64,000 nucleotides of DNA from an uncultured Chloroflexia bacterium (lineage in GTDB: Bacteria; Chloroflexota; Limnocylindria; Limnocylindrales; CSP1-4), in contig CAVYIM010000007.1 in NCBI GenBank assembly GCA_963768655.1, positions 128,001-192,000 of the forward strand. The letters are read 5' to 3'. The notes under the pieces are model-generated. The model did not search any database and was not told where the DNA came from. It saw only the letters and a program-made list of their open reading frames with translations. Positions within the stretch are counted from its first letter, which is position 1. The number at the start of each line of letters is the position of its first letter. Shown here in pieces: positions 1-64,000 of the stretch. A program made the translations under genes and the position numbers.

Positions 1-453
1 CGGGCGCCCGACAAGGTCACGGCAGCCCGGCTCGGGCGCCGGCTGGCCCTGGTTTCCCTGTTCGAGGCCGAGTTCGGGCAGCGGACCGCGGCCTCGATCC
101 TGGAGCGTCATCTGGCCGAGGGCGGGTCCGACGAACCCACTGCGGAGTTCGCCCGGGTGCTCGTCGCGGGCGTCGTCGACAACCGCGATCGGATCGATGC
201 GTTGATCGAGCAGGTCGCGCCGGCGTATCCGGTTGTCCAGCTGGCCCGAATGGACCGGACTCTGCTACGTAGCGGCATCGGCGAGGTGCTACACTCCGGC
301 ACGCCGCCCCGGGTGGCGATTGCCGAATGGGTCGAGCTGGCTCGCACGTACAGTGGCGAACCCGCCCGGCGTCTGGTCAACGGCGTACTCGGGACGATCA
401 CTCGCGACTCCGTCGCCGGTGCGCGCCACGCCCCGGAGTCGGAGCCGCAGTAA
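1..453 (+). CDS. nusB: Transcription antitermination factor NusB (5' truncated by window edge)
   Basis: Frame is open from base 1 ([16 protein letters not shown]...). It contains [21 protein letters not shown] and [23 protein letters not shown], which are NusB-like. Confidence 0.9.
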
Positions 454-494
454 CCGTCAACCGCAAGCCCAAAGGAACCCCGAGGAGGGCGTCA

Positions 495-731
495 GTGGCC
501 ACTACCTACGAGCGACTCAAGAAGATCGTGGTCGAGCAGCTCGGCGTCGACGAGGACGAGGTCAAGCCGGAAGCTTCGTTCGTCGACGACCTGAACGCCG
601 ATTCGCTCGACCTCGTCGAGCTGATCATGAGCCTCGAGGAAGAGTTCGGAACCGAGATCTCCGACGAAGACGCCGAAAAGATCCGGACCGTGCAGGACGC
701 CGTCGACTACATCGACGAGCACGCGGCCTAG
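495..731 (+). CDS. acpP: Acyl carrier protein
   Basis: GTG at 495 follows GAGGAG. Contains the phosphopantetheine motif [21 protein letters not shown]. Confidence 0.97.
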
Positions 732-746
732 CCCGCCTCCCGACTG

Positions 747-1727
747 ATGCGACCCGCAGCCGCTCTCGCCGAGCGGCTGGGGCTCGCGGTCCGCGACCTC
801 GAACTCCTGCAGCAGGCCCTGATACACAGCAGTTACCTGCACGAACATCGGGACCTGGCCGTCGGCCACAACGAGCGCCTCGAATTCCTCGGCGACTCGG
901 TGGTCAGCCTGGCCATCTCGGACGCCCTCTATCGCCGCCACCCCGACGACGACGAGGGCGTTCTCTCGACCAGGCGCGCCTCGATCGTCAGCACGGCCGG
1001 GCTGGCGCGTCTGGCCGGGCGTCTGTCGCTCGGCGAGTACCTCCTACTTGGGGAGGGCGAGTCTCAGCGCGGTGGCAGGCGGCGGCCGGCTCTTCTCGCA
1101 TCCGCTTTCGAGGCCGTCGTAGGCGCGCTGTACCTGGATCTGGGGTACGAGGCCGCCGCCGGATTCGTGGTCGCCCTGGCCGATCCCGAGCTCGCCGCCC
1201 ACCGGTCGCTTGGGTCTCTGAAGAGCCCCAAGAGCCGGCTACAGGAGTTCACCCAGCGTCTATCCGGCGAGCGGCCGCAATACCGCGTGGTCGATGCCGT
1301 CGGGCCGGACCACGACAAGGTCTTCCGCGTCGAGGTGGCTGTGGCCGGTCGCGTCATCGGAGTGGGGGAGGGGCATTCGCGCCGCCTGGCAGAGACGGCA
1401 GCCGCCGCCCGAGCGATCGAGGCCCTGCGCGAGACGCCGGGCGACCTTGCCGCCCAGACGCAAGGGGCGCCGGAACTGGTCGCCTTCGGGTCCGGCGAAG
1501 GTGAGGACGAGGACGAGGTCGATGAGTGGGAGACGTTCGGTCAGCCGGGCAATTCCGCGGCCGAGCCGTGGTTCGAGTTCGATCTCGAGCTCCCGGGCGA
1601 AGCTGGCGGCGGGACACCCGATGCCGGTTCGGAGGCGGGTCGAGGCGACAGTCAGGTCATGACGATCCGGTACCGCCGGCTACGCCCGGGCGCTGACGAC
1701 CGCCGCCGAGCGGGCCGGGCCCGATGA
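747..1727 (+). CDS. rnc: Ribonuclease III with acidic C-terminal extension
   Basis: HNERLEFLGDS signature and dsRBD (PKSRLQE...GPDHDKVF...GEGHSRRLAE). Sits in the acpP-rnc-smc order. Confidence 0.95.
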   Translation: MRPAAALAERLGLAVRDLELLQQALIHSSYLHEHRDLAVGHNERLEFLGDSVVSLAISDALYRRHPDDDEGVLSTRRASIVSTAGLARLAGRLSLGEYLLLGEGESQRGGRRRPALLASAFEAVVGALYLDLGYEAAAGFVVALADPELAAHRSLGSLKSPKSRLQEFTQRLSGERPQYRVVDAVGPDHDKVFRVEVAVAGRVIGVGEGHSRRLAETAAAARAIEALRETPGDLAAQTQGAPELVAFGSGEGEDEDEVDEWETFGQPGNSAAEPWFEFDLELPGEAGGGTPDAGSEAGRGDSQVMTIRYRRLRPGADDRRRAGRAR

Positions 1728-4700
1728 CGGCACCTGCCCGCCTGCTCGCGCTCCGCCTGCAGGGCTTCAAGTCCTTCGGGGAGCGGACTCTCGTCGAGTT
1801 CGGACCCGGGATAAGCGCGGTGGTGGGCCCCAACGGTTCGGGCAAGAGCAATCTCGCCGACGCGCTGCGCTGGGCCCTGGGCGAGCAGGGCAAGGCCCTG
1901 CGGCTGCGTAAGTCCGAGGACGTCATCTTCGCCGGTTCGGAGAGGCGCTCCGCCCTCGGCATGGCCGACGTCACTCTCGTCTTCGGCAACGGCGACCGCC
2001 TCCTTCCGATCGACTACGAAACGGTCGAGCTTGGACGGCGGCTCTTCCGCTCCGGTGAGAACGACTACCTGCTGAACAAGCAACGCGTCCGCCTCACGGA
2101 TCTGGTCGACCTGCTCGACGCTGCCCATCTGGCCGACAACGCCTTCCTGTTCATCGGCCAGGGCATGGTCGACCAGGCCCTGGCCCTTCGACCCGAAGAG
2201 CGGCGGCCCCTCTTCGAGGAAGTCGCAGGCGTGCGTCGGCACGAGCGGCGCAAGACCAGGGCCGAGGACCAGCTGATCGAAGCGGAAGCGAATCTGGCTC
2301 GGGTCGAGGACGTCCTGGCCGAGCTGCGGCCCCAGGCCCGACGGCTGGCAGCCCAGGCCGAACAACAGGCCTCACGCCAGACGGCCGGGCGCGAATACGG
2401 TCGGGCGATCATCGCTCTGGCGCGTTCGCGTTGGGTCGACGCAGCCGGGCGGTTGCGGGAGGCCGAGCGGCAGCTGGGCGCGGGCCGGAGCGATGCTGAC
2501 GCTTCGCTGACGGCGTTGCGAGAGGCCGAGGCGCGGTCCGCCACCATCGCGCGCGATCTGGCATCGCGGTCGGAGACGGAGGCCGAATGTCGAGCCGCGC
2601 ACGAGGCGGCGCGGGGGCTGCTGACCGAGCTGCAGCTTCGCGATGCGAGGGCCGCGAGCGACGCGGCCGGCGCTCAGCGCGACCGTGCCCGGCTCGATGC
2701 CGAGCTGGCTGAGGCGGAGGCCGATCTCGCCGTCCAGCGACGCGAGATGGGGGCTCCGGTGCCGACCCGCGACCTGGCCCTGTCGGGCTCGGTGGCGGAG
2801 GCGGAGCGGGCACTCGGCGAGGCTCTCGAAGAGCTGGGCGCCATGAGGGCGGCAAGACTGGCCGAGGGCGAGGCCCTCGCGGCGCTGAAGCGCGTGGAGG
2901 CGGCGCGGGCCGTTGAGCTCGAGACCGTGCGCCGGCGGCTGGGCGAGGCGTCTCGAGCAGCGGCGGACGAGCGAGCCGCGGCCGATGAGGCGGCCAGCCG
3001 GCTGTCGGATGCCGAGGCCGCGTGCGCGGCCCCACGGGCAGCGGCGGCGGCCGCGGCGGACGCGGAGAAGGTCGCCGTGGCCGCGCGTGAGAGGGCGCGG
3101 GCGGAACTCGATGCCCTGGAGGGCGCGCGTCAGGCCGCGGCCGAACGCGCCGGCTCGACTGCGAGCAAGGCGGCGAGCCTGCGGGGACGCTGTGAGGCGG
3201 TGCAGACCCGGCTGGCCGAAGAGGAGGCGCGCGGCATCGCAAAGGCCGCGAAGCGCCTTGGCGGGAGGCCGCTGGCTGAGGGTCTGGAGGTCGAGGCCGG
3301 ATTCCGGGTTGCCGTGGAGGCGGCCCTGGGCGAGGCGATGCGCGGCTACGTCATGGGTCGCGCAGGCGTGATGGGCCTCGACGGACAGCGCGGGACCCTG
3401 GTCCTCGAGGGCACCGAGGCGGGCGGTGCTGGGGGCGGCGCTCCTACAGGCGCCGCTGCCGGCGCTGCTGCGGGCGCGGGCCGCGCCGCCGCCAGGGCGG
3501 CTGAACGAGCGGCGGGGCGCATCGCCGAAGCGGGCGAGGCGGCGATTGCCGCAGCCGAGGGCCACGGCGGCGGCAAGCTCGTCGACGCGGTCCGCGTGGA
3601 TCCCAACGGGGCGGCGACGCGGCTGCTGGCACAGGCGGTGTGGCTACCGGACCTGAACGCGGTGCTGGCCGTGCAACCGAGCCTGGCCGCGGGCTGGATC
3701 GCCGTGACGCGAGACGGCGCCGTGGCGACGGCAACGGGCGTCGTGACGCTCGGCCGCTCCGAGTCGCTGCTGGATCGGCGGGCTGAGCTGGAGCGGCTGG
3801 GCGAGGAAGTCGCGCGCCTCGAGGTCGACGCTCGGACGGCGGCGGCAGAGGCAGCCACCGCCACGCTGAGCGCCGCCGCCGCTCGCAGCGCTCTGGATTC
3901 CGCGCGCGAGGCGGAACGCGGGGCCGGACTTGCCCGACGAGAGGCCGAGGACGCGGAGCGGCGCGCGACGCGCGTCCTGGAGAATGTTGCCCGAGAAGCG
4001 GCCTGGCGAGCGGCCCAGGCGGCGCACGCGGAGGCCGAGCGGGACCGCCTGGCGGCCGCGGTCCGCGAGGCGGAAGCCGCCGCCACTCCTGGCGGCGCGG
4101 CCGGTCCCACGGCGGTTGCGGCCGCGGGCGCCGCCACTCCCCCCGGCGCCGCCACCAAGCCCGGCATTCCCGCCGAATCCCAGCAGGTCGGCGCCCTGCG
4201 CGAGTGGGAGGCTCGCGCCGCGTCGCTGCGTGCCCGTCGCGACCAGCTTGCCGCCGAAGAGGCCATGCTCGAGGTCGTTCGCCGCGAAGCCGAGGGCCGC
4301 CGCGCCCGCGCCGCCGCGGCCGCCGAGTTCGACCAGACCCGCATCATCGCGCTGGAACGCCAGGCCGCCGAGCTCGCCGTGCGCGAGCGCGCCATCGCCA
4401 CGGAACGCGCGGGGCTGGGCGAGGGCCTGGCCGCAGCCGGCCGACGCGAGGCCTCCCTGCGCGCCGAGCTGGACGAGATTCGCAGCGCCGAGGCTGCGGC
4501 ACGCGCCCGGCTGGCTGAAGCCGAGAACGCCGCCGCGCACGCGCGCGAGCGCCTTCGCGCTTGCCAGGAGCGGGTCCGCAACGCCGAGGTGGCCGAGCTC
4601 GAAGCGCGCCTCGGCCTCGATGCCATCCGAGAGCAGGTGTGCGTCGAGCTGGCCGGTCTGGGCGATCTCGGCCTGCGCCTGCTCGCGATCGAGAGCGACA

Positions 4701-5536
4701 CCGACGAGGACGTTGGCGGGGCGGCGCCGACCGCGGACCGGTTCGGTGCCGACGAAGACACCGACAATTCGACCGCCGACTCTCTCGAGGGTGCCCTCGC
4801 CGCCGCGGCCGAGCGCTGGGTCGAAGGCCCGGCCGTCGAGCCGCCCGCCGCGGCCCGACTCGCCGCCCTGCGGCGTCGCTTCCACGAGCTCGGTGCGCCG
4901 AACCCGTTCGCGGCCGAGGAGTACCAGACCGTCAGGGCACGGCTCGACGGGCTCGAAACGCAGCGCGCCGATCTGACCGACGCGATCGCCAAGACCCGCG
5001 CCCTGATCGAGCAGCTGAACGTGATGATCTCCACGCAGTTCCGTACCACGTTCGAGGCCCTGGAAACCGCTTTCGACGGGCGATTCCGCCAGCTATTCGG
5101 GGGCGGCTTCGCGCGCCTCAGCCTGACCGATCCCGATGACCTCAGCGCGACCGGCATCGAAATCGTCGCCCGGCCGCCCGGTAAGAAGATGCAGCCGCTG
5201 AGCATGCTCTCCGGCGGCGAGCGAGCGTTGACGGCCGTGGCTCTGCTGTTCGCCATGCTCGAGGTCCACCCCGTCCCGTTCTGCGTTCTCGACGAGGTCG
5301 ACGCGGCCCTGGACGAGGCCAACGTCGGGCGCTTCGCCGAGGCGCTTCGAGGCCTGGCCGACCAGACGCAGTTCATCGTGATCACGCACAATCGCGGCAC
5401 GATCGAGAGCGCCGACGCCCTCTACGGCGTGACGGTCGGCGACGACGCGGTCAGTCGCGTCATCAGCCTTCGCCTGGAGGAGGCCCGCGAGCTGGCCGAT
5501 CAGGTGGCGCGCAAGAACGCCGCGAACGCCGGCTGA
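1724..5536 (+). CDS. smc: Chromosome segregation protein SMC
   Basis: GFKSF, Walker A GPNGSGKSN, Q-loop IGQG, long coiled coils, signature LSGGE, Walker B VLDEVDAALD, ITHN. Confidence 0.96.
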   Translation: MTAPARLLALRLQGFKSFGERTLVEFGPGISAVVGPNGSGKSNLADALRWALGEQGKALRLRKSEDVIFAGSERRSALGMADVTLVFGNGDRLLPIDYETVELGRRLFRSGENDYLLNKQRVRLTDLVDLLDAAHLADNAFLFIGQGMVDQALALRPEERRPLFEEVAGVRRHERRKTRAEDQLIEAEANLARVEDVLAELRPQARRLAAQAEQQASRQTAGREYGRAIIALARSRWVDAAGRLREAERQLGAGRSDADASLTALREAEARSATIARDLASRSETEAECRAAHEAARGLLTELQLRDARAASDAAGAQRDRARLDAELAEAEADLAVQRREMGAPVPTRDLALSGSVAEAERALGEALEELGAMRAARLAEGEALAALKRVEAARAVELETVRRRLGEASRAAADERAAADEAASRLSDAEAACAAPRAAAAAAADAEKVAVAARERARAELDALEGARQAAAERAGSTASKAASLRGRCEAVQTRLAEEEARGIAKAAKRLGGRPLAEGLEVEAGFRVAVEAALGEAMRGYVMGRAGVMGLDGQRGTLVLEGTEAGGAGGGAPTGAAAGAAAGAGRAAARAAERAAGRIAEAGEAAIAAAEGHGGGKLVDAVRVDPNGAATRLLAQAVWLPDLNAVLAVQPSLAAGWIAVTRDGAVATATGVVTLGRSESLLDRRAELERLGEEVARLEVDARTAAAEAATATLSAAAARSALDSAREAERGAGLARREAEDAERRATRVLENVAREAAWRAAQAAHAEAERDRLAAAVREAEAAATPGGAAGPTAVAAAGAATPPGAATKPGIPAESQQVGALREWEARAASLRARRDQLAAEEAMLEVVRREAEGRRARAAAAAEFDQTRIIALERQAAELAVRERAIATERAGLGEGLAAAGRREASLRAELDEIRSAEAAARARLAEAENAAAHARERLRACQERVRNAEVAELEARLGLDAIREQVCVELAGLGDLGLRLLAIESDTDEDVGGAAPTADRFGADEDTDNSTADSLEGALAAAAERWVEGPAVEPPAAARLAALRRRFHELGAPNPFAAEEYQTVRARLDGLETQRADLTDAIAKTRALIEQLNVMISTQFRTTFEALETAFDGRFRQLFGGGFARLSLTDPDDLSATGIEIVARPPGKKMQPLSMLSGGERALTAVALLFAMLEVHPVPFCVLDEVDAALDEANVGRFAEALRGLADQTQFIVITHNRGTIESADALYGVTVGDDAVSRVISLRLEEARELADQVARKNAANAG

Positions 5537-5547
5537 GGTATCGAGCC

Positions 5548-6639
5548 ATGTTCCATTTCCGTAAGCCGAAGGCGCCCGAGGTCGAGGCCGAACCGGTCGT
5601 CGAGCCGGCGGTCGAGCCTTCGGCCGAGTGGGAGGTCGAGCCGTCGACGTCCGAGCCTTCGGTCGAACCTGCCGTCGAGCCTTCGGTCGAACCTCCGGCT
5701 CCCGCTCCGGTCGAACCTCCGGCTTCCGCGCCGGCCGAAACCGACGAGACTCCCGGCGACCTGACCGAAGGTCTACAGAAGACTCGCGGCGGCTTCATGT
5801 CGCGGCTGCGAGGGCTGCTCAAAGGTGGTCCCGCCGCGGCCGACTGGGATTCGGTCGAAGAGCTGCTGATCGGCGGCGACGTGGGCGGCGCGCTCGCGGC
5901 CGACGTCGTCGAGCGGGCCCGCGCCCGCAAGGACGCCCCCAGCGCCGAAGCCGCCGTTCGCGCGGAGCTCGCGGCGCTGCTGATCCCAGGCGACCCGAGC
6001 TGGCGTCCGGGACGCGCCGGGCCGGACCAGCCCGCCGTCCTGCTGATGGTCGGCGTCAACGGCACGGGCAAGACCACGACCATCGGCAAGCTCGCCCACC
6101 GCTACCGCGCCGAGGGAAGCAGCGTCCTGCTGGCCGCCGCCGACACGTTCCGCGCCGCTGCGATTGACCAGCTGCGCATCTGGTCGGATCGCTCGGGCTG
6201 CCAGTTCGTGGCCCACGCCCCCGGCGCCGACCCGGCGGCCGTCGTCTACGACGCCATCGATGCCGCCGTCGCCCGCCACGTGGACATCGTCATCGCCGAC
6301 ACCGCCGGCCGCCTCCACACCAAGTCGAACCTGATGGACGAGCTGGCCAAGATGCGCCGCGTCATCGACCGCCGCCTGCCCGGCGCCGCGCCCGAGGTCC
6401 TGTTCGTCCTCGACGCCACGACCGGCCAGAACGGCCTGGCCCAGGCGAAGGTCTTCCACGAAACCGTCGGCCTCACCGGCATCGTCCTGACCAAGCTCGA
6501 CTCGACCGCCAAGGGCGGCATCGTCTTCGCCATCGAGGACACCCTTCATGTGCCCGTCCGCTTCGTCGGAGTGGGGGAGAAGCTCGGCGACCTGCTGCCG
6601 TTCGACCCCGCGGCTTTCGTCGGCGCGCTGTTCGCCTGA
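5548..6639 (+). CDS. ftsY: SRP receptor FtsY
   Basis: [22 protein letters not shown] and [10 protein letters not shown], with an acidic Pro-rich N-terminus. Confidence 0.97.
5576..5720 (+). repeat. Imperfect VEP(A/S) coding repeats in the FtsY acidic N-terminus
   Basis: Recurrent gtcgagcc/gtcgaacc units encode [11 protein letters not shown]...[15 protein letters not shown]. Confidence 0.6.
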
Positions 6640-7259
6640 GATCGAAGCAACTCTGGGCGACTCGTGAAGCGGGCGCGGCGTCCCAACAGCCCGCGTCGGC
6701 GATCGAGAGGCCAGCGCATGCTCCGGACCAGTGAGAGCCTGATTCTGCGCGGCAGGCGCCCGAGCAGCCCGGTGCTCACCAGGTGAGCACGTCCGACCGG
6801 GTGACGCCCAGAGGAGACCGGCGGGCGTCGAATGTGATGGCTGTGTGGACACTTCCGACGAGCGCCCGCTCCTATGGGCCCGATTCTCGAGTCGCCTGGT
6901 CAAGCCTGTATGTCTGGCCGCGCAAATCCGACGAGTGAGTTCAGCAGCGCGTCGCGCCTGGTCGCGCGTGCTCGGCGGGCGAGCATCAAGGGCGGGTACC
7001 CGGCCTCGTGGTCACGTTCCCATATCTATCCGGGCAGAATCCACGGATGGTGGGGACCTTCTCCGTGCGGCTCGCGCCCGCGGCTCGCGCGTGCGGCTCG
7101 CACCAGCGCCGCGCCAGACAGCCGCCGCCGCTCCGCCCCTGTCCACCTCACGTTTGATGCGGTACACTCCGCGAGCTTTCGGTGCCGCCAGAATCCGCGG
7201 CCCAACGCCGGTCCAGATTGCCTCGGGCCGGCGGGACGGATCAGGAGTCCACGCCACCA

Positions 7260-8591
7260 ATGTTCGACGCGCTGAGCGAGCGGCTGCGCAAGACCCTCGG
7301 TGCCCTGACGGGTCGCGGGCGAGTCAGCGAAGCCGACGTCGACGCCGCCATGCGCGAGGTGCGGCTGGCGCTGCTCGAGGCGGACGTCAATTTCAAGGTC
7401 GTCAAGGATTTCGTAGCTCGGGTGCGCGAGCGCGCGACCGGCGCCGAGATTCTCGAGAGCCTGACCGCCGGCCAGCAGGTCGTGAAGATCGTCGACGAGG
7501 AGCTCGTCGCGCTCCTGTCCGCGGGCGATCGAACCTTCCATCTCACCGGGAACCCCGCGGTGATCGTCCTCGTCGGCCTGCAGGGCTCCGGCAAGACGAC
7601 CAGCGCCGCCAAGCTGGCCCGCCTCATGGTCAAGCAGGGCCGCCGTCCGATCATGGTCGCGGCGGACCCCTACCGACCTGCCGCCGCCGACCAGCTGGCA
7701 ACGCTCGGCAAGTCTCTGGACGTGCCCGTCTTCCGCGCCCAGGCCGGCACGACGGTCCTGGCCATCGCCAGGGGCGGCATGGAGGCTGCCCGCAAGCAGG
7801 TCCGCGATACCGTCATCCTCGACACCGCCGGCCGGCTCACCGTCGACGAGGCTCTCATGAAGGAGATTGCCGACCTGACCGCTGCGCTCAAGCCCGCCGA
7901 GACGCTTCTCGTGGTCGACGCGATGACCGGCCAGGAAGCGGTTCACGTGGCCGAGGCGTTCGCGGCTGCGGTGCCGGTCACCGGGCTGGTCCTGACCAAG
8001 ATCGACGGCGACGCCCGCGGCGGAGCCGCGCTGAGCATCAGCGCCGTTACCGGCCTGCCGGTCAAGTTCCTGGGCACCGGCGAGAAGACCGACGCGCTGG
8101 AGCCGTTCCATCCGGACCGGCTGGCCGGTCGAATTCTGGGCATGGGCGACGTTCTTACGCTCATAGAGCGGGCCCAGGAGACCTACGACGAGAAGCAAAC
8201 GGCCCGCATGACCGAGAAGCTGCGCAAGAACAGCTTCACCCTGGAGGACATGCTCGAGCAGATGGAGCAGGTCCAGAAGATGGGGCCGATGGGCCAGTTG
8301 ATCGAAATGATCCCGGGCCTCGGTGGTGTCGCCAAGCAGGCCCAGGCCGCGGTAGACCGGGGCGACCTGCGGCGCGTCCAGGCGATCATTCGGTCGATGA
8401 CGCCGGAGGAACGGCGGGACCCGAACGTCCTCAACGGTTCGCGCAGGCGCCGGATTGCCAACGGCTCCGGGACCCGCCTGCAGGATGTGAACCAACTCGT
8501 CAAGCAATTTGGTGAGCTTCAGAAGATGATGAAACAGATGTCGAGCGGCCGGTTCGCCCGGCGCATTCCCGGAATGCCCGGGAAGGCTTGA
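7260..8591 (+). CDS. ffh: Signal recognition particle protein Ffh
   Basis: MFDALSERL start at ATG 7260 after AGGAG. Contains GLQGSGKTT, DTAGR, TKIDGDARGG and a Met-rich M domain. Confidence 0.97.
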   Translation: MFDALSERLRKTLGALTGRGRVSEADVDAAMREVRLALLEADVNFKVVKDFVARVRERATGAEILESLTAGQQVVKIVDEELVALLSAGDRTFHLTGNPAVIVLVGLQGSGKTTSAAKLARLMVKQGRRPIMVAADPYRPAAADQLATLGKSLDVPVFRAQAGTTVLAIARGGMEAARKQVRDTVILDTAGRLTVDEALMKEIADLTAALKPAETLLVVDAMTGQEAVHVAEAFAAAVPVTGLVLTKIDGDARGGAALSISAVTGLPVKFLGTGEKTDALEPFHPDRLAGRILGMGDVLTLIERAQETYDEKQTARMTEKLRKNSFTLEDMLEQMEQVQKMGPMGQLIEMIPGLGGVAKQAQAAVDRGDLRRVQAIIRSMTPEERRDPNVLNGSRRRRIANGSGTRLQDVNQLVKQFGELQKMMKQMSSGRFARRIPGMPGKA

Positions 8592-10462
8592 GAGGGAGGT
8601 TTGCCGTAAATCAACAGCAGTACCCCGCGGGCTCGCCGGAGCCCTTTGCCGGACCGGTGGCGCCGCAGGGCGCGCCGATGGCTCGCCTCGAGCCGATCGG
8701 CGAGACCTGGGCCAGCGGCGTCGGCCCGGTCAGGCTCGGATCGGGGACCAGCCGGTTCCGCTGGGCGATAGCCCTGGGCGTCGTTCTATGCGTTGCGCTC
8801 GTGACCGTGGGTGGGGCATTCGTCCTGTCCGGAGCCGGCGGTGCTGCCAAGTCGCTGACCGCCGGCAGCGCGCCCAAGGCGACGATCATGTTCGTGGACG
8901 TGCGTACTGACCTGCCGGGCGACCAGCATGAGAAGCTGGCCGATTTCATGAGCCACTTTCCTGGCTTTGCCGACCGGGCCCAGTTCGACAATGCCTACGA
9001 TGAGATTCTCAACGAGATCACCAGCGCGATCTCGCCCGACCTGACTTACACGTCGGCATTCCAGAGCTGGACGACCGGCGAGCTCTCGGTGGCCGTGACG
9101 AGTCTGGGCAGCGCCGGCATGACCAGCTTGACTCAGGGCATCGGCTCCTTCCCAACGGATGCGTCGGGCAACATCACGAGCCCGTTGATGATCCCGGATG
9201 TCGCGTCCACGCCGCCCAGCGGAGCGCTCATCGTCGCGCTCAAGGATCGGGCCGCAGGCGAGACGTGGGTCAGCTCGGAGATCGCCAGGACCGGAATCCC
9301 GTTCACATCGCAGAGCTATGACGGCACGACGCTGTACGTGGCCCAGAAGCCTGTCGAGGGTATGACCGCGGCCTACGCCTTCACCGACAAGGTTCTGCTG
9401 GCGGGTGACGTGGCCGCCGTCAAGGCCGGGCTCGATGCCCCGACCAAGGGATCTCTCGCGGACAACGCCAACTACCAGGCCGCCGTTCATTCGCTTTCGG
9501 GTGACTGCATCGCGACGTTTTACATGGACCCGCAGGCATTCCTGCAGTCGACGATGACCGACCTGTCGGCTCTGGGTGACCTGTCGGCCGGGGGGATGAA
9601 CCTGACGGCGGCGGACATGCCGGCGTGGGTGGTGGGCTCGGTGCGAGCCGAGTCGGGCTACATGACCGTCTCGACGACCATGCCCAAGGTGAAGGGGACG
9701 CCCAGCCCGGGCAACGATGTGTCGGCGGTGGCTTCCGATCTGCCCGGCTCTACAGTCGGCGTCATCGAGGTTCATTCGCTCGGCCAGCTCGTTGACGATG
9801 AGTTGAAGACGCTCGAGAATTCGGCCCTCGCGTCTGCGGCGCCCGACTCAATCCAGCAGGTCCAGGACGCTCTGTCCCAGATCGGCGGCATCGACTGGAT
9901 CGGCGACGCCGACGTAGTTGTGACCAAGAATGGCTCGTCGTACGGCGGCGGGCTGGTCGTCAGGACTCCCGACAGCTCGACCGCGACCGCGAAGATGGCG
10001 ATGATCACCAACCTGATCACGCTCGCCGGCCTCGGGAGCTCTGGCATCACCCAGTCCGACGAGACGTACAAGGGCGCGACGATCACGACCGTACACATCG
10101 CCGGCAGTGAAGGCATCTCGCCGGAGGCAATGACTCTTGCCATCGCCACTAAGGGCGACCTGCTGGTGGCCGGTTACGGCGACGCGTTCGTCAAAGCGGT
10201 CCTCGACACCACGTCGGCGGACTCGCTGGCGGCTCAGTCGGACTACCAGACGGTGATGGCCGCGGCCGGTCAGTCCAACATGGAGTACGGGTACTTCGAC
10301 ATCTCCGCGGTCGCCAACCAGATCGGTCAGGCCCTCTTCCCCTCAGACCCCGGTTACTACAACCTCAACTACAAGCCCTACGTCGATCACGTCGGAGGCG
10401 CTGCCTTCGCCGACATCGACGGCAGCACGGTTACCCTGCGATTCGTTTTCACGGCCAAGTAG
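8588..10462 (+). CDS. Membrane-anchored exported protein, DUF3352-like (start uncertain)
   Basis: One hydrophobic segment (WAIALGVVLCVALVTVGGAFVL) followed by a large Ser/Thr/Asp-rich domain with an internal two-fold repeat. The family call is by resemblance only. Confidence 0.6.
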   Translation: MRGRFAVNQQQYPAGSPEPFAGPVAPQGAPMARLEPIGETWASGVGPVRLGSGTSRFRWAIALGVVLCVALVTVGGAFVLSGAGGAAKSLTAGSAPKATIMFVDVRTDLPGDQHEKLADFMSHFPGFADRAQFDNAYDEILNEITSAISPDLTYTSAFQSWTTGELSVAVTSLGSAGMTSLTQGIGSFPTDASGNITSPLMIPDVASTPPSGALIVALKDRAAGETWVSSEIARTGIPFTSQSYDGTTLYVAQKPVEGMTAAYAFTDKVLLAGDVAAVKAGLDAPTKGSLADNANYQAAVHSLSGDCIATFYMDPQAFLQSTMTDLSALGDLSAGGMNLTAADMPAWVVGSVRAESGYMTVSTTMPKVKGTPSPGNDVSAVASDLPGSTVGVIEVHSLGQLVDDELKTLENSALASAAPDSIQQVQDALSQIGGIDWIGDADVVVTKNGSSYGGGLVVRTPDSSTATAKMAMITNLITLAGLGSSGITQSDETYKGATITTVHIAGSEGISPEAMTLAIATKGDLLVAGYGDAFVKAVLDTTSADSLAAQSDYQTVMAAAGQSNMEYGYFDISAVANQIGQALFPSDPGYYNLNYKPYVDHVGGAAFADIDGSTVTLRFVFTAK

Positions 10463-10505
10463 GCCGGGCCCGAGTCGCCAGCACCCAGGAGGAGCACGCT
10501 CGCAC

Positions 10506-10784
10506 ATGGCAGTTCGAATCCGCCTCACCCGCGTCGGGGCCACCAAGCAGCCCGCCTACCGCATCGTTGTCACCGACAGCCGGAACGCCCGGGACAGCCG
10601 CGCCATCGAGACGATCGGCCACTACAACCCCAGGGTCCACCCGGTCGAGTTCGTCGTCGACGTCGACAAGGTCAAGAGCTGGCTGGCCAAGGGCGCCCAG
10701 CCTTCTGACACGGTGGCCCGTCTGCTCGAGGGCGCCGGCGTCCTGCCAAAGACGGAGCGAAAGGCAGCCCCAGTCGCCAAGTAG
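10506..10784 (+). CDS. rpsP: 30S ribosomal protein S16
   Basis: MAVRIRLTRVG...YRIVVTDSR...GHYNP...WLAKGAQPSDTV. Confidence 0.98.
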   Translation: MAVRIRLTRVGATKQPAYRIVVTDSRNARDSRAIETIGHYNPRVHPVEFVVDVDKVKSWLAKGAQPSDTVARLLEGAGVLPKTERKAAPVAK

Positions 10785-10859
10785 CCGGGTCCTGTGGCGG
10801 CTCGATGCCGCCCCGTCCCAGCTTGACGCGGAAAAGGGCACCACAAGAAGAGGTAGCCA

Positions 10860-11093
10860 ATGGCAGCCCAGGATCTCGTCGAATACGTCGCCCGCAACCT
10901 CGTGGACGACCCAGACTCCGTTCAGGTTGAAGTCCACACCGGCCCGGATGGGACGGTCATCGAGCTCCACGTCGCCGAAGAGGACATGGGCAAGGTGATC
11001 GGCCGAAACGGCAGCGTCGCCAAGGCGCTGCGGACTCTGCTCAAGGTCATGTCCGCGCGCGACGGTGAAATCGTGTCGCTGGAGATCAGCTGA
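10860..11093 (+). CDS. khpA: KH-domain RNA-binding protein KhpA
   Basis: DMGKVIGRNG KH motif, located between rpsP and rimM. Confidence 0.93.
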   Translation: MAAQDLVEYVARNLVDDPDSVQVEVHTGPDGTVIELHVAEEDMGKVIGRNGSVAKALRTLLKVMSARDGEIVSLEIS

Positions 11094-11103
11094 GCATCCG
11101 GCC

Positions 11104-11658
11104 GTGACTGCCGGAGAGAGGCTCGTGGTGGCCCGCGTCCGGGGCTTCCACGGGCTGCGCGGGACGGTGCGGCTGGAGTCGCTCACCGACCGGGCAGAGA
11201 TGCGATTCGCCGTGGGCAGGTCGCTCTTCGTCGAGGGCAGCGACACCCCGCTGACGGTGGTCGAGTCGGAGCCCGACTCGCTTGGCTGGCGCGTGCGCTT
11301 CGCCGGGGTGACGGACCGGACGGCCGCCGAGGGCCTCCGCGACGCGTACCTCGAAGCGGTAGTAGCCCCGGGCGAAGAGTTGCCGCGAGGCGAGTTCTAC
11401 TGGCATCAGGTCATCGGCGCCGCGGTTGCGGACGTCGATGGCGGAGCACTCGGTGAGGTCGTCGACATCTACCGCGCCGGCGGCGCCGAGGTCATCGTCG
11501 TGTCGGGGCCCGCCGGCGAGCTGGATGTGCCGCTCGTCCGATCGGTCGTCCGGGTATTCGCGCCGGCCCGTGGGGAGATAGTGATCGACGGGGAGGCGCT
11601 GGGCCTGCGCGGCGCGGAGCCAGACGAGGACACCGTCGAGCCGGAGCCCGAGGCGTGA
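11104..11658 (+). CDS. rimM: Ribosome maturation factor RimM
   Basis: [21 protein letters not shown] and a PRC barrel. Probable GTG start at 11104. Confidence 0.93.
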
Positions 11659-12540
11659 CGACGGAGCCTTCGGCCACCGATGGCGACGTCGAACCCGCCG
11701 GCAAGCCGGTTCGGCCGCCGCTCGAGATCGAGCTGCTCACGCTCTTCCCGGCCATGCTCGAGGGACCCCTTTCCGAGAGCATTCCGGGGCGCGTTCAGGC
11801 TCGCGGCCTGGCCCAGGTCCGCATCCACGACATGCGCCATTGGGGCCTTGGCCGCCACAAGTCCGTCGACGACTACACCTACGGCGGGGGAGCGGGCATG
11901 GTCCTGCGCCCGGAGCCGGTGGCAGCTGCCCTGGACGAGCTCCGCCGGCCCGACAGCACGGCTATTCTGCTGGACCCGGGCGGCGAGGTCTTCGGGCAGG
12001 CGCGCGCCCACGACCTGGCGGAGCGCACGCACCTGGTCCTGCTCTGCCCCCGCTACGAGGGCGTCGACGAGCGAATCCGCTCCCTCGTGGACCTCGAGGT
12101 GTCGATCGGCGATTACGTGCTCTCGGGCGGCGAGATTCCCGCGCTGGTGGTCGTGGACACGATCCTGCGGCTGCTCCCAGGCGCCATCGACGCCGAAATC
12201 GACGGCCGAGGAGTCTTTCGCCGCCGGCCTGCTCGAGTACCCGCAGTACACCCGCCCGCCCGTGTTTCGCGATCTGGCCGTGCCGGCAGTCCTGACGAGC
12301 GGCCACCACGAAGCCGTCCGCAAGTGGCGCCTCAAGGAGTCGCTGCGCCGGACCTGGCGCCGCCGGCCGGATTTGCTCGAGGACAGGCCGATGACGCGCG
12401 AAGAGGCGAAGCTGCTGGCGGAGGTCAGCCACGAGGAGAGCGTCGCGGCGGCCGACGCGGCAGGAACGGCCGACGGCGCCGCGGCGCCGGGTCGCTCGGC
12501 GCCGTCTGCCCGCGAAACCGGAGAGTGGCCCGGAGAGTAG
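11655..12540 (+). CDS. trmD: tRNA (guanine37-N1)-methyltransferase TrmD, +1 frameshift at about 12195-12198 (likely sequencing error)
   Basis: [20 protein letters not shown] and [11 protein letters not shown] lie in one frame. [15 protein letters not shown] and SGHH continue in the next frame after GAAATC. Confidence 0.93.
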
Positions 12541-12601
12541 CTTCTCGCCTGCCCGGCGCAATCTGCCGCAACCCGAACCGAGCCGCGACGGCGTCGGGTT
12601 G

Positions 12602-12610
12602 TGGTATCCT
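12602..12610 (+). promoter_or_regulatory. Putative extended -10 promoter for rplS
   Basis: TGgTATCCT in the intergenic region about 120 bp upstream of rplS. Confidence 0.4.
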
Positions 12611-12732
12611 TCGCCGTCGGCCGCTCTGGCGGCCGCATTTCATGTGTCTTCATCGCAGCCGGGCTGCGGGCAACATCGGCTACTGAGCGCAGCCCCGCCG
12701 CTCGCGCAGCTTGACGAAGAGTAGGGAACGCC

Positions 12733-13083
12733 GTGAACGTGCTCGACGAGATCACCCAGGAACAGATCCGGACAGACACCCCGGAGCTCAGCCCGGGCGA
12801 CACGGTGCGCGTCGCTGCGCGGGTCGTCGAGGGTAACCGCGAGCGCATCCAGGTCTTCGAAGGGACGGTCATGCGCCTGCGCGGCGGCGGCATCCAGCGC
12901 TCGATCACCGTCCGCAGGATCGCCAGTGGTGTCGGCGTGGAGCGCACCTTCAAGGTGAACAGCCCCCGCATCGACAAGATCGAAGTCGTGCGCCACGGCC
13001 AGGCGCGCCGCGCTCAGCTGTACTTCCTGCGCAAGCGCGTGGGCAAGGCGGCTACCCTGCGCGAGCGCCGCGTCAGCAGCTAG
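12733..13083 (+). CDS. rplS: 50S ribosomal protein L19
   Basis: [19 protein letters not shown]...GVGVERTF...RRAQLYFLR. Confidence 0.98.
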
Positions 13084-13100
13084 ACCGGCTCGGGAGCCAC

Positions 13101-13949
13101 ATGCCCGGCGCCCGACACTCCAGCTTCCGGATCGAGGACCCCGGCCGCGCGCCCTCGGCGATGCGACGGGGTCCCACTGTATTCGCGCCCGGTGCCCGTG
13201 CCGGCCGGTTCGAGGTCGCGCCCTGGCATAGTGAGAGACTCGACCCGGACTTCGCCGAAGAACGGATCCTCTGGTCGCGCGGCTTCCGCTACGTCGCCGG
13301 CATCGACGAGGTCGGTCGAGGCTGCCTGGCGGGCCCGGTCGCCGCGGCGGCGGTCATCCTGCCGCCCAACTGGAGGCCGCGGGGCCTGCGCGACTCCAAG
13401 CTGCTCAAGCCCGAGGATCGGCGGCGCCTCGACGTGGAGATCCGTGGCCGGGCGCTGGCGTGGTCGATCGCGTTCGTCGGTCCGGAGCTGATCGACCGCA
13501 TCAACATTCTCCAGGCGACGCTGCTGGCAAGCACCCTGGCCGCCGCCCGCCTGCCGATCCGGCCCGACGCCCTGCTGCTCGATGCCGTCTCACTGCCCGA
13601 GGTCCGGGTCCACCAGCGCGTGCTCGTCTCCGCGGATCGGCTGTGCGCGTCGGTGGCGGCGGCTTCGGTGATCGCCAAGGTGGCTCGCGACCGGCTCATG
13701 GTGGAGATGGACGCGCGCTACCCCGGCTACGACCTGGCCCGTAACAAGGGCTATGCCGCGCCCGAGCATCGCGCCGGCCTGGCCGCTCTGGGTCTATGCC
13801 CGATTCATCGCCTCTCGTTCGCGCCCTGTCGTGATCGCGAGCAAATGGGCCTGTGGGAGGATGCGCGAGCGGACGCCGCCGATGAAGATGCCCTCGGCGA
13901 GCGGGCCGACGAGGCCGTCATGCTCGAGGAGGTCGAGCCGATCGACTGA
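13101..13949 (+). CDS. rnhB: Ribonuclease HII (true start may be downstream)
   Basis: AGIDEVGRGCLAGPV, LRDSKLL, AAASVIAKVARD, NKGY, HRLSF. Confidence 0.95.
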   Translation: MPGARHSSFRIEDPGRAPSAMRRGPTVFAPGARAGRFEVAPWHSERLDPDFAEERILWSRGFRYVAGIDEVGRGCLAGPVAAAAVILPPNWRPRGLRDSKLLKPEDRRRLDVEIRGRALAWSIAFVGPELIDRINILQATLLASTLAAARLPIRPDALLLDAVSLPEVRVHQRVLVSADRLCASVAAASVIAKVARDRLMVEMDARYPGYDLARNKGYAAPEHRAGLAALGLCPIHRLSFAPCRDREQMGLWEDARADAADEDALGERADEAVMLEEVEPID

Positions 13950-13966
13950 CGCCTGCCGGAGGAGCC

Positions 13967-14365
13967 ATGGCCGAACGAACGGACCGACAGAAGGCCGGCG
14001 ACACGGCCGAAAGCCTTGTCTGCGAACGCCTGGCGGCCCGGGGCTGGCAGATCCTGGCCCGCAACGTCCACTTCGGACGCAGCGAGCTGGACATCGTCGC
14101 CATCGACCCGGGTCCGCCGGGGAGGCTCGTCGTGGTCGAGGTCCGGTGGCGGCGCTCGAGGGAGTTCGGACTGGCGGAGGAGACCTTTGACCGTCGAAAA
14201 CAGGCCCATCTGAAGGCCGGGGTGGCCCGCATGCTGGAGGCGGGGTGTCTGCCCGACGGCATCGAGCTGCCTCGCCTGGCGCCGGCGTTGGACCTGGCGA
14301 CAGTCGAACCCGGGACCGGCGGCCTTCCTGTCGTGCGCCTCTACCGGAATGCGCTTGGGGGTTGA
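13967..14365 (+). CDS. yraN: YraN/UPF0102 family predicted endonuclease
   Basis: G..AE, ILARN, ELDIVA and VVVEVR motifs. It follows rnhB, as is common. Confidence 0.88.
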   Translation: MAERTDRQKAGDTAESLVCERLAARGWQILARNVHFGRSELDIVAIDPGPPGRLVVVEVRWRRSREFGLAEETFDRRKQAHLKAGVARMLEAGCLPDGIELPRLAPALDLATVEPGTGGLPVVRLYRNALGG

Positions 14366-14497
14366 CCGCCAGTTCTGGCGACCGACGACCGACTGATCGC
14401 GGCGTATTGGGATTGGCTGCCGCGGACCGGGTGAGCCGCCGGCCACGCAAGCAGCCGGCTGCGCATCGACACGGCCGGCTGGGGCCGGTCGCCGCTG

Positions 14498-14674
14498 TGC
14501 TACACTCCCCGCCGGCCGTCGCGTCGCGAGGGCCCCCGCTTCGTGTCCGCGTCATGGCGGGCGGAGCGGAGATCACACGCAGAGTTGCCGTGTCGGGGCG
14601 GTGCCGGAGCCGCGTTTGGCGGACCGGTTCCCGACAGGAGCGCTGCGGAGGAAGCAACCGCAGGAGGTCAGTTC
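14498..14674 (+). promoter_or_regulatory. Extended -10 promoter and probable rpsB (S2) autoregulatory leader
   Basis: TGcTACACT at 14498-14506. The roughly 165-nt leader contains CACAC...GGTGC...GCGGAGG, reminiscent of rpsB leaders, and an AGGAGG SD. Confidence 0.5.
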
Positions 14675-15619
14675 ATGCCGTCCGTTTCGATGCGACAGCT
14701 CCTGGAGGCTGGGATCCATTTCGGCCACCAGACTCGTCGCTGGAATCCCAAGATGCGCCCGTTCATCTTCGCGGAGCGCAACGGGATCCACATCATCGAC
14801 CTGGCCCAGACCGTCAAGCGGCTTGACGTCGCCCTCGATGCCGCCCGCGACACGGTCGCGCGCGGCGACAGCGTCCTTTTCATCGGCACCAAGAAGCAGG
14901 CCCAGGAGCCGATCGCCCAGGAGGCGACCCGCGCCGGCCAGCCGTACGTGAACCGCCGCTGGCTCGGCGGCATGCTCACCAACTTCATCACGATCAAGAA
15001 GCGCATAGCCCTCCTCGATCAGCTCGAGGCACGCCAGGCAAGCGGTGACTTCGAGCGGCTGACGAAGAAGGAAGTCGCCAAGCTTGTCGAGGAAATGGAC
15101 CACCTGCGCGACGCGTTCGGCGGCATCCGCAAGATGAAGCGCCTGCCGGGGATGGTCTTCATCGTCGACCCGCACCGCGAGCGGATCGCGGTGACGGAAT
15201 CCCGCAAGCTCGAGATCCCGATCATCGGTACTGGCGACACCAACGTCGACCCGGACGAGCTGGACTACATCATCCCGGCCAACGACGACGCGATCCGTGC
15301 CATTCGGCTGCTCTGTTCGCTGGTGGCCGATGCCTGCGTCGAGGGCCAGCGCGAGCGCGGTGCACGTGCCAGCGCCGAGATCGAGGCACCCGAGGCGCCG
15401 GCCGAACCCGAGATCGAGGAGACTGCCTCCGAGGAGCTCGTCGCGGCCCTTGCGGGCGGCGGCGCCCTCACGTTCGAACCCGACGTGGATGAGGAGGAAG
15501 TCTTGCTGCCCGGCGTGCGAGCCATCCCGTCCCACCCGCGCGACGCCGAGGGTGAAGAGACTCCCCGCAGTCGCGAAGAGACGCCCCGAACTCGGGAAGA
15601 GACCGCGCGCTCCCACTGA
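14675..15619 (+). CDS. rpsB: 30S ribosomal protein S2
   Basis: [42 protein letters not shown]. Acidic tail with REETP repeats. Confidence 0.98.
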
Positions 15620-15703
15620 CCCAACGAACTCATCCGCCGGGCGGCCGGCGCCGACCCGCCGACCGGCCGCGTATATGCAAGCGACAGGAGACACGAGAAC
15701 ACG

Positions 15704-16299
<596 letters not shown>

Positions 16300-16303
<4 letters not shown>

Positions 16304-17097
16304 GCGAGGCCAAAGCGGCCAGGGCCACGTCCGCAGGCGCCGTCGCCGTCGAATCTGTCGACGGGGGCGCCACGCGGCCGCGCTATCGTCGGATCCTCCT
16401 GAAGCTGTCCGGAGAGGCCCTGCTCGGGTCTCGCCAGTACGGCGTCGATCCAGACTTCTGCGCATTCATCGCGGCCCAGGTCGCCGAGGTTCACCGACTC
16501 GGTGTCCAGATCGGCATCGTCGTCGGTGGCGGGAACATCTTCCGCGGACTGGCTGCCGCGGCCAAGGGAATGGACCGCGCCACCGGCGACTACATCGGCA
16601 TGCTGGCCACCGTGATGAACGCGCTGGCACTCCAGGACGCTATCGAGAAGGCTGGCGTCCAGACCCGAGTCATGAGCGCCATCGGGATGAACGAGGTCGC
16701 CGAGCCATACATCCGCAGGCGCGCCGTGCGCCACCTGGAGAAGGGGCGAGTGATCATCCTGGCCGCAGGTACGGGCAACCCGTACTTCACGACCGACACC
16801 GCCGCCGCGCTCCGGGCCGTCGAGATCGGGGCCGAGGTCATTCTCAAGGCAACCAAGGTCGACGGCGTGTACGACTCGGACCCGGTCGAGAACCCGAACG
16901 CCACGCGCTACGAGCGGCTCACGTACTCCCAGGTTCTGGCCCAGCGGCTCCGCGTTCTCGATGCCACGGCCGTCTCGCTGTGCATGGAGAATGACACTCC
17001 GATCGTCGTGTTCGACCTGAACAAGCCCGAGAACATCACGCGGGTGGCCGCGGGCGAAACCGTCGGCACCCTGATCAACGGAGGCAGCCCGGCATGA
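16300..17097 (+). CDS. pyrH: UMP kinase
   Basis: [28 protein letters not shown] at 16300 overlaps the tsf stop. Confidence 0.97.
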
Positions 17098-17651
17098 GCA
17101 GCGAGACCTTGACCGGCACCGAACACAAGATGATGCGGGCAGTAGAGGTTCTCGAGCGAGATCTGCAAGGTATTCGCACGGGTCGCGCCTCCACGTCGCT
17201 CGTCGAGAGGATCGTGGTCGAGTACTACGGCGCGCCCACGCCCATGAATCAGCTGGCTGGCATCAGCGTCCCCGAATCGCACCAGATCGTGATCCAGCCC
17301 TGGGACCGCAATGCCATTCAGGCGATAGAGAAGGCGATCCAGAAGAGCGACATCGGCCTTGTGCCCAACAGCGACGGCACTGTCATCCGTCTCAACATTC
17401 CGCAGCTCACCGAGGAGCGTCGGCGGGACCTCGTGAAGCAGGTCCATAAGCGCATGGAAGAAGCCCGCGTCGAGATCCGCAACCTTCGTCGGGAGGCGGC
17501 CGATCAGCTCAAGAAGGAAGAGCACGACGGCACGATGGGCGCGGACGAAGGGCGGCGCGAGCACGAAAACCTGCAGCGCGTCACCGACAAACACATCGCC
17601 GACGTGGATCGCATCGGCGCGGCGAAGGAACAGGAGATCCTGGAGGTCTAG
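17094..17651 (+). CDS. frr: Ribosome recycling factor
   Basis: [28 protein letters not shown]. Confidence 0.97.
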
Positions 17652-18514
17652 TGGCCCGTCCGATCGACCGGCCGACCGACTCTCCGTCGATCGTCCACCG
17701 CGAGCGCCAGGCTCCGGCCGAGCCGGCCGGCGGTCCGTCGGCGTCGCAGGCGGCCCTGGTGCCGGGGCTGTCGCAGCCAATGTCGCCCGAGGCTGCGGCG
17801 GCGCCCGCCGACGTCTTCCCGGTCACGCCCCAGGAGATGCCGCGCCACGTCGCGATCATCATGGACGGGAACCGGCGGTGGGCCCGCGCCCGCGGCTTGA
17901 CCGAGATGGAGGGTCACTCCGCCGGAGTCGAGGGAATTCGCGGGATCATCCGCCACGCCGTCCGGCGCGGGATCGAAGTTCTGTCGCTGTACGCGTTCAG
18001 TCGGGAGAACTGGGCGCGGTCCGATGACGAGGTGAGCGGCCTGTTCATGCTTCTCGAGAAGGCGATCCGCAACGAGACGGCCGAGCTCGTGGCCCAGGGC
18101 GCGCGCGTCCGCCTACTCGGGAGGATGGAGGAGCTGCCGCCCGAGACGCAGGCTTCGCTCAACGAGGCGCTCGATGCCACGGTGGGCGGCCAGCGGCTCC
18201 AGCTCAACATCGCCTTCAACTACTCCGGGCGAACGGAGCTGGTGGACGCCGCCCGGAAGCTGGTCGCGCGGGGTCTGCGGCCCGAGGAGGTCGACGAGGA
18301 CGCCATGGCCGCGGCCATGTACACGGCCGGCCTGCCGGATCCGGACATGGTCATTCGTACCGGCGGCGACGAACGTCTCTCCAACTTCCTGATCTGGCAG
18401 TCGGCGTACGCCGAGATCGTCTTCACTCCAACGCTCTGGCCCGATTTCGGGCCGGCCGAGCTGGACGCGGCCCTCCTCGAGTTCGCCAGCCGGCAGCGCC
18501 GGTTCGGGCGCTAG
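17651..18514 (+). CDS. uppS: Polyprenyl (undecaprenyl) diphosphate synthase
   Basis: PRHVAIIMDGNRRWA, FSRENW, RTGGDERLSNFLIWQ, RRFG. Confidence 0.96.
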   Translation: MARPIDRPTDSPSIVHRERQAPAEPAGGPSASQAALVPGLSQPMSPEAAAAPADVFPVTPQEMPRHVAIIMDGNRRWARARGLTEMEGHSAGVEGIRGIIRHAVRRGIEVLSLYAFSRENWARSDDEVSGLFMLLEKAIRNETAELVAQGARVRLLGRMEELPPETQASLNEALDATVGGQRLQLNIAFNYSGRTELVDAARKLVARGLRPEEVDEDAMAAAMYTAGLPDPDMVIRTGGDERLSNFLIWQSAYAEIVFTPTLWPDFGPAELDAALLEFASRQRRFGR

Positions 18515-18522
18515 AGGCGGGC

Positions 18523-19350
18523 ATGCGGCAGAGGGCGCTGAGCGCATTGGTCTTCGTGCCGCCTCTGCTGATCGTGCTGGCCCTGGGCGAGCCATGGTTC
18601 GGGGCCTTGATCGCGGTCTTCGTCGCTATCGGGGCCTGGGAGGCCGGTCGGTTGCTGCGTGGCGCCGGATACGGAGCGATGCCATGGCTGATCGTGCCCG
18701 CGGCGCTGGCAGTGGCCGCGGACGTGGCGGCCCCGTCGTGGCTGGCGGGCTACGGTGACCTGCTCATCGCGGCGGTGGTCGTCGCCGCGGGAATCGCCGC
18801 CTTCGTCGAGAAGGACACGAAGGTCGGCTTCGCGGCGTGGATGGCGACGGCGTTCGGGGCGGTGTACGTCGGGTTGCTGGCGGCGCTGGTCCGTCTTGGC
18901 CTGGCCGCGCCGGCCCTCGCGTCGTCGGCCCCGGCCACGCAGCTCGGCGCGGAGCGGGGCTGGATTCTTCTCGTGATCCTGCTGGTCTGGTCCTACGACA
19001 CCGGGGCGTATCTGGTGGGCATCGCCCTGGGCAAACGCAAGTTCCTGGCTCACATCTCGCCCTCGAAGAGCTACTGGGGCCTGTTCGGTGGCCTGGTCGC
19101 CTGTACGGCGGTGGCGGTGGCCGGCTTCCTGGCCCTCGGTCAGCCACCGCTGTTGGGGCTCGCGATGGGCCCGCTGATCGGGCTTGCGGCGCAGGCTGGC
19201 GACCTGGCCGAGTCGATGTTGAAGCGCGCGGCGGGCGCGAAGGACTCCAGCGGGCTGATTCCAGGCCACGGCGGGATACTTGACCGCGTGGATTCGTTCA
19301 TCTTCGCGGCGCCCGTCGCCGCGCTCTATGTCGCCGCGCTCGTTCGCTGA
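18523..19350 (+). CDS. cdsA: Phosphatidate cytidylyltransferase
   Basis: Multi-TM protein with DTGAY, ISPSKS, GDLAESMLKR and KDSSGLIPGHGGILDRVDS. Confidence 0.96.
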   Translation: MRQRALSALVFVPPLLIVLALGEPWFGALIAVFVAIGAWEAGRLLRGAGYGAMPWLIVPAALAVAADVAAPSWLAGYGDLLIAAVVVAAGIAAFVEKDTKVGFAAWMATAFGAVYVGLLAALVRLGLAAPALASSAPATQLGAERGWILLVILLVWSYDTGAYLVGIALGKRKFLAHISPSKSYWGLFGGLVACTAVAVAGFLALGQPPLLGLAMGPLIGLAAQAGDLAESMLKRAAGAKDSSGLIPGHGGILDRVDSFIFAAPVAALYVAALVR

Positions 19351-19422
19351 TTCGGGCCCCGAACCGGCGGGGGAGGGGAGCGGCCGCACTGTGGGCCGGC
19401 CGGCTGCGCTGGCAACGCCCCG

Positions 19423-20659
19423 ATGAGCAACGCGTCGATGAGCGACGCCTCCCCGATCGTGCGAGTCGCGCTGCTGGGTTCGGGCGGCTCGATCGGTCGC
19501 CAGGCCATCGACGTGCTGGGCGAGATGTCCGACGCGTTTCGGATCGTCGCTCTGGCCACCGGGTCGCAAGCGCAGTTGCTGGAAGAGCAGGCCCGCCGGT
19601 TCCGCCCGCAGATCGTGGCGCTGGCGGATGCGACTGCCGCGGCCCGTCTCGATCTCCCATCGGGCGTGGCCCGGGCCTCCGGCGCGGCCGCGCTGGAAGA
19701 GATCGTGGCGCGGCCCGACGTGGATCTGGTTCTGGTGGCCACGGGAGGCCTGGTCGCGCTGCGTTCCGTGCTGGCGGCCCTGGAGGCGGGCAAGGTGGTC
19801 GCCACGGCGAACAAGGAGACCCTCGTGGCCGGCGGGCACCTGGTCATGCCGCTGGCATGGGCCCTGGCCGATCGAAATCGTCCGCTGATGCCGTCGCCGA
19901 TATCAGGCCGGACCTCCGCCGGCCCCCTCGGCTGGCTGCGCCCTATCGACTCCGAGCATTCAGCCATCTGGCAGTGCCTGGCTGGCGAGGAGAACCGCGC
20001 CATCGCGCGATTGCTGCTCACCGCGTCCGGCGGGCCGTTCCTCGATGCCAGTGTCGCGGACCTTGCGACGGTCACCCCCGAACGGGCCCTGCGCCACCCG
20101 ACCTGGCGAATGGGCGCGAAGATCACCGTCGACTCCGCGACCCTCGCCAACAAGGGGCTCGAAATCATCGAAGCGCACTGGCTGTACGATGTGCCCCTCT
20201 CGGCCATTTCGGTCGTCATCCACCCTCAGAGCGTCGTCCATTCGGCCGTGGAGTTCGTGGACGGCTCGATCAAGGCGCAGCTCGGGACCCCGGACATGCG
20301 ACTTCCCATCCAATATGCGCTGACATACCCGGCCCGACGGTCTTCGCCGGCCGCCGCGGCGGATCTGATTGCCGCGGGTAAGCTGGAGTTCCGGGCGCCC
20401 GATGAGGAGCGCTTTCCGGCGTTGAGGATCGCCAGGGAGGCCGGGCTGGCCGGGCCTCGGGCCAGCGCCGCGCTGATTTCGGCCGACGAAGTCGCGGTCG
20501 CCCGCTTCCTGGACGGCCGCCTCGATTTCTCCGGGGATTCCGCGAGTCCTGGGGGCAGCCGTGGAGAAGTTCGGTTCCGGCAAGCCCCGCGAGCCGGGTC
20601 TCGAGGAACTCATGGCGCTCGACACGCAGGTTCGCGCATTCGCTGAGGGGGCCCGGTGA
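19423..20659 (+). CDS. dxr: 1-deoxy-D-xylulose-5-phosphate reductoisomerase, +1 frameshift at about 20524-20536
   Basis: GSGGSIG, ANKE, PIDSEH, LTASGGPF, HPTWRMG. The C-terminus IPRVLGAAVE...ELMALD...* continues in the shifted frame to TGA 20659, overlapping the rseP start. Confidence 0.93.
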
Positions 20660-21753
20660 CGCTGCAGGGCCTGCTCTTTGCCGTGGTCGCGATTCCCCTG
20701 ACGCTCCTCATCCTGACGCTGCTCGTGGTGGTCCATGAGATCGGGCACTTCGTGACGGCTCGTCTGTCGGGGATCCGAGTCATCGAGTTCGGGATCGGCT
20801 TCCCGCCGCGGGCCAAGGTGCTCGGACATGACCATGAGACCGAGTACACCCTCAACTACCTCCCGATCGGCGGCTTCTGCCTGATGGAGGGCGAGGAGTC
20901 GGACTCCGACGACCCGAGGGCGTTCGCGGCCGCGTCGCTGCCGAGGCAGATTCTGGTGATGGTTGCCGGTGTGACCATGAACCTTCTCACCGCCGTGTTC
21001 CTGTTCTTCGTGGTCGCCTGCGTCTTCAGCCCGGGCCAGGGGATCCAGTTCGCGCAGGTCATTCCGGGCTCGGCCGCTCAGCGCGCCGGGCTCGTGGGCG
21101 GAGAGACGGTCGACTCGCTGAACGGTCAGCGCTTCGGCTTCATGACCAGCACGGGCTTGCTCGACGCGATCTCGGCCGACGCCGGCAAGACGGTGACGCT
21201 CGGCTACGTCGACCTCGATGGCAACCACAAGTCCGTGGTGGTCACGCTCGGAACCGACAGGACGACGGGAATCCTCGGGATCAAGGGGCCCGGCAACGAC
21301 GGGCCGTTGGTTTCCGTCGTGACCTTCACTCAGTCCGATCCCGTCACCGGGATGGAGACGGCGATCGACAACACGAGGACTGCCCTGGGTCTCGTCTTCA
21401 CGGGCCTGGGCCAGCTTGGATCGTCGCTCGTCAACCACCCGACCTCGGCGCCGGCCGGGATCCAGGGGCCGGTCGGTATCACTCGCGACGTCGGCCTGGT
21501 GCTGACCGACTATGGACCCCCTGTGGTCGTCCTGCTGGCGGCGATTCTCTCGGCCAACCTGGCCCTGATCAACCTGCTGCCATTCCCGCCGCTCGATGGC
21601 GGCAAGGTCCTGGTGCTGGTCGTCAAGCGGATATTCGGAGCGCGCGGCGTCAGCGCGGTGGAGGCGGCGGCGAACGTCGCGGGAATGGCCTGCCTGCTCG
21701 CCTTCATAGCCTGGATCAGCTACTTCGACATCGTCCGCGGCGGCGCCCCGTAG
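20656..21753 (+). CDS. rseP: Site-2 intramembrane metalloprotease RseP/RasP (M50, PDZ)
   Basis: HEIGH, PIGGF, PDZ region, [11 protein letters not shown]. Confidence 0.95.
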
Positions 21754-21755
21754 CC

Positions 21756-22997
21756 ATGGAGAGCACCGAGTTCGGAGCGCGCCGGCGCTCCGCGGCCGTG
21801 GATATCGAGGGCGTGATCGTCGGCGGCGGCCACCCGATCGTCGTCCAGTCGATGACGAATACAGATACGGCCGACGCGGACGCCACGGCGCTGCAGGTCG
21901 CGCGGCTGGCCCACGCCGGCTCTGAGCTCGTCAGGATCACGGTCAACACCGAGGCGGCGGCGGACGCCGTCCCGGAGATCGTTCGCAAGGTTCGAGGTCT
22001 GGGCGCCGCGGTCCCGATCGTCGGCGACTTCCACTACAACGGCCACAAGCTGCTGCGCGACTACCCGGCCGCGGCCCGAGCGCTGGCCAAGTACCGCATC
22101 AACCCCGGCAACGTCGGCCCGGGTCGCCATCACGACGATCACTTCACCGAGATCGTCCGCATCGCCATCGAGAACGGCAAGCCGGTCCGGATCGGCGTCA
22201 ACTGGGGCTCGCTGGATCAGGCGGTCCTGGCCGGGCTGATGGACGCGAACGCGCGCCTGGCCGAGCCGAAAGACGCCCGGGACGTCATGATCGAGGCGAT
22301 GGTCGAGAGCGCCGTTCGATCGGCCGAGCTGGCGGAGGCGACCGGCCTGGCCCACGACCGAATCATCCTCTCGGCGAAGGTCTCCGGCGTGCGCGACCTG
22401 GTCGAGGTGTACCGGCGGCTGGCGGCGCGCGGCGACTACGCCCTGCATCTGGGGCTGACCGAGGCGGGCATGGGCATGAAAGGGATCGTCGCCTCGTCCG
22501 CGGGACTCTCGCTGCTGCTGGCCGAGGGCATAGGCGACACGATCCGCGTCTCGATCACGCCCGAGCCGGGCGGCGACCGGACTGAGGAGGTGGCGGTCGC
22601 GCAGCAGGTCCTGCAGTCGCTCGGGCTGCGGTCGTTCGTGCCGCAGGTTTCCTCGTGCCCCGGCTGCGGCCGCACGACGAGCGTCTACTTCCAGGAGCTC
22701 GCCCGCGACATCCAGGCGTACCTGCGCGACCAGATGCCCCTGTGGCGCGATGGGCACCCCGGGGTGGAGGATCTGCGCGTGGCGGTCATGGGTTGCGTCG
22801 TCAACGGTCCCGGCGAGTCCAAGCACGCCGACATCGGGATCAGCCTGCCGGGCACCTTCGAGGATCCGGTGGCGCCGGTCTTCATCGACGGGGCTCTGGA
22901 CCGCACCCTGCGCGGAGACCACATCGCCGACGAGTTCAAGGCGATCCTCGAGAGCTACGTAGAGAGGCGCTTTCCGGCGGTCGGAGCGGCTCGCTAG
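21756..22997 (+). CDS. ispG: (E)-4-hydroxy-3-methylbut-2-enyl-diphosphate synthase
   Basis: [46 protein letters not shown]. Confidence 0.97.
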
Positions 22998-23111
22998 CGG
23001 CCCGCCGGGTCGGCCGGGCCGGGCGGTCGCGCCCCGACCTCGTTCGCCGGACATGCCCAGGCGGTACGATTGCGCGCATTCAGCGCGGTAGGATCGGCCG
23101 GAGGAGCGACA

Positions 23112-24569
23112 GTGCCCAGCGAGGGTTTCGTCACCAGCATCACCCGCCAGTCCGAGAACTTCCCGGAGTGGTACAACGACGTCGTCCTGAAGGCCGAGCT
23201 GGCCGACTACTCCCCGGTTCGCGGCTGCATGATCATCCGGCCGTACGGGTACGCTATCTGGGAATCGATGCAGGGCGAGCTCGACCGCCACATCAAGGCG
23301 ACCGGCCACAGCAACGTCTACTTCCCGCTGTTCGTTCCGCGCTCGCTCCTGGAGAAGGAAGCCGAGCACGTCGAGGGCTTCAACCCCCAGGTCGCCTGGG
23401 TGACACACGCCGGCGGCAAGGCCCTCGACGAGTGGCTGGCCATCCGCCCCACCAGCGAGGCGATCATCGCCGACAGCGTGAAGGACTGGATCCAGTCCTA
23501 CCGCGACCTGCCGCTGTTGATGAACATCTGGAACAACGTCGTCCGCTGGGAGCTGCGCACGCGCCTGTTCCTGCGAACGGCGGAGTTCCTCTGGCAGGAG
23601 GCCCACACCTTCCACGCCAGCCGCGAGGAAGCCCAGGCAGAGGTCGCGACCGGCCTCGACTGCTACGACAAGGTGTCCGAAGAATGGCTGGCCATCCCGG
23701 TCATCAAGGGCCGCAAGACGGACAGCGAGAAGTTCCCCGGCGCCGAGTTCACGTGGTGCATCGAAGCCATGATGCGCGACAAGAAGGCCCTCCAGGCCGG
23801 CACGAGCCACATGCTCGGCCAGAACTTCGCCAGGGCGGCCGGGATCGAGTTCCTGGACCGGGACAACGTCCGCAAGAACCCGTACGGAACGTCGTGGGGG
23901 TTCTCCACCCGCATGGTCGGGGCGACGGTGATGGCTCACGGCGACGACTCCGGGCTCGTGCTGCCACCCAACGTCGCGCCGGTCCAGGTCGTCATCGTGC
24001 CGATCTTCCGCAAGGACGAGGAGCGGGCCGCCGTCGCCGCGGCGATCGATCGCTTCCAGGCGGCGCTGGCCGAGACGCCCGAAGGAAGGGCGGTCCGGGT
24101 CAAGGTCGACTGGAGCGACGACTCGCCGGGCTTCAAGTACAACCACTGGGAGCTGCGCGGCGTGCCGTTCCGCCTGGAGATCGGGCCGCGCGACCTTGCG
24201 GCGGGCCAGGCTGTGGTCGTCAAGCGGGTCGATCGGTCGAAGGAGGCCGTCCCGCTCGATCGGCTTGCGGCCGAGCTGCCGGCTCGTCTGCGCGCCTACC
24301 AGGCCGAGCTGCTCGCGCGCGCCCGTGACTTCCGCGACTCGAACACGCATCACGTCGACACGTACCAGGCGCTCAAGGACGGCCTCGACGGCGAGGGTGG
24401 CTTCTTCCTGGCGCCGTGGTGCGGTGACGCGAAGTGTGAGAAGCAGGTCAACGAGGAGACCGGCGCTACGATCCGCTGCATCCCGTTCGATTCACCGGAC
24501 GAGACGGGCAAGTGCATCGTCTGCGGGGCGGTTTCGGAGCGACGGGTGCTCTTCGCCCGCGCCTACTGA
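23112..24569 (+). CDS. proS: Proline--tRNA ligase (archaeal/eukaryote-like type, no INS editing domain)
   Basis: RPTSE, VVRWE..LFLRT.EFLWQE, QAGTSH.LGQNF, C-terminal Cys motifs and FARAY. GTG at 23112 follows GGAGGAG. Confidence 0.96.
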   Translation: MPSEGFVTSITRQSENFPEWYNDVVLKAELADYSPVRGCMIIRPYGYAIWESMQGELDRHIKATGHSNVYFPLFVPRSLLEKEAEHVEGFNPQVAWVTHAGGKALDEWLAIRPTSEAIIADSVKDWIQSYRDLPLLMNIWNNVVRWELRTRLFLRTAEFLWQEAHTFHASREEAQAEVATGLDCYDKVSEEWLAIPVIKGRKTDSEKFPGAEFTWCIEAMMRDKKALQAGTSHMLGQNFARAAGIEFLDRDNVRKNPYGTSWGFSTRMVGATVMAHGDDSGLVLPPNVAPVQVVIVPIFRKDEERAAVAAAIDRFQAALAETPEGRAVRVKVDWSDDSPGFKYNHWELRGVPFRLEIGPRDLAAGQAVVVKRVDRSKEAVPLDRLAAELPARLRAYQAELLARARDFRDSNTHHVDTYQALKDGLDGEGGFFLAPWCGDAKCEKQVNEETGATIRCIPFDSPDETGKCIVCGAVSERRVLFARAY

Positions 24570-24624
24570 GGCGCGCTCTCGCCGGCGGCGGGAGGCTTCG
24601 ACCCAGGGATGCCGAACGCCGGGT

Positions 24625-25842
24625 TCAGGCGTGCCAGGCGATGCCCCAGATGACGCCGAAATAGACGGAGCCGATGCTCGCCACGATGAGGAGCCGCTCC
24701 GGCCAGCCGACCCAGCGCCGCGACCCGATTGCCATGAGCGCCACGAGGAATGGCGTGAAGTCGAGGGAGTAACGGAAGCCGTACTGGACGAAGCCGCCGC
24801 CGTAATAGAGGAAGACCGGCACGGCGACAAAGGCCGTCGCAATCCACAACAGCTGCGCAGTTCGGTCGCGGATGCCAGCCCAGGCGGACGTCAGCAACGC
24901 CGGCGAGACCAGCAGCATCGACATGCCCCACCTGCTCGGCACCAGGAACGGGAGGCTGTTCATCGTGCCCGGGAGGGCCAGAAAGGCCAGGCGCAGGTTT
25001 TCCGGTATCTGGCGAATCGAGAAAAGGCCCATTGCCCTGCGTTCGACCAGGCTCGGCTGGCTGATGTACGAGATGGCGTAGCCGGATTCGAGCAGGGACC
25101 CGAACCGAACCCAGTTGAACCAGCAATACACGCCCAGGGAGCCGGCGATCGGCAGGCCGAAGGCCACGGCGCTACGCGACGCCGCCCGCAGTTCGTGTCG
25201 CTGCCTCCAGAGAAACACCACTCCAAATGGCGCGGCCGCGATCAGGGTGGTTGGCCGGGCCAGGAAGGATACGGCCAGCATCGCGCCGAGAACCACCGAT
25301 CGGCGGCGACGGCTCCATTCCAGCAGGAAGACCGTCAGCGCCAGGAAGGATTCGGCGTGGGCCAGGTAGTACATGTCGCCGACGACGGAGACGTAGAAGA
25401 GCAGCGATCCGAAGGCGGTGAAAGCCGCGATCCAGTACGCGTCCGTTCCTTTCGCCCCGAATGCGCGGGCGAGCGGCAACGACAGCCACGCCGCCGGAAT
25501 GCCGAAGAGCAGGCAGGCGACGTAGCGGCCGATCCCCTGCAGGGCCGGCACGGCGGCGAACGGCAGGTAGGGGAGCAGCTGCATCGGGCCCAGGGCCAGG
25601 TAGTAGCGGCCGTCGAAGTAGACGGTGTCGACGCCGCCCTTCAGGGCATCGGAGTCAAGATGACCGCTCAGGGCCCGTTCGGCGACGGTCATCATCATGT
25701 CCGGCTTGAGCGAGTCCAGGCTGATGGCCAGGGCCGTCGCCGCCACGTACGCGAAGAGCACCGCGACCCCAAACAGGAGATCCGCGTTGGCGACGCGAGA
25801 GCGGGGTACCGGTAGATGCCGCGACGGGATGGTGACGGTCAT
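24625..25842 (-). CDS. Polytopic membrane protein, probable GT-C fold glycosyltransferase
   Basis: About 405 aa with many TM segments. Motifs include D...DGRYY..GP, ARP, FNWVRFGS..E.GY and QYGFRY.LD. Start placed at ATG 25842; the longer 700-aa call overlaps the next gene antisense. Confidence 0.6.
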   Translation of the reverse strand: MTVTIPSRHLPVPRSRVANADLLFGVAVLFAYVAATALAISLDSLKPDMMMTVAERALSGHLDSDALKGGVDTVYFDGRYYLALGPMQLLPYLPFAAVPALQGIGRYVACLLFGIPAAWLSLPLARAFGAKGTDAYWIAAFTAFGSLLFYVSVVGDMYYLAHAESFLALTVFLLEWSRRRRSVVLGAMLAVSFLARPTTLIAAAPFGVVFLWRQRHELRAASRSAVAFGLPIAGSLGVYCWFNWVRFGSLLESGYAISYISQPSLVERRAMGLFSIRQIPENLRLAFLALPGTMNSLPFLVPSRWGMSMLLVSPALLTSAWAGIRDRTAQLLWIATAFVAVPVFLYYGGGFVQYGFRYSLDFTPFLVALMAIGSRRWVGWPERLLIVASIGSVYFGVIWGIAWHA

Positions 25843-26047
25843 GGTGATTGGCCAAGGTACGCCAAGGATGCCCGGAGCCGCAACGTCGCCGCGCCACCGC
25901 CGGGGTCCGGCGAAAATGGACCGCGTTGCCCGGAGGGTGAATCGTAGAATCTTCACCAGAGCGACGTTCCTGTCTCCGCTCCGGGCAGCCGGTCGGATGC
26001 CTGGCGGGTGTAGTCCGGATCGGCCCTCCAGAGGAGCGTGAGTAGCC

Positions 26048-27802
26048 TTGAAGCGGGTCTTGCGAACGGCGCCGTCGCTCTCGTTGGTCGCCGCCGCCGC
26101 TCTGCTGCTCTCGCCCGGGCTGTGGCTCGGGCCCGGGTTCGACGCGTCGGTGTACACGCTGGCCGGCGTTCGGATTCGCGACGGGTACATGCCGTACACG
26201 GACCTGTTCGACAACAAGCCGCCAGGCTTGTACCTCCTCAACGCATTCGGCCAGACGCTCCTGCCGTGGCTCGACCCCTGGCTCGTGGCCTGGATCCTGA
26301 GCCTGGTGTTCACGGCCTGCACGATCCTCGTCGTGCGCCGTTTGTTGGGAAGGCGACTGTCGCCCGTTGCCGCCTTCCTGGTGAGCCTGGTATGCCTGGT
26401 GGGGATCGCGTCGTATCCGATCGCCCTGGGCGGTGGTATGACGGAGACGTTCGCGATCCTGCCTCTCGTCCTGGCTCTGTGGGCGGTTTCGACGCTACGA
26501 TCCGGCTGGCGAACGGCCGCTCTTGTCGCGGGTCTTGGGAGCCTTGCTTGCCTGTTCTCGGTGCAGGCTCTACCGGCGTCGCTGGTCCTTGCCGGGGCGG
26601 CGGTGCTCGTCGGCTCGAGGCCGGCGGAGGCCGCTCGCCGTTCCGTGGGCGCCCTCGCCGGCGGATGTTGCGTGCCGCTGGTGATCGCCGGCTGGCTTGC
26701 CGGGCGCGGGGCGATCGGTGACGCCATCGACCAGGTGGTCGTCTACAACGGTTCGTATCGCGACTCGAGCACCGGCCTGGGCCACATGCTGCCCGTCACG
26801 TTTGCCATCCTTGCGTGCCTCGCCATTCCGGTTGCGATTGCCCTCCTGCGCATGTTCCGGGCTCCGCACGAGTTCGATCGTGTGTCGTGGTCGTGCCTTG
26901 TCTGGATCCCGGCGGAGGTCGCGATCATCGACTACGAGAATCGCGTGTTCCTCCACTACCTGATCCTGCTTGTTCCGCCGATCGTCCTCCTGGCGGCCCC
27001 GGGCGTTGAGTGGCTCATATCTGCCGTCCGAGTGTCGCCGAGCAGCAGGCGCAGAAGCCTGCGTCTGGTCGTCGTCAGCGCGGCTCTGGTAATGGTCTAT
27101 GTGTCGGGCCTGACGATCGCCGGCCTGTTCGGCATTACGACCTCCGCCTCGGCACAGGCGCAGGCCGTCACCGAGCGCACCGCGGATTGGATCAAGGCAA
27201 ACACTCCGGCATCGACGACGCTCTTCCTTTGGGGTGACGACACGGACCTGTATCTGGCCGCCGACAGGCGTCCGTACGACAGGCACGTGTACCAGTATCC
27301 GATGGTCACGGCGGGATACTGGTCTGCGGCGAAGACCGCCGCCATCCTGTCGGCGTGGACTGCCTCGCCGCCGCCGGTGATCGTCGAGAGTCCGGCCAAC
27401 GTCCCCATGTTTGCGCCGCAGGCCGACCCCGCGGAGCCGCCCGACTACGACACGCTGGCGCCGCTTCGGAGCTACGTTCACGCTCACTATCGGCTGGCGG
27501 CCACGTTCGGGGGGTCTGACGACTTCGCCGACGTCTATGTCTACGTGCCGTCGAGCTCACAGCCGGCGACGGGCCCGATCGGCTCAATTCGCAGCATGGC
27601 TCCGGATGGGGGCCCCTTGGATGGCCCCTGGGCGCCGTGTATACTCTGCCCAATCTACCGGCCGCTCGTGACGTGGGTGACCCCCACGTCTTTTGTTGAG
27701 TGGCTGGTGGGCCGGGCAGCCGGCCGGCGGTCGAATCCATCAAGTCGGGAGGCGCGAAATGAGTCGAGATTTCGTCGGCGCCCTCCTGCAGCTCAACGCT
27801 GA
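26048..27802 (+). CDS. ArnT/PMT (GT39/GT83)-like membrane glycosyltransferase (last ~80 codons doubtful)
   Basis: DASVY...G..PY.DLFDNKPPG first-loop motif, TE motif, multiple TMs, HY motif and a soluble C-terminal domain. Confidence 0.72.
   Translation: MKRVLRTAPSLSLVAAAALLLSPGLWLGPGFDASVYTLAGVRIRDGYMPYTDLFDNKPPGLYLLNAFGQTLLPWLDPWLVAWILSLVFTACTILVVRRLLGRRLSPVAAFLVSLVCLVGIASYPIALGGGMTETFAILPLVLALWAVSTLRSGWRTAALVAGLGSLACLFSVQALPASLVLAGAAVLVGSRPAEAARRSVGALAGGCCVPLVIAGWLAGRGAIGDAIDQVVVYNGSYRDSSTGLGHMLPVTFAILACLAIPVAIALLRMFRAPHEFDRVSWSCLVWIPAEVAIIDYENRVFLHYLILLVPPIVLLAAPGVEWLISAVRVSPSSRRRSLRLVVVSAALVMVYVSGLTIAGLFGITTSASAQAQAVTERTADWIKANTPASTTLFLWGDDTDLYLAADRRPYDRHVYQYPMVTAGYWSAAKTAAILSAWTASPPPVIVESPANVPMFAPQADPAEPPDYDTLAPLRSYVHAHYRLAATFGGSDDFADVYVYVPSSSQPATGPIGSIRSMAPDGGPLDGPWAPCILCPIYRPLVTWVTPTSFVEWLVGRAAGRRSNPSSREARNESRFRRRPPAAQR
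27617..27645 (+). promoter_or_regulatory. Sigma70-type promoter of the nusA-infB operon
   Basis: TTGGAT (27617-27622), a 17-bp spacer, then TATACT (27640-27645). Confidence 0.65.
27670..27697 (+). terminator. Leader hairpin/attenuator upstream of nusA
   Basis: GACGTGGG-tgacc-CCCACGTC followed by TTTTGTT, about 25 nt after the -10 box. Confidence 0.7.
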
Positions 27803-28973
27803 GAAGGGGGTCTCACGCGAGCAGCTGATTCGGACCGTCGAGGAGGCCATCCAGTCGGCATACCGCCGGACGCCCGGGGACGAGGACATCCACGTCCGCA
27901 TCGATGCCGAGTCGGGCAAGGTGCGCGTCTTCCGCGCCCGCGTCGTGGCCGATGAAATCGAGGATCCCGCGACTGAGATCAGCGTCGCGGACGCCCAGGC
28001 ATTCCAGCCGGGCGCCGAGCCGGGCGATCTGGTCGAGACCGAACAGCTGGATCAGGAGGCTTTCGGCCGAATCCATGCCCAGACGGCGAAGCAGGTCGTG
28101 CTGCAGCGGCTCCACGAGGCCGAGCGCAACGTCGTCTTCGACCACTACGCCAGCAGCGAAGGCGAGCTGATGACGGGCACCGTCTCCCGTATCGAGCCGC
28201 GCGCCATCATCCTCGACGTCGGCAAGGCCGAGGCGATCCTAGCCACCACGGAACAGTCGCCGCTCGAGCACTACCGCATCGGCCAGAACGTCAAGGCCTT
28301 CGTCCTGGAAGTGCGCCGCAGCGCCAAGGGGCCGCAGATCTATGTCAGCCGGACCCATAAGGGGTTCCTGCGCCGCCTCTTCGAGCTTGAAGTGCCGGAG
28401 ATCCACGGCGGCACGGTCGAAATCAAAGCCATCGCCCGCGAGGCGGGCAGCCGCTCGAAGGTTGCCGTGGCGTCCCGTCAGCCGGGGCTGGATCCGGTGG
28501 GCGCGACCGTGGGTCAGCGAGGCGCGCGCGTTCAGGCCGTCGTGGCCGAGCTGGGTGGGGAGAAGATCGACGTCATCGAATGGTCCGAGGACGCCTCCAC
28601 TTTCGTGGCCAAGGCGCTGAGCCCGGCCCAGGTGATCGAGGTCCGGATCGACGAAGAGCACCGCATCGCCAACGTGGTCGTGCCCGAGCGCATGCTCTCC
28701 CTGGCCATCGGCCGAGAGGGTCAAAACGCTCGTCTGGCAGCCAAGCTGACGGGCTGGCGAATCGACATCCGGAGCGACGTCTCCGTCGCCGAAGCGGCCC
28801 GGGTCGAGGCCGCCCAGACCGCGGCGGCAACGACCACGGAATCGACCGAGGCGGGCGAGACGGCTGCGGACCAGCCGGTCGCGGCGAAGCCCAAGCGCCG
28901 AAAGGCGGCCGCGAAGTCCGAGGACATCGAGCCTGCTGCCGAACCGGCGGTCACCGAGGAGGTGCCGTCGTAG
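27759..28973 (+). CDS. nusA: Transcription termination/antitermination factor NusA
   Basis: FGRIHAQTAKQV, S1 domain, AREAGSRSKVAV, LSLAIGREGQNARLAAKLTGWRIDI. Confidence 0.97.
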   Translation: MSRDFVGALLQLNAEKGVSREQLIRTVEEAIQSAYRRTPGDEDIHVRIDAESGKVRVFRARVVADEIEDPATEISVADAQAFQPGAEPGDLVETEQLDQEAFGRIHAQTAKQVVLQRLHEAERNVVFDHYASSEGELMTGTVSRIEPRAIILDVGKAEAILATTEQSPLEHYRIGQNVKAFVLEVRRSAKGPQIYVSRTHKGFLRRLFELEVPEIHGGTVEIKAIAREAGSRSKVAVASRQPGLDPVGATVGQRGARVQAVVAELGGEKIDVIEWSEDASTFVAKALSPAQVIEVRIDEEHRIANVVVPERMLSLAIGREGQNARLAAKLTGWRIDIRSDVSVAEAARVEAAQTAAATTTESTEAGETAADQPVAAKPKRRKAAAKSEDIEPAAEPAVTEEVPS

Positions 28974-29275
28974 CCCGGGGCGCGCCCCCGCGGCGCTATC
29001 CGACCCGATCGTGCGTCGTCTGCCGCCAGCCCCGGCAGAAGCGTGAGCTGACGCGCGTGGTCCGGACGCCGGACGGGCGTGTCGTCCTGGACCCGACAGG
29101 CAGGCTGCCTGGGCGCGGAGCATATGTGTGTGGAACGCAGGAGTGCCGGACGGCGGCACTCGACAAAGGATCGCTCCAGCGCGCGCTGGAAGTGCCGATC
29201 CCGGTGGAGCTCCGGGCCGAGCTGACAGGGGAGGCGAGCAGGATCGAAGCAGGAGGTAGTCGTGGCCAAGAGTAG
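28970..29275 (+). CDS. rnpM: YlxR/RnpM (DUF448) RNA-binding protein; start codon non-canonical or uncertain
   Basis: PTRSCVVCR...ELTRVVR...GRGAYVC...C, located between nusA and infB. Confidence 0.88.
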   Translation, partial: VARGAPPRRYPTRSCVVCRQPRQKRELTRVVRTPDGRVVLDPTGRLPGRGAYVCGTQECRTAALDKGSLQRALEVPIPVELRAELTGEASRIEAGGSRGQE

Positions 29276-31169
29276 GAGCGGCACGCGGGGCCGTCGTGGT
29301 CCGCGCAAGCCGATGCGCCGCGACGCCGTTGCGCAGGGCGCCGCAGCAGTTCTAGATCCGCGGGAGCGCGGCGCCATCGAGCTGCCTTCGAGCATCACCG
29401 TCAAGGACTTGGCCGATCTGCTGGGGGTCAATCCCGCGGACGTCATCCGCGAGCTCATCAAGAGCGGCATCTTCGCCAACATCAACCAGGGCATCGATCG
29501 CGAGACGGCGTCGCTGGTGGCGGAGGAGCTGGGTTACGAAGTCGCCGAAGTCGCAGTGTCGGGCCAGACTGCCAACGCCGACGGGTCAATGCCCGAGACG
29601 GCACCGGTAAGCGCTGCAACCAAAGAGCAGCTCTACGTGGAGGACGAAGAGTCGCTCCTGCAGCCGCGCGCCCCGATCGTGACCGTCATGGGCCACGTCG
29701 ACCATGGCAAGACGTCCCTGCTCGACGCCATCCGGACCACCAAGGTCGCGGCCGGCGAGCGGGGCGGCATCACCCAGCACATCGGCGCCAGCGAAGTCGT
29801 CAAGGACGGCCGCCACATCGTCTTCCTGGACACGCCGGGTCACGAGGCCTTCACGGCGATGCGCGCCCGCGGCGCGAAGGTCACCGACATCGCCGTCGTG
29901 GTCGTGGCCGCGGACGACGGCGTCATGCCTCAGACGCTCGAGGCGATCGACCACGCCCGCGCAGCAAAGGTCCCGATCATCATCGCCCTCAACAAGATCG
30001 ACAAGCCCGACGCCAACGCCGACCGTGTCAAGAACGGCCTGGCGGAGGCGGGCGTGGTCGTCGAGGAGTACGGCGGCGACGTTCCGATGGTGCCCGTCTC
30101 GGCGAAGGCCCGCCTCGGCATCGACGAGCTGCTCGAAATGATCAATCTCGTGGCGGATCTGCAGGAGCTCAAGGCCAATCCCAAGCGGCCCGCCGTGGGG
30201 ACGATCGTCGAGGCCGAGCTGGACAAGGGACGAGGCCCGGTGGCGACGGCCCTGGTCCAGACAGGGACACTGCGAGTCGGCGACGTCATCGTCGTCGGTG
30301 AGACCTACGGCAAGGTCCGCGCTCTCGAGAACGCCCTGGGCAAGCGCATTACCAAGGCCGGTCCGTCGAGCCCGGCGGTGGTGCTGGGGCTGGCAGACGT
30401 GCCGGAGGCCGGCGACATCCTGCGCGTGGTTGCCGACGAGAAGACAGCCCGCACCATGGTCGAGGAGAGAAAGGCCGCCACGGCCGCCCGCACGGAGGGC
30501 AGCGGCCGCGCCACTCTCGAGGATCTGTACGCGCAGATCCAGGCCGGCCAGACCAAGGAGCTGCGAATCATCCTCAAGACGGACGTGTCGGGGTCGCTCG
30601 GCGCCATCACGCACGCCCTGCAGCAACTCTCCACGGATGAGGTCCGGATCAACGTCCTGCACGAGGCCGCCGGCGATGTGACCGACAACGACATCATGCT
30701 CGCGGCGGCATCCGACGCGATCGTGGTGGCCTTCAGCACGAAGGTGACGGACACCGCCCGGCGCGCTGCGGAGTCCGAGAAGGTCGACGTCCGCCTGTAC
30801 GACATCATCTACAAGCTCACCGACGACATCTCGGCGGCCCTCCGGGGCATGCTCGAGCCAGAGCAGGTCGAAACCGTGGAAGGTCGGGCCGAGGTTCGCC
30901 AGATCTTCAAGGTCGGCAAGGTCGCGGTCATCGCGGGTTGCTACGTGACCGACGGACGGATCGTTCGCGGCGGTGGCGCGCGCGTCTGGCGTGGCGGCAA
31001 GGTGATCACCACGGACAGGATCGAGTCGTTGCGACGATTCCGGGACGACGTCCGCGAGGTCGCCACCAACTTCGAATGCGGCATCGGGCTGGCGGGGTCG
31101 AACGATCTGGTCGAAGGAGACGTCATCGAGTGCTTCACCCAGCAAATGGTGAGCCGGGCGGCGGGTTGA
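29262..31169 (+). CDS. infB: Translation initiation factor IF-2 (short N-terminus)
   Basis: [33 protein letters not shown]. Confidence 0.98.
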
Positions 31170-31212
31170 CCCGTCGCCGCGACCCCTGCCGGAGTCGGAG
31201 TAAGCGAGCCCG

Positions 31213-31773
31213 ATGAGCCAACGAACCGAACGAATCGACGAGCTTCTTCGCCAGGAGATCGGGCGGGCGCTAGAGGGCGAGCTGGCCGATCCCGGGATCG
31301 GCTTCGTCACCGTCACCGACGTCGAGACGAGCCCGGATCTGGCCCACGCGCGCGTCTGGGTGAGTGTCATCGGGACGGAGGAGCAGCGCAAAGAAACGCT
31401 GGCGGCGCTGCGTCGGGCGATGCCGTACGTCCGTCACGGCCTCAACTCGAAGATTCGGCTGCGGCGGATACCCGAACTCGACGTCCGCCTGGACGATTCG
31501 ATCGAACGGGGGACGCGAGTGCTGCATCTGATCAACGAGCTCGAGGCCGGACGTGATCCGGAGGAGGCCGCGGCCCCGCTCGAGTCGCTTCCGACCCCGG
31601 TCGCACGTTTGCCCCACGAGGGCGACGTACCCGAACCTGGCTCTGCCGTGCTCCCGCCGTCGAAGCCCAGAACGAAGCCGGGGCGCCGGCCGGCGGCCGG
31701 CCGAGGCGGGAAATCCGGGTCGAAGCCGGCGTCAAAGCCCGGTCGCGGAGACGGCCGGAGAGGAAGCCGATGA
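31213..31773 (+). CDS. rbfA: Ribosome-binding factor A with basic C-terminal tail
   Basis: DPGIGFVTVT.VETSPDL..ARV, LRRIPEL...D.SIE.G. Confidence 0.94.
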   Translation: MSQRTERIDELLRQEIGRALEGELADPGIGFVTVTDVETSPDLAHARVWVSVIGTEEQRKETLAALRRAMPYVRHGLNSKIRLRRIPELDVRLDDSIERGTRVLHLINELEAGRDPEEAAAPLESLPTPVARLPHEGDVPEPGSAVLPPSKPRTKPGRRPAAGRGGKSGSKPASKPGRGDGRRGSR

Positions 31774-32810
31774 GCGCCACCGAGCCGCGTGTCGATCTCT
31801 CCGAGTTCGCGGCCGCGGTGCCCCAGGAGGTGGTTGACCGCCTTCGAGCCGGGCGGCGGGTTCTGACGATCTGCCACGAGAACCCCGAGGCCGATGCGCT
31901 CGGTTCTGCGCTCGCGATCGCGCTGCTGGTCGAAGCGGGTGGGGGAGTGGCCACGCCCGTGTGCGCGGACCCGATGCCGGCGGTGTACGGCTTCCTGCCG
32001 GGCATGGACCGCTTTCGGCGCGAGCCGGCCGCCGATCTCGACTACGACCTTCTGGTCGTGGGCGACTGCGGCGAGCTGGAGCGGATCGGGCCCGTGCTGG
32101 AATCGCACCGGGCGCTCTTCGAGCGGGTGCCGATCCTCGACATCGACCACCACGTGTCGAACCGGCATTTCGGCGCCTTCGATTGGGTCGATCCGCGCAG
32201 CTCGGCCACGTGCGAGATGGTGACCCTCCTGGCCTGGCGAATGGGCGTCCCGCTGACGGCGGCGGACGGGACGCTCGCGTCGGCCCTTGCGGCAGGCGTG
32301 GTCATGGACACCGGCAACTTCCAGCACACCAATACGACGCCGCGCACCCTCGTAGTGGCCGCGGCCCTGCGCGAGGCGGGCGCGCCACTCAGCGAGATCG
32401 CCCGCCGGATCTACCGCACCAAGCCCAACAGCCAGCTCGTTCTCTTCGGCCGCGTCCTGTCGAGGCTCGAGTCAGACTGCGGTGGCAGGCTGGTCTGGTC
32501 CACGCTCGAACTGGCCGACCTGGCCGCGGCGGGGGCCGGCTCGGACGAGTCCGAGGGTCTCGTCGACATGCTCGCCCAGGCCCGCGACGCCGACGTCGCA
32601 ATTCTCTTCAAGGAAGCTGACGGGGCGACACGCATGAGCGTCCGAACGCGCGACGGCGTGGATGCCACCGTGCTGACCGGCACGTTCGGCGGCGGCGGGC
32701 ATGCTCGCGCCGCCGGGGCGACCGTCCGCCTGCCGCTGATCGAGGCGCGCCGCGTGGTGCTGGCTCGTGCCGTCGAACTGGTGGAAGCTGGCGGGCCGAA
32801 GGCGCAATGA
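31770..32810 (+). CDS. nrnA: DHH/DHHA1 phosphoesterase (NrnA-like nanoRNase/pAp phosphatase)
   Basis: HENPEADALGS, DIDHH, DTGNF, SVR and GGGGHARAAG, in the rbfA-nrnA-truB order. Confidence 0.9.
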   Translation: MSATEPRVDLSEFAAAVPQEVVDRLRAGRRVLTICHENPEADALGSALAIALLVEAGGGVATPVCADPMPAVYGFLPGMDRFRREPAADLDYDLLVVGDCGELERIGPVLESHRALFERVPILDIDHHVSNRHFGAFDWVDPRSSATCEMVTLLAWRMGVPLTAADGTLASALAAGVVMDTGNFQHTNTTPRTLVVAAALREAGAPLSEIARRIYRTKPNSQLVLFGRVLSRLESDCGGRLVWSTLELADLAAAGAGSDESEGLVDMLAQARDADVAILFKEADGATRMSVRTRDGVDATVLTGTFGGGGHARAAGATVRLPLIEARRVVLARAVELVEAGGPKAQ

Positions 32811-34642
32811 GCGACTTCGGCCGCGCCACGGAAGGCGGGATGGACGGGGTTCTCGTCCTGGCCAAGCCATCCGGCCCCACTTCACACGATATGGTCGGCC
32901 TGATACGTCGCCTGAGCGGCACTCGGCGCGTTGGACACGGCGGCACACTCGATCCCTTCGCGTCCGGCGTCCTGCCCGTCTTTCTGGGACTCGGGACGCG
33001 CGTCGTCGAATACCACATGGGCGATGACAAGGCGTATCGAGCCACGATCTGCTTCGGTGCCAGCTCGCCCACGGACGATCGAGACGGGGAGCTCGTCCCC
33101 GGCGATGGGCCGGCGCCGGCTCGCGAGGCGGTCGTGGAGGCGCTCGCCGGATTCCGCGGGTCGGTCGAGCAGCGTCCGCCGGCGTTCAGCGCCATGAAGG
33201 TGGGCGGGCGGCGTGCCTATCAGCTGGCTCGACAGGGTCAGCCAGTCGCGCTCGCTTCTCGGACCGTCAGGATCGACCGACTCGAACTGGTCGAGTGGGA
33301 CGGCTCGGACCCGGATCGCCCCACCGCGGTCCTGGAGATCGAGTGCGGGGCCGGCACCTACGTCCGGTCGCTGGCGCGCGACCTCGGGGAGCGGCTGGGC
33401 TGCGGCGCCTATCTGGGAGCTCTCACGCGAACCCGCAGCGGGCCGTTCCGCCTGGAGGCGGCGCACGATCTCGACGCCGTGCGGGCCGCAGCCGCAGGCG
33501 GGCGAGTGGCCCTGGCCGGACTCCTGCTGCCGGTAGACGTCGGCCTCGAGTCGATCCCGGCCGCGCCCCTTGCCGACGACGAGGTGACGGCGACGGCGCG
33601 CGGCCAGCAGGTGAAGCCCGCGCAGCGGCCCCATGTCGAGCAGGGATCCAGGGTCAGGCTGGTTGATGCGCGCGGAGCACTCGTCGGCATCGGGTCATGG
33701 CGGTCAGGGCGGATCGTGCCGGAGAAGATGTTCGTCGTCCCGACCTCGGCGAATCGCCAGGTCGATGCCGAAGCGCCCGCTTCGCGGAGCCTGCCCGGCG
33801 AGCCGCGGCTGCAATACGCTCGAGCCGGTGTACCGCACGAGGTCGTCCCCGGAGTGGATGCGCTTCGGGCGGAGATGGGCCGGCTGTACGTTGCAGTGGG
33901 CGTCTTCGACGGCCTGCATCGGGGCCACCTCTACCTGCTGCGGGAGCTTCGTCATGCCGCGGCGCGTACAGATGCGAGGCCGGCCGTGATCACGTTCGAT
34001 GCTCATCCCGAAGAAGTCGTGATGGGGCTCGCACCGCCGCTGCTGTGCGATCCGGACGAGCGTCTCGTCCGACTTAGCGCCGCGGGCGCGGAGGTCACCG
34101 TCGTCCAGCATTTCGACCATTCGCTTCGCACGACCACGTATCAGGAGTTCGTCGCCCGCATCCGCGATCGAGTGGACCTGGCCGGCTTCGTGATGACGCC
34201 CGACGCCGCGTTCGGCTACGAGCGCCGCGGGACGCCCGAGGCGCTGACCGCACTGGGTCGGGAAGCGGGCTTCGAAGTCACCATCGTTCACTCGCTGCTC
34301 CTCGACGGCGAGCAGGTCCGCAGCTCGGAGATTCGAAGGCGCGTCGCTGCCGGCGATCTGGCGGCCGCCCAGCGGATGCTCGGCCGGCCGCTCTCGGTCA
34401 CGGGTTGCGTTGACGCGGCTGCGGGCCGCACAGGCGCGGTTCGCATCCGATTCGACCTGCCCGTCGTGCTGCCGCCGCCAGGCCGCTATGCGGTATTGGT
34501 CGGCGCGCCGTGGCAGGCGGATGCCCCGGCCCTCCGTGCCGACAGGCCCGCGACGGGCGTGGTGGACGCCGACGGGCTGACGCTCGAGGATGGGGCCTGG
34601 GAAGATCTGCCGGATCGTTTGAGAGTCGTCTTCAGCGCTTAA
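32807..34642 (+). CDS. truB: TruB tRNA pseudouridine(55) synthase fused to a RibF-like FMN adenylyltransferase domain
   Basis: N-terminal part has KPSGPTSHD, GHGGTLDP, QRPPAFSA and GTYVRSL. C-terminal part has GVFDGLHRGH, ITFDAHP, FGY.RRG and VRSSEIR. Confidence 0.92.
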   Translation: MSDFGRATEGGMDGVLVLAKPSGPTSHDMVGLIRRLSGTRRVGHGGTLDPFASGVLPVFLGLGTRVVEYHMGDDKAYRATICFGASSPTDDRDGELVPGDGPAPAREAVVEALAGFRGSVEQRPPAFSAMKVGGRRAYQLARQGQPVALASRTVRIDRLELVEWDGSDPDRPTAVLEIECGAGTYVRSLARDLGERLGCGAYLGALTRTRSGPFRLEAAHDLDAVRAAAAGGRVALAGLLLPVDVGLESIPAAPLADDEVTATARGQQVKPAQRPHVEQGSRVRLVDARGALVGIGSWRSGRIVPEKMFVVPTSANRQVDAEAPASRSLPGEPRLQYARAGVPHEVVPGVDALRAEMGRLYVAVGVFDGLHRGHLYLLRELRHAAARTDARPAVITFDAHPEEVVMGLAPPLLCDPDERLVRLSAAGAEVTVVQHFDHSLRTTTYQEFVARIRDRVDLAGFVMTPDAAFGYERRGTPEALTALGREAGFEVTIVHSLLLDGEQVRSSEIRRRVAAGDLAAAQRMLGRPLSVTGCVDAAAGRTGAVRIRFDLPVVLPPPGRYAVLVGAPWQADAPALRADRPATGVVDADGLTLEDGAWEDLPDRLRVVFSA

Positions 34643-34688
34643 CGGAGTGGCCCGGGGTCTCGCCCGTCTGGCGCGGGGCGGCGAAGCC

Positions 34689-34756
34689 TGCTACCATCCG
34701 CCAGGCATTTAGAGAGAAGAATCATCCACGTTCTAGAGAGCTAGTCGGAGGATCGT
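34689..34756 (+). promoter_or_regulatory. Extended -10 promoter and AT-richer rpsO leader
   Basis: TGcTACCAT at 34689-34697 and a GGAGG SD before GTG 34757. S15 leaders are commonly autoregulatory. Confidence 0.4.
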
Positions 34757-35026
34757 GTGCCGCTCGCGCGGGAAGCGAAGGAACAGGTGATCTCGGATTA
34801 CGCCGTCCATGAGGGCGACACTGGCTCCGCAGAGGTGCAGATTGCGCTCCTGACCGAAAGGATCAAGGAGCTCACGGAGCATCTGCGGGGCTTTCCGAAG
34901 GACAACCAGTCCCGCCGCGGCCTCCTCAAGCTCGTCGGACAGCGAAGGCGCCTTCTTGCTTACCTGATCAAGAAGGACAACGCCCGCTATCGCGCCGTCA
35001 TCGCACGGCTCGGACTTCGCCGCTAG
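34757..35026 (+). CDS. rpsO: 30S ribosomal protein S15
   Basis: [13 protein letters not shown]...[19 protein letters not shown]...LGLRR. Confidence 0.98.
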
Positions 35027-35142
35027 CGCTGCAGCCGAGGCGCGGGGCAGAGACCTCGCGCAGGTGCGGCTCACGCGCTCGGCCGGTCCAGGCGAGTTTC
35101 GGAACACCGTCCGTCCTCCTGGCTCAGGAGGAATACAAGCCC

Positions 35143-37731
35143 GTGTCTCAAACATTCGAGACGCAGTTCGCAGGACGCACCCTCAGCATCGAGACCGGCA
35201 AGCTGGCCATGCTCGCCGGCGGTGCCGTCACGGTCCGCTTCGGCGACACGATGGTGCTCGGCACCGCAAACCGGGCCGATCCGCGGCCCGGCCTCGACTT
35301 CTTCCCCCTCACGGTCGAGTTCGAAGAGCGCATGTACGCCGCCGGCAAGATCCCGGGCGGTTTCATCAAGCGTGAGTCGCGTCCGTCGGAGCAGGCCATC
35401 CTGGCCTGCCGCCTGACCGACCGCCCGATCCGGCCGCTCTTCCCCGAGGGCTACAAGGACGACATCCAGATCGTGATCACGGTCCTTTCCACGGACCAGG
35501 AGAACCAGACCGACGTCCTCGGCACGTTTGCCGCGTCGTGCGCTCTGACGATCAGCGCCATCCCGTTCCTCGGACCCATCGGCGCCGTCCGTATCGGCCG
35601 CATCGACGGCGAGTTCGTCGTCAATCCGACGATCAGCGACCTCGAGCGCTCCGACATCGACCTCATCGTGTCGGGGACTCGCGACGCGATCATGATGGTC
35701 GAGGCCGGTGCCTCGATCGTCCCCGAAGACGTCATGGCCGACGCCATCCTCTTCGGCCATCGCGCCCTCCAGCCGCTCATCGACATCCAGGATGAGATGC
35801 GCGCGGCCGTCGGCAAGCCCAAGACGGTGGGTTACCTCGAGCCGGGCACCGCTTCGGTCCTCGAGTTCGTCCACAAGGTGAGCGAACGTGGCGCCGAGTT
35901 CGTCGTCCTGGACACCGAGACGACCGGCCGCGACGCCAAGATGGCGGACCTCGTCGAGATCGGCGCAGTGCGTGTCCGCGACGGCGAGATAGTCGACCGC
36001 TTCTCCACCTTCGTGAACCCGGGCCGCACGATCTTCGGCGCCCAGATGCACGGCATCACGGACGCGGACGTGGCCGGCGCCCCGGCCCCGCGCGACGCCG
36101 CGCTGCGTTTCCTCGAGTTCGCCGGCACGAGCAGCCTGATCGGGCACAACGTCGGCTTCGACCTGGGCTTCATCGAGCAGGCGCTCGGCGAACCCGGCAA
36201 GTTCGCCGAGGCGAGCTACTTCGACACTCTGGCCATCGCCCGCGAAGGCTACCCGGATCTCGAGTCGTACAAGCTTGGCGACATCGCCCGCTTCTTCAAT
36301 CTCACGGTCGAGACGGCCCATCGCGGTCTTGCCGACGCCGAGACCACGGCCGCCATTCTGGCCGAGTTCGCCAGGGATTTGCCGCCGCGCATCCAGCTGC
36401 TCGAAGACGCCATCGCCGTCTCCATCCGGGCCAACCGCCAGGAAGGCCAGGACTCGGCGGCCCTGCTCGAAGCCGCACGTCGCCAGGCGCGCGTCAGCAA
36501 GAGCCTCTTCCAGCTCGTCCAGAAGAAGACCGTCCGCAAGCTGATCTTCGACGAGGGCATCCGCATGGATGGCCGCGGCGTCGACGACATTCGCCCGATC
36601 TCCGTTGAGGTCGGCGTGCTGCCACGAGCCCACGGCTCCGGTCTGTTCACGCGCGGCCAGACCCAGGCCCTGACGGTGGCCACGCTGGGTCCCGCTTCGG
36701 ACGTCCAGCGGATCGACACGATCAGCCCCGAGACGGAGAAGCGGTATCTACACCACTACAACATGCCGCCGTACAGCACCGGCGAGAACAAGCCGATGCG
36801 CGGTCCCGGTCGGCGCGAGATCGGTCACGGCCACCTCGCCGAGCGGGCACTGCTGCCGGTCCTGCCGTCGGAGGACGAGTTTCCGTACGTCATCCGCCTC
36901 GTCAGCGAGTGCGTGACCTCGAACGGTTCGACCTCGATGGCCTCGACCTGCGGTTCCAGCCTGGCCCTCATGGACGCCGGCGTGCCGATCAAGGCCGCCG
37001 TCGGCGGCGCCGCGATGGGCCTGATCAGCGAGCCGGACGGACGGTTCGTGATCCTGACCGACATCCTCGGCAAGGAAGACGCCTTCGGCGACATGGATTT
37101 CAAAGTGACCGGCACCCGCGAGGGCGTGACGGCGCTGCAGATGGACATCAAGGTCAAGGGCATCAGCGAGGCGATCATCCGCCAGGGCCTGGAGAAGGCC
37201 CACGCCGCTCGAATGGCGATCCTCGACAAGATGGATGCGGTCATCCCGGCGAGCCGCACGGAGATGAGCAACTTCGCGCCTCGCATCATCACCATCAAGA
37301 TCAATCCCGAGAAGATCCGCGACATCATCGGCAAGGGCGGCTCCGTGATCCGCAAGATCCAGGAGGAGACCGGCACCGAGATCAACGTGGAGGATGACGG
37401 CACGGTCCAGATCGCCGCGGTGTCGGGTGAGAACTCGCGCAAGGCGGTCCAGTGGATCGAGTCGCTCACTCGCGACGTGGAGATCGGCGGCCTGTATCTG
37501 GGCAAGGTGACCCGGATCATGGGCTTCGGCTGCTTCGTGGAAATCCTGCCGGGCAAGGAGGGCCTGGTCCGGATCGGAGAGCTGGCCGACTACCACGTGC
37601 CCACAGTCGAGGACGTGGTTTCAGTCGGCGACGAGGTCATGGTCGTGGTCACCGAGATCGACAGGCAGGGCCGCGTCAATCTCTCCCGCAAGGCCGCGAT
37701 GCAGCGTCATCTGGCCCGCACCGAGAGCTGA
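35143..37731 (+). CDS. pnp: Polyribonucleotide nucleotidyltransferase with internal DEDDh exonuclease domain
   Basis: PH1 (DFFPLTV, GKIPGGF, RLTDRPIRPLFP), PH2 (HGSGLFTRGQTQ, RREIGHG, SNGSTSMAS, DAFGDMDFKV), KH (IIGKGG) and S1. An extra domain of about 160 aa lies at 35896-36369. Confidence 0.97.
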   Translation: MSQTFETQFAGRTLSIETGKLAMLAGGAVTVRFGDTMVLGTANRADPRPGLDFFPLTVEFEERMYAAGKIPGGFIKRESRPSEQAILACRLTDRPIRPLFPEGYKDDIQIVITVLSTDQENQTDVLGTFAASCALTISAIPFLGPIGAVRIGRIDGEFVVNPTISDLERSDIDLIVSGTRDAIMMVEAGASIVPEDVMADAILFGHRALQPLIDIQDEMRAAVGKPKTVGYLEPGTASVLEFVHKVSERGAEFVVLDTETTGRDAKMADLVEIGAVRVRDGEIVDRFSTFVNPGRTIFGAQMHGITDADVAGAPAPRDAALRFLEFAGTSSLIGHNVGFDLGFIEQALGEPGKFAEASYFDTLAIAREGYPDLESYKLGDIARFFNLTVETAHRGLADAETTAAILAEFARDLPPRIQLLEDAIAVSIRANRQEGQDSAALLEAARRQARVSKSLFQLVQKKTVRKLIFDEGIRMDGRGVDDIRPISVEVGVLPRAHGSGLFTRGQTQALTVATLGPASDVQRIDTISPETEKRYLHHYNMPPYSTGENKPMRGPGRREIGHGHLAERALLPVLPSEDEFPYVIRLVSECVTSNGSTSMASTCGSSLALMDAGVPIKAAVGGAAMGLISEPDGRFVILTDILGKEDAFGDMDFKVTGTREGVTALQMDIKVKGISEAIIRQGLEKAHAARMAILDKMDAVIPASRTEMSNFAPRIITIKINPEKIRDIIGKGGSVIRKIQEETGTEINVEDDGTVQIAAVSGENSRKAVQWIESLTRDVEIGGLYLGKVTRIMGFGCFVEILPGKEGLVRIGELADYHVPTVEDVVSVGDEVMVVVTEIDRQGRVNLSRKAAMQRHLARTES

Positions 37732-37861
37732 GACCGAACCTGGTTCAGTGGCCGGTGGATCAGCCGCGAGGCCGGTCCACCGGTCGTTCTATACACGGGG
37801 TGCATATCCATCCGCATCGCAGTCAGCGTATGCACGTCCGGACCAGCCTGACCCGGTCCGC

Positions 37862-37870
37862 TGGTATACT
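37862..37870 (+). promoter_or_regulatory. Putative extended -10 promoter for the asd-udg-rnj-ftsK block
   Basis: TGgTATACT about 40 bp upstream of asd. Confidence 0.5.
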
Positions 37871-37908
37871 TCTGGGCGTGCCCGCAAGCCCAGAAGAGTA
37901 GTGGAGCC

Positions 37909-38982
37909 ATGTCCCGAGAAGCTCAACCGCTGACCGTCGCGGTCGTCGGCGCCACTGGAGTCGTCGGACGGACGATGATTCAAGTCCTCTCCGAGCGGCA
38001 CTTTCCCGTCGGTGAGCTTCGCTTGCTCGCCTCCGGCCGATCCGCCGGATCGACCGTCAGCGCGGACGGGCGGACTCTCACGGTGGACGAGGCGGTCCCC
38101 GAGGCCTTCGACGGTGTGGACATCGCCCTCTTCTCGGCCGGGACGGACGTGTCGAGGCAGCTGGCCCCTGAGGCGGCGAAGCGGGGCGCCACCGTCATCG
38201 ACAACTCCAACGCCTGGCGGATGGATGCCGCGGTGCCGCTCATCGTCAGCCAGGTGAACCCGGAGGACGGGGAGTGGCACGAGGGCATCGTCGCCAACCC
38301 CAACTGCTCGACGATGCAGCTCGTGCCCGTTCTGATGGCGCTGCGGGATACGGTCGGCCTGGAGCGAGTCGTGGTCGACACGTATCAGTCGGTTTCGGGC
38401 ACCGGCGCCGAGGCGCTGGCCGAGCTCGAGAACCAGATCCGCGCTCACGTCGCGGGGCAGCCCAAAGTCGCGTCGGTCTACCCGCACGCGATCGCGTTCA
38501 ACGCGCTGCCCGAGATCGACGTCTTCCTCGACAACGGCTACACCCGCGAGGAGTGGAAGGTCGTCACCGAGAGCCGCAAGATCCTCCATCTGCCGGAGTT
38601 GCGGGTCTCGTGCACGGCTGTCCGTGTGCCCGTCTTCGTGAGCCACTCGGAAGCGGTCCACGTCGAGACGACCCGCCCCATAACTCCGGACGAAGCGCGG
38701 CGAGCCTTCGCGGCTGTCCCCGGCGTCGTGGTGATCGACGATCCGGCGAGCCACGCTTATCCGATCGCCACTCAGGCCGCCGGCTCGGACGACGTCTTCG
38801 TCGGCCGAGTCCGAACCGATCCCTCGGTCGAGCGCGGCATTGCGTTCTGGGTGGTCAGCGACAACCTGCGTAAGGGCGCCGCCACGAACGCCGTGGAGAT
38901 CGCCGAGACCCTTCTGGAGCGTGGCTGGGTGCAGGCACGCTCCCGACGGGCGGCCCCGAGCGGGGCCGGGGGAGCCTCATGA
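37909..38982 (+). CDS. asd: Aspartate-semialdehyde dehydrogenase
   Basis: VGATGVVG, ANPNCST, TYQSVSG, RVPVFVSHS, DNLRKGAATN. Confidence 0.97.
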   Translation: MSREAQPLTVAVVGATGVVGRTMIQVLSERHFPVGELRLLASGRSAGSTVSADGRTLTVDEAVPEAFDGVDIALFSAGTDVSRQLAPEAAKRGATVIDNSNAWRMDAAVPLIVSQVNPEDGEWHEGIVANPNCSTMQLVPVLMALRDTVGLERVVVDTYQSVSGTGAEALAELENQIRAHVAGQPKVASVYPHAIAFNALPEIDVFLDNGYTREEWKVVTESRKILHLPELRVSCTAVRVPVFVSHSEAVHVETTRPITPDEARRAFAAVPGVVVIDDPASHAYPIATQAAGSDDVFVGRVRTDPSVERGIAFWVVSDNLRKGAATNAVEIAETLLERGWVQARSRRAAPSGAGGAS

Positions 38983-39737
38983 GGGATGCCGAGCGTCAGG
39001 CGGCGCTCGACGCAATAGGGGCGGAGGTCGCGACGTGCGCGCGCTGCCGCCTCCACGAAGGTCGGACGCGGGCGGTGCCGGGGGAGGGCACGGCTGCAAC
39101 CGAAGTCATCTTCGTGGGCGAGGGCCCGGGCTTCAACGAGGACCGCCAGGGCCGCCCGTTCGTTGGTCAGGCCGGCTCGCTCCTCGACGAGTTGCTGGCC
39201 TCGGTCCTGTGGTCGCGTGACGAGGTCTTCATCACCAACGTGGTCAAGTGCCGCCCGCCCGGCAACCGCGATCCGGAGCCCGACGAGATCGCGGCCTGCG
39301 CGCCCTACCTGACGCGCCAGCTCGAGGCTCTCGATCCGGCTCTCGTGGTCACGCTCGGCCGTTTCTCGATGGCTCGTTTCAGCCCCGGCGCGCGGATTGG
39401 GCAGGTCCATGGCACGTTCCGGCCCGCCGACGCCGCGTCCGGCGCGCCGAAGGCGCTGACCTTCGCGATGTACCATCCGGCGGCCGCGCTGCATCAGGGG
39501 TCGCTGAAACAGACCCTGGTCGCCGACATGCAGGGCGTGCCCGGCGCGCTGACCGAGGCCCGCGCCCTGCGGGCCGCCCGCCAGGACCAGGATGAACTAT
39601 CCGCAACGAATGCCCCGGCGCTGTCTCCGGTCGCTGAGGCCGCCACGGCCGCCACAGCGAACCCGGAATCTTCACGGGCCGTTGCCGCCGAGCCGGGCGT
39701 CGAATTCGACCCGACGGCCCAGCTCGGCCTCTTCTAG
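38979..39737 (+). CDS. Family-4 ([4Fe-4S]) uracil-DNA glycosylase
   Basis: C..C.L, GEGPG..ED..G.PFVG, NVVKCRPPGNR, YHPAA. The protein ends in QLGLF. Confidence 0.93.
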   Translation: MRDAERQAALDAIGAEVATCARCRLHEGRTRAVPGEGTAATEVIFVGEGPGFNEDRQGRPFVGQAGSLLDELLASVLWSRDEVFITNVVKCRPPGNRDPEPDEIAACAPYLTRQLEALDPALVVTLGRFSMARFSPGARIGQVHGTFRPADAASGAPKALTFAMYHPAAALHQGSLKQTLVADMQGVPGALTEARALRAARQDQDELSATNAPALSPVAEAATAATANPESSRAVAAEPGVEFDPTAQLGLF

Positions 39738-39775
39738 GATGGACAGAACCGTTACGTCCCGTCACTCGAGCACCG

Positions 39776-41444
39776 ATGCCTGAATCACAGATACCGCTTC
39801 GAATCATCCCCCTCGGAGGCGTGGGGGAGATCGGCAAGAACATGTACGTCTTCGAGTATGGCGACGACATCGTCGTCGTCGACTGTGGACTCATGTTCCC
39901 CGATGAGGAGATGTTCGGGATCGATCTGGTGATCCCCGACGTCACCTACCTGCGCGAGAACCGAGAGAAGGTCCGCGCCTTCCTGATCACTCACGCCCAC
40001 GAGGATCACGTCGGCGGGCTGCCATACGTGCTCCCGTACTTCCCCGGCGTGCCCGTGTATGCGTCAACGCTGGCCCGCGGCCTGCTCGGCATCAAGATCA
40101 AGGAGCACAAGCTCCACAACAACCCGCTCTTGCCCCTGGATCCGGGCGACAACCTCGAGATCGGGCCGTTCCGCGTCGAGCCGTTCCGGATCAGCCACTC
40201 GAATTCCGGACGCGATGGGAATCGCCCTCCACACGCCGATCGGGACGGTCGTCACGACGGGCGACTTCAAGTTCGACCACACGCCGGTCGACGGCCGCCG
40301 GTCCGACTTTGCCATGCTTTCGCGCCTGGGCGAGGACGGCGTGGTCTGCCTGCTCTCAGATTCGACTCGGGCCGAGAGTCCCGGCTACACGCTCTCTGAG
40401 CGGACCGTCGGTGAGACCTTCCGCGAGATCATGGAGCCGCTGGACGGCCGGGTCATCGTGGCCACGTTCGCCAGCAACATCGCCCGCATCCAGCAGGTCA
40501 TCGACGCCGCCGCGACGTTCGACCGCAAGGTCGCGGTCGTGGGCCGCTCCATGGAGCAGAATTTTCGCATCGCGACTGACCTTGGGTACCTGACGTATGC
40601 CCCAGGCCAGATCGTGGGCAAGGATCAGATCGGGTCCACGGCGGCGGACAAGATCGTCATCGCCACGACCGGCGCCCAGGGGGAGCCAATGGCCGGCCTG
40701 GCCCGCATGGCCAACCGCGACCACCGCTTCGTTGAGATCCAGCCGGGCGACACCGTAATCGTCAGCGCCAGCCCGATCCCCGGCAACGAAGAGTATGTGG
40801 CTCGGACCATCGACAACCTCTTCAAGGCCGGCGCCAATGTCTACTACCACACCGTCAAGCACGCCCACGTTTCGGGCCACGCCAGCCAGGAAGAGCTGAA
40901 ACTGATGCTGGGCCTGACCAGGCCGAAGTACTTCATCCCGATTCACGGCGAATTCCGGATGCTTGTCCAGCACGGCCGCCTCGCCGTGGAGACCGGGGTG
41001 GCCCCTGAGAACGTGTTCATCATCGAGAACGGCCAGGCCATCGAGTTCTTCGCGGACGGCACCGCCCGGCGCGCCGCCCCCGTAACCTCCGGCTACGTGC
41101 TCGTGGACGGGCTGTCCGTCGGCGACGTCGGCGAAGTGGTCCTGCGCGACAGGCGGGCGCTCGCCAGCGACGGCATGTTCATCATCGTCGTGACCGTGGA
41201 TAAGCAGACCGGGAAAGTGGTGGCTCGGCCCGAGATCGTGACTCGCGGCTTCATACACGGGAACGAGCGAGACCCGCTCATCGACGGGGCGGTGGAGCAC
41301 ATCATGGCCGCGGTCGAGAGCCCGGGCGATCGGACCAGCGAGGTGGGCCTTCTCAAGAGCCAGATCAAGGACGAAGTGTCGCGGTATCTCTACGAGCAGA
41401 CGCGGCGGCGGCCGCTCGTCTTCCCGGTCGTGGTGGAGGTCTGA
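39776..41444 (+). CDS. rnj: Ribonuclease J, +1 frameshift at about 40201-40203
   Basis: PLGGVGEIGKN and THAHEDH in the first frame; (HS)IPD, TGDFKFD, SDST, ATFASN and HVSGHA in the next frame. Confidence 0.94.
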
Positions 41445-43814
<2,370 letters not shown>

Positions 43815-43818
<4 letters not shown>

Positions 43819-45665
43819 CGACGAACAGACAGCCGCGCCAGCTGAGGCGCCAGGTGGGGGAGGGGGCTGTGCCCGGCGCTGAGGGCGCCGCGGCCGATCT
43901 TCCGATCTCGGAGCGACTGCGAGCCGCCCGCGAGGCGAGGGGCGTGGATCTGTTCCGTGTCGAGCGCGACACCAAGATCCGCATCAAGTACCTGGCCGCC
44001 ATGGAGCAGGGCGAGTTCTCGGAGCTGCCGGCGGACGTCTATGCGCGCGGGTTCCTGCGCAACTACGCCAGCTATCTTGGGCTGGATCCTGACGAGGCCG
44101 AGAGCGAGTGGCGTCGGGGCAACTTCCGAGTCCCTCCAAAGATGCCCGCGGCCAAGCCGCCAGCCGCGATGCCTGCGGCCAAGCCACCCGCGGTCAAGCC
44201 ACCCGCGGTCAAGACGCCCGCGGTCAAGACGCCCGCGGTCAAGACGGCGACAGAGCCGCTCGGCGCGGCCGCGGCCGGCGCCTCGGTCGTTCCGGCGCAG
44301 GGTGGAGCGCCCGCCGGAGTCAGGCGGGCCTGGTTCAAGCTGCCCGGGGTGAAGTGGCCGCCGTCCAGGACGGCCGATGCGCTGCCTGCCGCTCCGGACC
44401 CGGCTCCAGGGGTGTCCAGGTCGGTTCAGTCCGACCCGTCCATGCTCGAGTCGCCTCGCTGGCAGCGGCGATCTATCTCGGGGAGGATTGCGGCACTGCG
44501 CAAGCGCGATGCGAAGACGGCAGGGGAGCCGATCCTCGGTGGGCCGCAACCGATCGCGATGCCGGGACGATCCCTGGTGCTTCAGCCGATCCACGTCGTG
44601 CTGTTGCTGCTCGCCGTCGTGATCGTTGCCGTCTTGCTCTTCTTCGGCAATCAGGCCCAGCGGGTCGTGCAGAACCCGACACTGACGGTCATCGCGCCCG
44701 TTGGCGGACTGCAGAACGTTCCTATCGGGTCGACGGCCTACACACTCCAAGGCAAGGCCACGCCCAAGGCCGAGATCAACATCTCCTGGGATCTCGGCGA
44801 CCCGATGCACACCCAGGCGGACGCGTCGGGCAATTGGAGTTTCGTCGTCGCATTGCACAGCGGGAACAACCAGTTCGACGTCTGGTCGACCGACATGGAG
44901 ACCACGCACAATTCGGCGACCGTGACGCGGGTCATCAACGTCCCGACGCCGACTGCGTCGCCGGTCGCATCTTTCCTGCAGGTCGACACGCCGACGGATG
45001 GCCAGGGATTCGTAAACGGCAACATCACCGTCAGCGGGACCACCGTCGCCATCACGGCCGTAACGGTGACGGCCACGTACGTGGGCCCGGCGCCATCTTC
45101 GTTGCCGACGCCGAAGCCGGTGAAGTCGCCGGGGCCCATCCCGACGGAGCAGCCCACGATCATGCCGGTGCCAACCGAAACTCCGCTGTTGGCGCCGACG
45201 ACGCCGCCCAAGCCGGCTCCGACCTCATCGATCAACCCGGCGCCCGTGCAGGTGATGCCGAAGATCGATGGCAGTTTCACGGCCCAGCTGCAGCTGGCGT
45301 CCGGTCGATGGCAGCTGTCGGTCGTCGGCACGACCATCGACGGGATAACCACTGCGCCGGTCGTACGCAACGTGATCGTGACAGCCGGCTCCCTCGTCGT
45401 GCTGTTGCAGATCCGGAGCGGTGACACCGTCATCAAGATCTGGCAGGACGGCAAGGTCATGGGTTCGTACAACAACATCGTGGTAACGAACGGGAAGGAC
45501 ATCAAGATCGTGGCCAACCAGTCCGTGTGGTTCTACGCGAATTGGCCGAATCACGTTCTGGTGACCGTGAACGGGGTCCCGTTTGGCCGGCTGACTACCG
45601 GCCACACTGCCACGAGCTGGCGCATCACCGCCTTCGGGGCGCCGATGCCTTCCAACGACAGGTGA
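43815..45665 (+). CDS. RodZ-like protein: HTH, low-complexity linker, TM, extended beta-rich extracellular region
   Basis: LRAAREARG...TKIR..YL.A.E.G.F..LP..VY.RGFLRNYA.YLGLD (RodZ-type HTH) and a single TM, directly downstream of ftsK. Confidence 0.8.
44139..44246 (+). repeat. 15-nt tandem repeats encoding (K/M)(P/T)PA(A/V) units
   Basis: aagccacccgcggtc x2, aagacgcccgcggtc x2 and degenerate flanking copies. Confidence 0.8.
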
Positions 45666-45672
45666 TTGGATC

Positions 45673-46281
45673 GTGGGGGAATATCCGCTGGCTGTCCTGG
45701 TCGAGCGATTGCAGGAGTTGTGTCTGCGGCTGGGCTTGACGGTGGCGACTGCGGAGTCCTGTACCGGTGGCCTCGTCGCCAGCGCCATTACGGATCTGAG
45801 CGGCTCGAGTGCGTATTTCCGGGGCGGTGTGGTCGCGTACTCCAACGAGGCCAAGATCGGGCTCCTGGGAGTCCCCCAGGAGGTGCTGGAGACTCATGGC
45901 GCAGTCAGTGCCCAGGCCGCGAAGGCGATGGCCGTGGGAGCGCGCGCAAGTCTGTCGGCTGATCTTGCGGTCGCCGTGACCGGTGTTGCCGGGCCCGGCG
46001 GCGGCAGCGCGTCCAAGCCTGTCGGCCTGACGTACGTCGCCGTCGCCGACGCTGCCGGCGTGGAGGTCAGGCGCCTCGCATGGGCCGGGGACCGCCTCGG
46101 CAACAAGGAGTCGAGCGCCCGAACCGCTCTGGAGATGTTGCTCCTGCGGGCGAGCGCGGGCGCGGCATCCGCCGGCTCTGGCACTGCCGAGGGCGGAGCC
46201 GAGCACTGGGCGCCCGAGCGCGAGGCACCTGAGGGCGCCGCACCCGCGAGCGGAGAGGCCGAGGCCGGGGCGGCCGGGTGA
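45673..46281 (+). CDS. pncC: CinA C-terminal domain / NMN deamidase (PncC)
   Basis: AESCTGG, GSSAYF.GG...YSN..K, GAVS, TGVAGP.G...KPVG. Confidence 0.88.
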   Translation: MGEYPLAVLVERLQELCLRLGLTVATAESCTGGLVASAITDLSGSSAYFRGGVVAYSNEAKIGLLGVPQEVLETHGAVSAQAAKAMAVGARASLSADLAVAVTGVAGPGGGSASKPVGLTYVAVADAAGVEVRRLAWAGDRLGNKESSARTALEMLLLRASAGAASAGSGTAEGGAEHWAPEREAPEGAAPASGEAEAGAAG

Positions 46282-47852
46282 GCGGCGTCAGGGGCGCGGC
46301 TTCGGTCGGTTTCGGGCTCGCTGCTGCGCGCCCGGCTCGCGCCATCCGGATCGGTGAACGGATCCATGTCGTCGGTGCGGCTGGTGCCGGAGCGAGCGCC
46401 GCGGTCATCCTGGCGGACGACCAGAAGGCTGCCGTGAGCGGCTGTGACGCCTCCGGGCACTCGCCGTATACGCCGCCGATCGAGGCCCGAGGCATTTGGC
46501 TGGCGGGCAGCCACGATCCAAGCCACGTGACGAATTGGCCCGCGCCGGAGCGGCTGGCGGTCACCAAGGCGCTGACGGCGATCGATCCCCACAACGCCGA
46601 GCTGGAGGCGGCCCGAGCGGCCGGCATCCCGATCGAGCCCTGGCAGCAGGTCGTCGCCGACGCGGCCGTGGGGCGTCGTCTCGTCGGCGTGGCCGGGACT
46701 CATGGGAAGAGCACGACCTCGGGCTGGCTCGTGCACGTGCTGGTTCAGGCGGGGCTCGATCCATCGGCGTTCGTCGGGGCTTTGCTTCCGGCGTCGATCA
46801 CTGGCGGTTTGCCCTCGACTGCCCGATCCGGAACAGGGAAGCCGTTCGTTGTCGAGGCGGACGAATACGCCGGCAACTTCGATCCATACCGGCCCGGCGT
46901 GGCCGTCCTGACGTCCGCCGAGTGGGATCACCCCGACGTGTTCGCAGACAGCGCTGCCGTCGTCGATGGCTTCGTCGACTGGCTGGCGAGCGCCGCCGGC
47001 TCTGTCGTCGATCCTGTGCTCGTCGCCAACGTTGGCGACGAGGGTGTGGTGGCGGTCGTCGAGAGGCTGCAACGTGACGGCTGGCGCGGGCGGCTGCTCT
47101 GCGTGGGCATTGAGGGGCCGGCGCACAACGAACTCCGGCCTGGCGCCCGTTCCGGTGTCAGAGGAGGGTATTCGCCGCCGGGCGGAGCCGTGGAAATGCT
47201 TCTCGGCCGGGTCACGCAGGTGGCCCCGGATGGGACGACGCTGGAGGTGGAAGGGTCGGCGCTATCTGCGCCGCTGACCGCCAGACTGCGCCTGGCGGGG
47301 CGGCACAACGCCGCCAATGCCCTTGGAGTCGTCGGCGCCGCGCTGGCTCTCGACGTAGCGCCGGATGCCATCGCTGCCGGCCTCGCGAGCTTCGATGGCG
47401 TCGGGCGACGCCTGGAGCGGAAAGGGGAGGGGAGGGGCGTCGTCGTCTATGACGACTACGGCCACCACCCGACCGCGATCCGGGAGACTCTCGCGGCCAT
47501 CCGCCAGAGAGAGCCCGGAAGGCGCATCTGGGCGGTCTACGAGCCACTCACCTACCATCGGACCGCGGCCATGCTCGAGCAATTCGCGGAAGTGCTAGCC
47601 GCCGCGGATGGCGTCGCCATTGCGGACATATGGGCGGGCCGGGACCCGGATACCACCGTCACCTCGGCGGCAGCGCTGGCCGATGCGGTCGCCCGGCGCA
47701 ACCCGCGGATTCCGGCTGCGGCCCCGGGTTCTGTCGAGGCGACGGCCGGCTGGCTGGCCGGCCAGGTTCGATCAGGCGACGCGGTCCTGGTCATGGGCGG
47801 CGGGCGGAGCTATCGCATTGCCGAGCTGCTGGTGGAGGCGCTGGGGCACTGA
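46278..47852 (+). CDS. murC: MurC/Mpl-family Mur ligase (divergent)
   Basis: GTHGKSTT, VEADEY, EWDHPD, G.HN..NA, F.GV.RR.E, DDYGHHPT, MGGG. Confidence 0.78.
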   Translation: MSGVRGAASVGFGLAAARPARAIRIGERIHVVGAAGAGASAAVILADDQKAAVSGCDASGHSPYTPPIEARGIWLAGSHDPSHVTNWPAPERLAVTKALTAIDPHNAELEAARAAGIPIEPWQQVVADAAVGRRLVGVAGTHGKSTTSGWLVHVLVQAGLDPSAFVGALLPASITGGLPSTARSGTGKPFVVEADEYAGNFDPYRPGVAVLTSAEWDHPDVFADSAAVVDGFVDWLASAAGSVVDPVLVANVGDEGVVAVVERLQRDGWRGRLLCVGIEGPAHNELRPGARSGVRGGYSPPGGAVEMLLGRVTQVAPDGTTLEVEGSALSAPLTARLRLAGRHNAANALGVVGAALALDVAPDAIAAGLASFDGVGRRLERKGEGRGVVVYDDYGHHPTAIRETLAAIRQREPGRRIWAVYEPLTYHRTAAMLEQFAEVLAAADGVAIADIWAGRDPDTTVTSAAALADAVARRNPRIPAAAPGSVEATAGWLAGQVRSGDAVLVMGGGRSYRIAELLVEALGH

Positions 47853-47999
47853 CCGGTCGACGCTCCACTCGTGACTCCGTCGCCGCGTGCCGCCCTGAGT
47901 GCGACCCACGCGGCCGGGGGTCCCCAAAGTCGTTCGTTCTGCTGCACAATCTGCGTGCCCCGGCGGCGTTAGCCCCAGAGGAACAAGTCAGGAGGCCAG

Positions 48000-48491
48000 A
48001 TGGCCGGCGAGTCATCGTTCGACGTGGTCAGCGACTTCGACGACCAGGAGATGCGCAACGCGCTGGACCAGGTGAGGCGCGAGGTTCAGCAGCGCCACGA
48101 CTTCAAGGGGGCAACATTCGAGCTGACTCAGGCCAAGACCGAGCTCGTGCTGCTTACCGATGACGAGTTCCGCGCGAAGGCGATCAAGGAGCTGATCGAA
48201 AGCAAGGCTGTTCGGCGAAACCTGTCGCTCAAGATCTTCGACTGGGGCAAGATCGAGCCCGCCGGAGGTGACAAGGTCCGCCAGCACATCACGCTGCGCC
48301 GGGGTCTGGACGAGGATCTGGCGCGGAAGTTGAGCAAGCTCGTTCGAGAGGAATTCCCGAAGGTGAAACCGCAGATCCAGGGCGACGCCTTGCGGGTCTT
48401 CGGAAAGAACAAGGACGACCTCCAGCGGGTCATCGCCCGGCTGAGGGAGCTCGATGAACCGGTGGCACTGCAATTCACGAACTACCGATGA
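48000..48491 (+). CDS. yajQ: YajQ family nucleotide/c-di-GMP-binding protein
   Basis: SFDVVS, NA.DQ..RE...R.DFKG, QIQGD..RV.GK.KDDLQ, LQFTNYR. Confidence 0.95.
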   Translation: MAGESSFDVVSDFDDQEMRNALDQVRREVQQRHDFKGATFELTQAKTELVLLTDDEFRAKAIKELIESKAVRRNLSLKIFDWGKIEPAGGDKVRQHITLRRGLDEDLARKLSKLVREEFPKVKPQIQGDALRVFGKNKDDLQRVIARLRELDEPVALQFTNYR

Positions 48492-48577
48492 GACCCACCC
48501 GGGAAGTGCTGAGGCATCGATCGAAGGCGATCGGTGCATACGGGCCGAATCCGGCGCGGTGATCTGAAGGAGAGGCA

Positions 48578-50497
48578 ATGTCGATGAGTGAAGGCCAGAG
48601 CGCCACCGTCACGGTCGGCGAGGCTATGGCCGAAGCGTTGGCTCGGGCCGGCGTGAAGATCGCCTTCACTGTCCCCGGCGAGAGTGTTCTTGGACTACTC
48701 GACCGCCTGGCTGCACACAAGATTCGGGTTGTCACGGCGCGTCACGAGGGAGCGGCGTCATTCATGGCCGAAGCAGTCGCCCAGCTGACCGGACGGCCGA
48801 CGCTCGTCCTCGCCGGGCGGGCGCCCGGAGCGGCCAACCTCATGATCGGTCTGCAGGCCGCCCAATCCGATTCGGCGCCCGTGATCGCGATCGTCGGCCA
48901 GGTGAGGCGACAGGTTCGGGGACGCGAGGCCTTCCAGGAGATGGACCTGGTCCGGACCTTCGAGCCCATCGTCAAGTGGGCGGGCGAGGCGAAGGACGCC
49001 GGCGATGTGGCCGTGATGGTTGAGAAAGCCGTCACGACCGCGACGAAGGGCCGGCCCGGGCCTGTGCTCCTATCTGTGCCGGAAGACGTGCTCGACCTGC
49101 CCGCGGAGGGCGGACAGGTAGTCGGTCTTCATCTGGAGCACCCCGCCGATCCGGATCAGGTCCTCGTCCGGAAGATCCTCCATGTCCTCCTCGGGGCGCA
49201 GCGGCCGCTCATCGTCGCCGGCGCCGGAGTTCTGAGGAGCCGCGGCACGGACGCCCTGGTCCGTTTCGCCGAAACAGTTCAGGTCCCAGTCGTGGCCTCG
49301 TGGCGTCGAGGTGACGTCTTCCCCAACGACAACGCCCTCTATCTGGGCATGACCGGTCTCGGGTCTCCGGCGAGTGTCAGGACGAGGATGGAGCAAGCGG
49401 ACGCGCTGCTCGTGCTGGGCTGCCGGATGGGTGAGATGACGACATACGGGTACGCGATTCCCGTCGGCGGGACACGCTGGGCGCAGGTCGATGTGGATCC
49501 GCGAGGGGCGGCGCTGGCCAATCGCCCGGAGATCGTGCTGGCTGCCGACGCGTCGGCGTTCCTGCGGATGACCCAGCGGGTGCTCGGGAATGCGGCACTC
49601 GACGCTGCGACTCTTGATGCTCGGCGCCTCCGGAACGTAGCCGACCGGGAGGCCTTCGAGATGGCATCGACGGTCGACGCGGAGCCGTGGGACGGGCCGG
49701 GTGTGCACCCAGGCCGGGTCGTTGCGACCCTCGGGCGCGTCCTGCCGGCCGACTCGATCGTTGCCACCGATGCCGGCGATTTCGGGACCTGGGCCGCCCG
49801 CGGATACAGGTTCCGCCGGCCCGGAACCTTCCTCGGCTCGACCTCGGGAGCGATGGGGTTCGGGCTGCCGGCAGCGATAGGGGCGACGCTGGCCCGGCCC
49901 GGCAGGCTCGGTGTGGCCCTCGCCGGTGACGGCGGTTTCGCGATGACGATGGCGGAACTGGAGACGGCGGTACGAGAGCGGGCGCGCGTCATCGCGATCG
50001 TCTTCGACAACGCCCGCTACGGGACGATCTGGCGGCACCAGGCGCTCCGTGGCGGTCCGAGTGGCCCCGTGGCCAGGCTCGGCGCCGTGGACTTCGCTGC
50101 GATCGCCGAGGCGTGCGGGGCGCTTGGGCTGTCGGTCAATTCCGATGACGAGTTCGAGCCGGCGCTGCGGCAGGCTCTGGAAGCCGGACGGCCGGCGCTT
50201 CTGCACCTGGCCATGGATGCGCACTGGACCACGCCCGACGGTATCCCTTCATCCGACGAGGCTCCGGTGACGCTCGAGACGCGAATGGAGGCGGAAGACG
50301 AGGGAGGCGGCGCCCTCGAAAGCGCGGCTGAAGAGCTTGTCGAGGCCTATGTCGAAGTTGCCGTGGAGGCGGCGCTCGAAGCCACCCTCGAGGAGGAGCT
50401 CGAAGTCGAGCTCATCGAGGCGGCCGAAGGACTCGCCGACGAACTCGCCGCGGCCCGTCCGATGGACGCGCCGCAGGAGCTCCCTCCGGCAGAGTAG
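48578..50497 (+). CDS. Thiamine-diphosphate-dependent enzyme (acetolactate synthase large subunit-like) with acidic tail
   Basis: VPGES, RHEG.A.FMA, AFQE, GRPGPV, GAMGFGLPAA and the GDGGF...N ThDP motif. Confidence 0.88.
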   Translation: MSMSEGQSATVTVGEAMAEALARAGVKIAFTVPGESVLGLLDRLAAHKIRVVTARHEGAASFMAEAVAQLTGRPTLVLAGRAPGAANLMIGLQAAQSDSAPVIAIVGQVRRQVRGREAFQEMDLVRTFEPIVKWAGEAKDAGDVAVMVEKAVTTATKGRPGPVLLSVPEDVLDLPAEGGQVVGLHLEHPADPDQVLVRKILHVLLGAQRPLIVAGAGVLRSRGTDALVRFAETVQVPVVASWRRGDVFPNDNALYLGMTGLGSPASVRTRMEQADALLVLGCRMGEMTTYGYAIPVGGTRWAQVDVDPRGAALANRPEIVLAADASAFLRMTQRVLGNAALDAATLDARRLRNVADREAFEMASTVDAEPWDGPGVHPGRVVATLGRVLPADSIVATDAGDFGTWAARGYRFRRPGTFLGSTSGAMGFGLPAAIGATLARPGRLGVALAGDGGFAMTMAELETAVRERARVIAIVFDNARYGTIWRHQALRGGPSGPVARLGAVDFAAIAEACGALGLSVNSDDEFEPALRQALEAGRPALLHLAMDAHWTTPDGIPSSDEAPVTLETRMEAEDEGGGALESAAEELVEAYVEVAVEAALEATLEEELEVELIEAAEGLADELAAARPMDAPQELPPAE

Positions 50498-50521
50498 GGG
50501 ACCGCGGGGAGCCGGTCCGCT

Positions 50522-52006
50522 CTAGCGGACCGGCTGCGGCAGCCTGAGCTCGAGGACCAGCTGAGTGCGGCGCTCGTGGAGACGGCGCTCGAGGCCGACC
50601 GGGTAGACGTGCGGGTTGAGCAGGCGGCGGATGGCGGGATGCAGAGCGCCTATCTGGCTGCGGGCTCTGGCGCGGATCTCGTCGAGGGTCGGGGAGGCGG
50701 CAACGCGACGGCCGGCGCGCAGTGCTGGAAGGACGAGCTCGGAGGCGGCCCACGCGTCGTCGATGGAGCGCATGTGCAGGGCGTCCGCCGGGTCGACGAT
50801 CACGCCTCCCGGCCCGTCAGGTGGCATGGCCTCGTCGTAGATCATGTCGGCCCGGAGACGGCCGGTCGTATCGGTGAAGCGGCGGACTCCGAGGATGCCG
50901 GGAGTGGAGATCTTGGCGGTCTGCTCCGAGAGCTTGACCGGGAAGCGCCACGAACCGGCGTAGTCGCGGACGGCTGTCAGCTTGTAGACGGCGCCGAGAG
51001 CGGGCTGGTCGAAGGCCGTGTCCAGCTTCGTGCCCACGCCCCAGACGTCGATTCGGGCACCCTGCTCGCGCAGCGACTCGATGAGGTGCTCATCGAGATC
51101 GTTGGAGGCGACGATCTTCGTGTCCTGGAACCCGGCCGCGTCGAGCATGCGACGGGCCTCGATGGATAGATACGCCAGATCGCCCGAGTCGAGCCGGATG
51201 GCATCGAGGGTCCGGCCGCGAGCGCGCAACCTCTGGCCCGTTTGAATGGCCCGAGCGACCCCGGCGAGCGAATCGTACGTGTCGACCAGGAGCGTGATGT
51301 TGTCCGGCTGGGCGTCGGCGTAAGCGTCGAAGGCCGCCTGCTCGTCGCCGAAGACCTGGACCCAGGAATGGGCGTGAGTGCCGCGAACGGGGATTCCATG
51401 GAGCCGCCCCGCCAGCACGTTGGACGTGGCCGACACGCCGCCGATGTACGCGGCGCGGGCTGCGGAAACCGCGCCGTCGGGACCCTGGGCGCGCCGCAGC
51501 CCGAACTCCAGGATGTCTCCACCACCGGCTGCCTCCACTACACGGGCCGCCTTTGTGGCGATCAAGGTCTGGAATCCAATGATCGTGAGAAGCATGCTCT
51601 CGACCAGCTGGGCCTGTAGTAGCGGCCCGCTCACCCGCACCAGCGGCTCGTTGGCGAAGACGACCGTGCCTTCCGGAATGGCGTCAACGTCGCAGCTGAA
51701 ACGCAAGGAGCCGAGGAGCTCCAGAAACTCCCCTGAGAAGAGGGGCTGCCCGGTGACCCCGCGCATGTCCCGCAGGTGGTCGATGTCCTCGGGCGAGAAG
51801 CGCAGGTGCTCGAGGATCTCGAGGGCATCGTCGAGGCCGGCCGCAACGGCATATCCGCCGCCGAACGGCAAGCTGCGGAAGCTCAGCGTGAAGACCGCCT
51901 GCCGTTCGGCCAGACCCGTCGCGAGATACCCGGACCCCATCGTCAGCTCGTAGAGATCGGTCAGAGTGGCAAGGCTGGGTCTATACAGGTCTCGGATGGC
52001 GGACAT
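50522..52006 (-). CDS. pncB: Nicotinate phosphoribosyltransferase
   Basis: TDLYELTM, EFGLRRAQG, GTHAHSW, LVDTYD, RLDSGD, ASNDLDE, GVGT. ATG at 52006. Confidence 0.95.
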   Translation of the reverse strand: MSAIRDLYRPSLATLTDLYELTMGSGYLATGLAERQAVFTLSFRSLPFGGGYAVAAGLDDALEILEHLRFSPEDIDHLRDMRGVTGQPLFSGEFLELLGSLRFSCDVDAIPEGTVVFANEPLVRVSGPLLQAQLVESMLLTIIGFQTLIATKAARVVEAAGGGDILEFGLRRAQGPDGAVSAARAAYIGGVSATSNVLAGRLHGIPVRGTHAHSWVQVFGDEQAAFDAYADAQPDNITLLVDTYDSLAGVARAIQTGQRLRARGRTLDAIRLDSGDLAYLSIEARRMLDAAGFQDTKIVASNDLDEHLIESLREQGARIDVWGVGTKLDTAFDQPALGAVYKLTAVRDYAGSWRFPVKLSEQTAKISTPGILGVRRFTDTTGRLRADMIYDEAMPPDGPGGVIVDPADALHMRSIDDAWAASELVLPALRAGRRVAASPTLDEIRARARSQIGALHPAIRRLLNPHVYPVGLERRLHERRTQLVLELRLPQPVR

Positions 52007-52234
52007 CTTCGCTCGCTTGCAGGCTTGTGTGCTTTGCCCCAACGTTACCCGGTTTGGAGCCATCTCGAGCATGCAGGCCGGTCGGGCGGAACGCACCGAT
52101 GGCGTAGCCTCGGCGCGACCCGGGCCGAGTCGCGCGTAGAATCGTGGCGTCGGCCACCCGCGCTGGCTCGTCCGCGCGATCGGCAGCGGAGCGCTCGGGC
52201 GGTTGCGTGGACCACAGGATCTGGATGGGGACTC

Positions 52235-52615
52235 GTGAAGCCGTTCGATCCGTCAACCGATCCGTCTGGCGATCCGGACCAGACGCAGGACGGGCCTGCG
52301 ACCAACCCGGCCGGCGTCTGCCACGGCGCCGGGCTGATCGTCGTGCACGGCAATCCGGCCTTCAAGCGCATCTTCGGGGTGGGGTCCGTGGGCCTCCCGG
52401 CACGCGAGGGGATGCTCGGGCTGTCCCGCACCGGGTTCACTCTGATGGACGCCGTCATTCGAGAAGGGCGCCCGCTGGCTCGCTGGGTTCGCCTGGCGGG
52501 TGAGACGTGGCGCATGACCGCCGCCCCGCGGATCGACCCTGGCAGCGGCGAGGTCTACGGCGTGGCTTTCCACCTCCGGCCTCGCGATCCCGAGACGCCG
52601 CTGACCGCCGACTGA
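52235..52615 (+). CDS. Small stand-alone PAS-like domain protein
   Basis: N.AF..IFG...VG.P..E, then a helix and beta strands ending ...P..D..G.V.GV. Divergent from pncB. Confidence 0.5.
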   Translation: MKPFDPSTDPSGDPDQTQDGPATNPAGVCHGAGLIVVHGNPAFKRIFGVGSVGLPAREGMLGLSRTGFTLMDAVIREGRPLARWVRLAGETWRMTAAPRIDPGSGEVYGVAFHLRPRDPETPLTAD

Positions 52616-53008
52616 GCGGGCTGGCGCCGGGCGTGCGGGCGGACGCTGCTCTTCGTCGCTACTCTTCGTCATTGAGCCGGCCGGCATCGCTCACGTCCGA
52701 GGTCGAGATAGACTGGCGACAAAGAGGAAGAGTGCTGTCGCATCCAGCGGTGGTGGGCAGGTCGACCACCGGGGGCCTGGCTTCGATGGCGCCGTCGATG
52801 ATTCGAAGGAGACCAGCGGCATGTCCGAGGAAGCCGTAATCATTCGGAGGGCCCCATCCTTGTTCGCCTGTTCCTTCCTGGTCGGAGGGACCGGACGTGG
52901 AGAGCGCGTCCCGCTCTGCAACGAAGCCGCGGCGGATGGGCTTTCCGGTGTGACAGTCGGCTTCACCTGGTGCCGCAGATCCGGGACGGGCAAGCGAAGT
53001 TGCGCGCG

Positions 53009-53905
53009 ATGAACGTCAGAGACGCAGGCGGCAGGTGGATCGAGATTGCCGAGATCGGCGCTGCCGGTCTGCTGATCGTTTCCTTCCTGCTGCCCTGGTT
53101 TCAGGCTCGCAATTCCGACGCGGCGACGTCCTCGTGGCTGTACCTCCTCCTCAATTCCGGTTGGATGAGGGCCCTCGAGGCCGATCTCATCACGTTCGGA
53201 TCCCTCGTCGCGCTTCTGGCGGCTATCGGAGGCCTTGTGAAGCTGCGAGACCGATTAGCGTCTGTGGTCGCAGCGATCGCCGTCGGTGGGTTCGCGGCGT
53301 CGCTGGTCGGGGTGGCCTGGACTCTCACGGAGTCGGGGAACGCGGCGTTCGTCTGGGGCCCATGGGGCGACGACATCGACCGGGGCCCCGGTCTGCTGCT
53401 GTTCCTGGCAGCCGCCCTGGCTGGCACCGCACTTGCCGTTGCCAGAGTCGTCCTGCCCGCATCCGGAGCGGAAGACTCTCCTTCAGGCCCATCGCTAAGC
53501 GCCCCGATCACGGCCGGCGCGCGGCCGCCCTTGCTGCGGTATGGGAGCGTTCGGCCGACGACCGTGCCCGCAGGCGAACCCGTGGCAGGCGTGGCGGGCC
53601 GTATCACAGTGTTCGAATCAGGCCGGTCTTCGACGCTCAGTGTGGGCGAAGGCGAGCGTGTGATCGTCGGGCGAGATCTGGGTGCCGATATTCGCGTCTC
53701 GGATGCGAAAGTCAGTCGGCGGCACGCCATGATCGAGTGGAGCGCCGGCAGCTGGATCGTGCGCGATCTTGCGGCCAAGGACCCGACCCGTCTACTCGAT
53801 GCCTCGGGCGCAGGTCAGATTCTGGCCGGGCAGATTCGGATCCCCTCAGGGCAGCTCGTCATCGGCGAGGTGCTCATCACGCTCCACGCGACAGGGGAAC
53901 CATGA
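53009..53905 (+). CDS. Membrane protein with C-terminal FHA domain
   Basis: Four hydrophobic segments (SFLLPWF...), then VIVGR...D..VSRRHA...W.V.DL. Confidence 0.75.
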   Translation: MNVRDAGGRWIEIAEIGAAGLLIVSFLLPWFQARNSDAATSSWLYLLLNSGWMRALEADLITFGSLVALLAAIGGLVKLRDRLASVVAAIAVGGFAASLVGVAWTLTESGNAAFVWGPWGDDIDRGPGLLLFLAAALAGTALAVARVVLPASGAEDSPSGPSLSAPITAGARPPLLRYGSVRPTTVPAGEPVAGVAGRITVFESGRSSTLSVGEGERVIVGRDLGADIRVSDAKVSRRHAMIEWSAGSWIVRDLAAKDPTRLLDASGAGQILAGQIRIPSGQLVIGEVLITLHATGEP

Positions 53906-53940
53906 GCTCGCCCGAGGCGAGGTAGCCCTCTGCGCGCCGC

Positions 53941-55380
53941 CTACGCCTGTGCGGCCGTCTTGTCCGCGAAACTGGCCGCGAACTCGACGAAGCGGTACAC
54001 GTCGGCGAAGGTCGTGACCAGGCCCAGAGACACGCGAACGGCGCCCGTGCTCTTGTCGTCGATGCAGCGCCGAAATTCATCGAGCGCGAGCCGATCGGCC
54101 ACGCCGACGAAGCACGACGAGAGCTCGTCCGCGGACAGGCCCAGAGCAACTTCGCCGCCGCCGGGGTTGCAGAAGCAGCCGGTGCGGAGCGAGATCCCCG
54201 CCCGATTTGCGCGCTCCTCGACGATCCGGTGGTCGATGAAGTGACCACCGGCGTCGTACACGTTCAGCGCGATCGTCCCGCCGCGGTCGGTGGCGTCGAC
54301 AGGGCCGTAGACGCGCACGATGGGCTTCCCATCGCTGTGGCAGAGCGTCGCCAGCGCGCCCAGCAGCCATTCGGTCAGGGACTGGACCCGCGTATGGATG
54401 AGGTCCAGGCCCAGCCGGTCGATGTGACGCAGGCCGATCTCCACGGCCGGCAGCGAGAGGTAGTCGAGCGTCCCATCTTCGAACGCGGCCGGCCCTTCGG
54501 CCATGAAGTATCGGTCGCCCTGAACCGACGCGACGGTGATCGTTCCCCCCGCGAACCAGGGGCGGTGGAGCTTCCGAAGCGCCGCCTTGCGGGCGATCAG
54601 GACGCCGACGCCGGTCGGGTAACCGAAGATCTTGTAGAACGAGATCGGTACGAAGTCGGGGTGCCAGCGGCTCAGATCCAACCTGTTCGTCGGCACGAAG
54701 GCCGCCGCGTCGAGCAGGACGTCCCAGCCTCGCTCCTGCGCTCGGGCGATCCATTCGAGCGAGTGCTGGACGCCCGAGAAGTTCGACTGGGCCGGGTAGG
54801 CGAGCAGATTCGAAGCCCCGGCAGCGGCCTCGCCGAGGCAGGCGGCCAGGCGTCCCTCGTCGATCCGCATGTCCGGCGGAATGACCGGCGCGTAGGTCAC
54901 GCGCGCGCCCCTCGCGCGGGCGAACTCGCGAATGCCGTTGACCGAGTTATGGTTATCGAAGGTCAGCAGATAGTGCCCGCCCGGCGAGAAGGGGTAGGCC
55001 TCGCCGACCAGGCGCAGAGCGCCGCTGGCGTTCTGCGTGAAGCACGCCACGTATTCGTCGGGTGAAGCATTGAAGTGCTCCAGCACGGATGCGCGGGCGC
55101 GCTCCACCCAGTGCGACATGGCGAGCGACGCCGGGTTGGTCGAGTGCGGGTTGCCGAACACGCCGCTCATCAGCAGCTCCGCATGGGCTCGAACCTGCGA
55201 GTCGGCGTAGACGCCTCCCGCGGTGTAGTCGAGGAAGACGTGGCCGTCGCGGTCCAGGCGCGCGTAGTCGGTCGCCCGCAGCTCATCGAGTGAGTGAGTC
55301 GCGTCGAACTCGGGATGTGCCTGCCGGAAGCTGGTCTGGGCATCGGCGAACGGGACAAGCTGACCGGGCTGGAATGCCAT
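53941..55380 (-). CDS. Class-V PLP enzyme resembling the NifS-like domain of molybdenum cofactor sulfurase
   Basis: LDYTAGG, GNPHS, DNHNSV.GIR, QSNFSG, LDAAA, SFYKIFGYPTG, RTGCFCNPG. Confidence 0.85.
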   Translation of the reverse strand: MAFQPGQLVPFADAQTSFRQAHPEFDATHSLDELRATDYARLDRDGHVFLDYTAGGVYADSQVRAHAELLMSGVFGNPHSTNPASLAMSHWVERARASVLEHFNASPDEYVACFTQNASGALRLVGEAYPFSPGGHYLLTFDNHNSVNGIREFARARGARVTYAPVIPPDMRIDEGRLAACLGEAAAGASNLLAYPAQSNFSGVQHSLEWIARAQERGWDVLLDAAAFVPTNRLDLSRWHPDFVPISFYKIFGYPTGVGVLIARKAALRKLHRPWFAGGTITVASVQGDRYFMAEGPAAFEDGTLDYLSLPAVEIGLRHIDRLGLDLIHTRVQSLTEWLLGALATLCHSDGKPIVRVYGPVDATDRGGTIALNVYDAGGHFIDHRIVEERANRAGISLRTGCFCNPGGGEVALGLSADELSSCFVGVADRLALDEFRRCIDDKSTGAVRVSLGLVTTFADVYRFVEFAASFADKTAAQA

Positions 55381-55547
55381 GCGGTTCTCCGGAACGTGTG
55401 GACGTGAGCTTGCGGCTGGCGGCAGCGGCAGTCAAACGGTGCGTCGGGCGCACGTGGCACCGCGAATTGGCGACCGGTGGGCCGTGCCGGCGACTGCGAT
55501 GCCGGCTCCGCGCCGGCGTCCAGGCCGGAACTGGCTTCGAGGCGGAG

Positions 55548-57224
55548 CTAGGAGTGCCCCGGGTCGACGAGTGCCACGTAGACGGCCGAGCGGCCCGGGT
55601 ACGCGGCGGCCAGGCGTCCGTCGCCGTAGGCATAGCGCACGATGCCGTCAGGCCCGAAATCGGCTCGCTCACGCAATCCGACCCCGTTGGAGTCGGCGGC
55701 CACATCAGCCGGATACCAGCGCGCCGTCGTGATCCGAGCCGGTGCCATGAATGTCTCGCCGGCGTCGTAGGAGACGGAGTAGTAGGTGCCGACGGTCGCG
55801 CGGAGGCTGGCGCCCTTCGGCACGTCCGTCAGCCCGTGGAAGCCGACGAAGACCGTGCCATCCCGGACAGCGAGCGTCGGCTTGAAGGCGGACTGCGGCA
55901 GCCCGCCAATCTCGGGCAGGGCCGGGAGCGTCCGCCATTCCCAATCGGTGCCGTCGTCGCTGTAGCCGACCTCGATGGTGCCGTGGGCACCGCCGGCGCC
56001 CGCCGCGGCCGTGTAGTTGGAAACGGCGAGCAGTATGCGTCCGCTGGACTGGTCGATGTCGAAGCCCATGTCCCACTTGGGATCGGGGCGCAGGGCGTCC
56101 GTCGTCCCCGGGGCCGGGACACCGTTCACGGTGTAGGTGTTGCGGGCAAGCGTAATCGCCCAGACTGCTGGTTCTGCTGTCAATCTTTTGGCGATGCGGT
56201 CGTAGTGGAGGTGGGCAACAGCGAAGCCGACCCGCCCGACGTTGTCGAGCCCGCCCGAAGCGAAGGGTTCGCGGTCGTTCCACCGGCGCATGTCTTCTTC
56301 GTAGAAGGCAACGTAGGCAGATCCGTCGGGCGCTGTTCGCACCCGATAGTCGATCCTCCAGGCGGCCGGGAATCCGTTCAGGCCCACCCGCGCGACCTGC
56401 GCGATCTGCCAGCTACGGCCGCCGTCTGCCGATGCCAGGACGGCCAGGCCCGGCCCGGCTTGGGCATCCGCCTGCCAGTTGTAGGCAACGTAGACCGTAC
56501 CGAAATTGGGGCTGGCGGCGTTGCAGTCAACCGTGATGTCCGGATAGCCACCGATCCAGGGCGGTGTGCGTCGCTCCACATGCAGCGGCGCCCAGGTCTT
56601 TCCAAAGTCGTCGCTGTAGGACACGCTCACCGAATGCGCGCCGTAATTGCAGTTGGGTACGGTGGTGTCCGCCCACCAGAGACGGGACGACCCGGCAGTG
56701 GGCCCAGGTCCCCAGGCTACGACTCCGTGATAGTTGGGCCCACGCCCCGTCCCCGTCCAGGGGCGCCCGGGGGCGTTCTGCCACGTCCGCCCTCCGTCAT
56801 GTGAGATGCGGATTCCGGTGTCGAGACCGCAGGCGGAGCTTGCCGTCAGGCGCTGATAGACGAGCGCGACCAGATCGGGGTCGAATGGACTGACGGCGAC
56901 GGTCGGCTCCGTCACGGAATCTGACGGGAAGCTAGTGCCCACCGACGAAACTGCGTCTACGTCTGCCAGCACGCGCGGCTTCGGGGCCTGCGTCTGAGTC
57001 GGCAGCGCCGACGGCAACGGAGAACTCGTCTGCAGAGGCGGCGGCGGTTCGGTAGAAAGCGTCGTGGTGGCCGTGGCCCCGGGCTCAGCCGTGGTCTGCG
57101 CGAGCGGCGCCGGCTGTGAGGCGCGGGTCGCCTCGGCCAGGGATCCCGGGTACATGAACAGGACGCCGGCCGCTCCGATGGTGACGACCAGTACCCCGAC
57201 GATTCGTTTCGCCAGACGCCTCAT
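55548..57224 (-). CDS. Exported Asp-box (BNR) beta-propeller, sialidase-like
   Basis: Signal or anchor segment, Pro/Thr linker, and Asp-boxes SHDGGRTW, SDDFGKTW, SADGGRSW, SDDGTDW, SYDAGETF. Confidence 0.78.
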   Translation of the reverse strand: MRRLAKRIVGVLVVTIGAAGVLFMYPGSLAEATRASQPAPLAQTTAEPGATATTTLSTEPPPPLQTSSPLPSALPTQTQAPKPRVLADVDAVSSVGTSFPSDSVTEPTVAVSPFDPDLVALVYQRLTASSACGLDTGIRISHDGGRTWQNAPGRPWTGTGRGPNYHGVVAWGPGPTAGSSRLWWADTTVPNCNYGAHSVSVSYSDDFGKTWAPLHVERRTPPWIGGYPDITVDCNAASPNFGTVYVAYNWQADAQAGPGLAVLASADGGRSWQIAQVARVGLNGFPAAWRIDYRVRTAPDGSAYVAFYEEDMRRWNDREPFASGGLDNVGRVGFAVAHLHYDRIAKRLTAEPAVWAITLARNTYTVNGVPAPGTTDALRPDPKWDMGFDIDQSSGRILLAVSNYTAAAGAGGAHGTIEVGYSDDGTDWEWRTLPALPEIGGLPQSAFKPTLAVRDGTVFVGFHGLTDVPKGASLRATVGTYYSVSYDAGETFMAPARITTARWYPADVAADSNGVGLRERADFGPDGIVRYAYGDGRLAAAYPGRSAVYVALVDPGHS

Positions 57225-57496
57225 CTCGCCGGCCCTCGTGCGGACCGCGTCCCTGCGGGACGGCCGCGGGACGAGCATAGCGCCCCGCGCTTGCCTGTAT
57301 TCGCCGACGTTCGCGTGCGTTACAGGCCTGATCTATGGGCTAGACGTACCGCCCCCGGCCGTTGTGCCGGCGGCGGGGTAGGGGACCAAGCCCGGCGCGC
57401 CCGCCTCGGCCGCCCGGCTCTCGGCTCTCGGCTCCATCTTCACCCCCGGCGTGCCCCTGGCTCCGGGCAGTCCCACTCCAACCCCGGCTGCCCGCC

Positions 57497-59900
57497 CTAC
57501 GTCGCCCGGTTTTCGATCGTGCTCGGGGTCAAGTAGCGCCTGCGATCCGTAATCTCCAGGGGCGTGCCCGTCAGCTCAAGGTCGGCCGTCAGCTTCAGGT
57601 CGCCTGACGAACTCCCCGCCCAGATCCGGACGTGACCCGGCTCGATCACCTGTCGGAACGCTCGATCGAGCAAGCCGAGCTGCTCGCTGGCGAGCCGGAA
57701 GGCGACCGTGCATGCGTCGCCGGGACCCAGCCTGACTCGCTTGAAGCCGCGCAGCTCCTCGATCGGCCTCGTCACGCTCGCCTCCAGGTCGTGAACATAG
57801 AGCTGCACGACCTCGTCGCCTGAACGTTCGCCGACGTTGCGGATGTCGACCCGAACCGTCGTCTCTCCGGCCAGGGTAGGAATGCAGGCTGGGTCGAGCC
57901 GCAGATTCGAGAGCTCGAACCGGGTGTAGGACCGACCGAACCCGAACGGCCAGAGTGGCGTGGCCGGCCCGTCCACGTAGTCGCCGTGCCAGTGGGACAT
58001 GCCACCAGACGCTTTGTGGCGGTAGCAGACCGGCACCTGGCCGACGTGGCGGGGCACGGTGAAGGGAAGCTTGCCGCCTGGATTCTGGTCGCCGAAGAGG
58101 GCACCGACGATGGCTTCCGCGCCCTCGTCACCCGGAGCCCACGCCAGCAGGATGGCCCGGCAGCTTCGGGCCGCCGATTTCGAGCGCCAGCGGTCGACCG
58201 CTCATGACGACCAGCACGACTGGCGTACCGGTCGCGGCGACCGCGTCCAGCAACTCCTGCTGGCGGCCCGGCAGGCCGATGTCGAGCCGGTCGCGCGATT
58301 CGCCGGTCGTGCACGGCATCGAGAAGCCGGATCGTTCGCCCAGGACAAGGACGGCGACTTCGGCACACCGGGCGAGCTCCACGGCCGCCTCGATCTGCGC
58401 CGGCGTGCCGTCGGTCAGGCCACAGCCCTTCTCACAACGGACGTCGGCACCTGGCAATCGATCCCGCAGTGCGTCGAAGACCGTGCGCCGGCTCGCCAGC
58501 TCATCGGTCAGGAGGTTCTCGCCCCGTTCTATGTACTGCCGCCCGAGTGGTTCATCGGCCGCCTCCAGGAGAATCTCGAGTGTCGCCACGTAGCTGTAGT
58601 CGCCGAGCAGCTCGCGGCTGCTGTCGGCCAGGGGACCGATGACTGCGACCGACCGGACGCCGGCCGGCAGCGGCAACAAGTCGCGATTCTCGACGAGCAC
58701 AAGCGAGCGGCCGGCGAGTTCGCGACCCAGCCGACGCTCGTCCTCCGTCGGCCGGAGAAACGCCGAGGACGCCTGCTCATCTACATAGGGATCCTCGAAC
58801 AGCCCGAGTCGGAACTTGGTCGACAGCGTTCGAGCCACTGCTCGATCCAGCAGCGACTCGGGCACGGCCCCGCCGTCCAGCCGCGCGGCCAGAGGCTCAG
58901 CGTATGCCGCGGGCGCCGGGGTCTCGACGTCGACCCCGGCGCGAAGGGCGAGTTCGGCTGCGACGCCAAGGTCCGCCGTCATCCGGTGCTGGGTGACCAG
59001 TTGCTCGATGCCCTCGAAGTCGGCTACGACCGCGCCATCGAAGCCCCATTCGTTGCGGAGGATGCGCGACAGCAGTTCCTCGGACGCGACGCACGGGACG
59101 CCGTCGAGGTCGGTATAGGCGTGCATCACGCTCGCCATGTCCGCCTCCCGCACGGCGGCCTCGAAGGGCAGGAGGAACTCCTCGCGGATCTCTCGCGGCC
59201 CGAGGTGAGCCGGAGCCTGGTTGAGTCCGCCTTCGGGGACCCCATGACCGACCATGTGCTTGCCTGTGGCGACCACCCCGTCTCTCAGATCGCCTCGATC
59301 GACTCCCTGGAGGCCTCGCACGTAGGCACATCCCATCGCCGAGGCGAGATAGGGGTCTTCGCCGAAGGTCTCCTCGATCCGGCCCCAACGCGGGTCGCGA
59401 GCCAGGTCGAGGACCGGCGCCAGTGCCTGCCGCAGCCCGAGTGCCCTCATGCGGCGGCGAATCGAATCGGCGATGGACTGGAGCAGCTCCGGGTCCCACG
59501 CGGCGGCCGCGCCGATGGACTGCTGGAAGCAGGGCCCCGAACGGGCCATCAGGCCGTGAAGCGACTCCTCGTGCAGGATGGCGGGAATGCCCAGGCGCGT
59601 CTCTTCGACCAGGAACCTCTGGATCGCGTTGCCGGCTCGCGCTACGTCGCGGGCGTCCAGGGTTGATGCGCCGGCCAGGCGGGTGATCTGGCCGACTCCG
59701 TACTGGAGCCGCGTGCGGGCGGCGGGCCCGGCGAGTTGGGCGCCATGGAGAACGTCTGCCGCCCAAACCGACACGACCTGCGCCAGCTTTTCCCGACGGG
59801 TCATTCGGCCCAGGAGATCAGCGGTACGGACCTCGATCGGCAGATCGGGATCGCGATACGGCGTGTTCGCCAGTTGTCCGCCGGGAGCGACAGTGCTCAC
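57497..59900 (-). CDS. GH3 beta-glucosidase/beta-xylosidase with fibronectin-III tail, frameshift at about 58176-58180
   Basis: RLGIP...EE.LHG, RDPRWGRIEETFGEDP, KH, VADF nucleophile region, GES.DR. After the shift come NPGGKLP.T.P, PFGFG.SYT and EVVQLY. Confidence 0.9.
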
Positions 59901-60050
59901 TCCGATGGGCTCCTTCGAACTTGGAATGACCCGCTCGAGATGCCAGGATCGGCAAGGTGGGGCGATGATATCCTCACGGGCCGTCGCGGCGGAGCCCGTG
60001 TCTGGGCTCGGCCGGCGGTGGGGCCCGCCCGGCGCGACCAGCGCGCCCCT

Positions 60051-60740
60051 CTACCGATAGTCCTGGGCGCTGAACCACCTGCCGCAGCTGCCATCCTCCA
60101 GGAGCACCGGCACGAGGGCTCCGGGAAGCACCGTCTCCACGGCGTTGGGGGCTTGAGGCCCACCCAGATCCGTTCGCAGCCAGCCCGGATCGAGCAGGTT
60201 CATGGTCACGCCGGTTCCGTGCAGGTGGGGCGCCATGTCGTAGACGTATTTGTCGAGCGCAGCCTTCGACGCGGCGTAGGCCATCAGCTGGGGCTGATCC
60301 TTGATCCCCGAGGTCACGTTCACCACCCGACCGAACTTGCGCGCGATCATGCCCGGCAACAGGAGGTTGCACAGCGTGATGGGTGCAAGGGTGTTGACCT
60401 GAAAGCAGAGCCGGTACTCGTCCGGCTCGGCGGCGAACATGTCTTCGTGCCAGGCTGACTGGACGGCCGCGTCGTTGTAGAGGATGTCGATGCCGCCGGA
60501 GATGCGAAGGGCTTCCTCGGCCAGGGCGATCACCTGCGCCTGGTCCGACAGCTCGGCCTGCAGCCCGTGCACGGTCAGGCCGCGCGCTCGAAACTCGGCC
60601 ACCAGCGCGGCGGTGTGCTCGCGTTTGCGACTCTGGAGGAGGAGACGGCAGCCCTCGTCGGCCAGCGCCCCGGCCACCTGCCTGCCGATGCCACGGCTGG
60701 CACCGGTGAGCAGCACCCATTTGCCTGAAATGTCCAGCAT
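60051..60740 (-). CDS. Short-chain dehydrogenase/reductase
   Basis: TGASRGIG, YAASK, PGW..TD. Confidence 0.9.
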   Translation of the reverse strand: MLDISGKWVLLTGASRGIGRQVAGALADEGCRLLLQSRKREHTAALVAEFRARGLTVHGLQAELSDQAQVIALAEEALRISGGIDILYNDAAVQSAWHEDMFAAEPDEYRLCFQVNTLAPITLCNLLLPGMIARKFGRVVNVTSGIKDQPQLMAYAASKAALDKYVYDMAPHLHGTGVTMNLLDPGWLRTDLGGPQAPNAVETVLPGALVPVLLEDGSCGRWFSAQDYR

Positions 60741-60931
60741 GCGAACCTCCCTGGCCAGGCCATCTGCGGCCCACGCGATGATGACACGGCCGGCGTGCGC
60801 GAAGAGCCATCGCCGGAAGCGGTCAGGGTCGCAGTGGCGAACGCGCGGCGATGTGACACCATGCGCACGGCGGACCCAGACCCCGTCAGTCTCGAAGTAC
60901 CGCCAGAGATACCCGCTCGCGGAGAGGTTCG

Positions 60932-61894
60932 ATGTTCGCCCACATTCCGACGCCTCTGGAGCCGGCCGATCGCCTCGGGGCGGCGCTCGGCCTCGAGCCG
61001 GGCCGCCTCTGGGTCAAGCGAGACGACTGCACGGGCCTGGCTACCGGTGGGAACAAGGCGCGCAAGCTCGAGCTCCTCGTCGCCGACGCCCTCGCCGGCG
61101 GCGCCGACGTGCTGGTGACCGCCGGCGGGCCTCAGAGCAACCATGCTCGTCAGACGGCGGCCGCCGCAGCCCGCATCGGAATAGGATGCGTCCTGGCGTT
61201 CAACAGCGATCGACCGAGCGGGACGGAATCCAACCAGCTCCTTGACGTGATCTTCGGTGCCGAGCGCCGCTTCCTTGGGCCGATCGCGATGGACGATCTC
61301 AATGCCGCCGTCGAGCGCATCGCCGGCGAGCTCCGCGCCGCGGGCCGCAGACCCTACACGATCCCGATCGGTGGCTCGTCGCCGCTTGGCGCCAGCGCGT
61401 ATGTCACGGCCGCCGACGAGATACTGGCCGACCTCCGTCACGACGATGCGCTCGTGGTCACCGCGATGGGCTCCGGCGGCACTCAGTCAGGCCTGGCGGC
61501 GCGGCTGGGCCACGAGCGTGTCATCGGGATCGACGTGGGCGCCGTGGCGGACCCCATCGGGACCGTTCGCCGCCTGACCATCGAGGTGGCCGCCTTGCGC
61601 GGCCTTCCTGCGCCCACCGGCGAGCCCCGGATTGCCGGGGACCAGGTCGGCGATGGCTACGGCGCCGCCACAGGGGCGTGCCTCAGCGCGATCCGCCTGG
61701 CCGCTCGCACGGAAGGCCTCGTCCTCGATCCCGTCTATTCGGGCAAGGCGATGGCCGGCTTGATGGCTCTGCCTCGGTCGGAGTTGCAGGCCAGGGCGGT
61801 CGTCTTCCTGGCCACCGGCGGCGTTCCCGCTCTCTTCGAGTCCCGCTATGAGGACTGGCTGTCCGGACCCGAACAGCGCACTTCGGGCGACTGA
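60932..61894 (+). CDS. D-cysteine desulfhydrase / ACC deaminase family PLP enzyme
   Basis: PTPL, VKRDD..G..GGNK.RKLE, QSNH, GSGGT, LDPVYSGKA. Confidence 0.9.
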   Translation: MFAHIPTPLEPADRLGAALGLEPGRLWVKRDDCTGLATGGNKARKLELLVADALAGGADVLVTAGGPQSNHARQTAAAAARIGIGCVLAFNSDRPSGTESNQLLDVIFGAERRFLGPIAMDDLNAAVERIAGELRAAGRRPYTIPIGGSSPLGASAYVTAADEILADLRHDDALVVTAMGSGGTQSGLAARLGHERVIGIDVGAVADPIGTVRRLTIEVAALRGLPAPTGEPRIAGDQVGDGYGAATGACLSAIRLAARTEGLVLDPVYSGKAMAGLMALPRSELQARAVVFLATGGVPALFESRYEDWLSGPEQRTSGD

Positions 61895-62001
61895 TCGAGT
61901 CCATCCCCGCGCCCGTCGGTGTCGACGCGACAGGCGTCGACGATGAGCGCAGAATGGCATCCGCATCGGCGGAGTTGCCGGGCATCCCAGACGAGGGCCA
62001 G

Positions 62002-62259
62002 ATGACGAAAAGGTCTAGACACGAACGCGAACAGCGAGCGGCGGAGAATGTGCGCGTCAAGCAGATCACTGCCGACTGGGAGCGCGCCGTTCCGGCTGAG
62101 CGCGCAGCGTCCTTCGCGGCCCAGGTAGAGGCGGCCCGCGCCCGAGGACCGTTGCCCCCTCAGCCGGACATGGCCCCCGGAACGGCTCCGAATCCGCCTC
62201 GCCCCGGCAACGAACCGCGCCCGCCGAAGAAGGAAGAGACGCGCCGCACGCGGTACTAG
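62002..62259 (+). CDS. Small hypothetical protein (basic helix with Pro-rich tail)
   Basis: ATG at 62002 after GAGGG. It fills the gap on the coding strand. Confidence 0.5.
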   Translation: MTKRSRHEREQRAAENVRVKQITADWERAVPAERAASFAAQVEAARARGPLPPQPDMAPGTAPNPPRPGNEPRPPKKEETRRTRY

Positions 62260-62265
62260 GCGGCG

Positions 62266-62682
62266 TCAGGGCAGCCGCGCGTCTGTCGCCTCGTCCGCCA
62301 GGCCGCCGTAGAACCGGCCCAGAACCTGCGCGAACACAGGTTCATTGGGCGCGGCGCGGTGGAACAGCGTCATGCACGAGCGGAGCTTCATCGCGTCGAT
62401 CGACCCGAAGATCTGCTCCGCGGTGCGTCCCTCTGTCTCCAGGACGATCCCGGCGCACTCGCGCAGGCGAGCACCAAGCAGCGGGTGGGCGAGATACTCG
62501 CGCGCCTCATCCAGCGAGCCAATGGCGAAGCGCTGGGACATGTAGCTGTACCCGAGGCCGGCGATCTGAGGGAAGATGAACCACATCCAGTGGCCGGTCT
62601 TGCGCCCGCGCCGCAGCTCTTCGAGCACGCCGGCGTAGACGTCCTGCTGCTCCACGAGGAACCGGTCGAGGTCGTATGGCAT
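62266..62682 (-). CDS. DUF1810 family protein
   Basis: DL.RF..Q...Y...L.ELR.G.K..HWMWFIFPQ..GLG...YL.HP.LG.RL...KL.S.MTLF. Confidence 0.9.
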   Translation of the reverse strand: MPYDLDRFLVEQQDVYAGVLEELRRGRKTGHWMWFIFPQIAGLGYSYMSQRFAIGSLDEAREYLAHPLLGARLRECAGIVLETEGRTAEQIFGSIDAMKLRSCMTLFHRAAPNEPVFAQVLGRFYGGLADEATDARLP

Positions 62683-62845
62683 GGGGCCATTGTGGCGAGG
62701 ATTCGCCCGCGCGGTGGGGCATGGGACAGCAGGCAGGCCGAACACCAGAACAAGGCCGCGCCTCGACGACGGCCCCGTTGTGCGCGGCCAACGGCTTCCG
62801 CGGGCGAGCCTTACGGAACCGGTCCGGTCGACCGAAGGCTCAAGA

Positions 62846-63214
62846 ATGGACGGCATCCTCGCGATCGGCTCGTCTCTGCCTTCGCTGCCTTCGCTGCAGG
62901 CGCGGTCGCTCGCGAACCGCGACTCGGAGCCGGCTTCCTGCGACCCGGGCGTCTCGCCGGCGGAGCCGGACCCGATGCCGGCGCTGGGCGCCGTGGAAAG
63001 CAGCGGTCCGGCCGCCGAACAGCAGCGGATGCTGCAGTTCATCAGTCACGTCGACGCCAATTGCTTCATCTCCCTGCTCCAGATGCAGGATCCGATGCCG
63101 GATGACCCTCGGGCCCGGGCCGAGTACAAACGCTTCTACCGGGAGCTTCACGAAACCCTCGAAGTCCCGTTGCCGCCTCAAGACCCCCAGCCGGTCCGCC
63201 TGCCGACTGAGTGA
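62846..63214 (+). CDS. Hypothetical protein
   Basis: ATG at 62846, divergent from DUF1810, no recognisable motif. Confidence 0.4.
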   Translation: MDGILAIGSSLPSLPSLQARSLANRDSEPASCDPGVSPAEPDPMPALGAVESSGPAAEQQRMLQFISHVDANCFISLLQMQDPMPDDPRARAEYKRFYRELHETLEVPLPPQDPQPVRLPTE

Positions 63215-63452
63215 GGTCGCAGGGGTCGATGGAAGCGTTGGCCTTCGGCCCGATTGATGGCAGGGCGCCGGCGCCCGGTCTGCCTCCGCGCGAACCTTCT
63301 GGCGAAGCGGACCCGTCGGATCGATAGTGCCGGGACGGCAGGAGTCGCGCTCACTTCGCCTCTGGCCAGCGTGGGCGCCTCGTAACCGGGTCTGCGTCTA
63401 CCCCTGACTCCTGGCTCGGCCAGTAGGGCTACGCCGCGCGAGCGCGCCGGCG

Positions 63453-64000
63453 TCAGGGAAGGATGTTCGCCAGGCAGGTCGGGCCGCCGTCGGCGAGCGC
63501 GAACTCGTCCAGCTCTAGCTCGTGAACTGCCATCCCAGTTTCACGCAGGAGCCGGGCTCCGGTCGGGCTTCCCAAGCCCAGGAACGCGTGCCCCCCGAGC
63601 GCGAGGACGTTGGCCCCCAGCAGTTCGTCGTCGGGCAGCAGCAGGCGGCGGACCTCGCCCGCGGGTGCGGCGTCAGGGCCGGCCGCGTCGAGCGAGGCGA
63701 AGCCGGCGGCCGTGCCGATGAGCGTGTCCGGCGTTACGGCGGTGACGGCCGTGGCGAGGTGAAGGCGATCCGCCACGGGGCAGAGGAGCGGCCGGTATCC
63801 GAGGGATCGAGCGGCGTCGGCGAGGACCCGCGCGCCCAGGACGTTGGTCCGGCCGCTGAGGCCGATCGCAATGCGGTCGCCATAGACGACCACGTCGCCG
63901 CCCTCGAGCGTCCCGGGATCCTGCACTCGCACGACCTGCGTGTCCGCCGTCAGGTGCGCGAGGGCGGACCGGAGCACGGAATCGACCTCGAGGCGCCGGG
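63453..64000 (-). CDS. Dimethylarginine dimethylaminohydrolase / amidinotransferase (pentein) family, 5' truncated
   Basis: LEGGDV, G.S.RTN, LHL, ANVL and E....DGG.TC with the catalytic Cys. Confidence 0.85.
   Translation of the reverse strand, partial: RRLEVDSVLRSALAHLTADTQVVRVQDPGTLEGGDVVVYGDRIAIGLSGRTNVLGARVLADAARSLGYRPLLCPVADRLHLATAVTAVTPDTLIGTAAGFASLDAAGPDAAPAGEVRRLLLPDDELLGANVLALGGHAFLGLGSPTGARLLRETGMAVHELELDEFALADGGPTCLANILP

Follow-up and report, generated by a model that had tools for sequence, protein, structure and literature searches.

Consensus insertion errors at the palindrome GAWTC probably account for five split genes in a Chloroflexota genome assembly

Each of five genes in the window, the whole stretch of 64,000 nucleotides analysed here from the genome of an uncultured Chloroflexota bacterium, is split by a surplus single base. 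The frameshifts are in all probability errors of the consensus sequence (probability about 0.93), and the genes concerned (trmD, dxr, rnj, ftsK and the gene encoding a GH3 glycosidase) would thus be intact. All five breaks are of the +1 type, the downstream frame being the upstream frame plus one, which confirms the first-pass annotation of this DNA where it reported five real single-base insertions in the assembled sequence. Its placement of the breaks at GAATC/GATTC (GAWTC) holds for four of them, which more precisely lie inside GAAATC, GATTTC or GAATTC, while in dxr the surplus base is found instead directly 5' of GATTC. The window contains 103 intact GAWTC sites and 28 occurrences of the three 6-mers, and the chance that four of five breaks coincide with the latter is about 1e-6, as estimated from these window counts. 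Both the relatives and the genome-wide ranking of short words support intact genes, with assembly errors tied to GAWTC as the origin of the breaks, and a base modification of GAWTC or GANTC is a plausible cause of these errors.

A profile search of the split genes shows their halves to be contiguous in the respective Pfam profiles. In trmD, the N-terminal part (11655..12197; all genes but the GH3 gene are on the forward strand) covers positions 2-135 of 195 in PF01746 (E 2e-36) and the C-terminal part (12199..12540, frame +1) positions 141-195. Compared to the syntenic DNA of the relatives G001 and G006, the switch falls at 12195-12197, in GAAATC (12195..12200), which equals GAATC with a surplus A; the site reads G-AATC in G006 and G-AGTC in G001. 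The main part of dxr (19423..20535) matches PF02670, PF08436 and positions 1-81 of 115 in PF13288 (DXPR_C), and the last 41 codons follow in frame +1 (20534..20656) with 83% and 61% identity to the Dxr C-termini of G006 and G001, respectively, a Pfam search of this 41-residue tail giving no match. The dxr junction (20533-20535, same syntenic comparison) lies in TCCGGGG followed by ATTC (20530..20540), with GGGG at 20533-20536, and because G006 and G001 both keep the TTC (Phe) codon of GATTTC, the extra letter is a C or a G in TCCGGGG (20530-20536). The rnj gene (RNase J) is divided into an N-terminal metallo-beta-lactamase part (39776..40201; PF00753, PF12706) and a part in frame +1 with the beta-CASP, RMMBL and C-terminal domains (40203..41444; PF22505, PF07521, PF17770), the latter 92-98% identical to genus relatives. 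Its junction (40201-40203) is in GAATTC (40201..40206), i.e. GATTC with a surplus A within the HSIPD motif, and the sequence is CACTCG-ATCCC, lacking the extra base, in all seven same-genus relatives. In ftsK, the N-terminal part and first half of the motor domain (41445..43103; PF17854; PF01580 positions 15-136 of 221) precede the rest of the motor domain and the gamma domain (43108..43818, frame +1; PF01580 positions 168-221, PF09397). The junction (43093-43118) includes GAAATC (43101..43106), again GAATC with a surplus A, and in the alignment the additional base falls between AAC-GA and CGA. Neither G001 nor G006 carries the surplus base in trmD, dxr or ftsK.

The GH3 gene, on the reverse strand, lies outside the syntenic blocks shared with G001 and G006, and its break was placed by the frame-switch interval (58131-58202), which contains GATTTC (58176..58181; GAAATC on the coding strand). 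Its N-terminal part (58179..59900) matches PF00933 and positions 1-126 of 200 in PF01915, and its C-terminal part (57497..58177, frame +1) positions 132-200 of the latter and PF14310. One contig from a public run, X1 (depth 2.1; 0.06 of sampled words), lacks one letter at 58178, inside this site. This omission is the only indel listed for X1 over 18.8 kb, and the pieces listed do not include any over the rnj and ftsK sites. Homology revealed no further frameshifts in positions 1-57 kb of the window; frame switches relative to the relatives at 459-496, 7217-7223, 27734-27746, 37891-37894, 54071-54106 and 63651-63660 were dismissed, being transitions between genes, indels in intergenic DNA or shadow frames. 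Neither Rfam nor a tRNA scan gave a match in the window.

Frame tracking through the whole genome (3.37 Mb, completeness 88.6%) gave 108 insertion-type and 78 deletion-type switch candidates, at which all 6-mers were ranked without prior choice. The top-ranked words at the insertion-type switches are GAATTC (14 versus 0.23 expected, p 4e-21) and GAAATC/GATTTC (8 versus 0.44 expected, p 2e-8), while the same ranking at the 78 deletion-type switches gives no comparable peak. One of these 6-mers is located at most 25 nt away from 29 of the 108 insertion-type candidates but from only 3 of the 78 deletion-type candidates. The first-pass annotation had named genome-wide indels lacking GAWTC enrichment as the outcome that would speak against it; strong enrichment was found instead, and its reading is not refuted. 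At clearly coding sites the insertion fraction is 13/174 for GAAATC/GATTTC and 8/95 for GAATTC, compared to 0/68 for GATATC, 0/60 for CAAATC, 1/145 for GAAATG and 3/140 for GAATTG among the control 6-mers; both ends of the motif are required for the insertion. A second class of insertions is found beside intact GAWTC, as GAATC/GATTC is the top 5-mer in the other 79 insertion-type candidates (8 versus 2.1, p 0.0012) and GGAATCC occurs there three times versus 0.19 expected. Confirmed by frame tracking as well as by homology to G001 are 16 insertion-type breaks, nine of them at GAWTC, and only three deletion-type breaks; the seven insertion-type breaks elsewhere count against the GAWTC account. 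The homology list rests on a fast-mode tblastn search which misses weaker pairs, trmD and dxr being absent from it. At least 29 further genes are broken likewise, on both strands and in all codon phases, and over at least 150 nt on either side of the breaks the codon-usage signal carries on in the shifted frame.

Penetrance is partial, as proposed earlier, since only about 1-2% of some 3,800 GAWTC sites are affected, in line with the intact sites in the window. A TC 5' of the motif raises the risk (21/278 versus 10/495 for other sites, odds ratio 4, p 4e-4). Two contigs carry zero (C6) and one (C9) events, which does not differ significantly from the approximately 2.5 expected in each. The motif is not depleted in the genome (3,776 observed versus about 3,070 expected by a rough composition estimate), and depletion is therefore uninformative. 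All motif-linked events are at GAATC/GATTC, which makes the footprint of the errors, though not necessarily that of methylation, W-centred. GASTC near insertion-type switches is close to expectation (5 versus 3.6, p 0.30), a count of errors that would leave room for S-centred sites modified without errors, and the 6-mers that derive from GASTC stay at the background level. A deletion-type excess at GASTC (9 versus 3.4, p 0.007) was rejected, as at least six of the nine cases are ordinary gene junctions where a GGAG-like ribosome-binding sequence creates GAGTC. The other three are ambiguous.

The pattern is best explained by a long-contig, probably long-read, metagenome assembly whose consensus gains a superfluous base within the palindrome GAWTC or directly next to it. 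Usually an A or T inside the motif would be doubled, turning GAATC/GATTC into GAAATC, GATTTC or GAATTC; more rarely the doubled base would be a G or C at the edge of the motif, of which GGAATCC and the dxr break are examples. The most likely cause would be N6-methylation of the A of GAWTC, or of GANTC, on both strands. Such methylation could disturb the sequencing signal and lead to base miscounts in reads of both strands, and an error shared by both strands would survive consensus. GAWTC being a 5-bp palindrome, as is typical of Type II methylation targets, counts in favour of the modification step.

Related errors are known. Bacterial assemblies from Oxford Nanopore data carry errors that concentrate at methylated motifs, one of which is GANTC, only part of the occurrences of a motif being hit (PMC12392509, PMC12710330). 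These errors concern short, often palindromic motifs and lie mostly in coding sequence (Lohde et al. 2024, PMC11610573; PMC12392509; PMC12710330). They are described there as removable by PCR libraries or methylation-aware models (PMC11610573; PMC12392509; PMC12710330). The errors reported are, however, mainly substitutions (R/Y ambiguity; Lohde et al. 2024, PMC12392509, PMC12710330) and not single-base insertions as here; the words 'insertion' and 'indel' are absent from PMC11610573, and the main texts of the literature searched describe no insertion-type errors at methylated motifs of exactly the present form. The Nanopore errors are moreover linked to methylation, whereas the present motif is deduced solely from where the errors fall. 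As to the motif itself, one methylome study measured m6A at GANTC in draft genomes of three Chloroflexi (Hiraoka et al. 2019, PMC6329791), and CcrM homologues specific for GAWTC are reported from SAR11 and from Rhizobiales (Hiraoka et al. 2022, PMC8919816). The motif arrived at here is thus a real methylation target elsewhere, known as GANTC in the same phylum and also in a W-only variant (PMC6329791, PMC8919816). These motifs were obtained from SMRT kinetics and enzyme assays (PMC6329791, PMC8919816), in contrast to the error positions used here and a genome in which no gene reaches the CcrM equivalog threshold.

The genome encodes seven PF01555 methyltransferase loci, one Dam-family gene and one split hsdM. 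The best score to the CcrM equivalog (NF050803) is 54 bits versus a cut-off of 830, and no CcrM equivalog is thus found in the genome at that threshold. One PF01555 enzyme (G000:C3:491460-492335), related to both M.RsrI and CcrM, is conserved with 85-94% identity in 11 of 12 relatives searched within the genus, one copy being cut at query residue 165, and is among solved structures closest to M.RsrI, a GAATTC enzyme (E 4e-30 versus 6e-16 for CcrM). The further candidate methyltransferases include two copies fused to ParB (C7:66485-67852 and C8:10411-11370). It is tempting, though doubtful, to regard this genus-conserved and apparently solitary beta-class enzyme as the writer of an N6-adenine methylome that is confined to W-centred sites (GAWTC) in a Chloroflexota genus from soil/peat, with the assembly errors as the faithful footprint of this methylome. 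If true, this would represent CcrM-like housekeeping methylation outside the Alphaproteobacteria, readable from assembly errors alone. G001, G003 and G008 have this enzyme too, yet their assemblies show no GAWTC excess, which would count against the modification.

The most serious competing explanation is a word-linked technical artefact that involves no base modification, i.e. a bias of basecaller, consensus or polishing for k-mers around GAATC/GATTC, which we consider possible but less probable than modification. Such a bias would act on both strands and outlive consensus since the word is a palindrome, and all evidence for an artefact fits it equally well. The strong flank dependence (TC) resembles a k-mer effect, none of the candidate methyltransferases could be matched to a GAWTC/GANTC specificity, and two other long-contig assemblies of the genus are likewise biased towards insertion-type over deletion-type candidates (60 versus 5 in G008, 24 versus 9 in G003). 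Against it, a platform-wide bias would be expected in other genomes of the genus too, if the platform is shared. Yet in the method control, G001 (1.16 Mb, 1,336 GAWTC sites), the identical pipeline places only 1 of 58 candidates at the motif, and G008 (1/60) and G003 (2/24) show no excess. Basecallers, furthermore, meet such common 5-mers in unmodified form during training. The TC flank also suggests TCGA (TaqI-type) modification as the true motif, and TCGA is indeed in excess at insertion-type switches (39 versus 19.9 expected). This excess is, however, about as large as the number of TC-flanked 6-mer events, and PF07669 and PF12950 genes were not found in the 88.6%-complete genome.

Real mutations, arising from a mutational hotspot at GAWTC or from genes decaying in the lineage, are very unlikely, even though the insertions are carried by the deposited assembly, of which the completeness is no more than 88.6%. 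As trmD, dxr, rnj and ftsK are core genes, their joint loss is improbable, and the further genes broken in the same manner add to this. The coding signal loses no strength in the shifted frame on either side of the breaks, which speaks against decay; the relatives are in frame without the extra base, the break not being common to the kin, and a single independent contig (X1, depth 2.1) lacks one letter at the GH3 site. Programmed recoding, by ribosomal +1 frameshifting or transcriptional slippage read through by the cell, would account for breaks that recur at one short word and are always +1, but is practically negligible, as the orthologous word is in frame and not conserved (GATCC at rnj, GAGAC at ftsK, GAGTC in G001 at trmD), runs of 2-3 A/T are much shorter than known slippage tracts, and the breaks occur on either strand and in every codon phase.

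With consensus errors as the preferred reading, trmD, dxr, rnj, ftsK, the GH3 gene and the at least 29 others should be annotated as intact genes and not as pseudogenes, and the completeness of 88.6% is probably an underestimate. This class of artefact has already been published and holds no new biology unless methylation is confirmed; the value is practical only. Of the 374 GAATTC sites that the assembly contains, at least 17 are spurious. Frame tracking combined with k-mer ranking can recover a systematic error motif, and hence a candidate for a methylation motif, where a finished assembly is available but no reads are.

All five broken genes of the window (trmD, dxr, rnj, ftsK and a GH3 glycosidase gene) resume one base further on in three-frame translation, and the assembly (GCA_963768655.1, hereafter G000) therefore carries one base too many at each break. 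According to Pfam, both halves of each gene belong together: trmD covers PF01746 positions 2-135 and then 141-195, ftsK PF01580 positions 15-136 and then 168-221, and the GH3 gene PF01915 positions 1-126 and then 132-200; in rnj the metallo-beta-lactamase part is followed by the beta-CASP, RMMBL and C-domains, and in dxr DXPR_C positions 1-81 of 115 by a 41-residue tail. A search of the open frames of syntenic DNA from two relatives in the same genus (G001 and G006) against the window gives frame switches at 12195-12197 (trmD), 20533-20535 (dxr), 40201-40203 (rnj) and 43093-43118 (ftsK). As the remaining switches proved on inspection to be gene junctions, intergenic indels or shadow frames, the syntenic part of the window, which excludes the GH3 gene, holds no frameshift beyond the five listed in the first-pass annotation. 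In rnj, H-S-I-P is read without the extra A in 7 of 7 relatives; in trmD, GAAATC in G000 corresponds to G-AATC in G006 and G-AGTC in G001; and in ftsK both G001 and G006 lack one base between AAC-GA and CG. Because the TTC codon of GATTTC in dxr is conserved in G006 and G001, the surplus base there is, judging from the alignment, a C or G within TCCGGGG, directly before ATTC. Four breaks lie within the motif and one (dxr) abuts it.

The G000 assembly comprises 3.37 Mb in 9 contigs (68.5% G+C, estimated completeness 88.6%), and contigs so few and long suggest a long-read metagenome as its origin. Its coding frame was followed by a seven-state Viterbi pass using a codon log-odds table trained on long high-GC3 frames, and a same-strand switch was retained if both flanks showed coding signal over 150 nt or more and the old frame met no stop close by. 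The resulting list is noisy and holds 186 candidates, of which 108 are insertion-type and 78 deletion-type. When every 4- to 6-mer within 12 nt of the switches was ranked, none being preselected, GAATTC topped the insertion-type list with 14 occurrences where 0.23 would be expected (p 4e-21); next came the words that overlap it and GAAATC/GATTTC (8 occurrences, 0.44 expected, p 2e-8). The same ranking of the 78 deletion-type switches gave no comparable enrichment. One of these three 6-mers, each equal to GAATC or GATTC (GAWTC) plus one base, is found within 25 nt of 29 of the 108 insertion-type candidates (GAATTC 17, GAAATC 7, GATTTC 5), as against 3 of the 78 deletion-type ones. With insertion-type switches enriched at GAWTC-derived 6-mers and the relatives in frame, the earlier diagnosis of an artefact is correct, and it is as good as shown that the five breaks are assembly errors.

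Both ends of the motif are required for the insertion error. By site, in a count that leaves out about three quarters of all sites as 'unclear' under a strict classifier, insertions occur at 13 of 174 clearly coding GAAATC/GATTTC and 8 of 95 GAATTC sites, and at 0/68 GATATC, 0/60 CAAATC/GATTTG, 1/145 GAAATG/CATTTC and 3/140 GAATTG/CAATTC control sites, with 6-mers derived from GAGTC/GACTC at background. An intact GAWTC can also have the surplus base at its G/C edge, as in dxr, since in the 79 insertion-type candidates that have no 6-mer close by GAATC/GATTC is the top 5-mer (8 versus 2.1 expected, p 0.0012) and GAATCC (5 versus 0.63) and GGAATCC (3 versus 0.19) are enriched. The S-centred GAGTC/GACTC is near expectation at insertion-type switches (5 versus 3.6), and its excess at deletion-type switches (9 versus 3.4) dissolves, at least 6 of the 9 being normal gene junctions with GGAG-like sequence; the footprint of errors is thus limited to W-centred sites, and S-centred sites may be modified with no errors resulting. 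GAWTC occurs 3,776 times genome-wide, and the three 6-mers together 1,095 times. An insertion-type switch accompanies 31 of 773 6-mers in coding context, or about 8% under the stricter classifier, which puts the total at roughly 30-90 events, 1-2% of true GAWTC sites; the window has 4-5 events and 103 intact GAWTC sites. Sites with TC on their 5' side, on either strand, are hit more often (21/278 versus 10/495, odds ratio 4.0, p 4e-4).

Frames of a whole 1.16 Mb contig of G001 (C8) were compared with G000 by tblastn in fast mode, covering about 713 kb. This gave 49 frame-switch clusters, of which 19 (16 insertion-type, 3 deletion-type) are retained by the frame-tracking filter as well. GAWTC accounts for only about half of the confirmed breaks, since 7 of the 16 insertion-type breaks are at 6-mers and 2 at GGAATCC. 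The 7 elsewhere include three in four-G runs, two with the common word CTCGAATGGC, and two others. The CTCGAATGGC pair (C4:729907 and C4:756440, neither with GAWTC) may represent a related error context, TCGA then A/T. Four-G runs (C4:418846, C4:816612 and C5:162629, all homology-confirmed, and window 20533-20536) may form a second, motif-independent error class, against a background in which GGGG is very common (68% G+C). The identical pipeline was applied to three further assemblies of the genus: G001:C8 (1,336 GAWTC sites) has 58 insertion-type and 40 deletion-type candidates, one of each near a 6-mer; 200 kb of G008 (C17:270001-470000; 230 sites) has 60 and 5, with 1 near a 6-mer; and 200 kb of G003 (C3:120001-320000; 226 sites) has 24 and 9, with 2. 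Such low numbers show that the method does not itself place switches at 6-mers, and the link with GAWTC belongs to the G000 assembly. Insertion errors without a fixed motif are abundant in G008 and G003, both long-contig assemblies, where the insertion excess fits the low completeness (69% and 68%).

The best-fitting cause, with a probability of about 0.6, is a modified A in GAWTC or GANTC, which would give rise to the surplus-base errors. A motif-specific technical bias acting without modification is the main rival, less probable but serious. The in-frame orthologues, together with how many essential genes are affected, contradict both real mutation, which is very unlikely, and programmed recoding, which is scarcely conceivable. 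Artefacts of this kind are already known, and the value of the diagnosis is one of annotation hygiene. In the portions available of the respective papers, m6A at GANTC is measured in three Chloroflexi draft genomes (PMC6329791), GAWTC-specific CcrM homologues block TfiI (PMC8919816), and methylated motifs, including GANTC, attract nanopore assembly errors, which affect particular motif occurrences only and are fewer with methylation-aware models (PMC12392509, PMC12710330); the corresponding portion of Lohde et al. describes substitution ambiguities and leaves indels unmentioned (PMC11610573).

Candidate methyltransferases for the motif are present in G000, as judged by homology: seven PF01555 loci (two ParB fusions, some broken), together with a split hsdM and a single member of the Dam family. 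Of 12 genus relatives searched, 11 match the 292-codon frame at C3:491460-492335 with 85-94% identity (the G007 match reaching query residue 165 only); no such match was found in the relative G009 (best 48%) or in 8 sister-family genomes (one weak 30% match). Among proteins of solved structure, M.RsrI is closest to the product of this frame (E 4e-30; CcrM 6e-16). No G000 locus approaches the CcrM equivalog cut-off, and no TaqI-type gene was found at the 88.6% estimated completeness. Closely alike beta-class genes at C7:66485-67852, with a ParB-like N-terminal fusion as in mobile elements, and C8:10411-11370 are possible strain-specific sources of methylation. The PF01555 gene at C5:195214-196213 is itself broken by a GAATTC event (C5:195344), and the type I hsdM (C5:255165-256125; PF02384 positions 2-171, then 171-311) is broken at C5:255632 with no GAWTC near.

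A public sequencing run (X1), which contains 0.06 of the sampled words, gives 55 short contigs along window 39800-58600, 15 of which are at least 99% alike. Over these 18.8 kb the sole listed indel, in a listing that says nothing of the rnj and ftsK sites, is one letter omitted at 58178, within the GH3 GATTTC; resting on a single contig of depth 2.1, this hint is direct but weak. Elsewhere in the window, the intergenic stretch 27610-27700 upstream of nusA (start 27763), with no Rfam family match and no tRNA, is near-identical in G000, G006 and G001 between diverging flanks, and may be a conserved leader or promoter element.

Follow-up and report, generated by a model that had tools for sequence, protein, structure and literature searches.

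A polynucleotide phosphorylase with a DEDDh exonuclease domain inside its helical linker in three families of a Chloroflexota class

Few enzymes of RNA decay have been studied as much as polynucleotide phosphorylase (PNPase), whose order of domains is taken to be universal. The canonical protein (TIGR03591; PDB 5yjj, 3cdi, 4aim, and 1e3h) features PH1, a helical linker, PH2, KH, and S1, in that order. In solved PNPases the helical domain is described as bordering the active site and a small substrate/product route (PMC6181284). B. subtilis PNPase has been reported to digest RNA in R-loops (PMC13251995) and to have a 3′-5′ ssDNA exonuclease role in repair (PMC2709576). Pairings of a PH-type ring with a separate hydrolytic nuclease have also been described (PMC4245959, PMC7261184). 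The exosome with Rrp6/Dis3, mitochondrial PNPase with REXO2, and the Caulobacter degradosome with RNase D share this concept, and DIS3 is placed at the bottom of the exosome ring (bioRxiv 10.64898/2026.09.06.749684). The nucleases of these systems are separate polypeptides, whereas the protein described here is one chain; moreover, the ring of the exosome has no catalytic activity, and the PH2 site here looks intact from its motifs. Rrp6 and RNase D are DEDDy nucleases, and Orn/REXO2 belong to another branch of the DEDDh nucleases.

PolC is a precedent for a DEDDh domain of the type considered here lying inside another catalytic domain. The PolC exonuclease generally lies within the PHP domain, and P0154, a PolC-like protein, has its PHP domain broken into two parts by the RNase_T region. 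The DnaQ-DinG helicase-nucleases, such as those of B. subtilis and S. aureus (PDB 8zef), have a nuclease of the same DEDDh subtype at the N-terminus, where its partner is an SF2 motor (DEAD and Helicase_C_2). The B. subtilis DinG nuclease degrades ssDNA in the 3′-5′ direction as well as the RNA strand of hybrids (PMC12525004). Cas2-DEDDh proteins (PDB 8fy9 and 8fyc) join the same DEDDh branch to an unrelated nucleic-acid enzyme; there the nuclease is fused at a terminus of a CRISPR adaptation protein, and a PH ring is absent. A search of the literature found no published description of a PNPase with an internal DEDDh domain, in line with the sequence-only reading that preceded this analysis and that knew of none.

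Such a protein is encoded in the window, the whole stretch of 64,000 nucleotides that was analysed, which comes from an uncultured soil/freshwater bacterium of a class named Candidatus Limnocylindria in public records. The gene and its relevant neighbours are as follows.

31770-32810, plus strand: NrnA-like DHH/DHHA1 protein, 346 aa, a candidate nanoRNase (Pfam DHH, DHHA1)
34757-35026, plus strand: rpsO, ribosomal protein S15, the usual neighbour 5′ of pnp (Pfam Ribosomal_S15, E 1.2e-34)
35126-35131, plus strand: Shine-Dalgarno-like AGGAGG, 11 nt before the pnp GTG (direct sequence reading)
35143-37731, plus strand: pnp open reading frame with the DEDDh insert, 862 aa, GTG start (open frame, translation, Pfam, NCBIfam)
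35143-35829, plus strand: PH1, residues 1-229, with a conserved GKPK at the end (Pfam RNase_PH, RNase_PH_C; alignment)
35830-35901, plus strand: opening ~24 residues (230-253) of the helical linker, running into the insert (alignment)
35902-36360, plus strand: inserted DEDDh (DnaQ-like) 3′-5′ exonuclease domain, residues 254-406 (Pfam PF00929, E 1.3e-29)
35911-35919, plus strand: ExoI, D257 (35911-35913) and E259 (35917-35919), predicted catalytic (motif reading; kept in 220/220 and 9/9 sequences)
36160-36162, plus strand: ExoII, D340 in H-N-x-x-F-D, predicted catalytic (motif reading, alignments)
36319-36336, plus strand: ExoIII, H393 (36319-36321) and D398 (36334-36336), the H-x4-D spacing that marks the DEDDh subtype (motif reading, alignments)
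36361-36531, plus strand: remaining part of the helical linker, residues 407-463 (PF03726 remnant at 447-478; alignment)
36532-37257, plus strand: PH2, residues 464-705, with SNGSTS (593-598) and DAFGDMD (646-652) (Pfam)
37288-37461, plus strand: KH domain, residues 716-773 (Pfam KH_1, E 3.4e-12)
37480-37692, plus strand: S1 domain, residues 780-850 (Pfam S1, E 8.6e-16)

The protein scores as a PNPase by two NCBIfam models. TIGR03591 (polynuc_phos) reaches 944 bits against an equivalog cut-off of 525.05 and NF008805 reaches 942.9 bits against a cut-off of 471, the canonical structure 5yjj is matched at E 7.5e-214, and the rpsO-pnp context is shared with canonical genes. The matches to canonical PNPase (TIGR03591 and 5yjj) fall in two stretches because the helical linker is broken by the DEDDh domain. 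Pfam RNase_PH (E 1.8e-53) and RNase_PH_C are each found in two stretches, for the two RNase PH-like domains. RNase_T (PF00929) occupies residues 254-406 and scores 104.3 bits, where the cut-off is 24. The uninterrupted all-alpha PH1-PH2 linker of ~80-90 aa is thus absent here, broken by a PF00929 domain of 153 aa, whereas the same region has ~89 aa in insert-free relatives, and the length of the protein is 862 aa as compared with 736-738 aa in the sister families. The Pfam model of the helical domain, PF03726, leaves a weak remnant at residues 447-478 (profile positions 49-80 of 81; 21.4 bits, below the cut-off of 24.6). The linker pattern P-[YF]-[LIV]-x-P-x3-S-[VI] is common to the insert-bearing families, and S238 is nearly invariant in an alignment of 52 PNPases. 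As placed by these alignments, the DEDDh domain begins after some 25 residues of the helical linker, whose remaining part is retained and not replaced. S593-S598 and D646/D650/D652, which lie in motifs that we take to be the phosphate-binding and catalytic motifs of the phosphorolytic PH2 site, are invariant in insert-bearing and insert-free PNPases alike (14 and 52 aligned). An Arg/Gly-rich C-terminal tail is found in the sister-family PNPases and not in this one. This is the only PNPase gene found in the genome; the other match, on contig C4, is a distinct gene for RNase PH.

The sequence-only reading had described an 862-aa PNPase with an intact DEDDh domain between its PH domains, and the HMM domain search bears this out. 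The motifs that it quoted all lie where it placed them: the end of PH1 at 217-227, ExoI at 254-262, HGIT at 303-306, ExoII at 335-340, YKL at 376-378, ExoIII at 393-398, the start of PH2 at 464-478, SNGSTS at 593-598, and DAFGDMD at 646-652. Its limits for the insert, 35896-36369, correspond to residues 252-409 and agree with the Pfam limits of 254-406. It had placed the insert at the site of the helical domain; the position stands, with the correction that this domain is kept and interrupted about 25 residues in. At the level of sequence, a complete PNPase with an intact in-frame DEDDh domain between PH1 and PH2 is therefore confirmed as a real architecture.

The distribution of the insert was followed in 151 genomes of the class by a full-length match to residues 215-480. 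This region is matched full length in 45/45 genomes of family f1 (own genome included), 6/6 of f2, and 48/50 of f4, so that the carriers comprise three families in two orders of one Chloroflexota class. Among the 150 best matches listed from a 301-genome sample of the phylum, full-length matches occur solely in these families. The PNPase match is split around a gap of 21-70 residues in all five genomes checked from families f3 and f5 and in all five from other Chloroflexota, and by this measure the sister families f3 and f5 and the other Chloroflexota sampled have a plain PNPase. GTDB species genomes yielded at least 120 confirmed insert-bearing stretches, of which 80 were kept, including a 3.6-Mb chromosome. 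A wider search returned 1359 proteins at E<=1e-3 among 8000 scored candidates, and all 120 of those listed have both PF00929 and PF01138. When the columns of the insert are left out of the PNPase tree, the 10 proteins that carry it group as one clade with support 100/100, and this topology shows a single origin of the insertion, in an ancestor shared by the three families.

The kinship of the inserted nuclease was determined with profiles and trees. The insert profile matches solved structures of the PolC exonuclease best (PDB 2p1j, 1.8e-34; 9qpc, 5e-34), followed by the DinG exonuclease (8zef, 2.8e-29), Cas2-DEDDh (8fy9, 6.7e-21; 8fyc, 1.7e-20), and epsilon (3.5e-19), whereas RNase T is matched at 1.6e-11 over part of the domain and Orn at no better than 2e-4, mostly without a significant stretch. 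TIGR00573 (dnaq) scores 80.2 bits on the insert alone, above its cut-off of 71.5. The best NCBIfam families are DEDD/GIY-YIG (PRK07883), DinG, and PolC, and the 25 listed of 31 NCBIfam matches include neither an Orn nor an RNase T model. The insert thus belongs by sequence to the PolC/DinG/epsilon (DnaQ) branch and not to that of RNase T or Orn, which refines the sequence-only reading of a DnaQ/epsilon-like domain. Residues 252-423 are 46% identical to a DinG exonuclease of family f3 (BLASTP), and the linker stretch from 407 to ~423 still aligns with the helix C-terminal to the DnaQ-DinG exonuclease. The nearest groups in the domain tree include the DinG-type exonucleases; in this tree the inserts (96/93) and the Chloroflexota DinG exonucleases (93/84) stand in an unresolved polytomy and not as sisters. 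Forcing the insert and the DinG of the class into one clade costs 24.9 lnL (p-AU 0.209), so that this grouping is neither rejected nor supported. Some DEDD-GIY-YIG proteins equal DinG in their HMM scores for the insert.

The open reading frame itself differs from both groups of relatives. The nuclease is internal here and N-terminal in DinG, and its partner is a phosphorolytic RNase ring and not an SF2 motor; Pfam finds no helicase domain in the ORF, and the DinG models PRK08074 and TIGR01407 score 124.6 (cut-off 789) and 109.8 (cut-off 547.7). As compared with PolC, the host is a PNPase and not a templated DNA polymerase, and a proofreading role is without evidence here; Pfam finds no PolC PHP, polymerase, or finger domain in the ORF, and NF001688 reaches 126, where the cut-off is 873. 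Multi-stretch matches in a search of representative proteins looked like candidates for further PNPase fusions, and the ten that were scanned proved to be tandem DEDDh-BRCT, DEDDh-UVR, or PolC-like proteins. One apparent stand-alone DEDDh protein of 273 aa, P0151, shares 44% identity with the insert and falls inside the clade of the inserts; as a single case, on a contig of 943 nt, it is too weak to build on.

DEDDh domains were counted in the insert-bearing genomes. Exactly one PF00929 match is present in 38/45 genomes of f1 and 46/50 of f4, and a second DEDDh protein occurs in 5/6 genomes of f2 and 7/45 of f1. The own genome (88.6% complete) has one PF00929 match, in pnp, and lacks Helicase_C_2. 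These counts show the insert to be the sole DEDDh domain in most insert-bearing genomes. Helicase_C_2 is present in 1/44 genomes of f1, 0/6 of f2, and 1/50 of f4, as compared with 48/49 of f3 and 1/1 of f5. The domain counts show that presence of the insert coincides with absence of the DnaQ-DinG protein carried by the sister families and other Chloroflexota. This anti-correlation is probably one evolutionary event and therefore has no statistical weight.

Several explanations that do without an active nuclease on PNPase, or that give it another task, were weighed. An assembly chimera or frame artefact has a negligible probability, because the architecture is common to relatives: the same in-frame arrangement recurs in hundreds of independent assemblies, among them contigs of 0.4-3.6 Mb, far beyond chance, as the sequence-only reading had proposed to look for. 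The GC content is uniform across the insert (0.66-0.71) and its flanks (0.64-0.69). Reads spanning the junctions had also been called for. In public sequencing runs the share of sampled words is at most 0.12, and contigs from four runs come from relatives that are 88-99% alike, with uneven cover and listed pieces of 54-259 nt. Pieces from these short contigs bridge the PH1-linker junction (X9 35699-35868 and X3 35775-35871) and others lie within the insert (X1 35895-36058 and X3 36039-36176). Some bins of the insert have no cover, which carries no weight. A module that is non-catalytic, serving solely in 3′-end binding, Pi/NDP gating, or protein contacts, would fit the faster evolution of the insert, which is 42% identical between f1 and f4 as compared with 62-78% for PH1 and PH2. 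This explanation is very improbable, since the five catalytic residues D-E-D-H-D are retained in 9/9 aligned and 220/220 further sequences, that is, in all 229 examined at 40-100% identity. In the one unsaturated pair, dN/dS is 0.12 for the linker and DEDDh domain and 0.03-0.06 for PH1, PH2, and KH/S1; distant pairs are unusable because dS plateaus at ~0.5-0.6. Together these results show that the insert is held under purifying selection with all five predicted catalytic residues.

Phosphate-independent decay of RNA, or trimming of tails when Pi is scarce, could stand in for a missing RNase II/R and would let the sole processive 3′-5′ exoribonuclease go on acting. Phosphorolysis is reversible and PNPase itself adds tails, and a search whose control was positive in 11/14 known genomes found RNB-family (RNase II/R) genes neither in the own genome nor in any of 101 class genomes. 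However, the insert-free sister families are also without RNB (f3 0/21, f5 0/1), so the RNB gap does not track the insert, and the nearest characterised relative, the B. subtilis DinG nuclease, acts with Mg on ssDNA and RNA:DNA hybrids in preference to ssRNA (PMC12525004); we regard this role as unlikely. The DEDDh site could alternatively finish decay by hydrolysing the 2-5-nt oligoribonucleotides left by PH2, in which case one chain would do what PNPase and Orn/REXO2 do in trans. The position of the insert in a domain that borders the active site and product route (PMC6181284) agrees with this, and PNPase and the DEDDh enzyme REXO2 are treated together in mitochondrial RNA decay (PMC7261184). 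Against it, an NrnA-like DHH/DHHA1 gene, whose product scores 76 bits and so falls below the NCBIfam NrnA cut-off of 350, lies 2.3 kb upstream of pnp in the nusA-infB-rbfA-...-truB-rpsO-pnp row and is found in 98/101 class genomes, insert or not (f1 34/34 and the own genome, f2 5/5, f4 38/39, f3 19/21, f5 1/1). The insert-bearing lineages thus show no visible nanoRNase gap, which makes a nanoRNA-finishing role less likely. The insert is also far nearer PolC, DinG, and epsilon than Orn or RNase T, and the B. subtilis DinG nuclease leaves end products of 6-8 nt (PMC12525004). The finishing of short decay products, put forward by the sequence-only reading, is accordingly weakened to a quite improbable role, whereas the ssDNA repair role that it also named agrees with the kinship of the insert and with DnaQ-DinG having been lost. 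It further proposed that the module might trim the 3′ ends of stable RNAs and that its three sites would lie on the ring face opposite KH/S1.

The reading towards which we lean, by a little, is that the sole PNPase of these cells carries an active PolC/DinG-type module in its linker, of single origin and kept by selection, in a trimer with two chemistries. The protein would form the usual PNPase trimer (2586 residues), and each subunit would shorten a 3′-OH end in two ways, by the phosphate-dependent PH2 site and by a metal-dependent hydrolytic DEDDh site that is presumably tethered adjacent to PH2 on the helical domain. Kinship and phyletic pattern suggest that the module may have taken the place of the lost DinG nuclease in processing 3′ ends of ssDNA and R-loops, a possibility that we rate somewhat below even, and phosphate-independent 3′ trimming by PNPase would be a side benefit. 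ExoVII is present, so the cell has another ssDNA exonuclease. More tentative, and on balance doubtful, is the full scenario in which the nuclease head of DnaQ-DinG moved into the PNPase linker and the helicase was discarded, leaving a trimer with two chemistries that is the sole DEDDh nuclease of the cell, works on RNA 3′ ends and on DNA/R-loop 3′ ends, and keeps trimming when phosphate is scarce. If this were true, RNA decay would be tied directly to resolving replication-transcription conflicts, and 3′ trimming would continue at low phosphate across a class of abundant uncultured bacteria without RNase II/R.

The protein is a natural, ancient, and strictly conserved PNPase variant with a predicted hydrolytic DnaQ-type nuclease built into the ring subunit. 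With this one gene it can be asked why PH-ring exonucleases so often pair with a hydrolytic partner, and the protein allows tests of the hand-over of 3′ ends between phosphorolytic and hydrolytic sites and of the reach of the DNA and R-loop roles reported for PNPase. Since DnaQ-DinG is lost in a complementary way, a scaffold for RNA decay can, it seems, become the new home of a repair nuclease. All carriers with a named record are uncultured MAGs, so heterologous expression is the route to test these proposals.

The rpsO-pnp leader shows no significant RNA fold (z -1.23), the search for promoter-like sites gave none, terminator-like sites number 1 as compared with 1.2 expected, and no Rfam family reaches its gathering score within the window. 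One public piece, X9 35977-36065, is from an RNA library, which may contain DNA, so it is no proof of transcription. The exact protein of the window is absent from the Atlas, and an 88%-identical homologue was used in its place. The feature is concealed by public annotation, in which one and the same protein is recorded as a plain PNPase at NCBI and as a ‘DNA polymerase III epsilon subunit family exonuclease’ at JGI.

The polynucleotide phosphorylase (PNPase) encoded in the window is a single open frame that carries a complete DEDDh exonuclease domain between its two RNase PH domains (PH1 and PH2). The gene and the domain are:

35143-37731, + strand: PNPase ORF with DEDDh insert, 862 codons, open frame
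Residues 254-406 of its product, between the PH domains: RNase_T/PF00929, whole profile (1-164 of 164), E = 1.3e-29, 104 bits against a cut-off of 24

The gene starts with GTG, has AGGAGG 11 nt upstream, and shows an even GC content along its whole length. Pfam assigns RNase_PH and RNase_PH_C twice to the protein, together with KH and S1 domains and, at residues 447-478, after the insert, a weak remnant of the helical domain that links PH1 to PH2 in PNPase. The TIGR-level identity in NCBIfam is PNPase (944 bits against a cut-off of 525), with the match in two stretches. Among solved PNPases the best is 5yjj (E = 7.5e-214), whose match is likewise in two parts, 3-264 and 459-853. The sequence-only reading had proposed a PNPase with a DEDDh domain, which the open frame, the Pfam domains and the NCBIfam score bear out, and its residue assignments for the motifs are all correct in the window protein.

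The insertion point was located in an alignment (A1) of nine insert-bearing and five insert-free PNPases, all from the same class, named Candidatus Limnocylindria in public record titles. The spacing from GKPK to DGR is ~89 residues in the insert-free proteins vs 251 in the window protein, and the net gain of ~162 residues is accounted for by the DEDDh domain and a few more positions. Because ~25 linker residues are kept before the insert and ~70 after it, the module interrupts the helical domain instead of replacing it, and the insertion point apparently lies between the first and second helices of this domain. Public contigs of relatives skip 69-70 nt of variable linker directly before the DEDDh domain (35824-35894), which is most likely linker divergence rather than deletion. 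A1 also shows a 40-50-residue Arg/Gly-rich C-terminal tail after S1 in the insert-free PNPases (loci L024-L028, from sister families f3 and f5), which is absent from all insert-bearing ones.

The DEDDh insert looks active, as judged from its catalytic residues. D257, E259, D340, H393, and D398 are kept in 9/9 insert-bearing sequences of A1 and in 220/220 further sequences (80 loci from a GTDB scan, 20 extra loci from family f4, and 120 word-search proteins, sets that may overlap), with the lowest identity to the insert region of the window across those sets being ~40%. The window and a same-genus genome form the only pair that is not saturated for dN/dS, and this pair gives 0.12 for the linker and DEDDh domain, 0.16 for the rest of the helical domain, and 0.03-0.06 for PH1, PH2, and KH/S1. 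The insert is therefore under genuine constraint, although less tight than that on the cores.

The DEDDh insert in PNPase is old and is not an artefact. A word-indexed search with residues 215-480 (8000 candidates scored) returned 1359 proteins at E<=1e-3, and PF00929 and PF01138 occur together in 120/120 among the matches listed, which are 73-100% identical and whose contigs reach 2 Mb. Five families of the class, f1 to f5, were sampled, and the expectation that related genomes would share the architecture holds for f1, which includes the genome containing the window, f2, and f4. In the 151-genome class sample the complete 266-residue region is matched in f1 45/45 (own genome included), f2 6/6, and f4 48/50; of the remaining two f4 genomes, one has a match truncated where its contig ends, and the other (92% complete) gives none. 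The f3 (47/49) and f5 (1/1) genomes match over the DEDDh part alone, and these matches were rejected as PNPases, being the N-termini of 890-1040-aa DnaQ-DinG proteins (RNase_T, DEAD, Helicase_C_2). The PNPase insert is absent in 5/5 f3/f5 genomes and in 5/5 other Chloroflexota checked. Across the phylum (301 genomes sampled), every full-length match within the 150 best listed comes from f1, f2, or f4. The class and phylum counts include nine genomes flagged as unpublished (G119, G128, G154, G101, G132, G164, G408, G324, G341), and the conclusions are independent of them.

The GTDB scan, with one genome per species, confirmed 120 stretches, of which 80, all from MAGs, were kept. Their labels are mostly Chloroflexi/Chloroflexota, Candidatus Limnocylindrales/Limnocylindria or 'uncultured Chloroflexia'. 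The off-label MAGs are Actinomycetota (1,279-nt contig), Verrucomicrobiia (2,200-nt contig), and Ca. Sulfomarinibacteraceae (21.9-kb contig), and at least the first two labels, both on short contigs, are taken to be binning or labelling noise. Three ESM Atlas clusters contain both families (125, 164, and 109 members), and Chloroflexota are the commonest in each. In a PNPase tree built without the insert columns, 10 insert-bearing proteins form one clade and 5 insert-free class members another, each with 100/100 support. Since PNPase is canonical outside the class, a single gain of the insert is the simplest history.

The distribution of the insert is complementary to that of DinG. Helicase_C_2, the domain that marks DinG/XPD proteins, occurs in f3 48/49 and f5 1/1 vs f1 1/44, f2 0/6, and f4 1/50. 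Of the single hits in f1 and f4, one is weak and lies in a 2041-aa frame, and the other is a 107-aa fragment located at a contig end. The genome containing the window has no Helicase_C_2 match, and its sole PF00929 match is the domain inside pnp. Exactly one PF00929 match is present in 38/45 genomes of f1, 46/50 of f4, 37/49 of f3, 1/1 of f5, and 1/6 of f2, with a second match besides the PNPase insert in the other 5/6 f2 genomes (G025, G027-G030; ~1.0-1.4 Mb). The genomes of the class thus tend to have one DEDDh domain apiece, on DinG or in PNPase. This complement is given as a pattern, with no statistic, because it probably reflects a single historical event. In a search of relatives, the second matches of four f2 genomes (G026, G034, G035, G040) are 32-33% identical to the insert and fall in 190-330-aa frames.

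The insert is of the DnaQ/PolC/DinG type and lies outside the RNA-specialised DEDDh enzymes, as ranked by NCBIfam and the PDB. In NCBIfam the insert alone scores best against DEDD-GIY-YIG (PRK07883, 154 bits), DinG (129 bits), and PolC (127 bits), and it also passes the TIGR00573 'dnaq' domain cut-off.

PDB-wide search with a profile built from 15 inserts against all PDB sequences (E-values)
PolC exonuclease: 1.8e-34
DinG exonuclease 8zef: 2.8e-29
Cas2-DEDDh: 6.7e-21
epsilon: 3.5e-19
ExoX: 5.9e-13
RNase T: 1.6e-11, over part of the domain only
oligoribonuclease: 2e-4 or worse

A sister-family DinG nuclease is 46% identical to the window protein over residues 252-423. The inserts group together in domain trees (SH-aLRT 94 in one tree; 96/93 in another), and the Chloroflexota DnaQ-DinG nucleases make up a separate clade (93/84); the two clades join at a polytomy with other DinG-type sequences, and GIY-YIG-linked forms fall elsewhere. 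A tree constrained to unite the inserts with the DinG nucleases of the same class loses 24.9 lnL (p-AU 0.209), so that descent of the insert from the resident DinG is no more than allowed by these data. A simple fusion of adjacent genes is unlikely, since pnp and the DnaQ-DinG gene are 81 kb apart in one f3 genome. P0151, a singleton protein of 273 aa on a 943-nt contig, is a stand-alone DEDDh by appearance, is 44% identical to the insert, post-domain helix included, and falls inside the PNPase-insert clade; it could be a donor-like form, an excised form, or a fragment.

The gene order around pnp is the usual row of nusA, infB, rbfA, a DHH/DHHA1 gene, truB, rpsO, and pnp. The DHH/DHHA1 protein is NrnA-like (76 bits, under the curated cut-off), and 98/101 class genomes have its gene, irrespective of the PNPase insert, which speaks against any particular need for a nanoRNase. 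RNB (RNase II/R) was found neither in the genome containing the window nor in any of 101 class genomes, in a search whose control was detected in 11/14 known genomes, which leaves PNPase as the one processive 3'-5' exoribonuclease detected. The insert-free families share this gap, so that it does not account for the insert. The genome containing the window also has RNase PH, RNase J, ExoVII, and two Pol III alpha homologues without epsilon, and no DEDDy domain was found in it.

The B. subtilis DinG nuclease degrades ssRNA only with Mn (PMC12525004), and B. subtilis PNPase digests R-loop RNA (PMC13251995) and trims ssDNA 3' ends in repair (PMC2709576). Access of Pi/NDP to the PNPase active site is apparently regulated by the helical domain (PMC6181284), which in human PNPase contacts RNA (PMC12685370). 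In a trimer, three hydrolytic sites would be tethered beside three phosphorolytic sites. Most likely the module would perform the work of the DinG nuclease on ssDNA and R-loop 3' ends, and phosphate-independent trimming of RNA 3' ends is a plausible second benefit.

PNPase and the DEDDh nucleases are each a textbook family. The sequence-only reading knew of no description of their combination, and a full-text literature search, with subscription journals and supplements outside its scope, found none for PNPase with a DEDDh or DnaQ domain and no paper for Limnocylindr with polynucleotide phosphorylase. Insert-bearing PNPases are already in public databases, named plain PNPase at NCBI and 'DNA polymerase III epsilon subunit family exonuclease' at JGI. 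What is new, as far as searched, is the pairing of the two, the site of the insertion, and its history across the families.

No Rfam family reaches the gathering score on either strand of the 64-kb window. One of the two Pol III alpha homologues, outside the window (G000:C3:610119-611831, in the genome containing the window), lies in a 1663-aa frame, and a gap of ~900 nt in its DNA_pol3_alpha match points to an inserted element, e.g., an intein. A 611-aa ORF at 32807-34642 (+) joins TruB (TIGR00431, 215 bits) to the FAD-synthetase part of RibF, which is its N-terminal half (profile positions ~6-204 of 325), and the riboflavin-kinase half was not detected within this ORF. The RNase J gene at 39776-41444 (+) is in two frames with a break at nt 40202: the metallo-beta-lactamase frame is sensible to 40201, and the beta-CASP and C-terminal domains resume at 40203 in the next frame, which implies one extra base at ~40202, either an assembly indel or a genuine frameshift.
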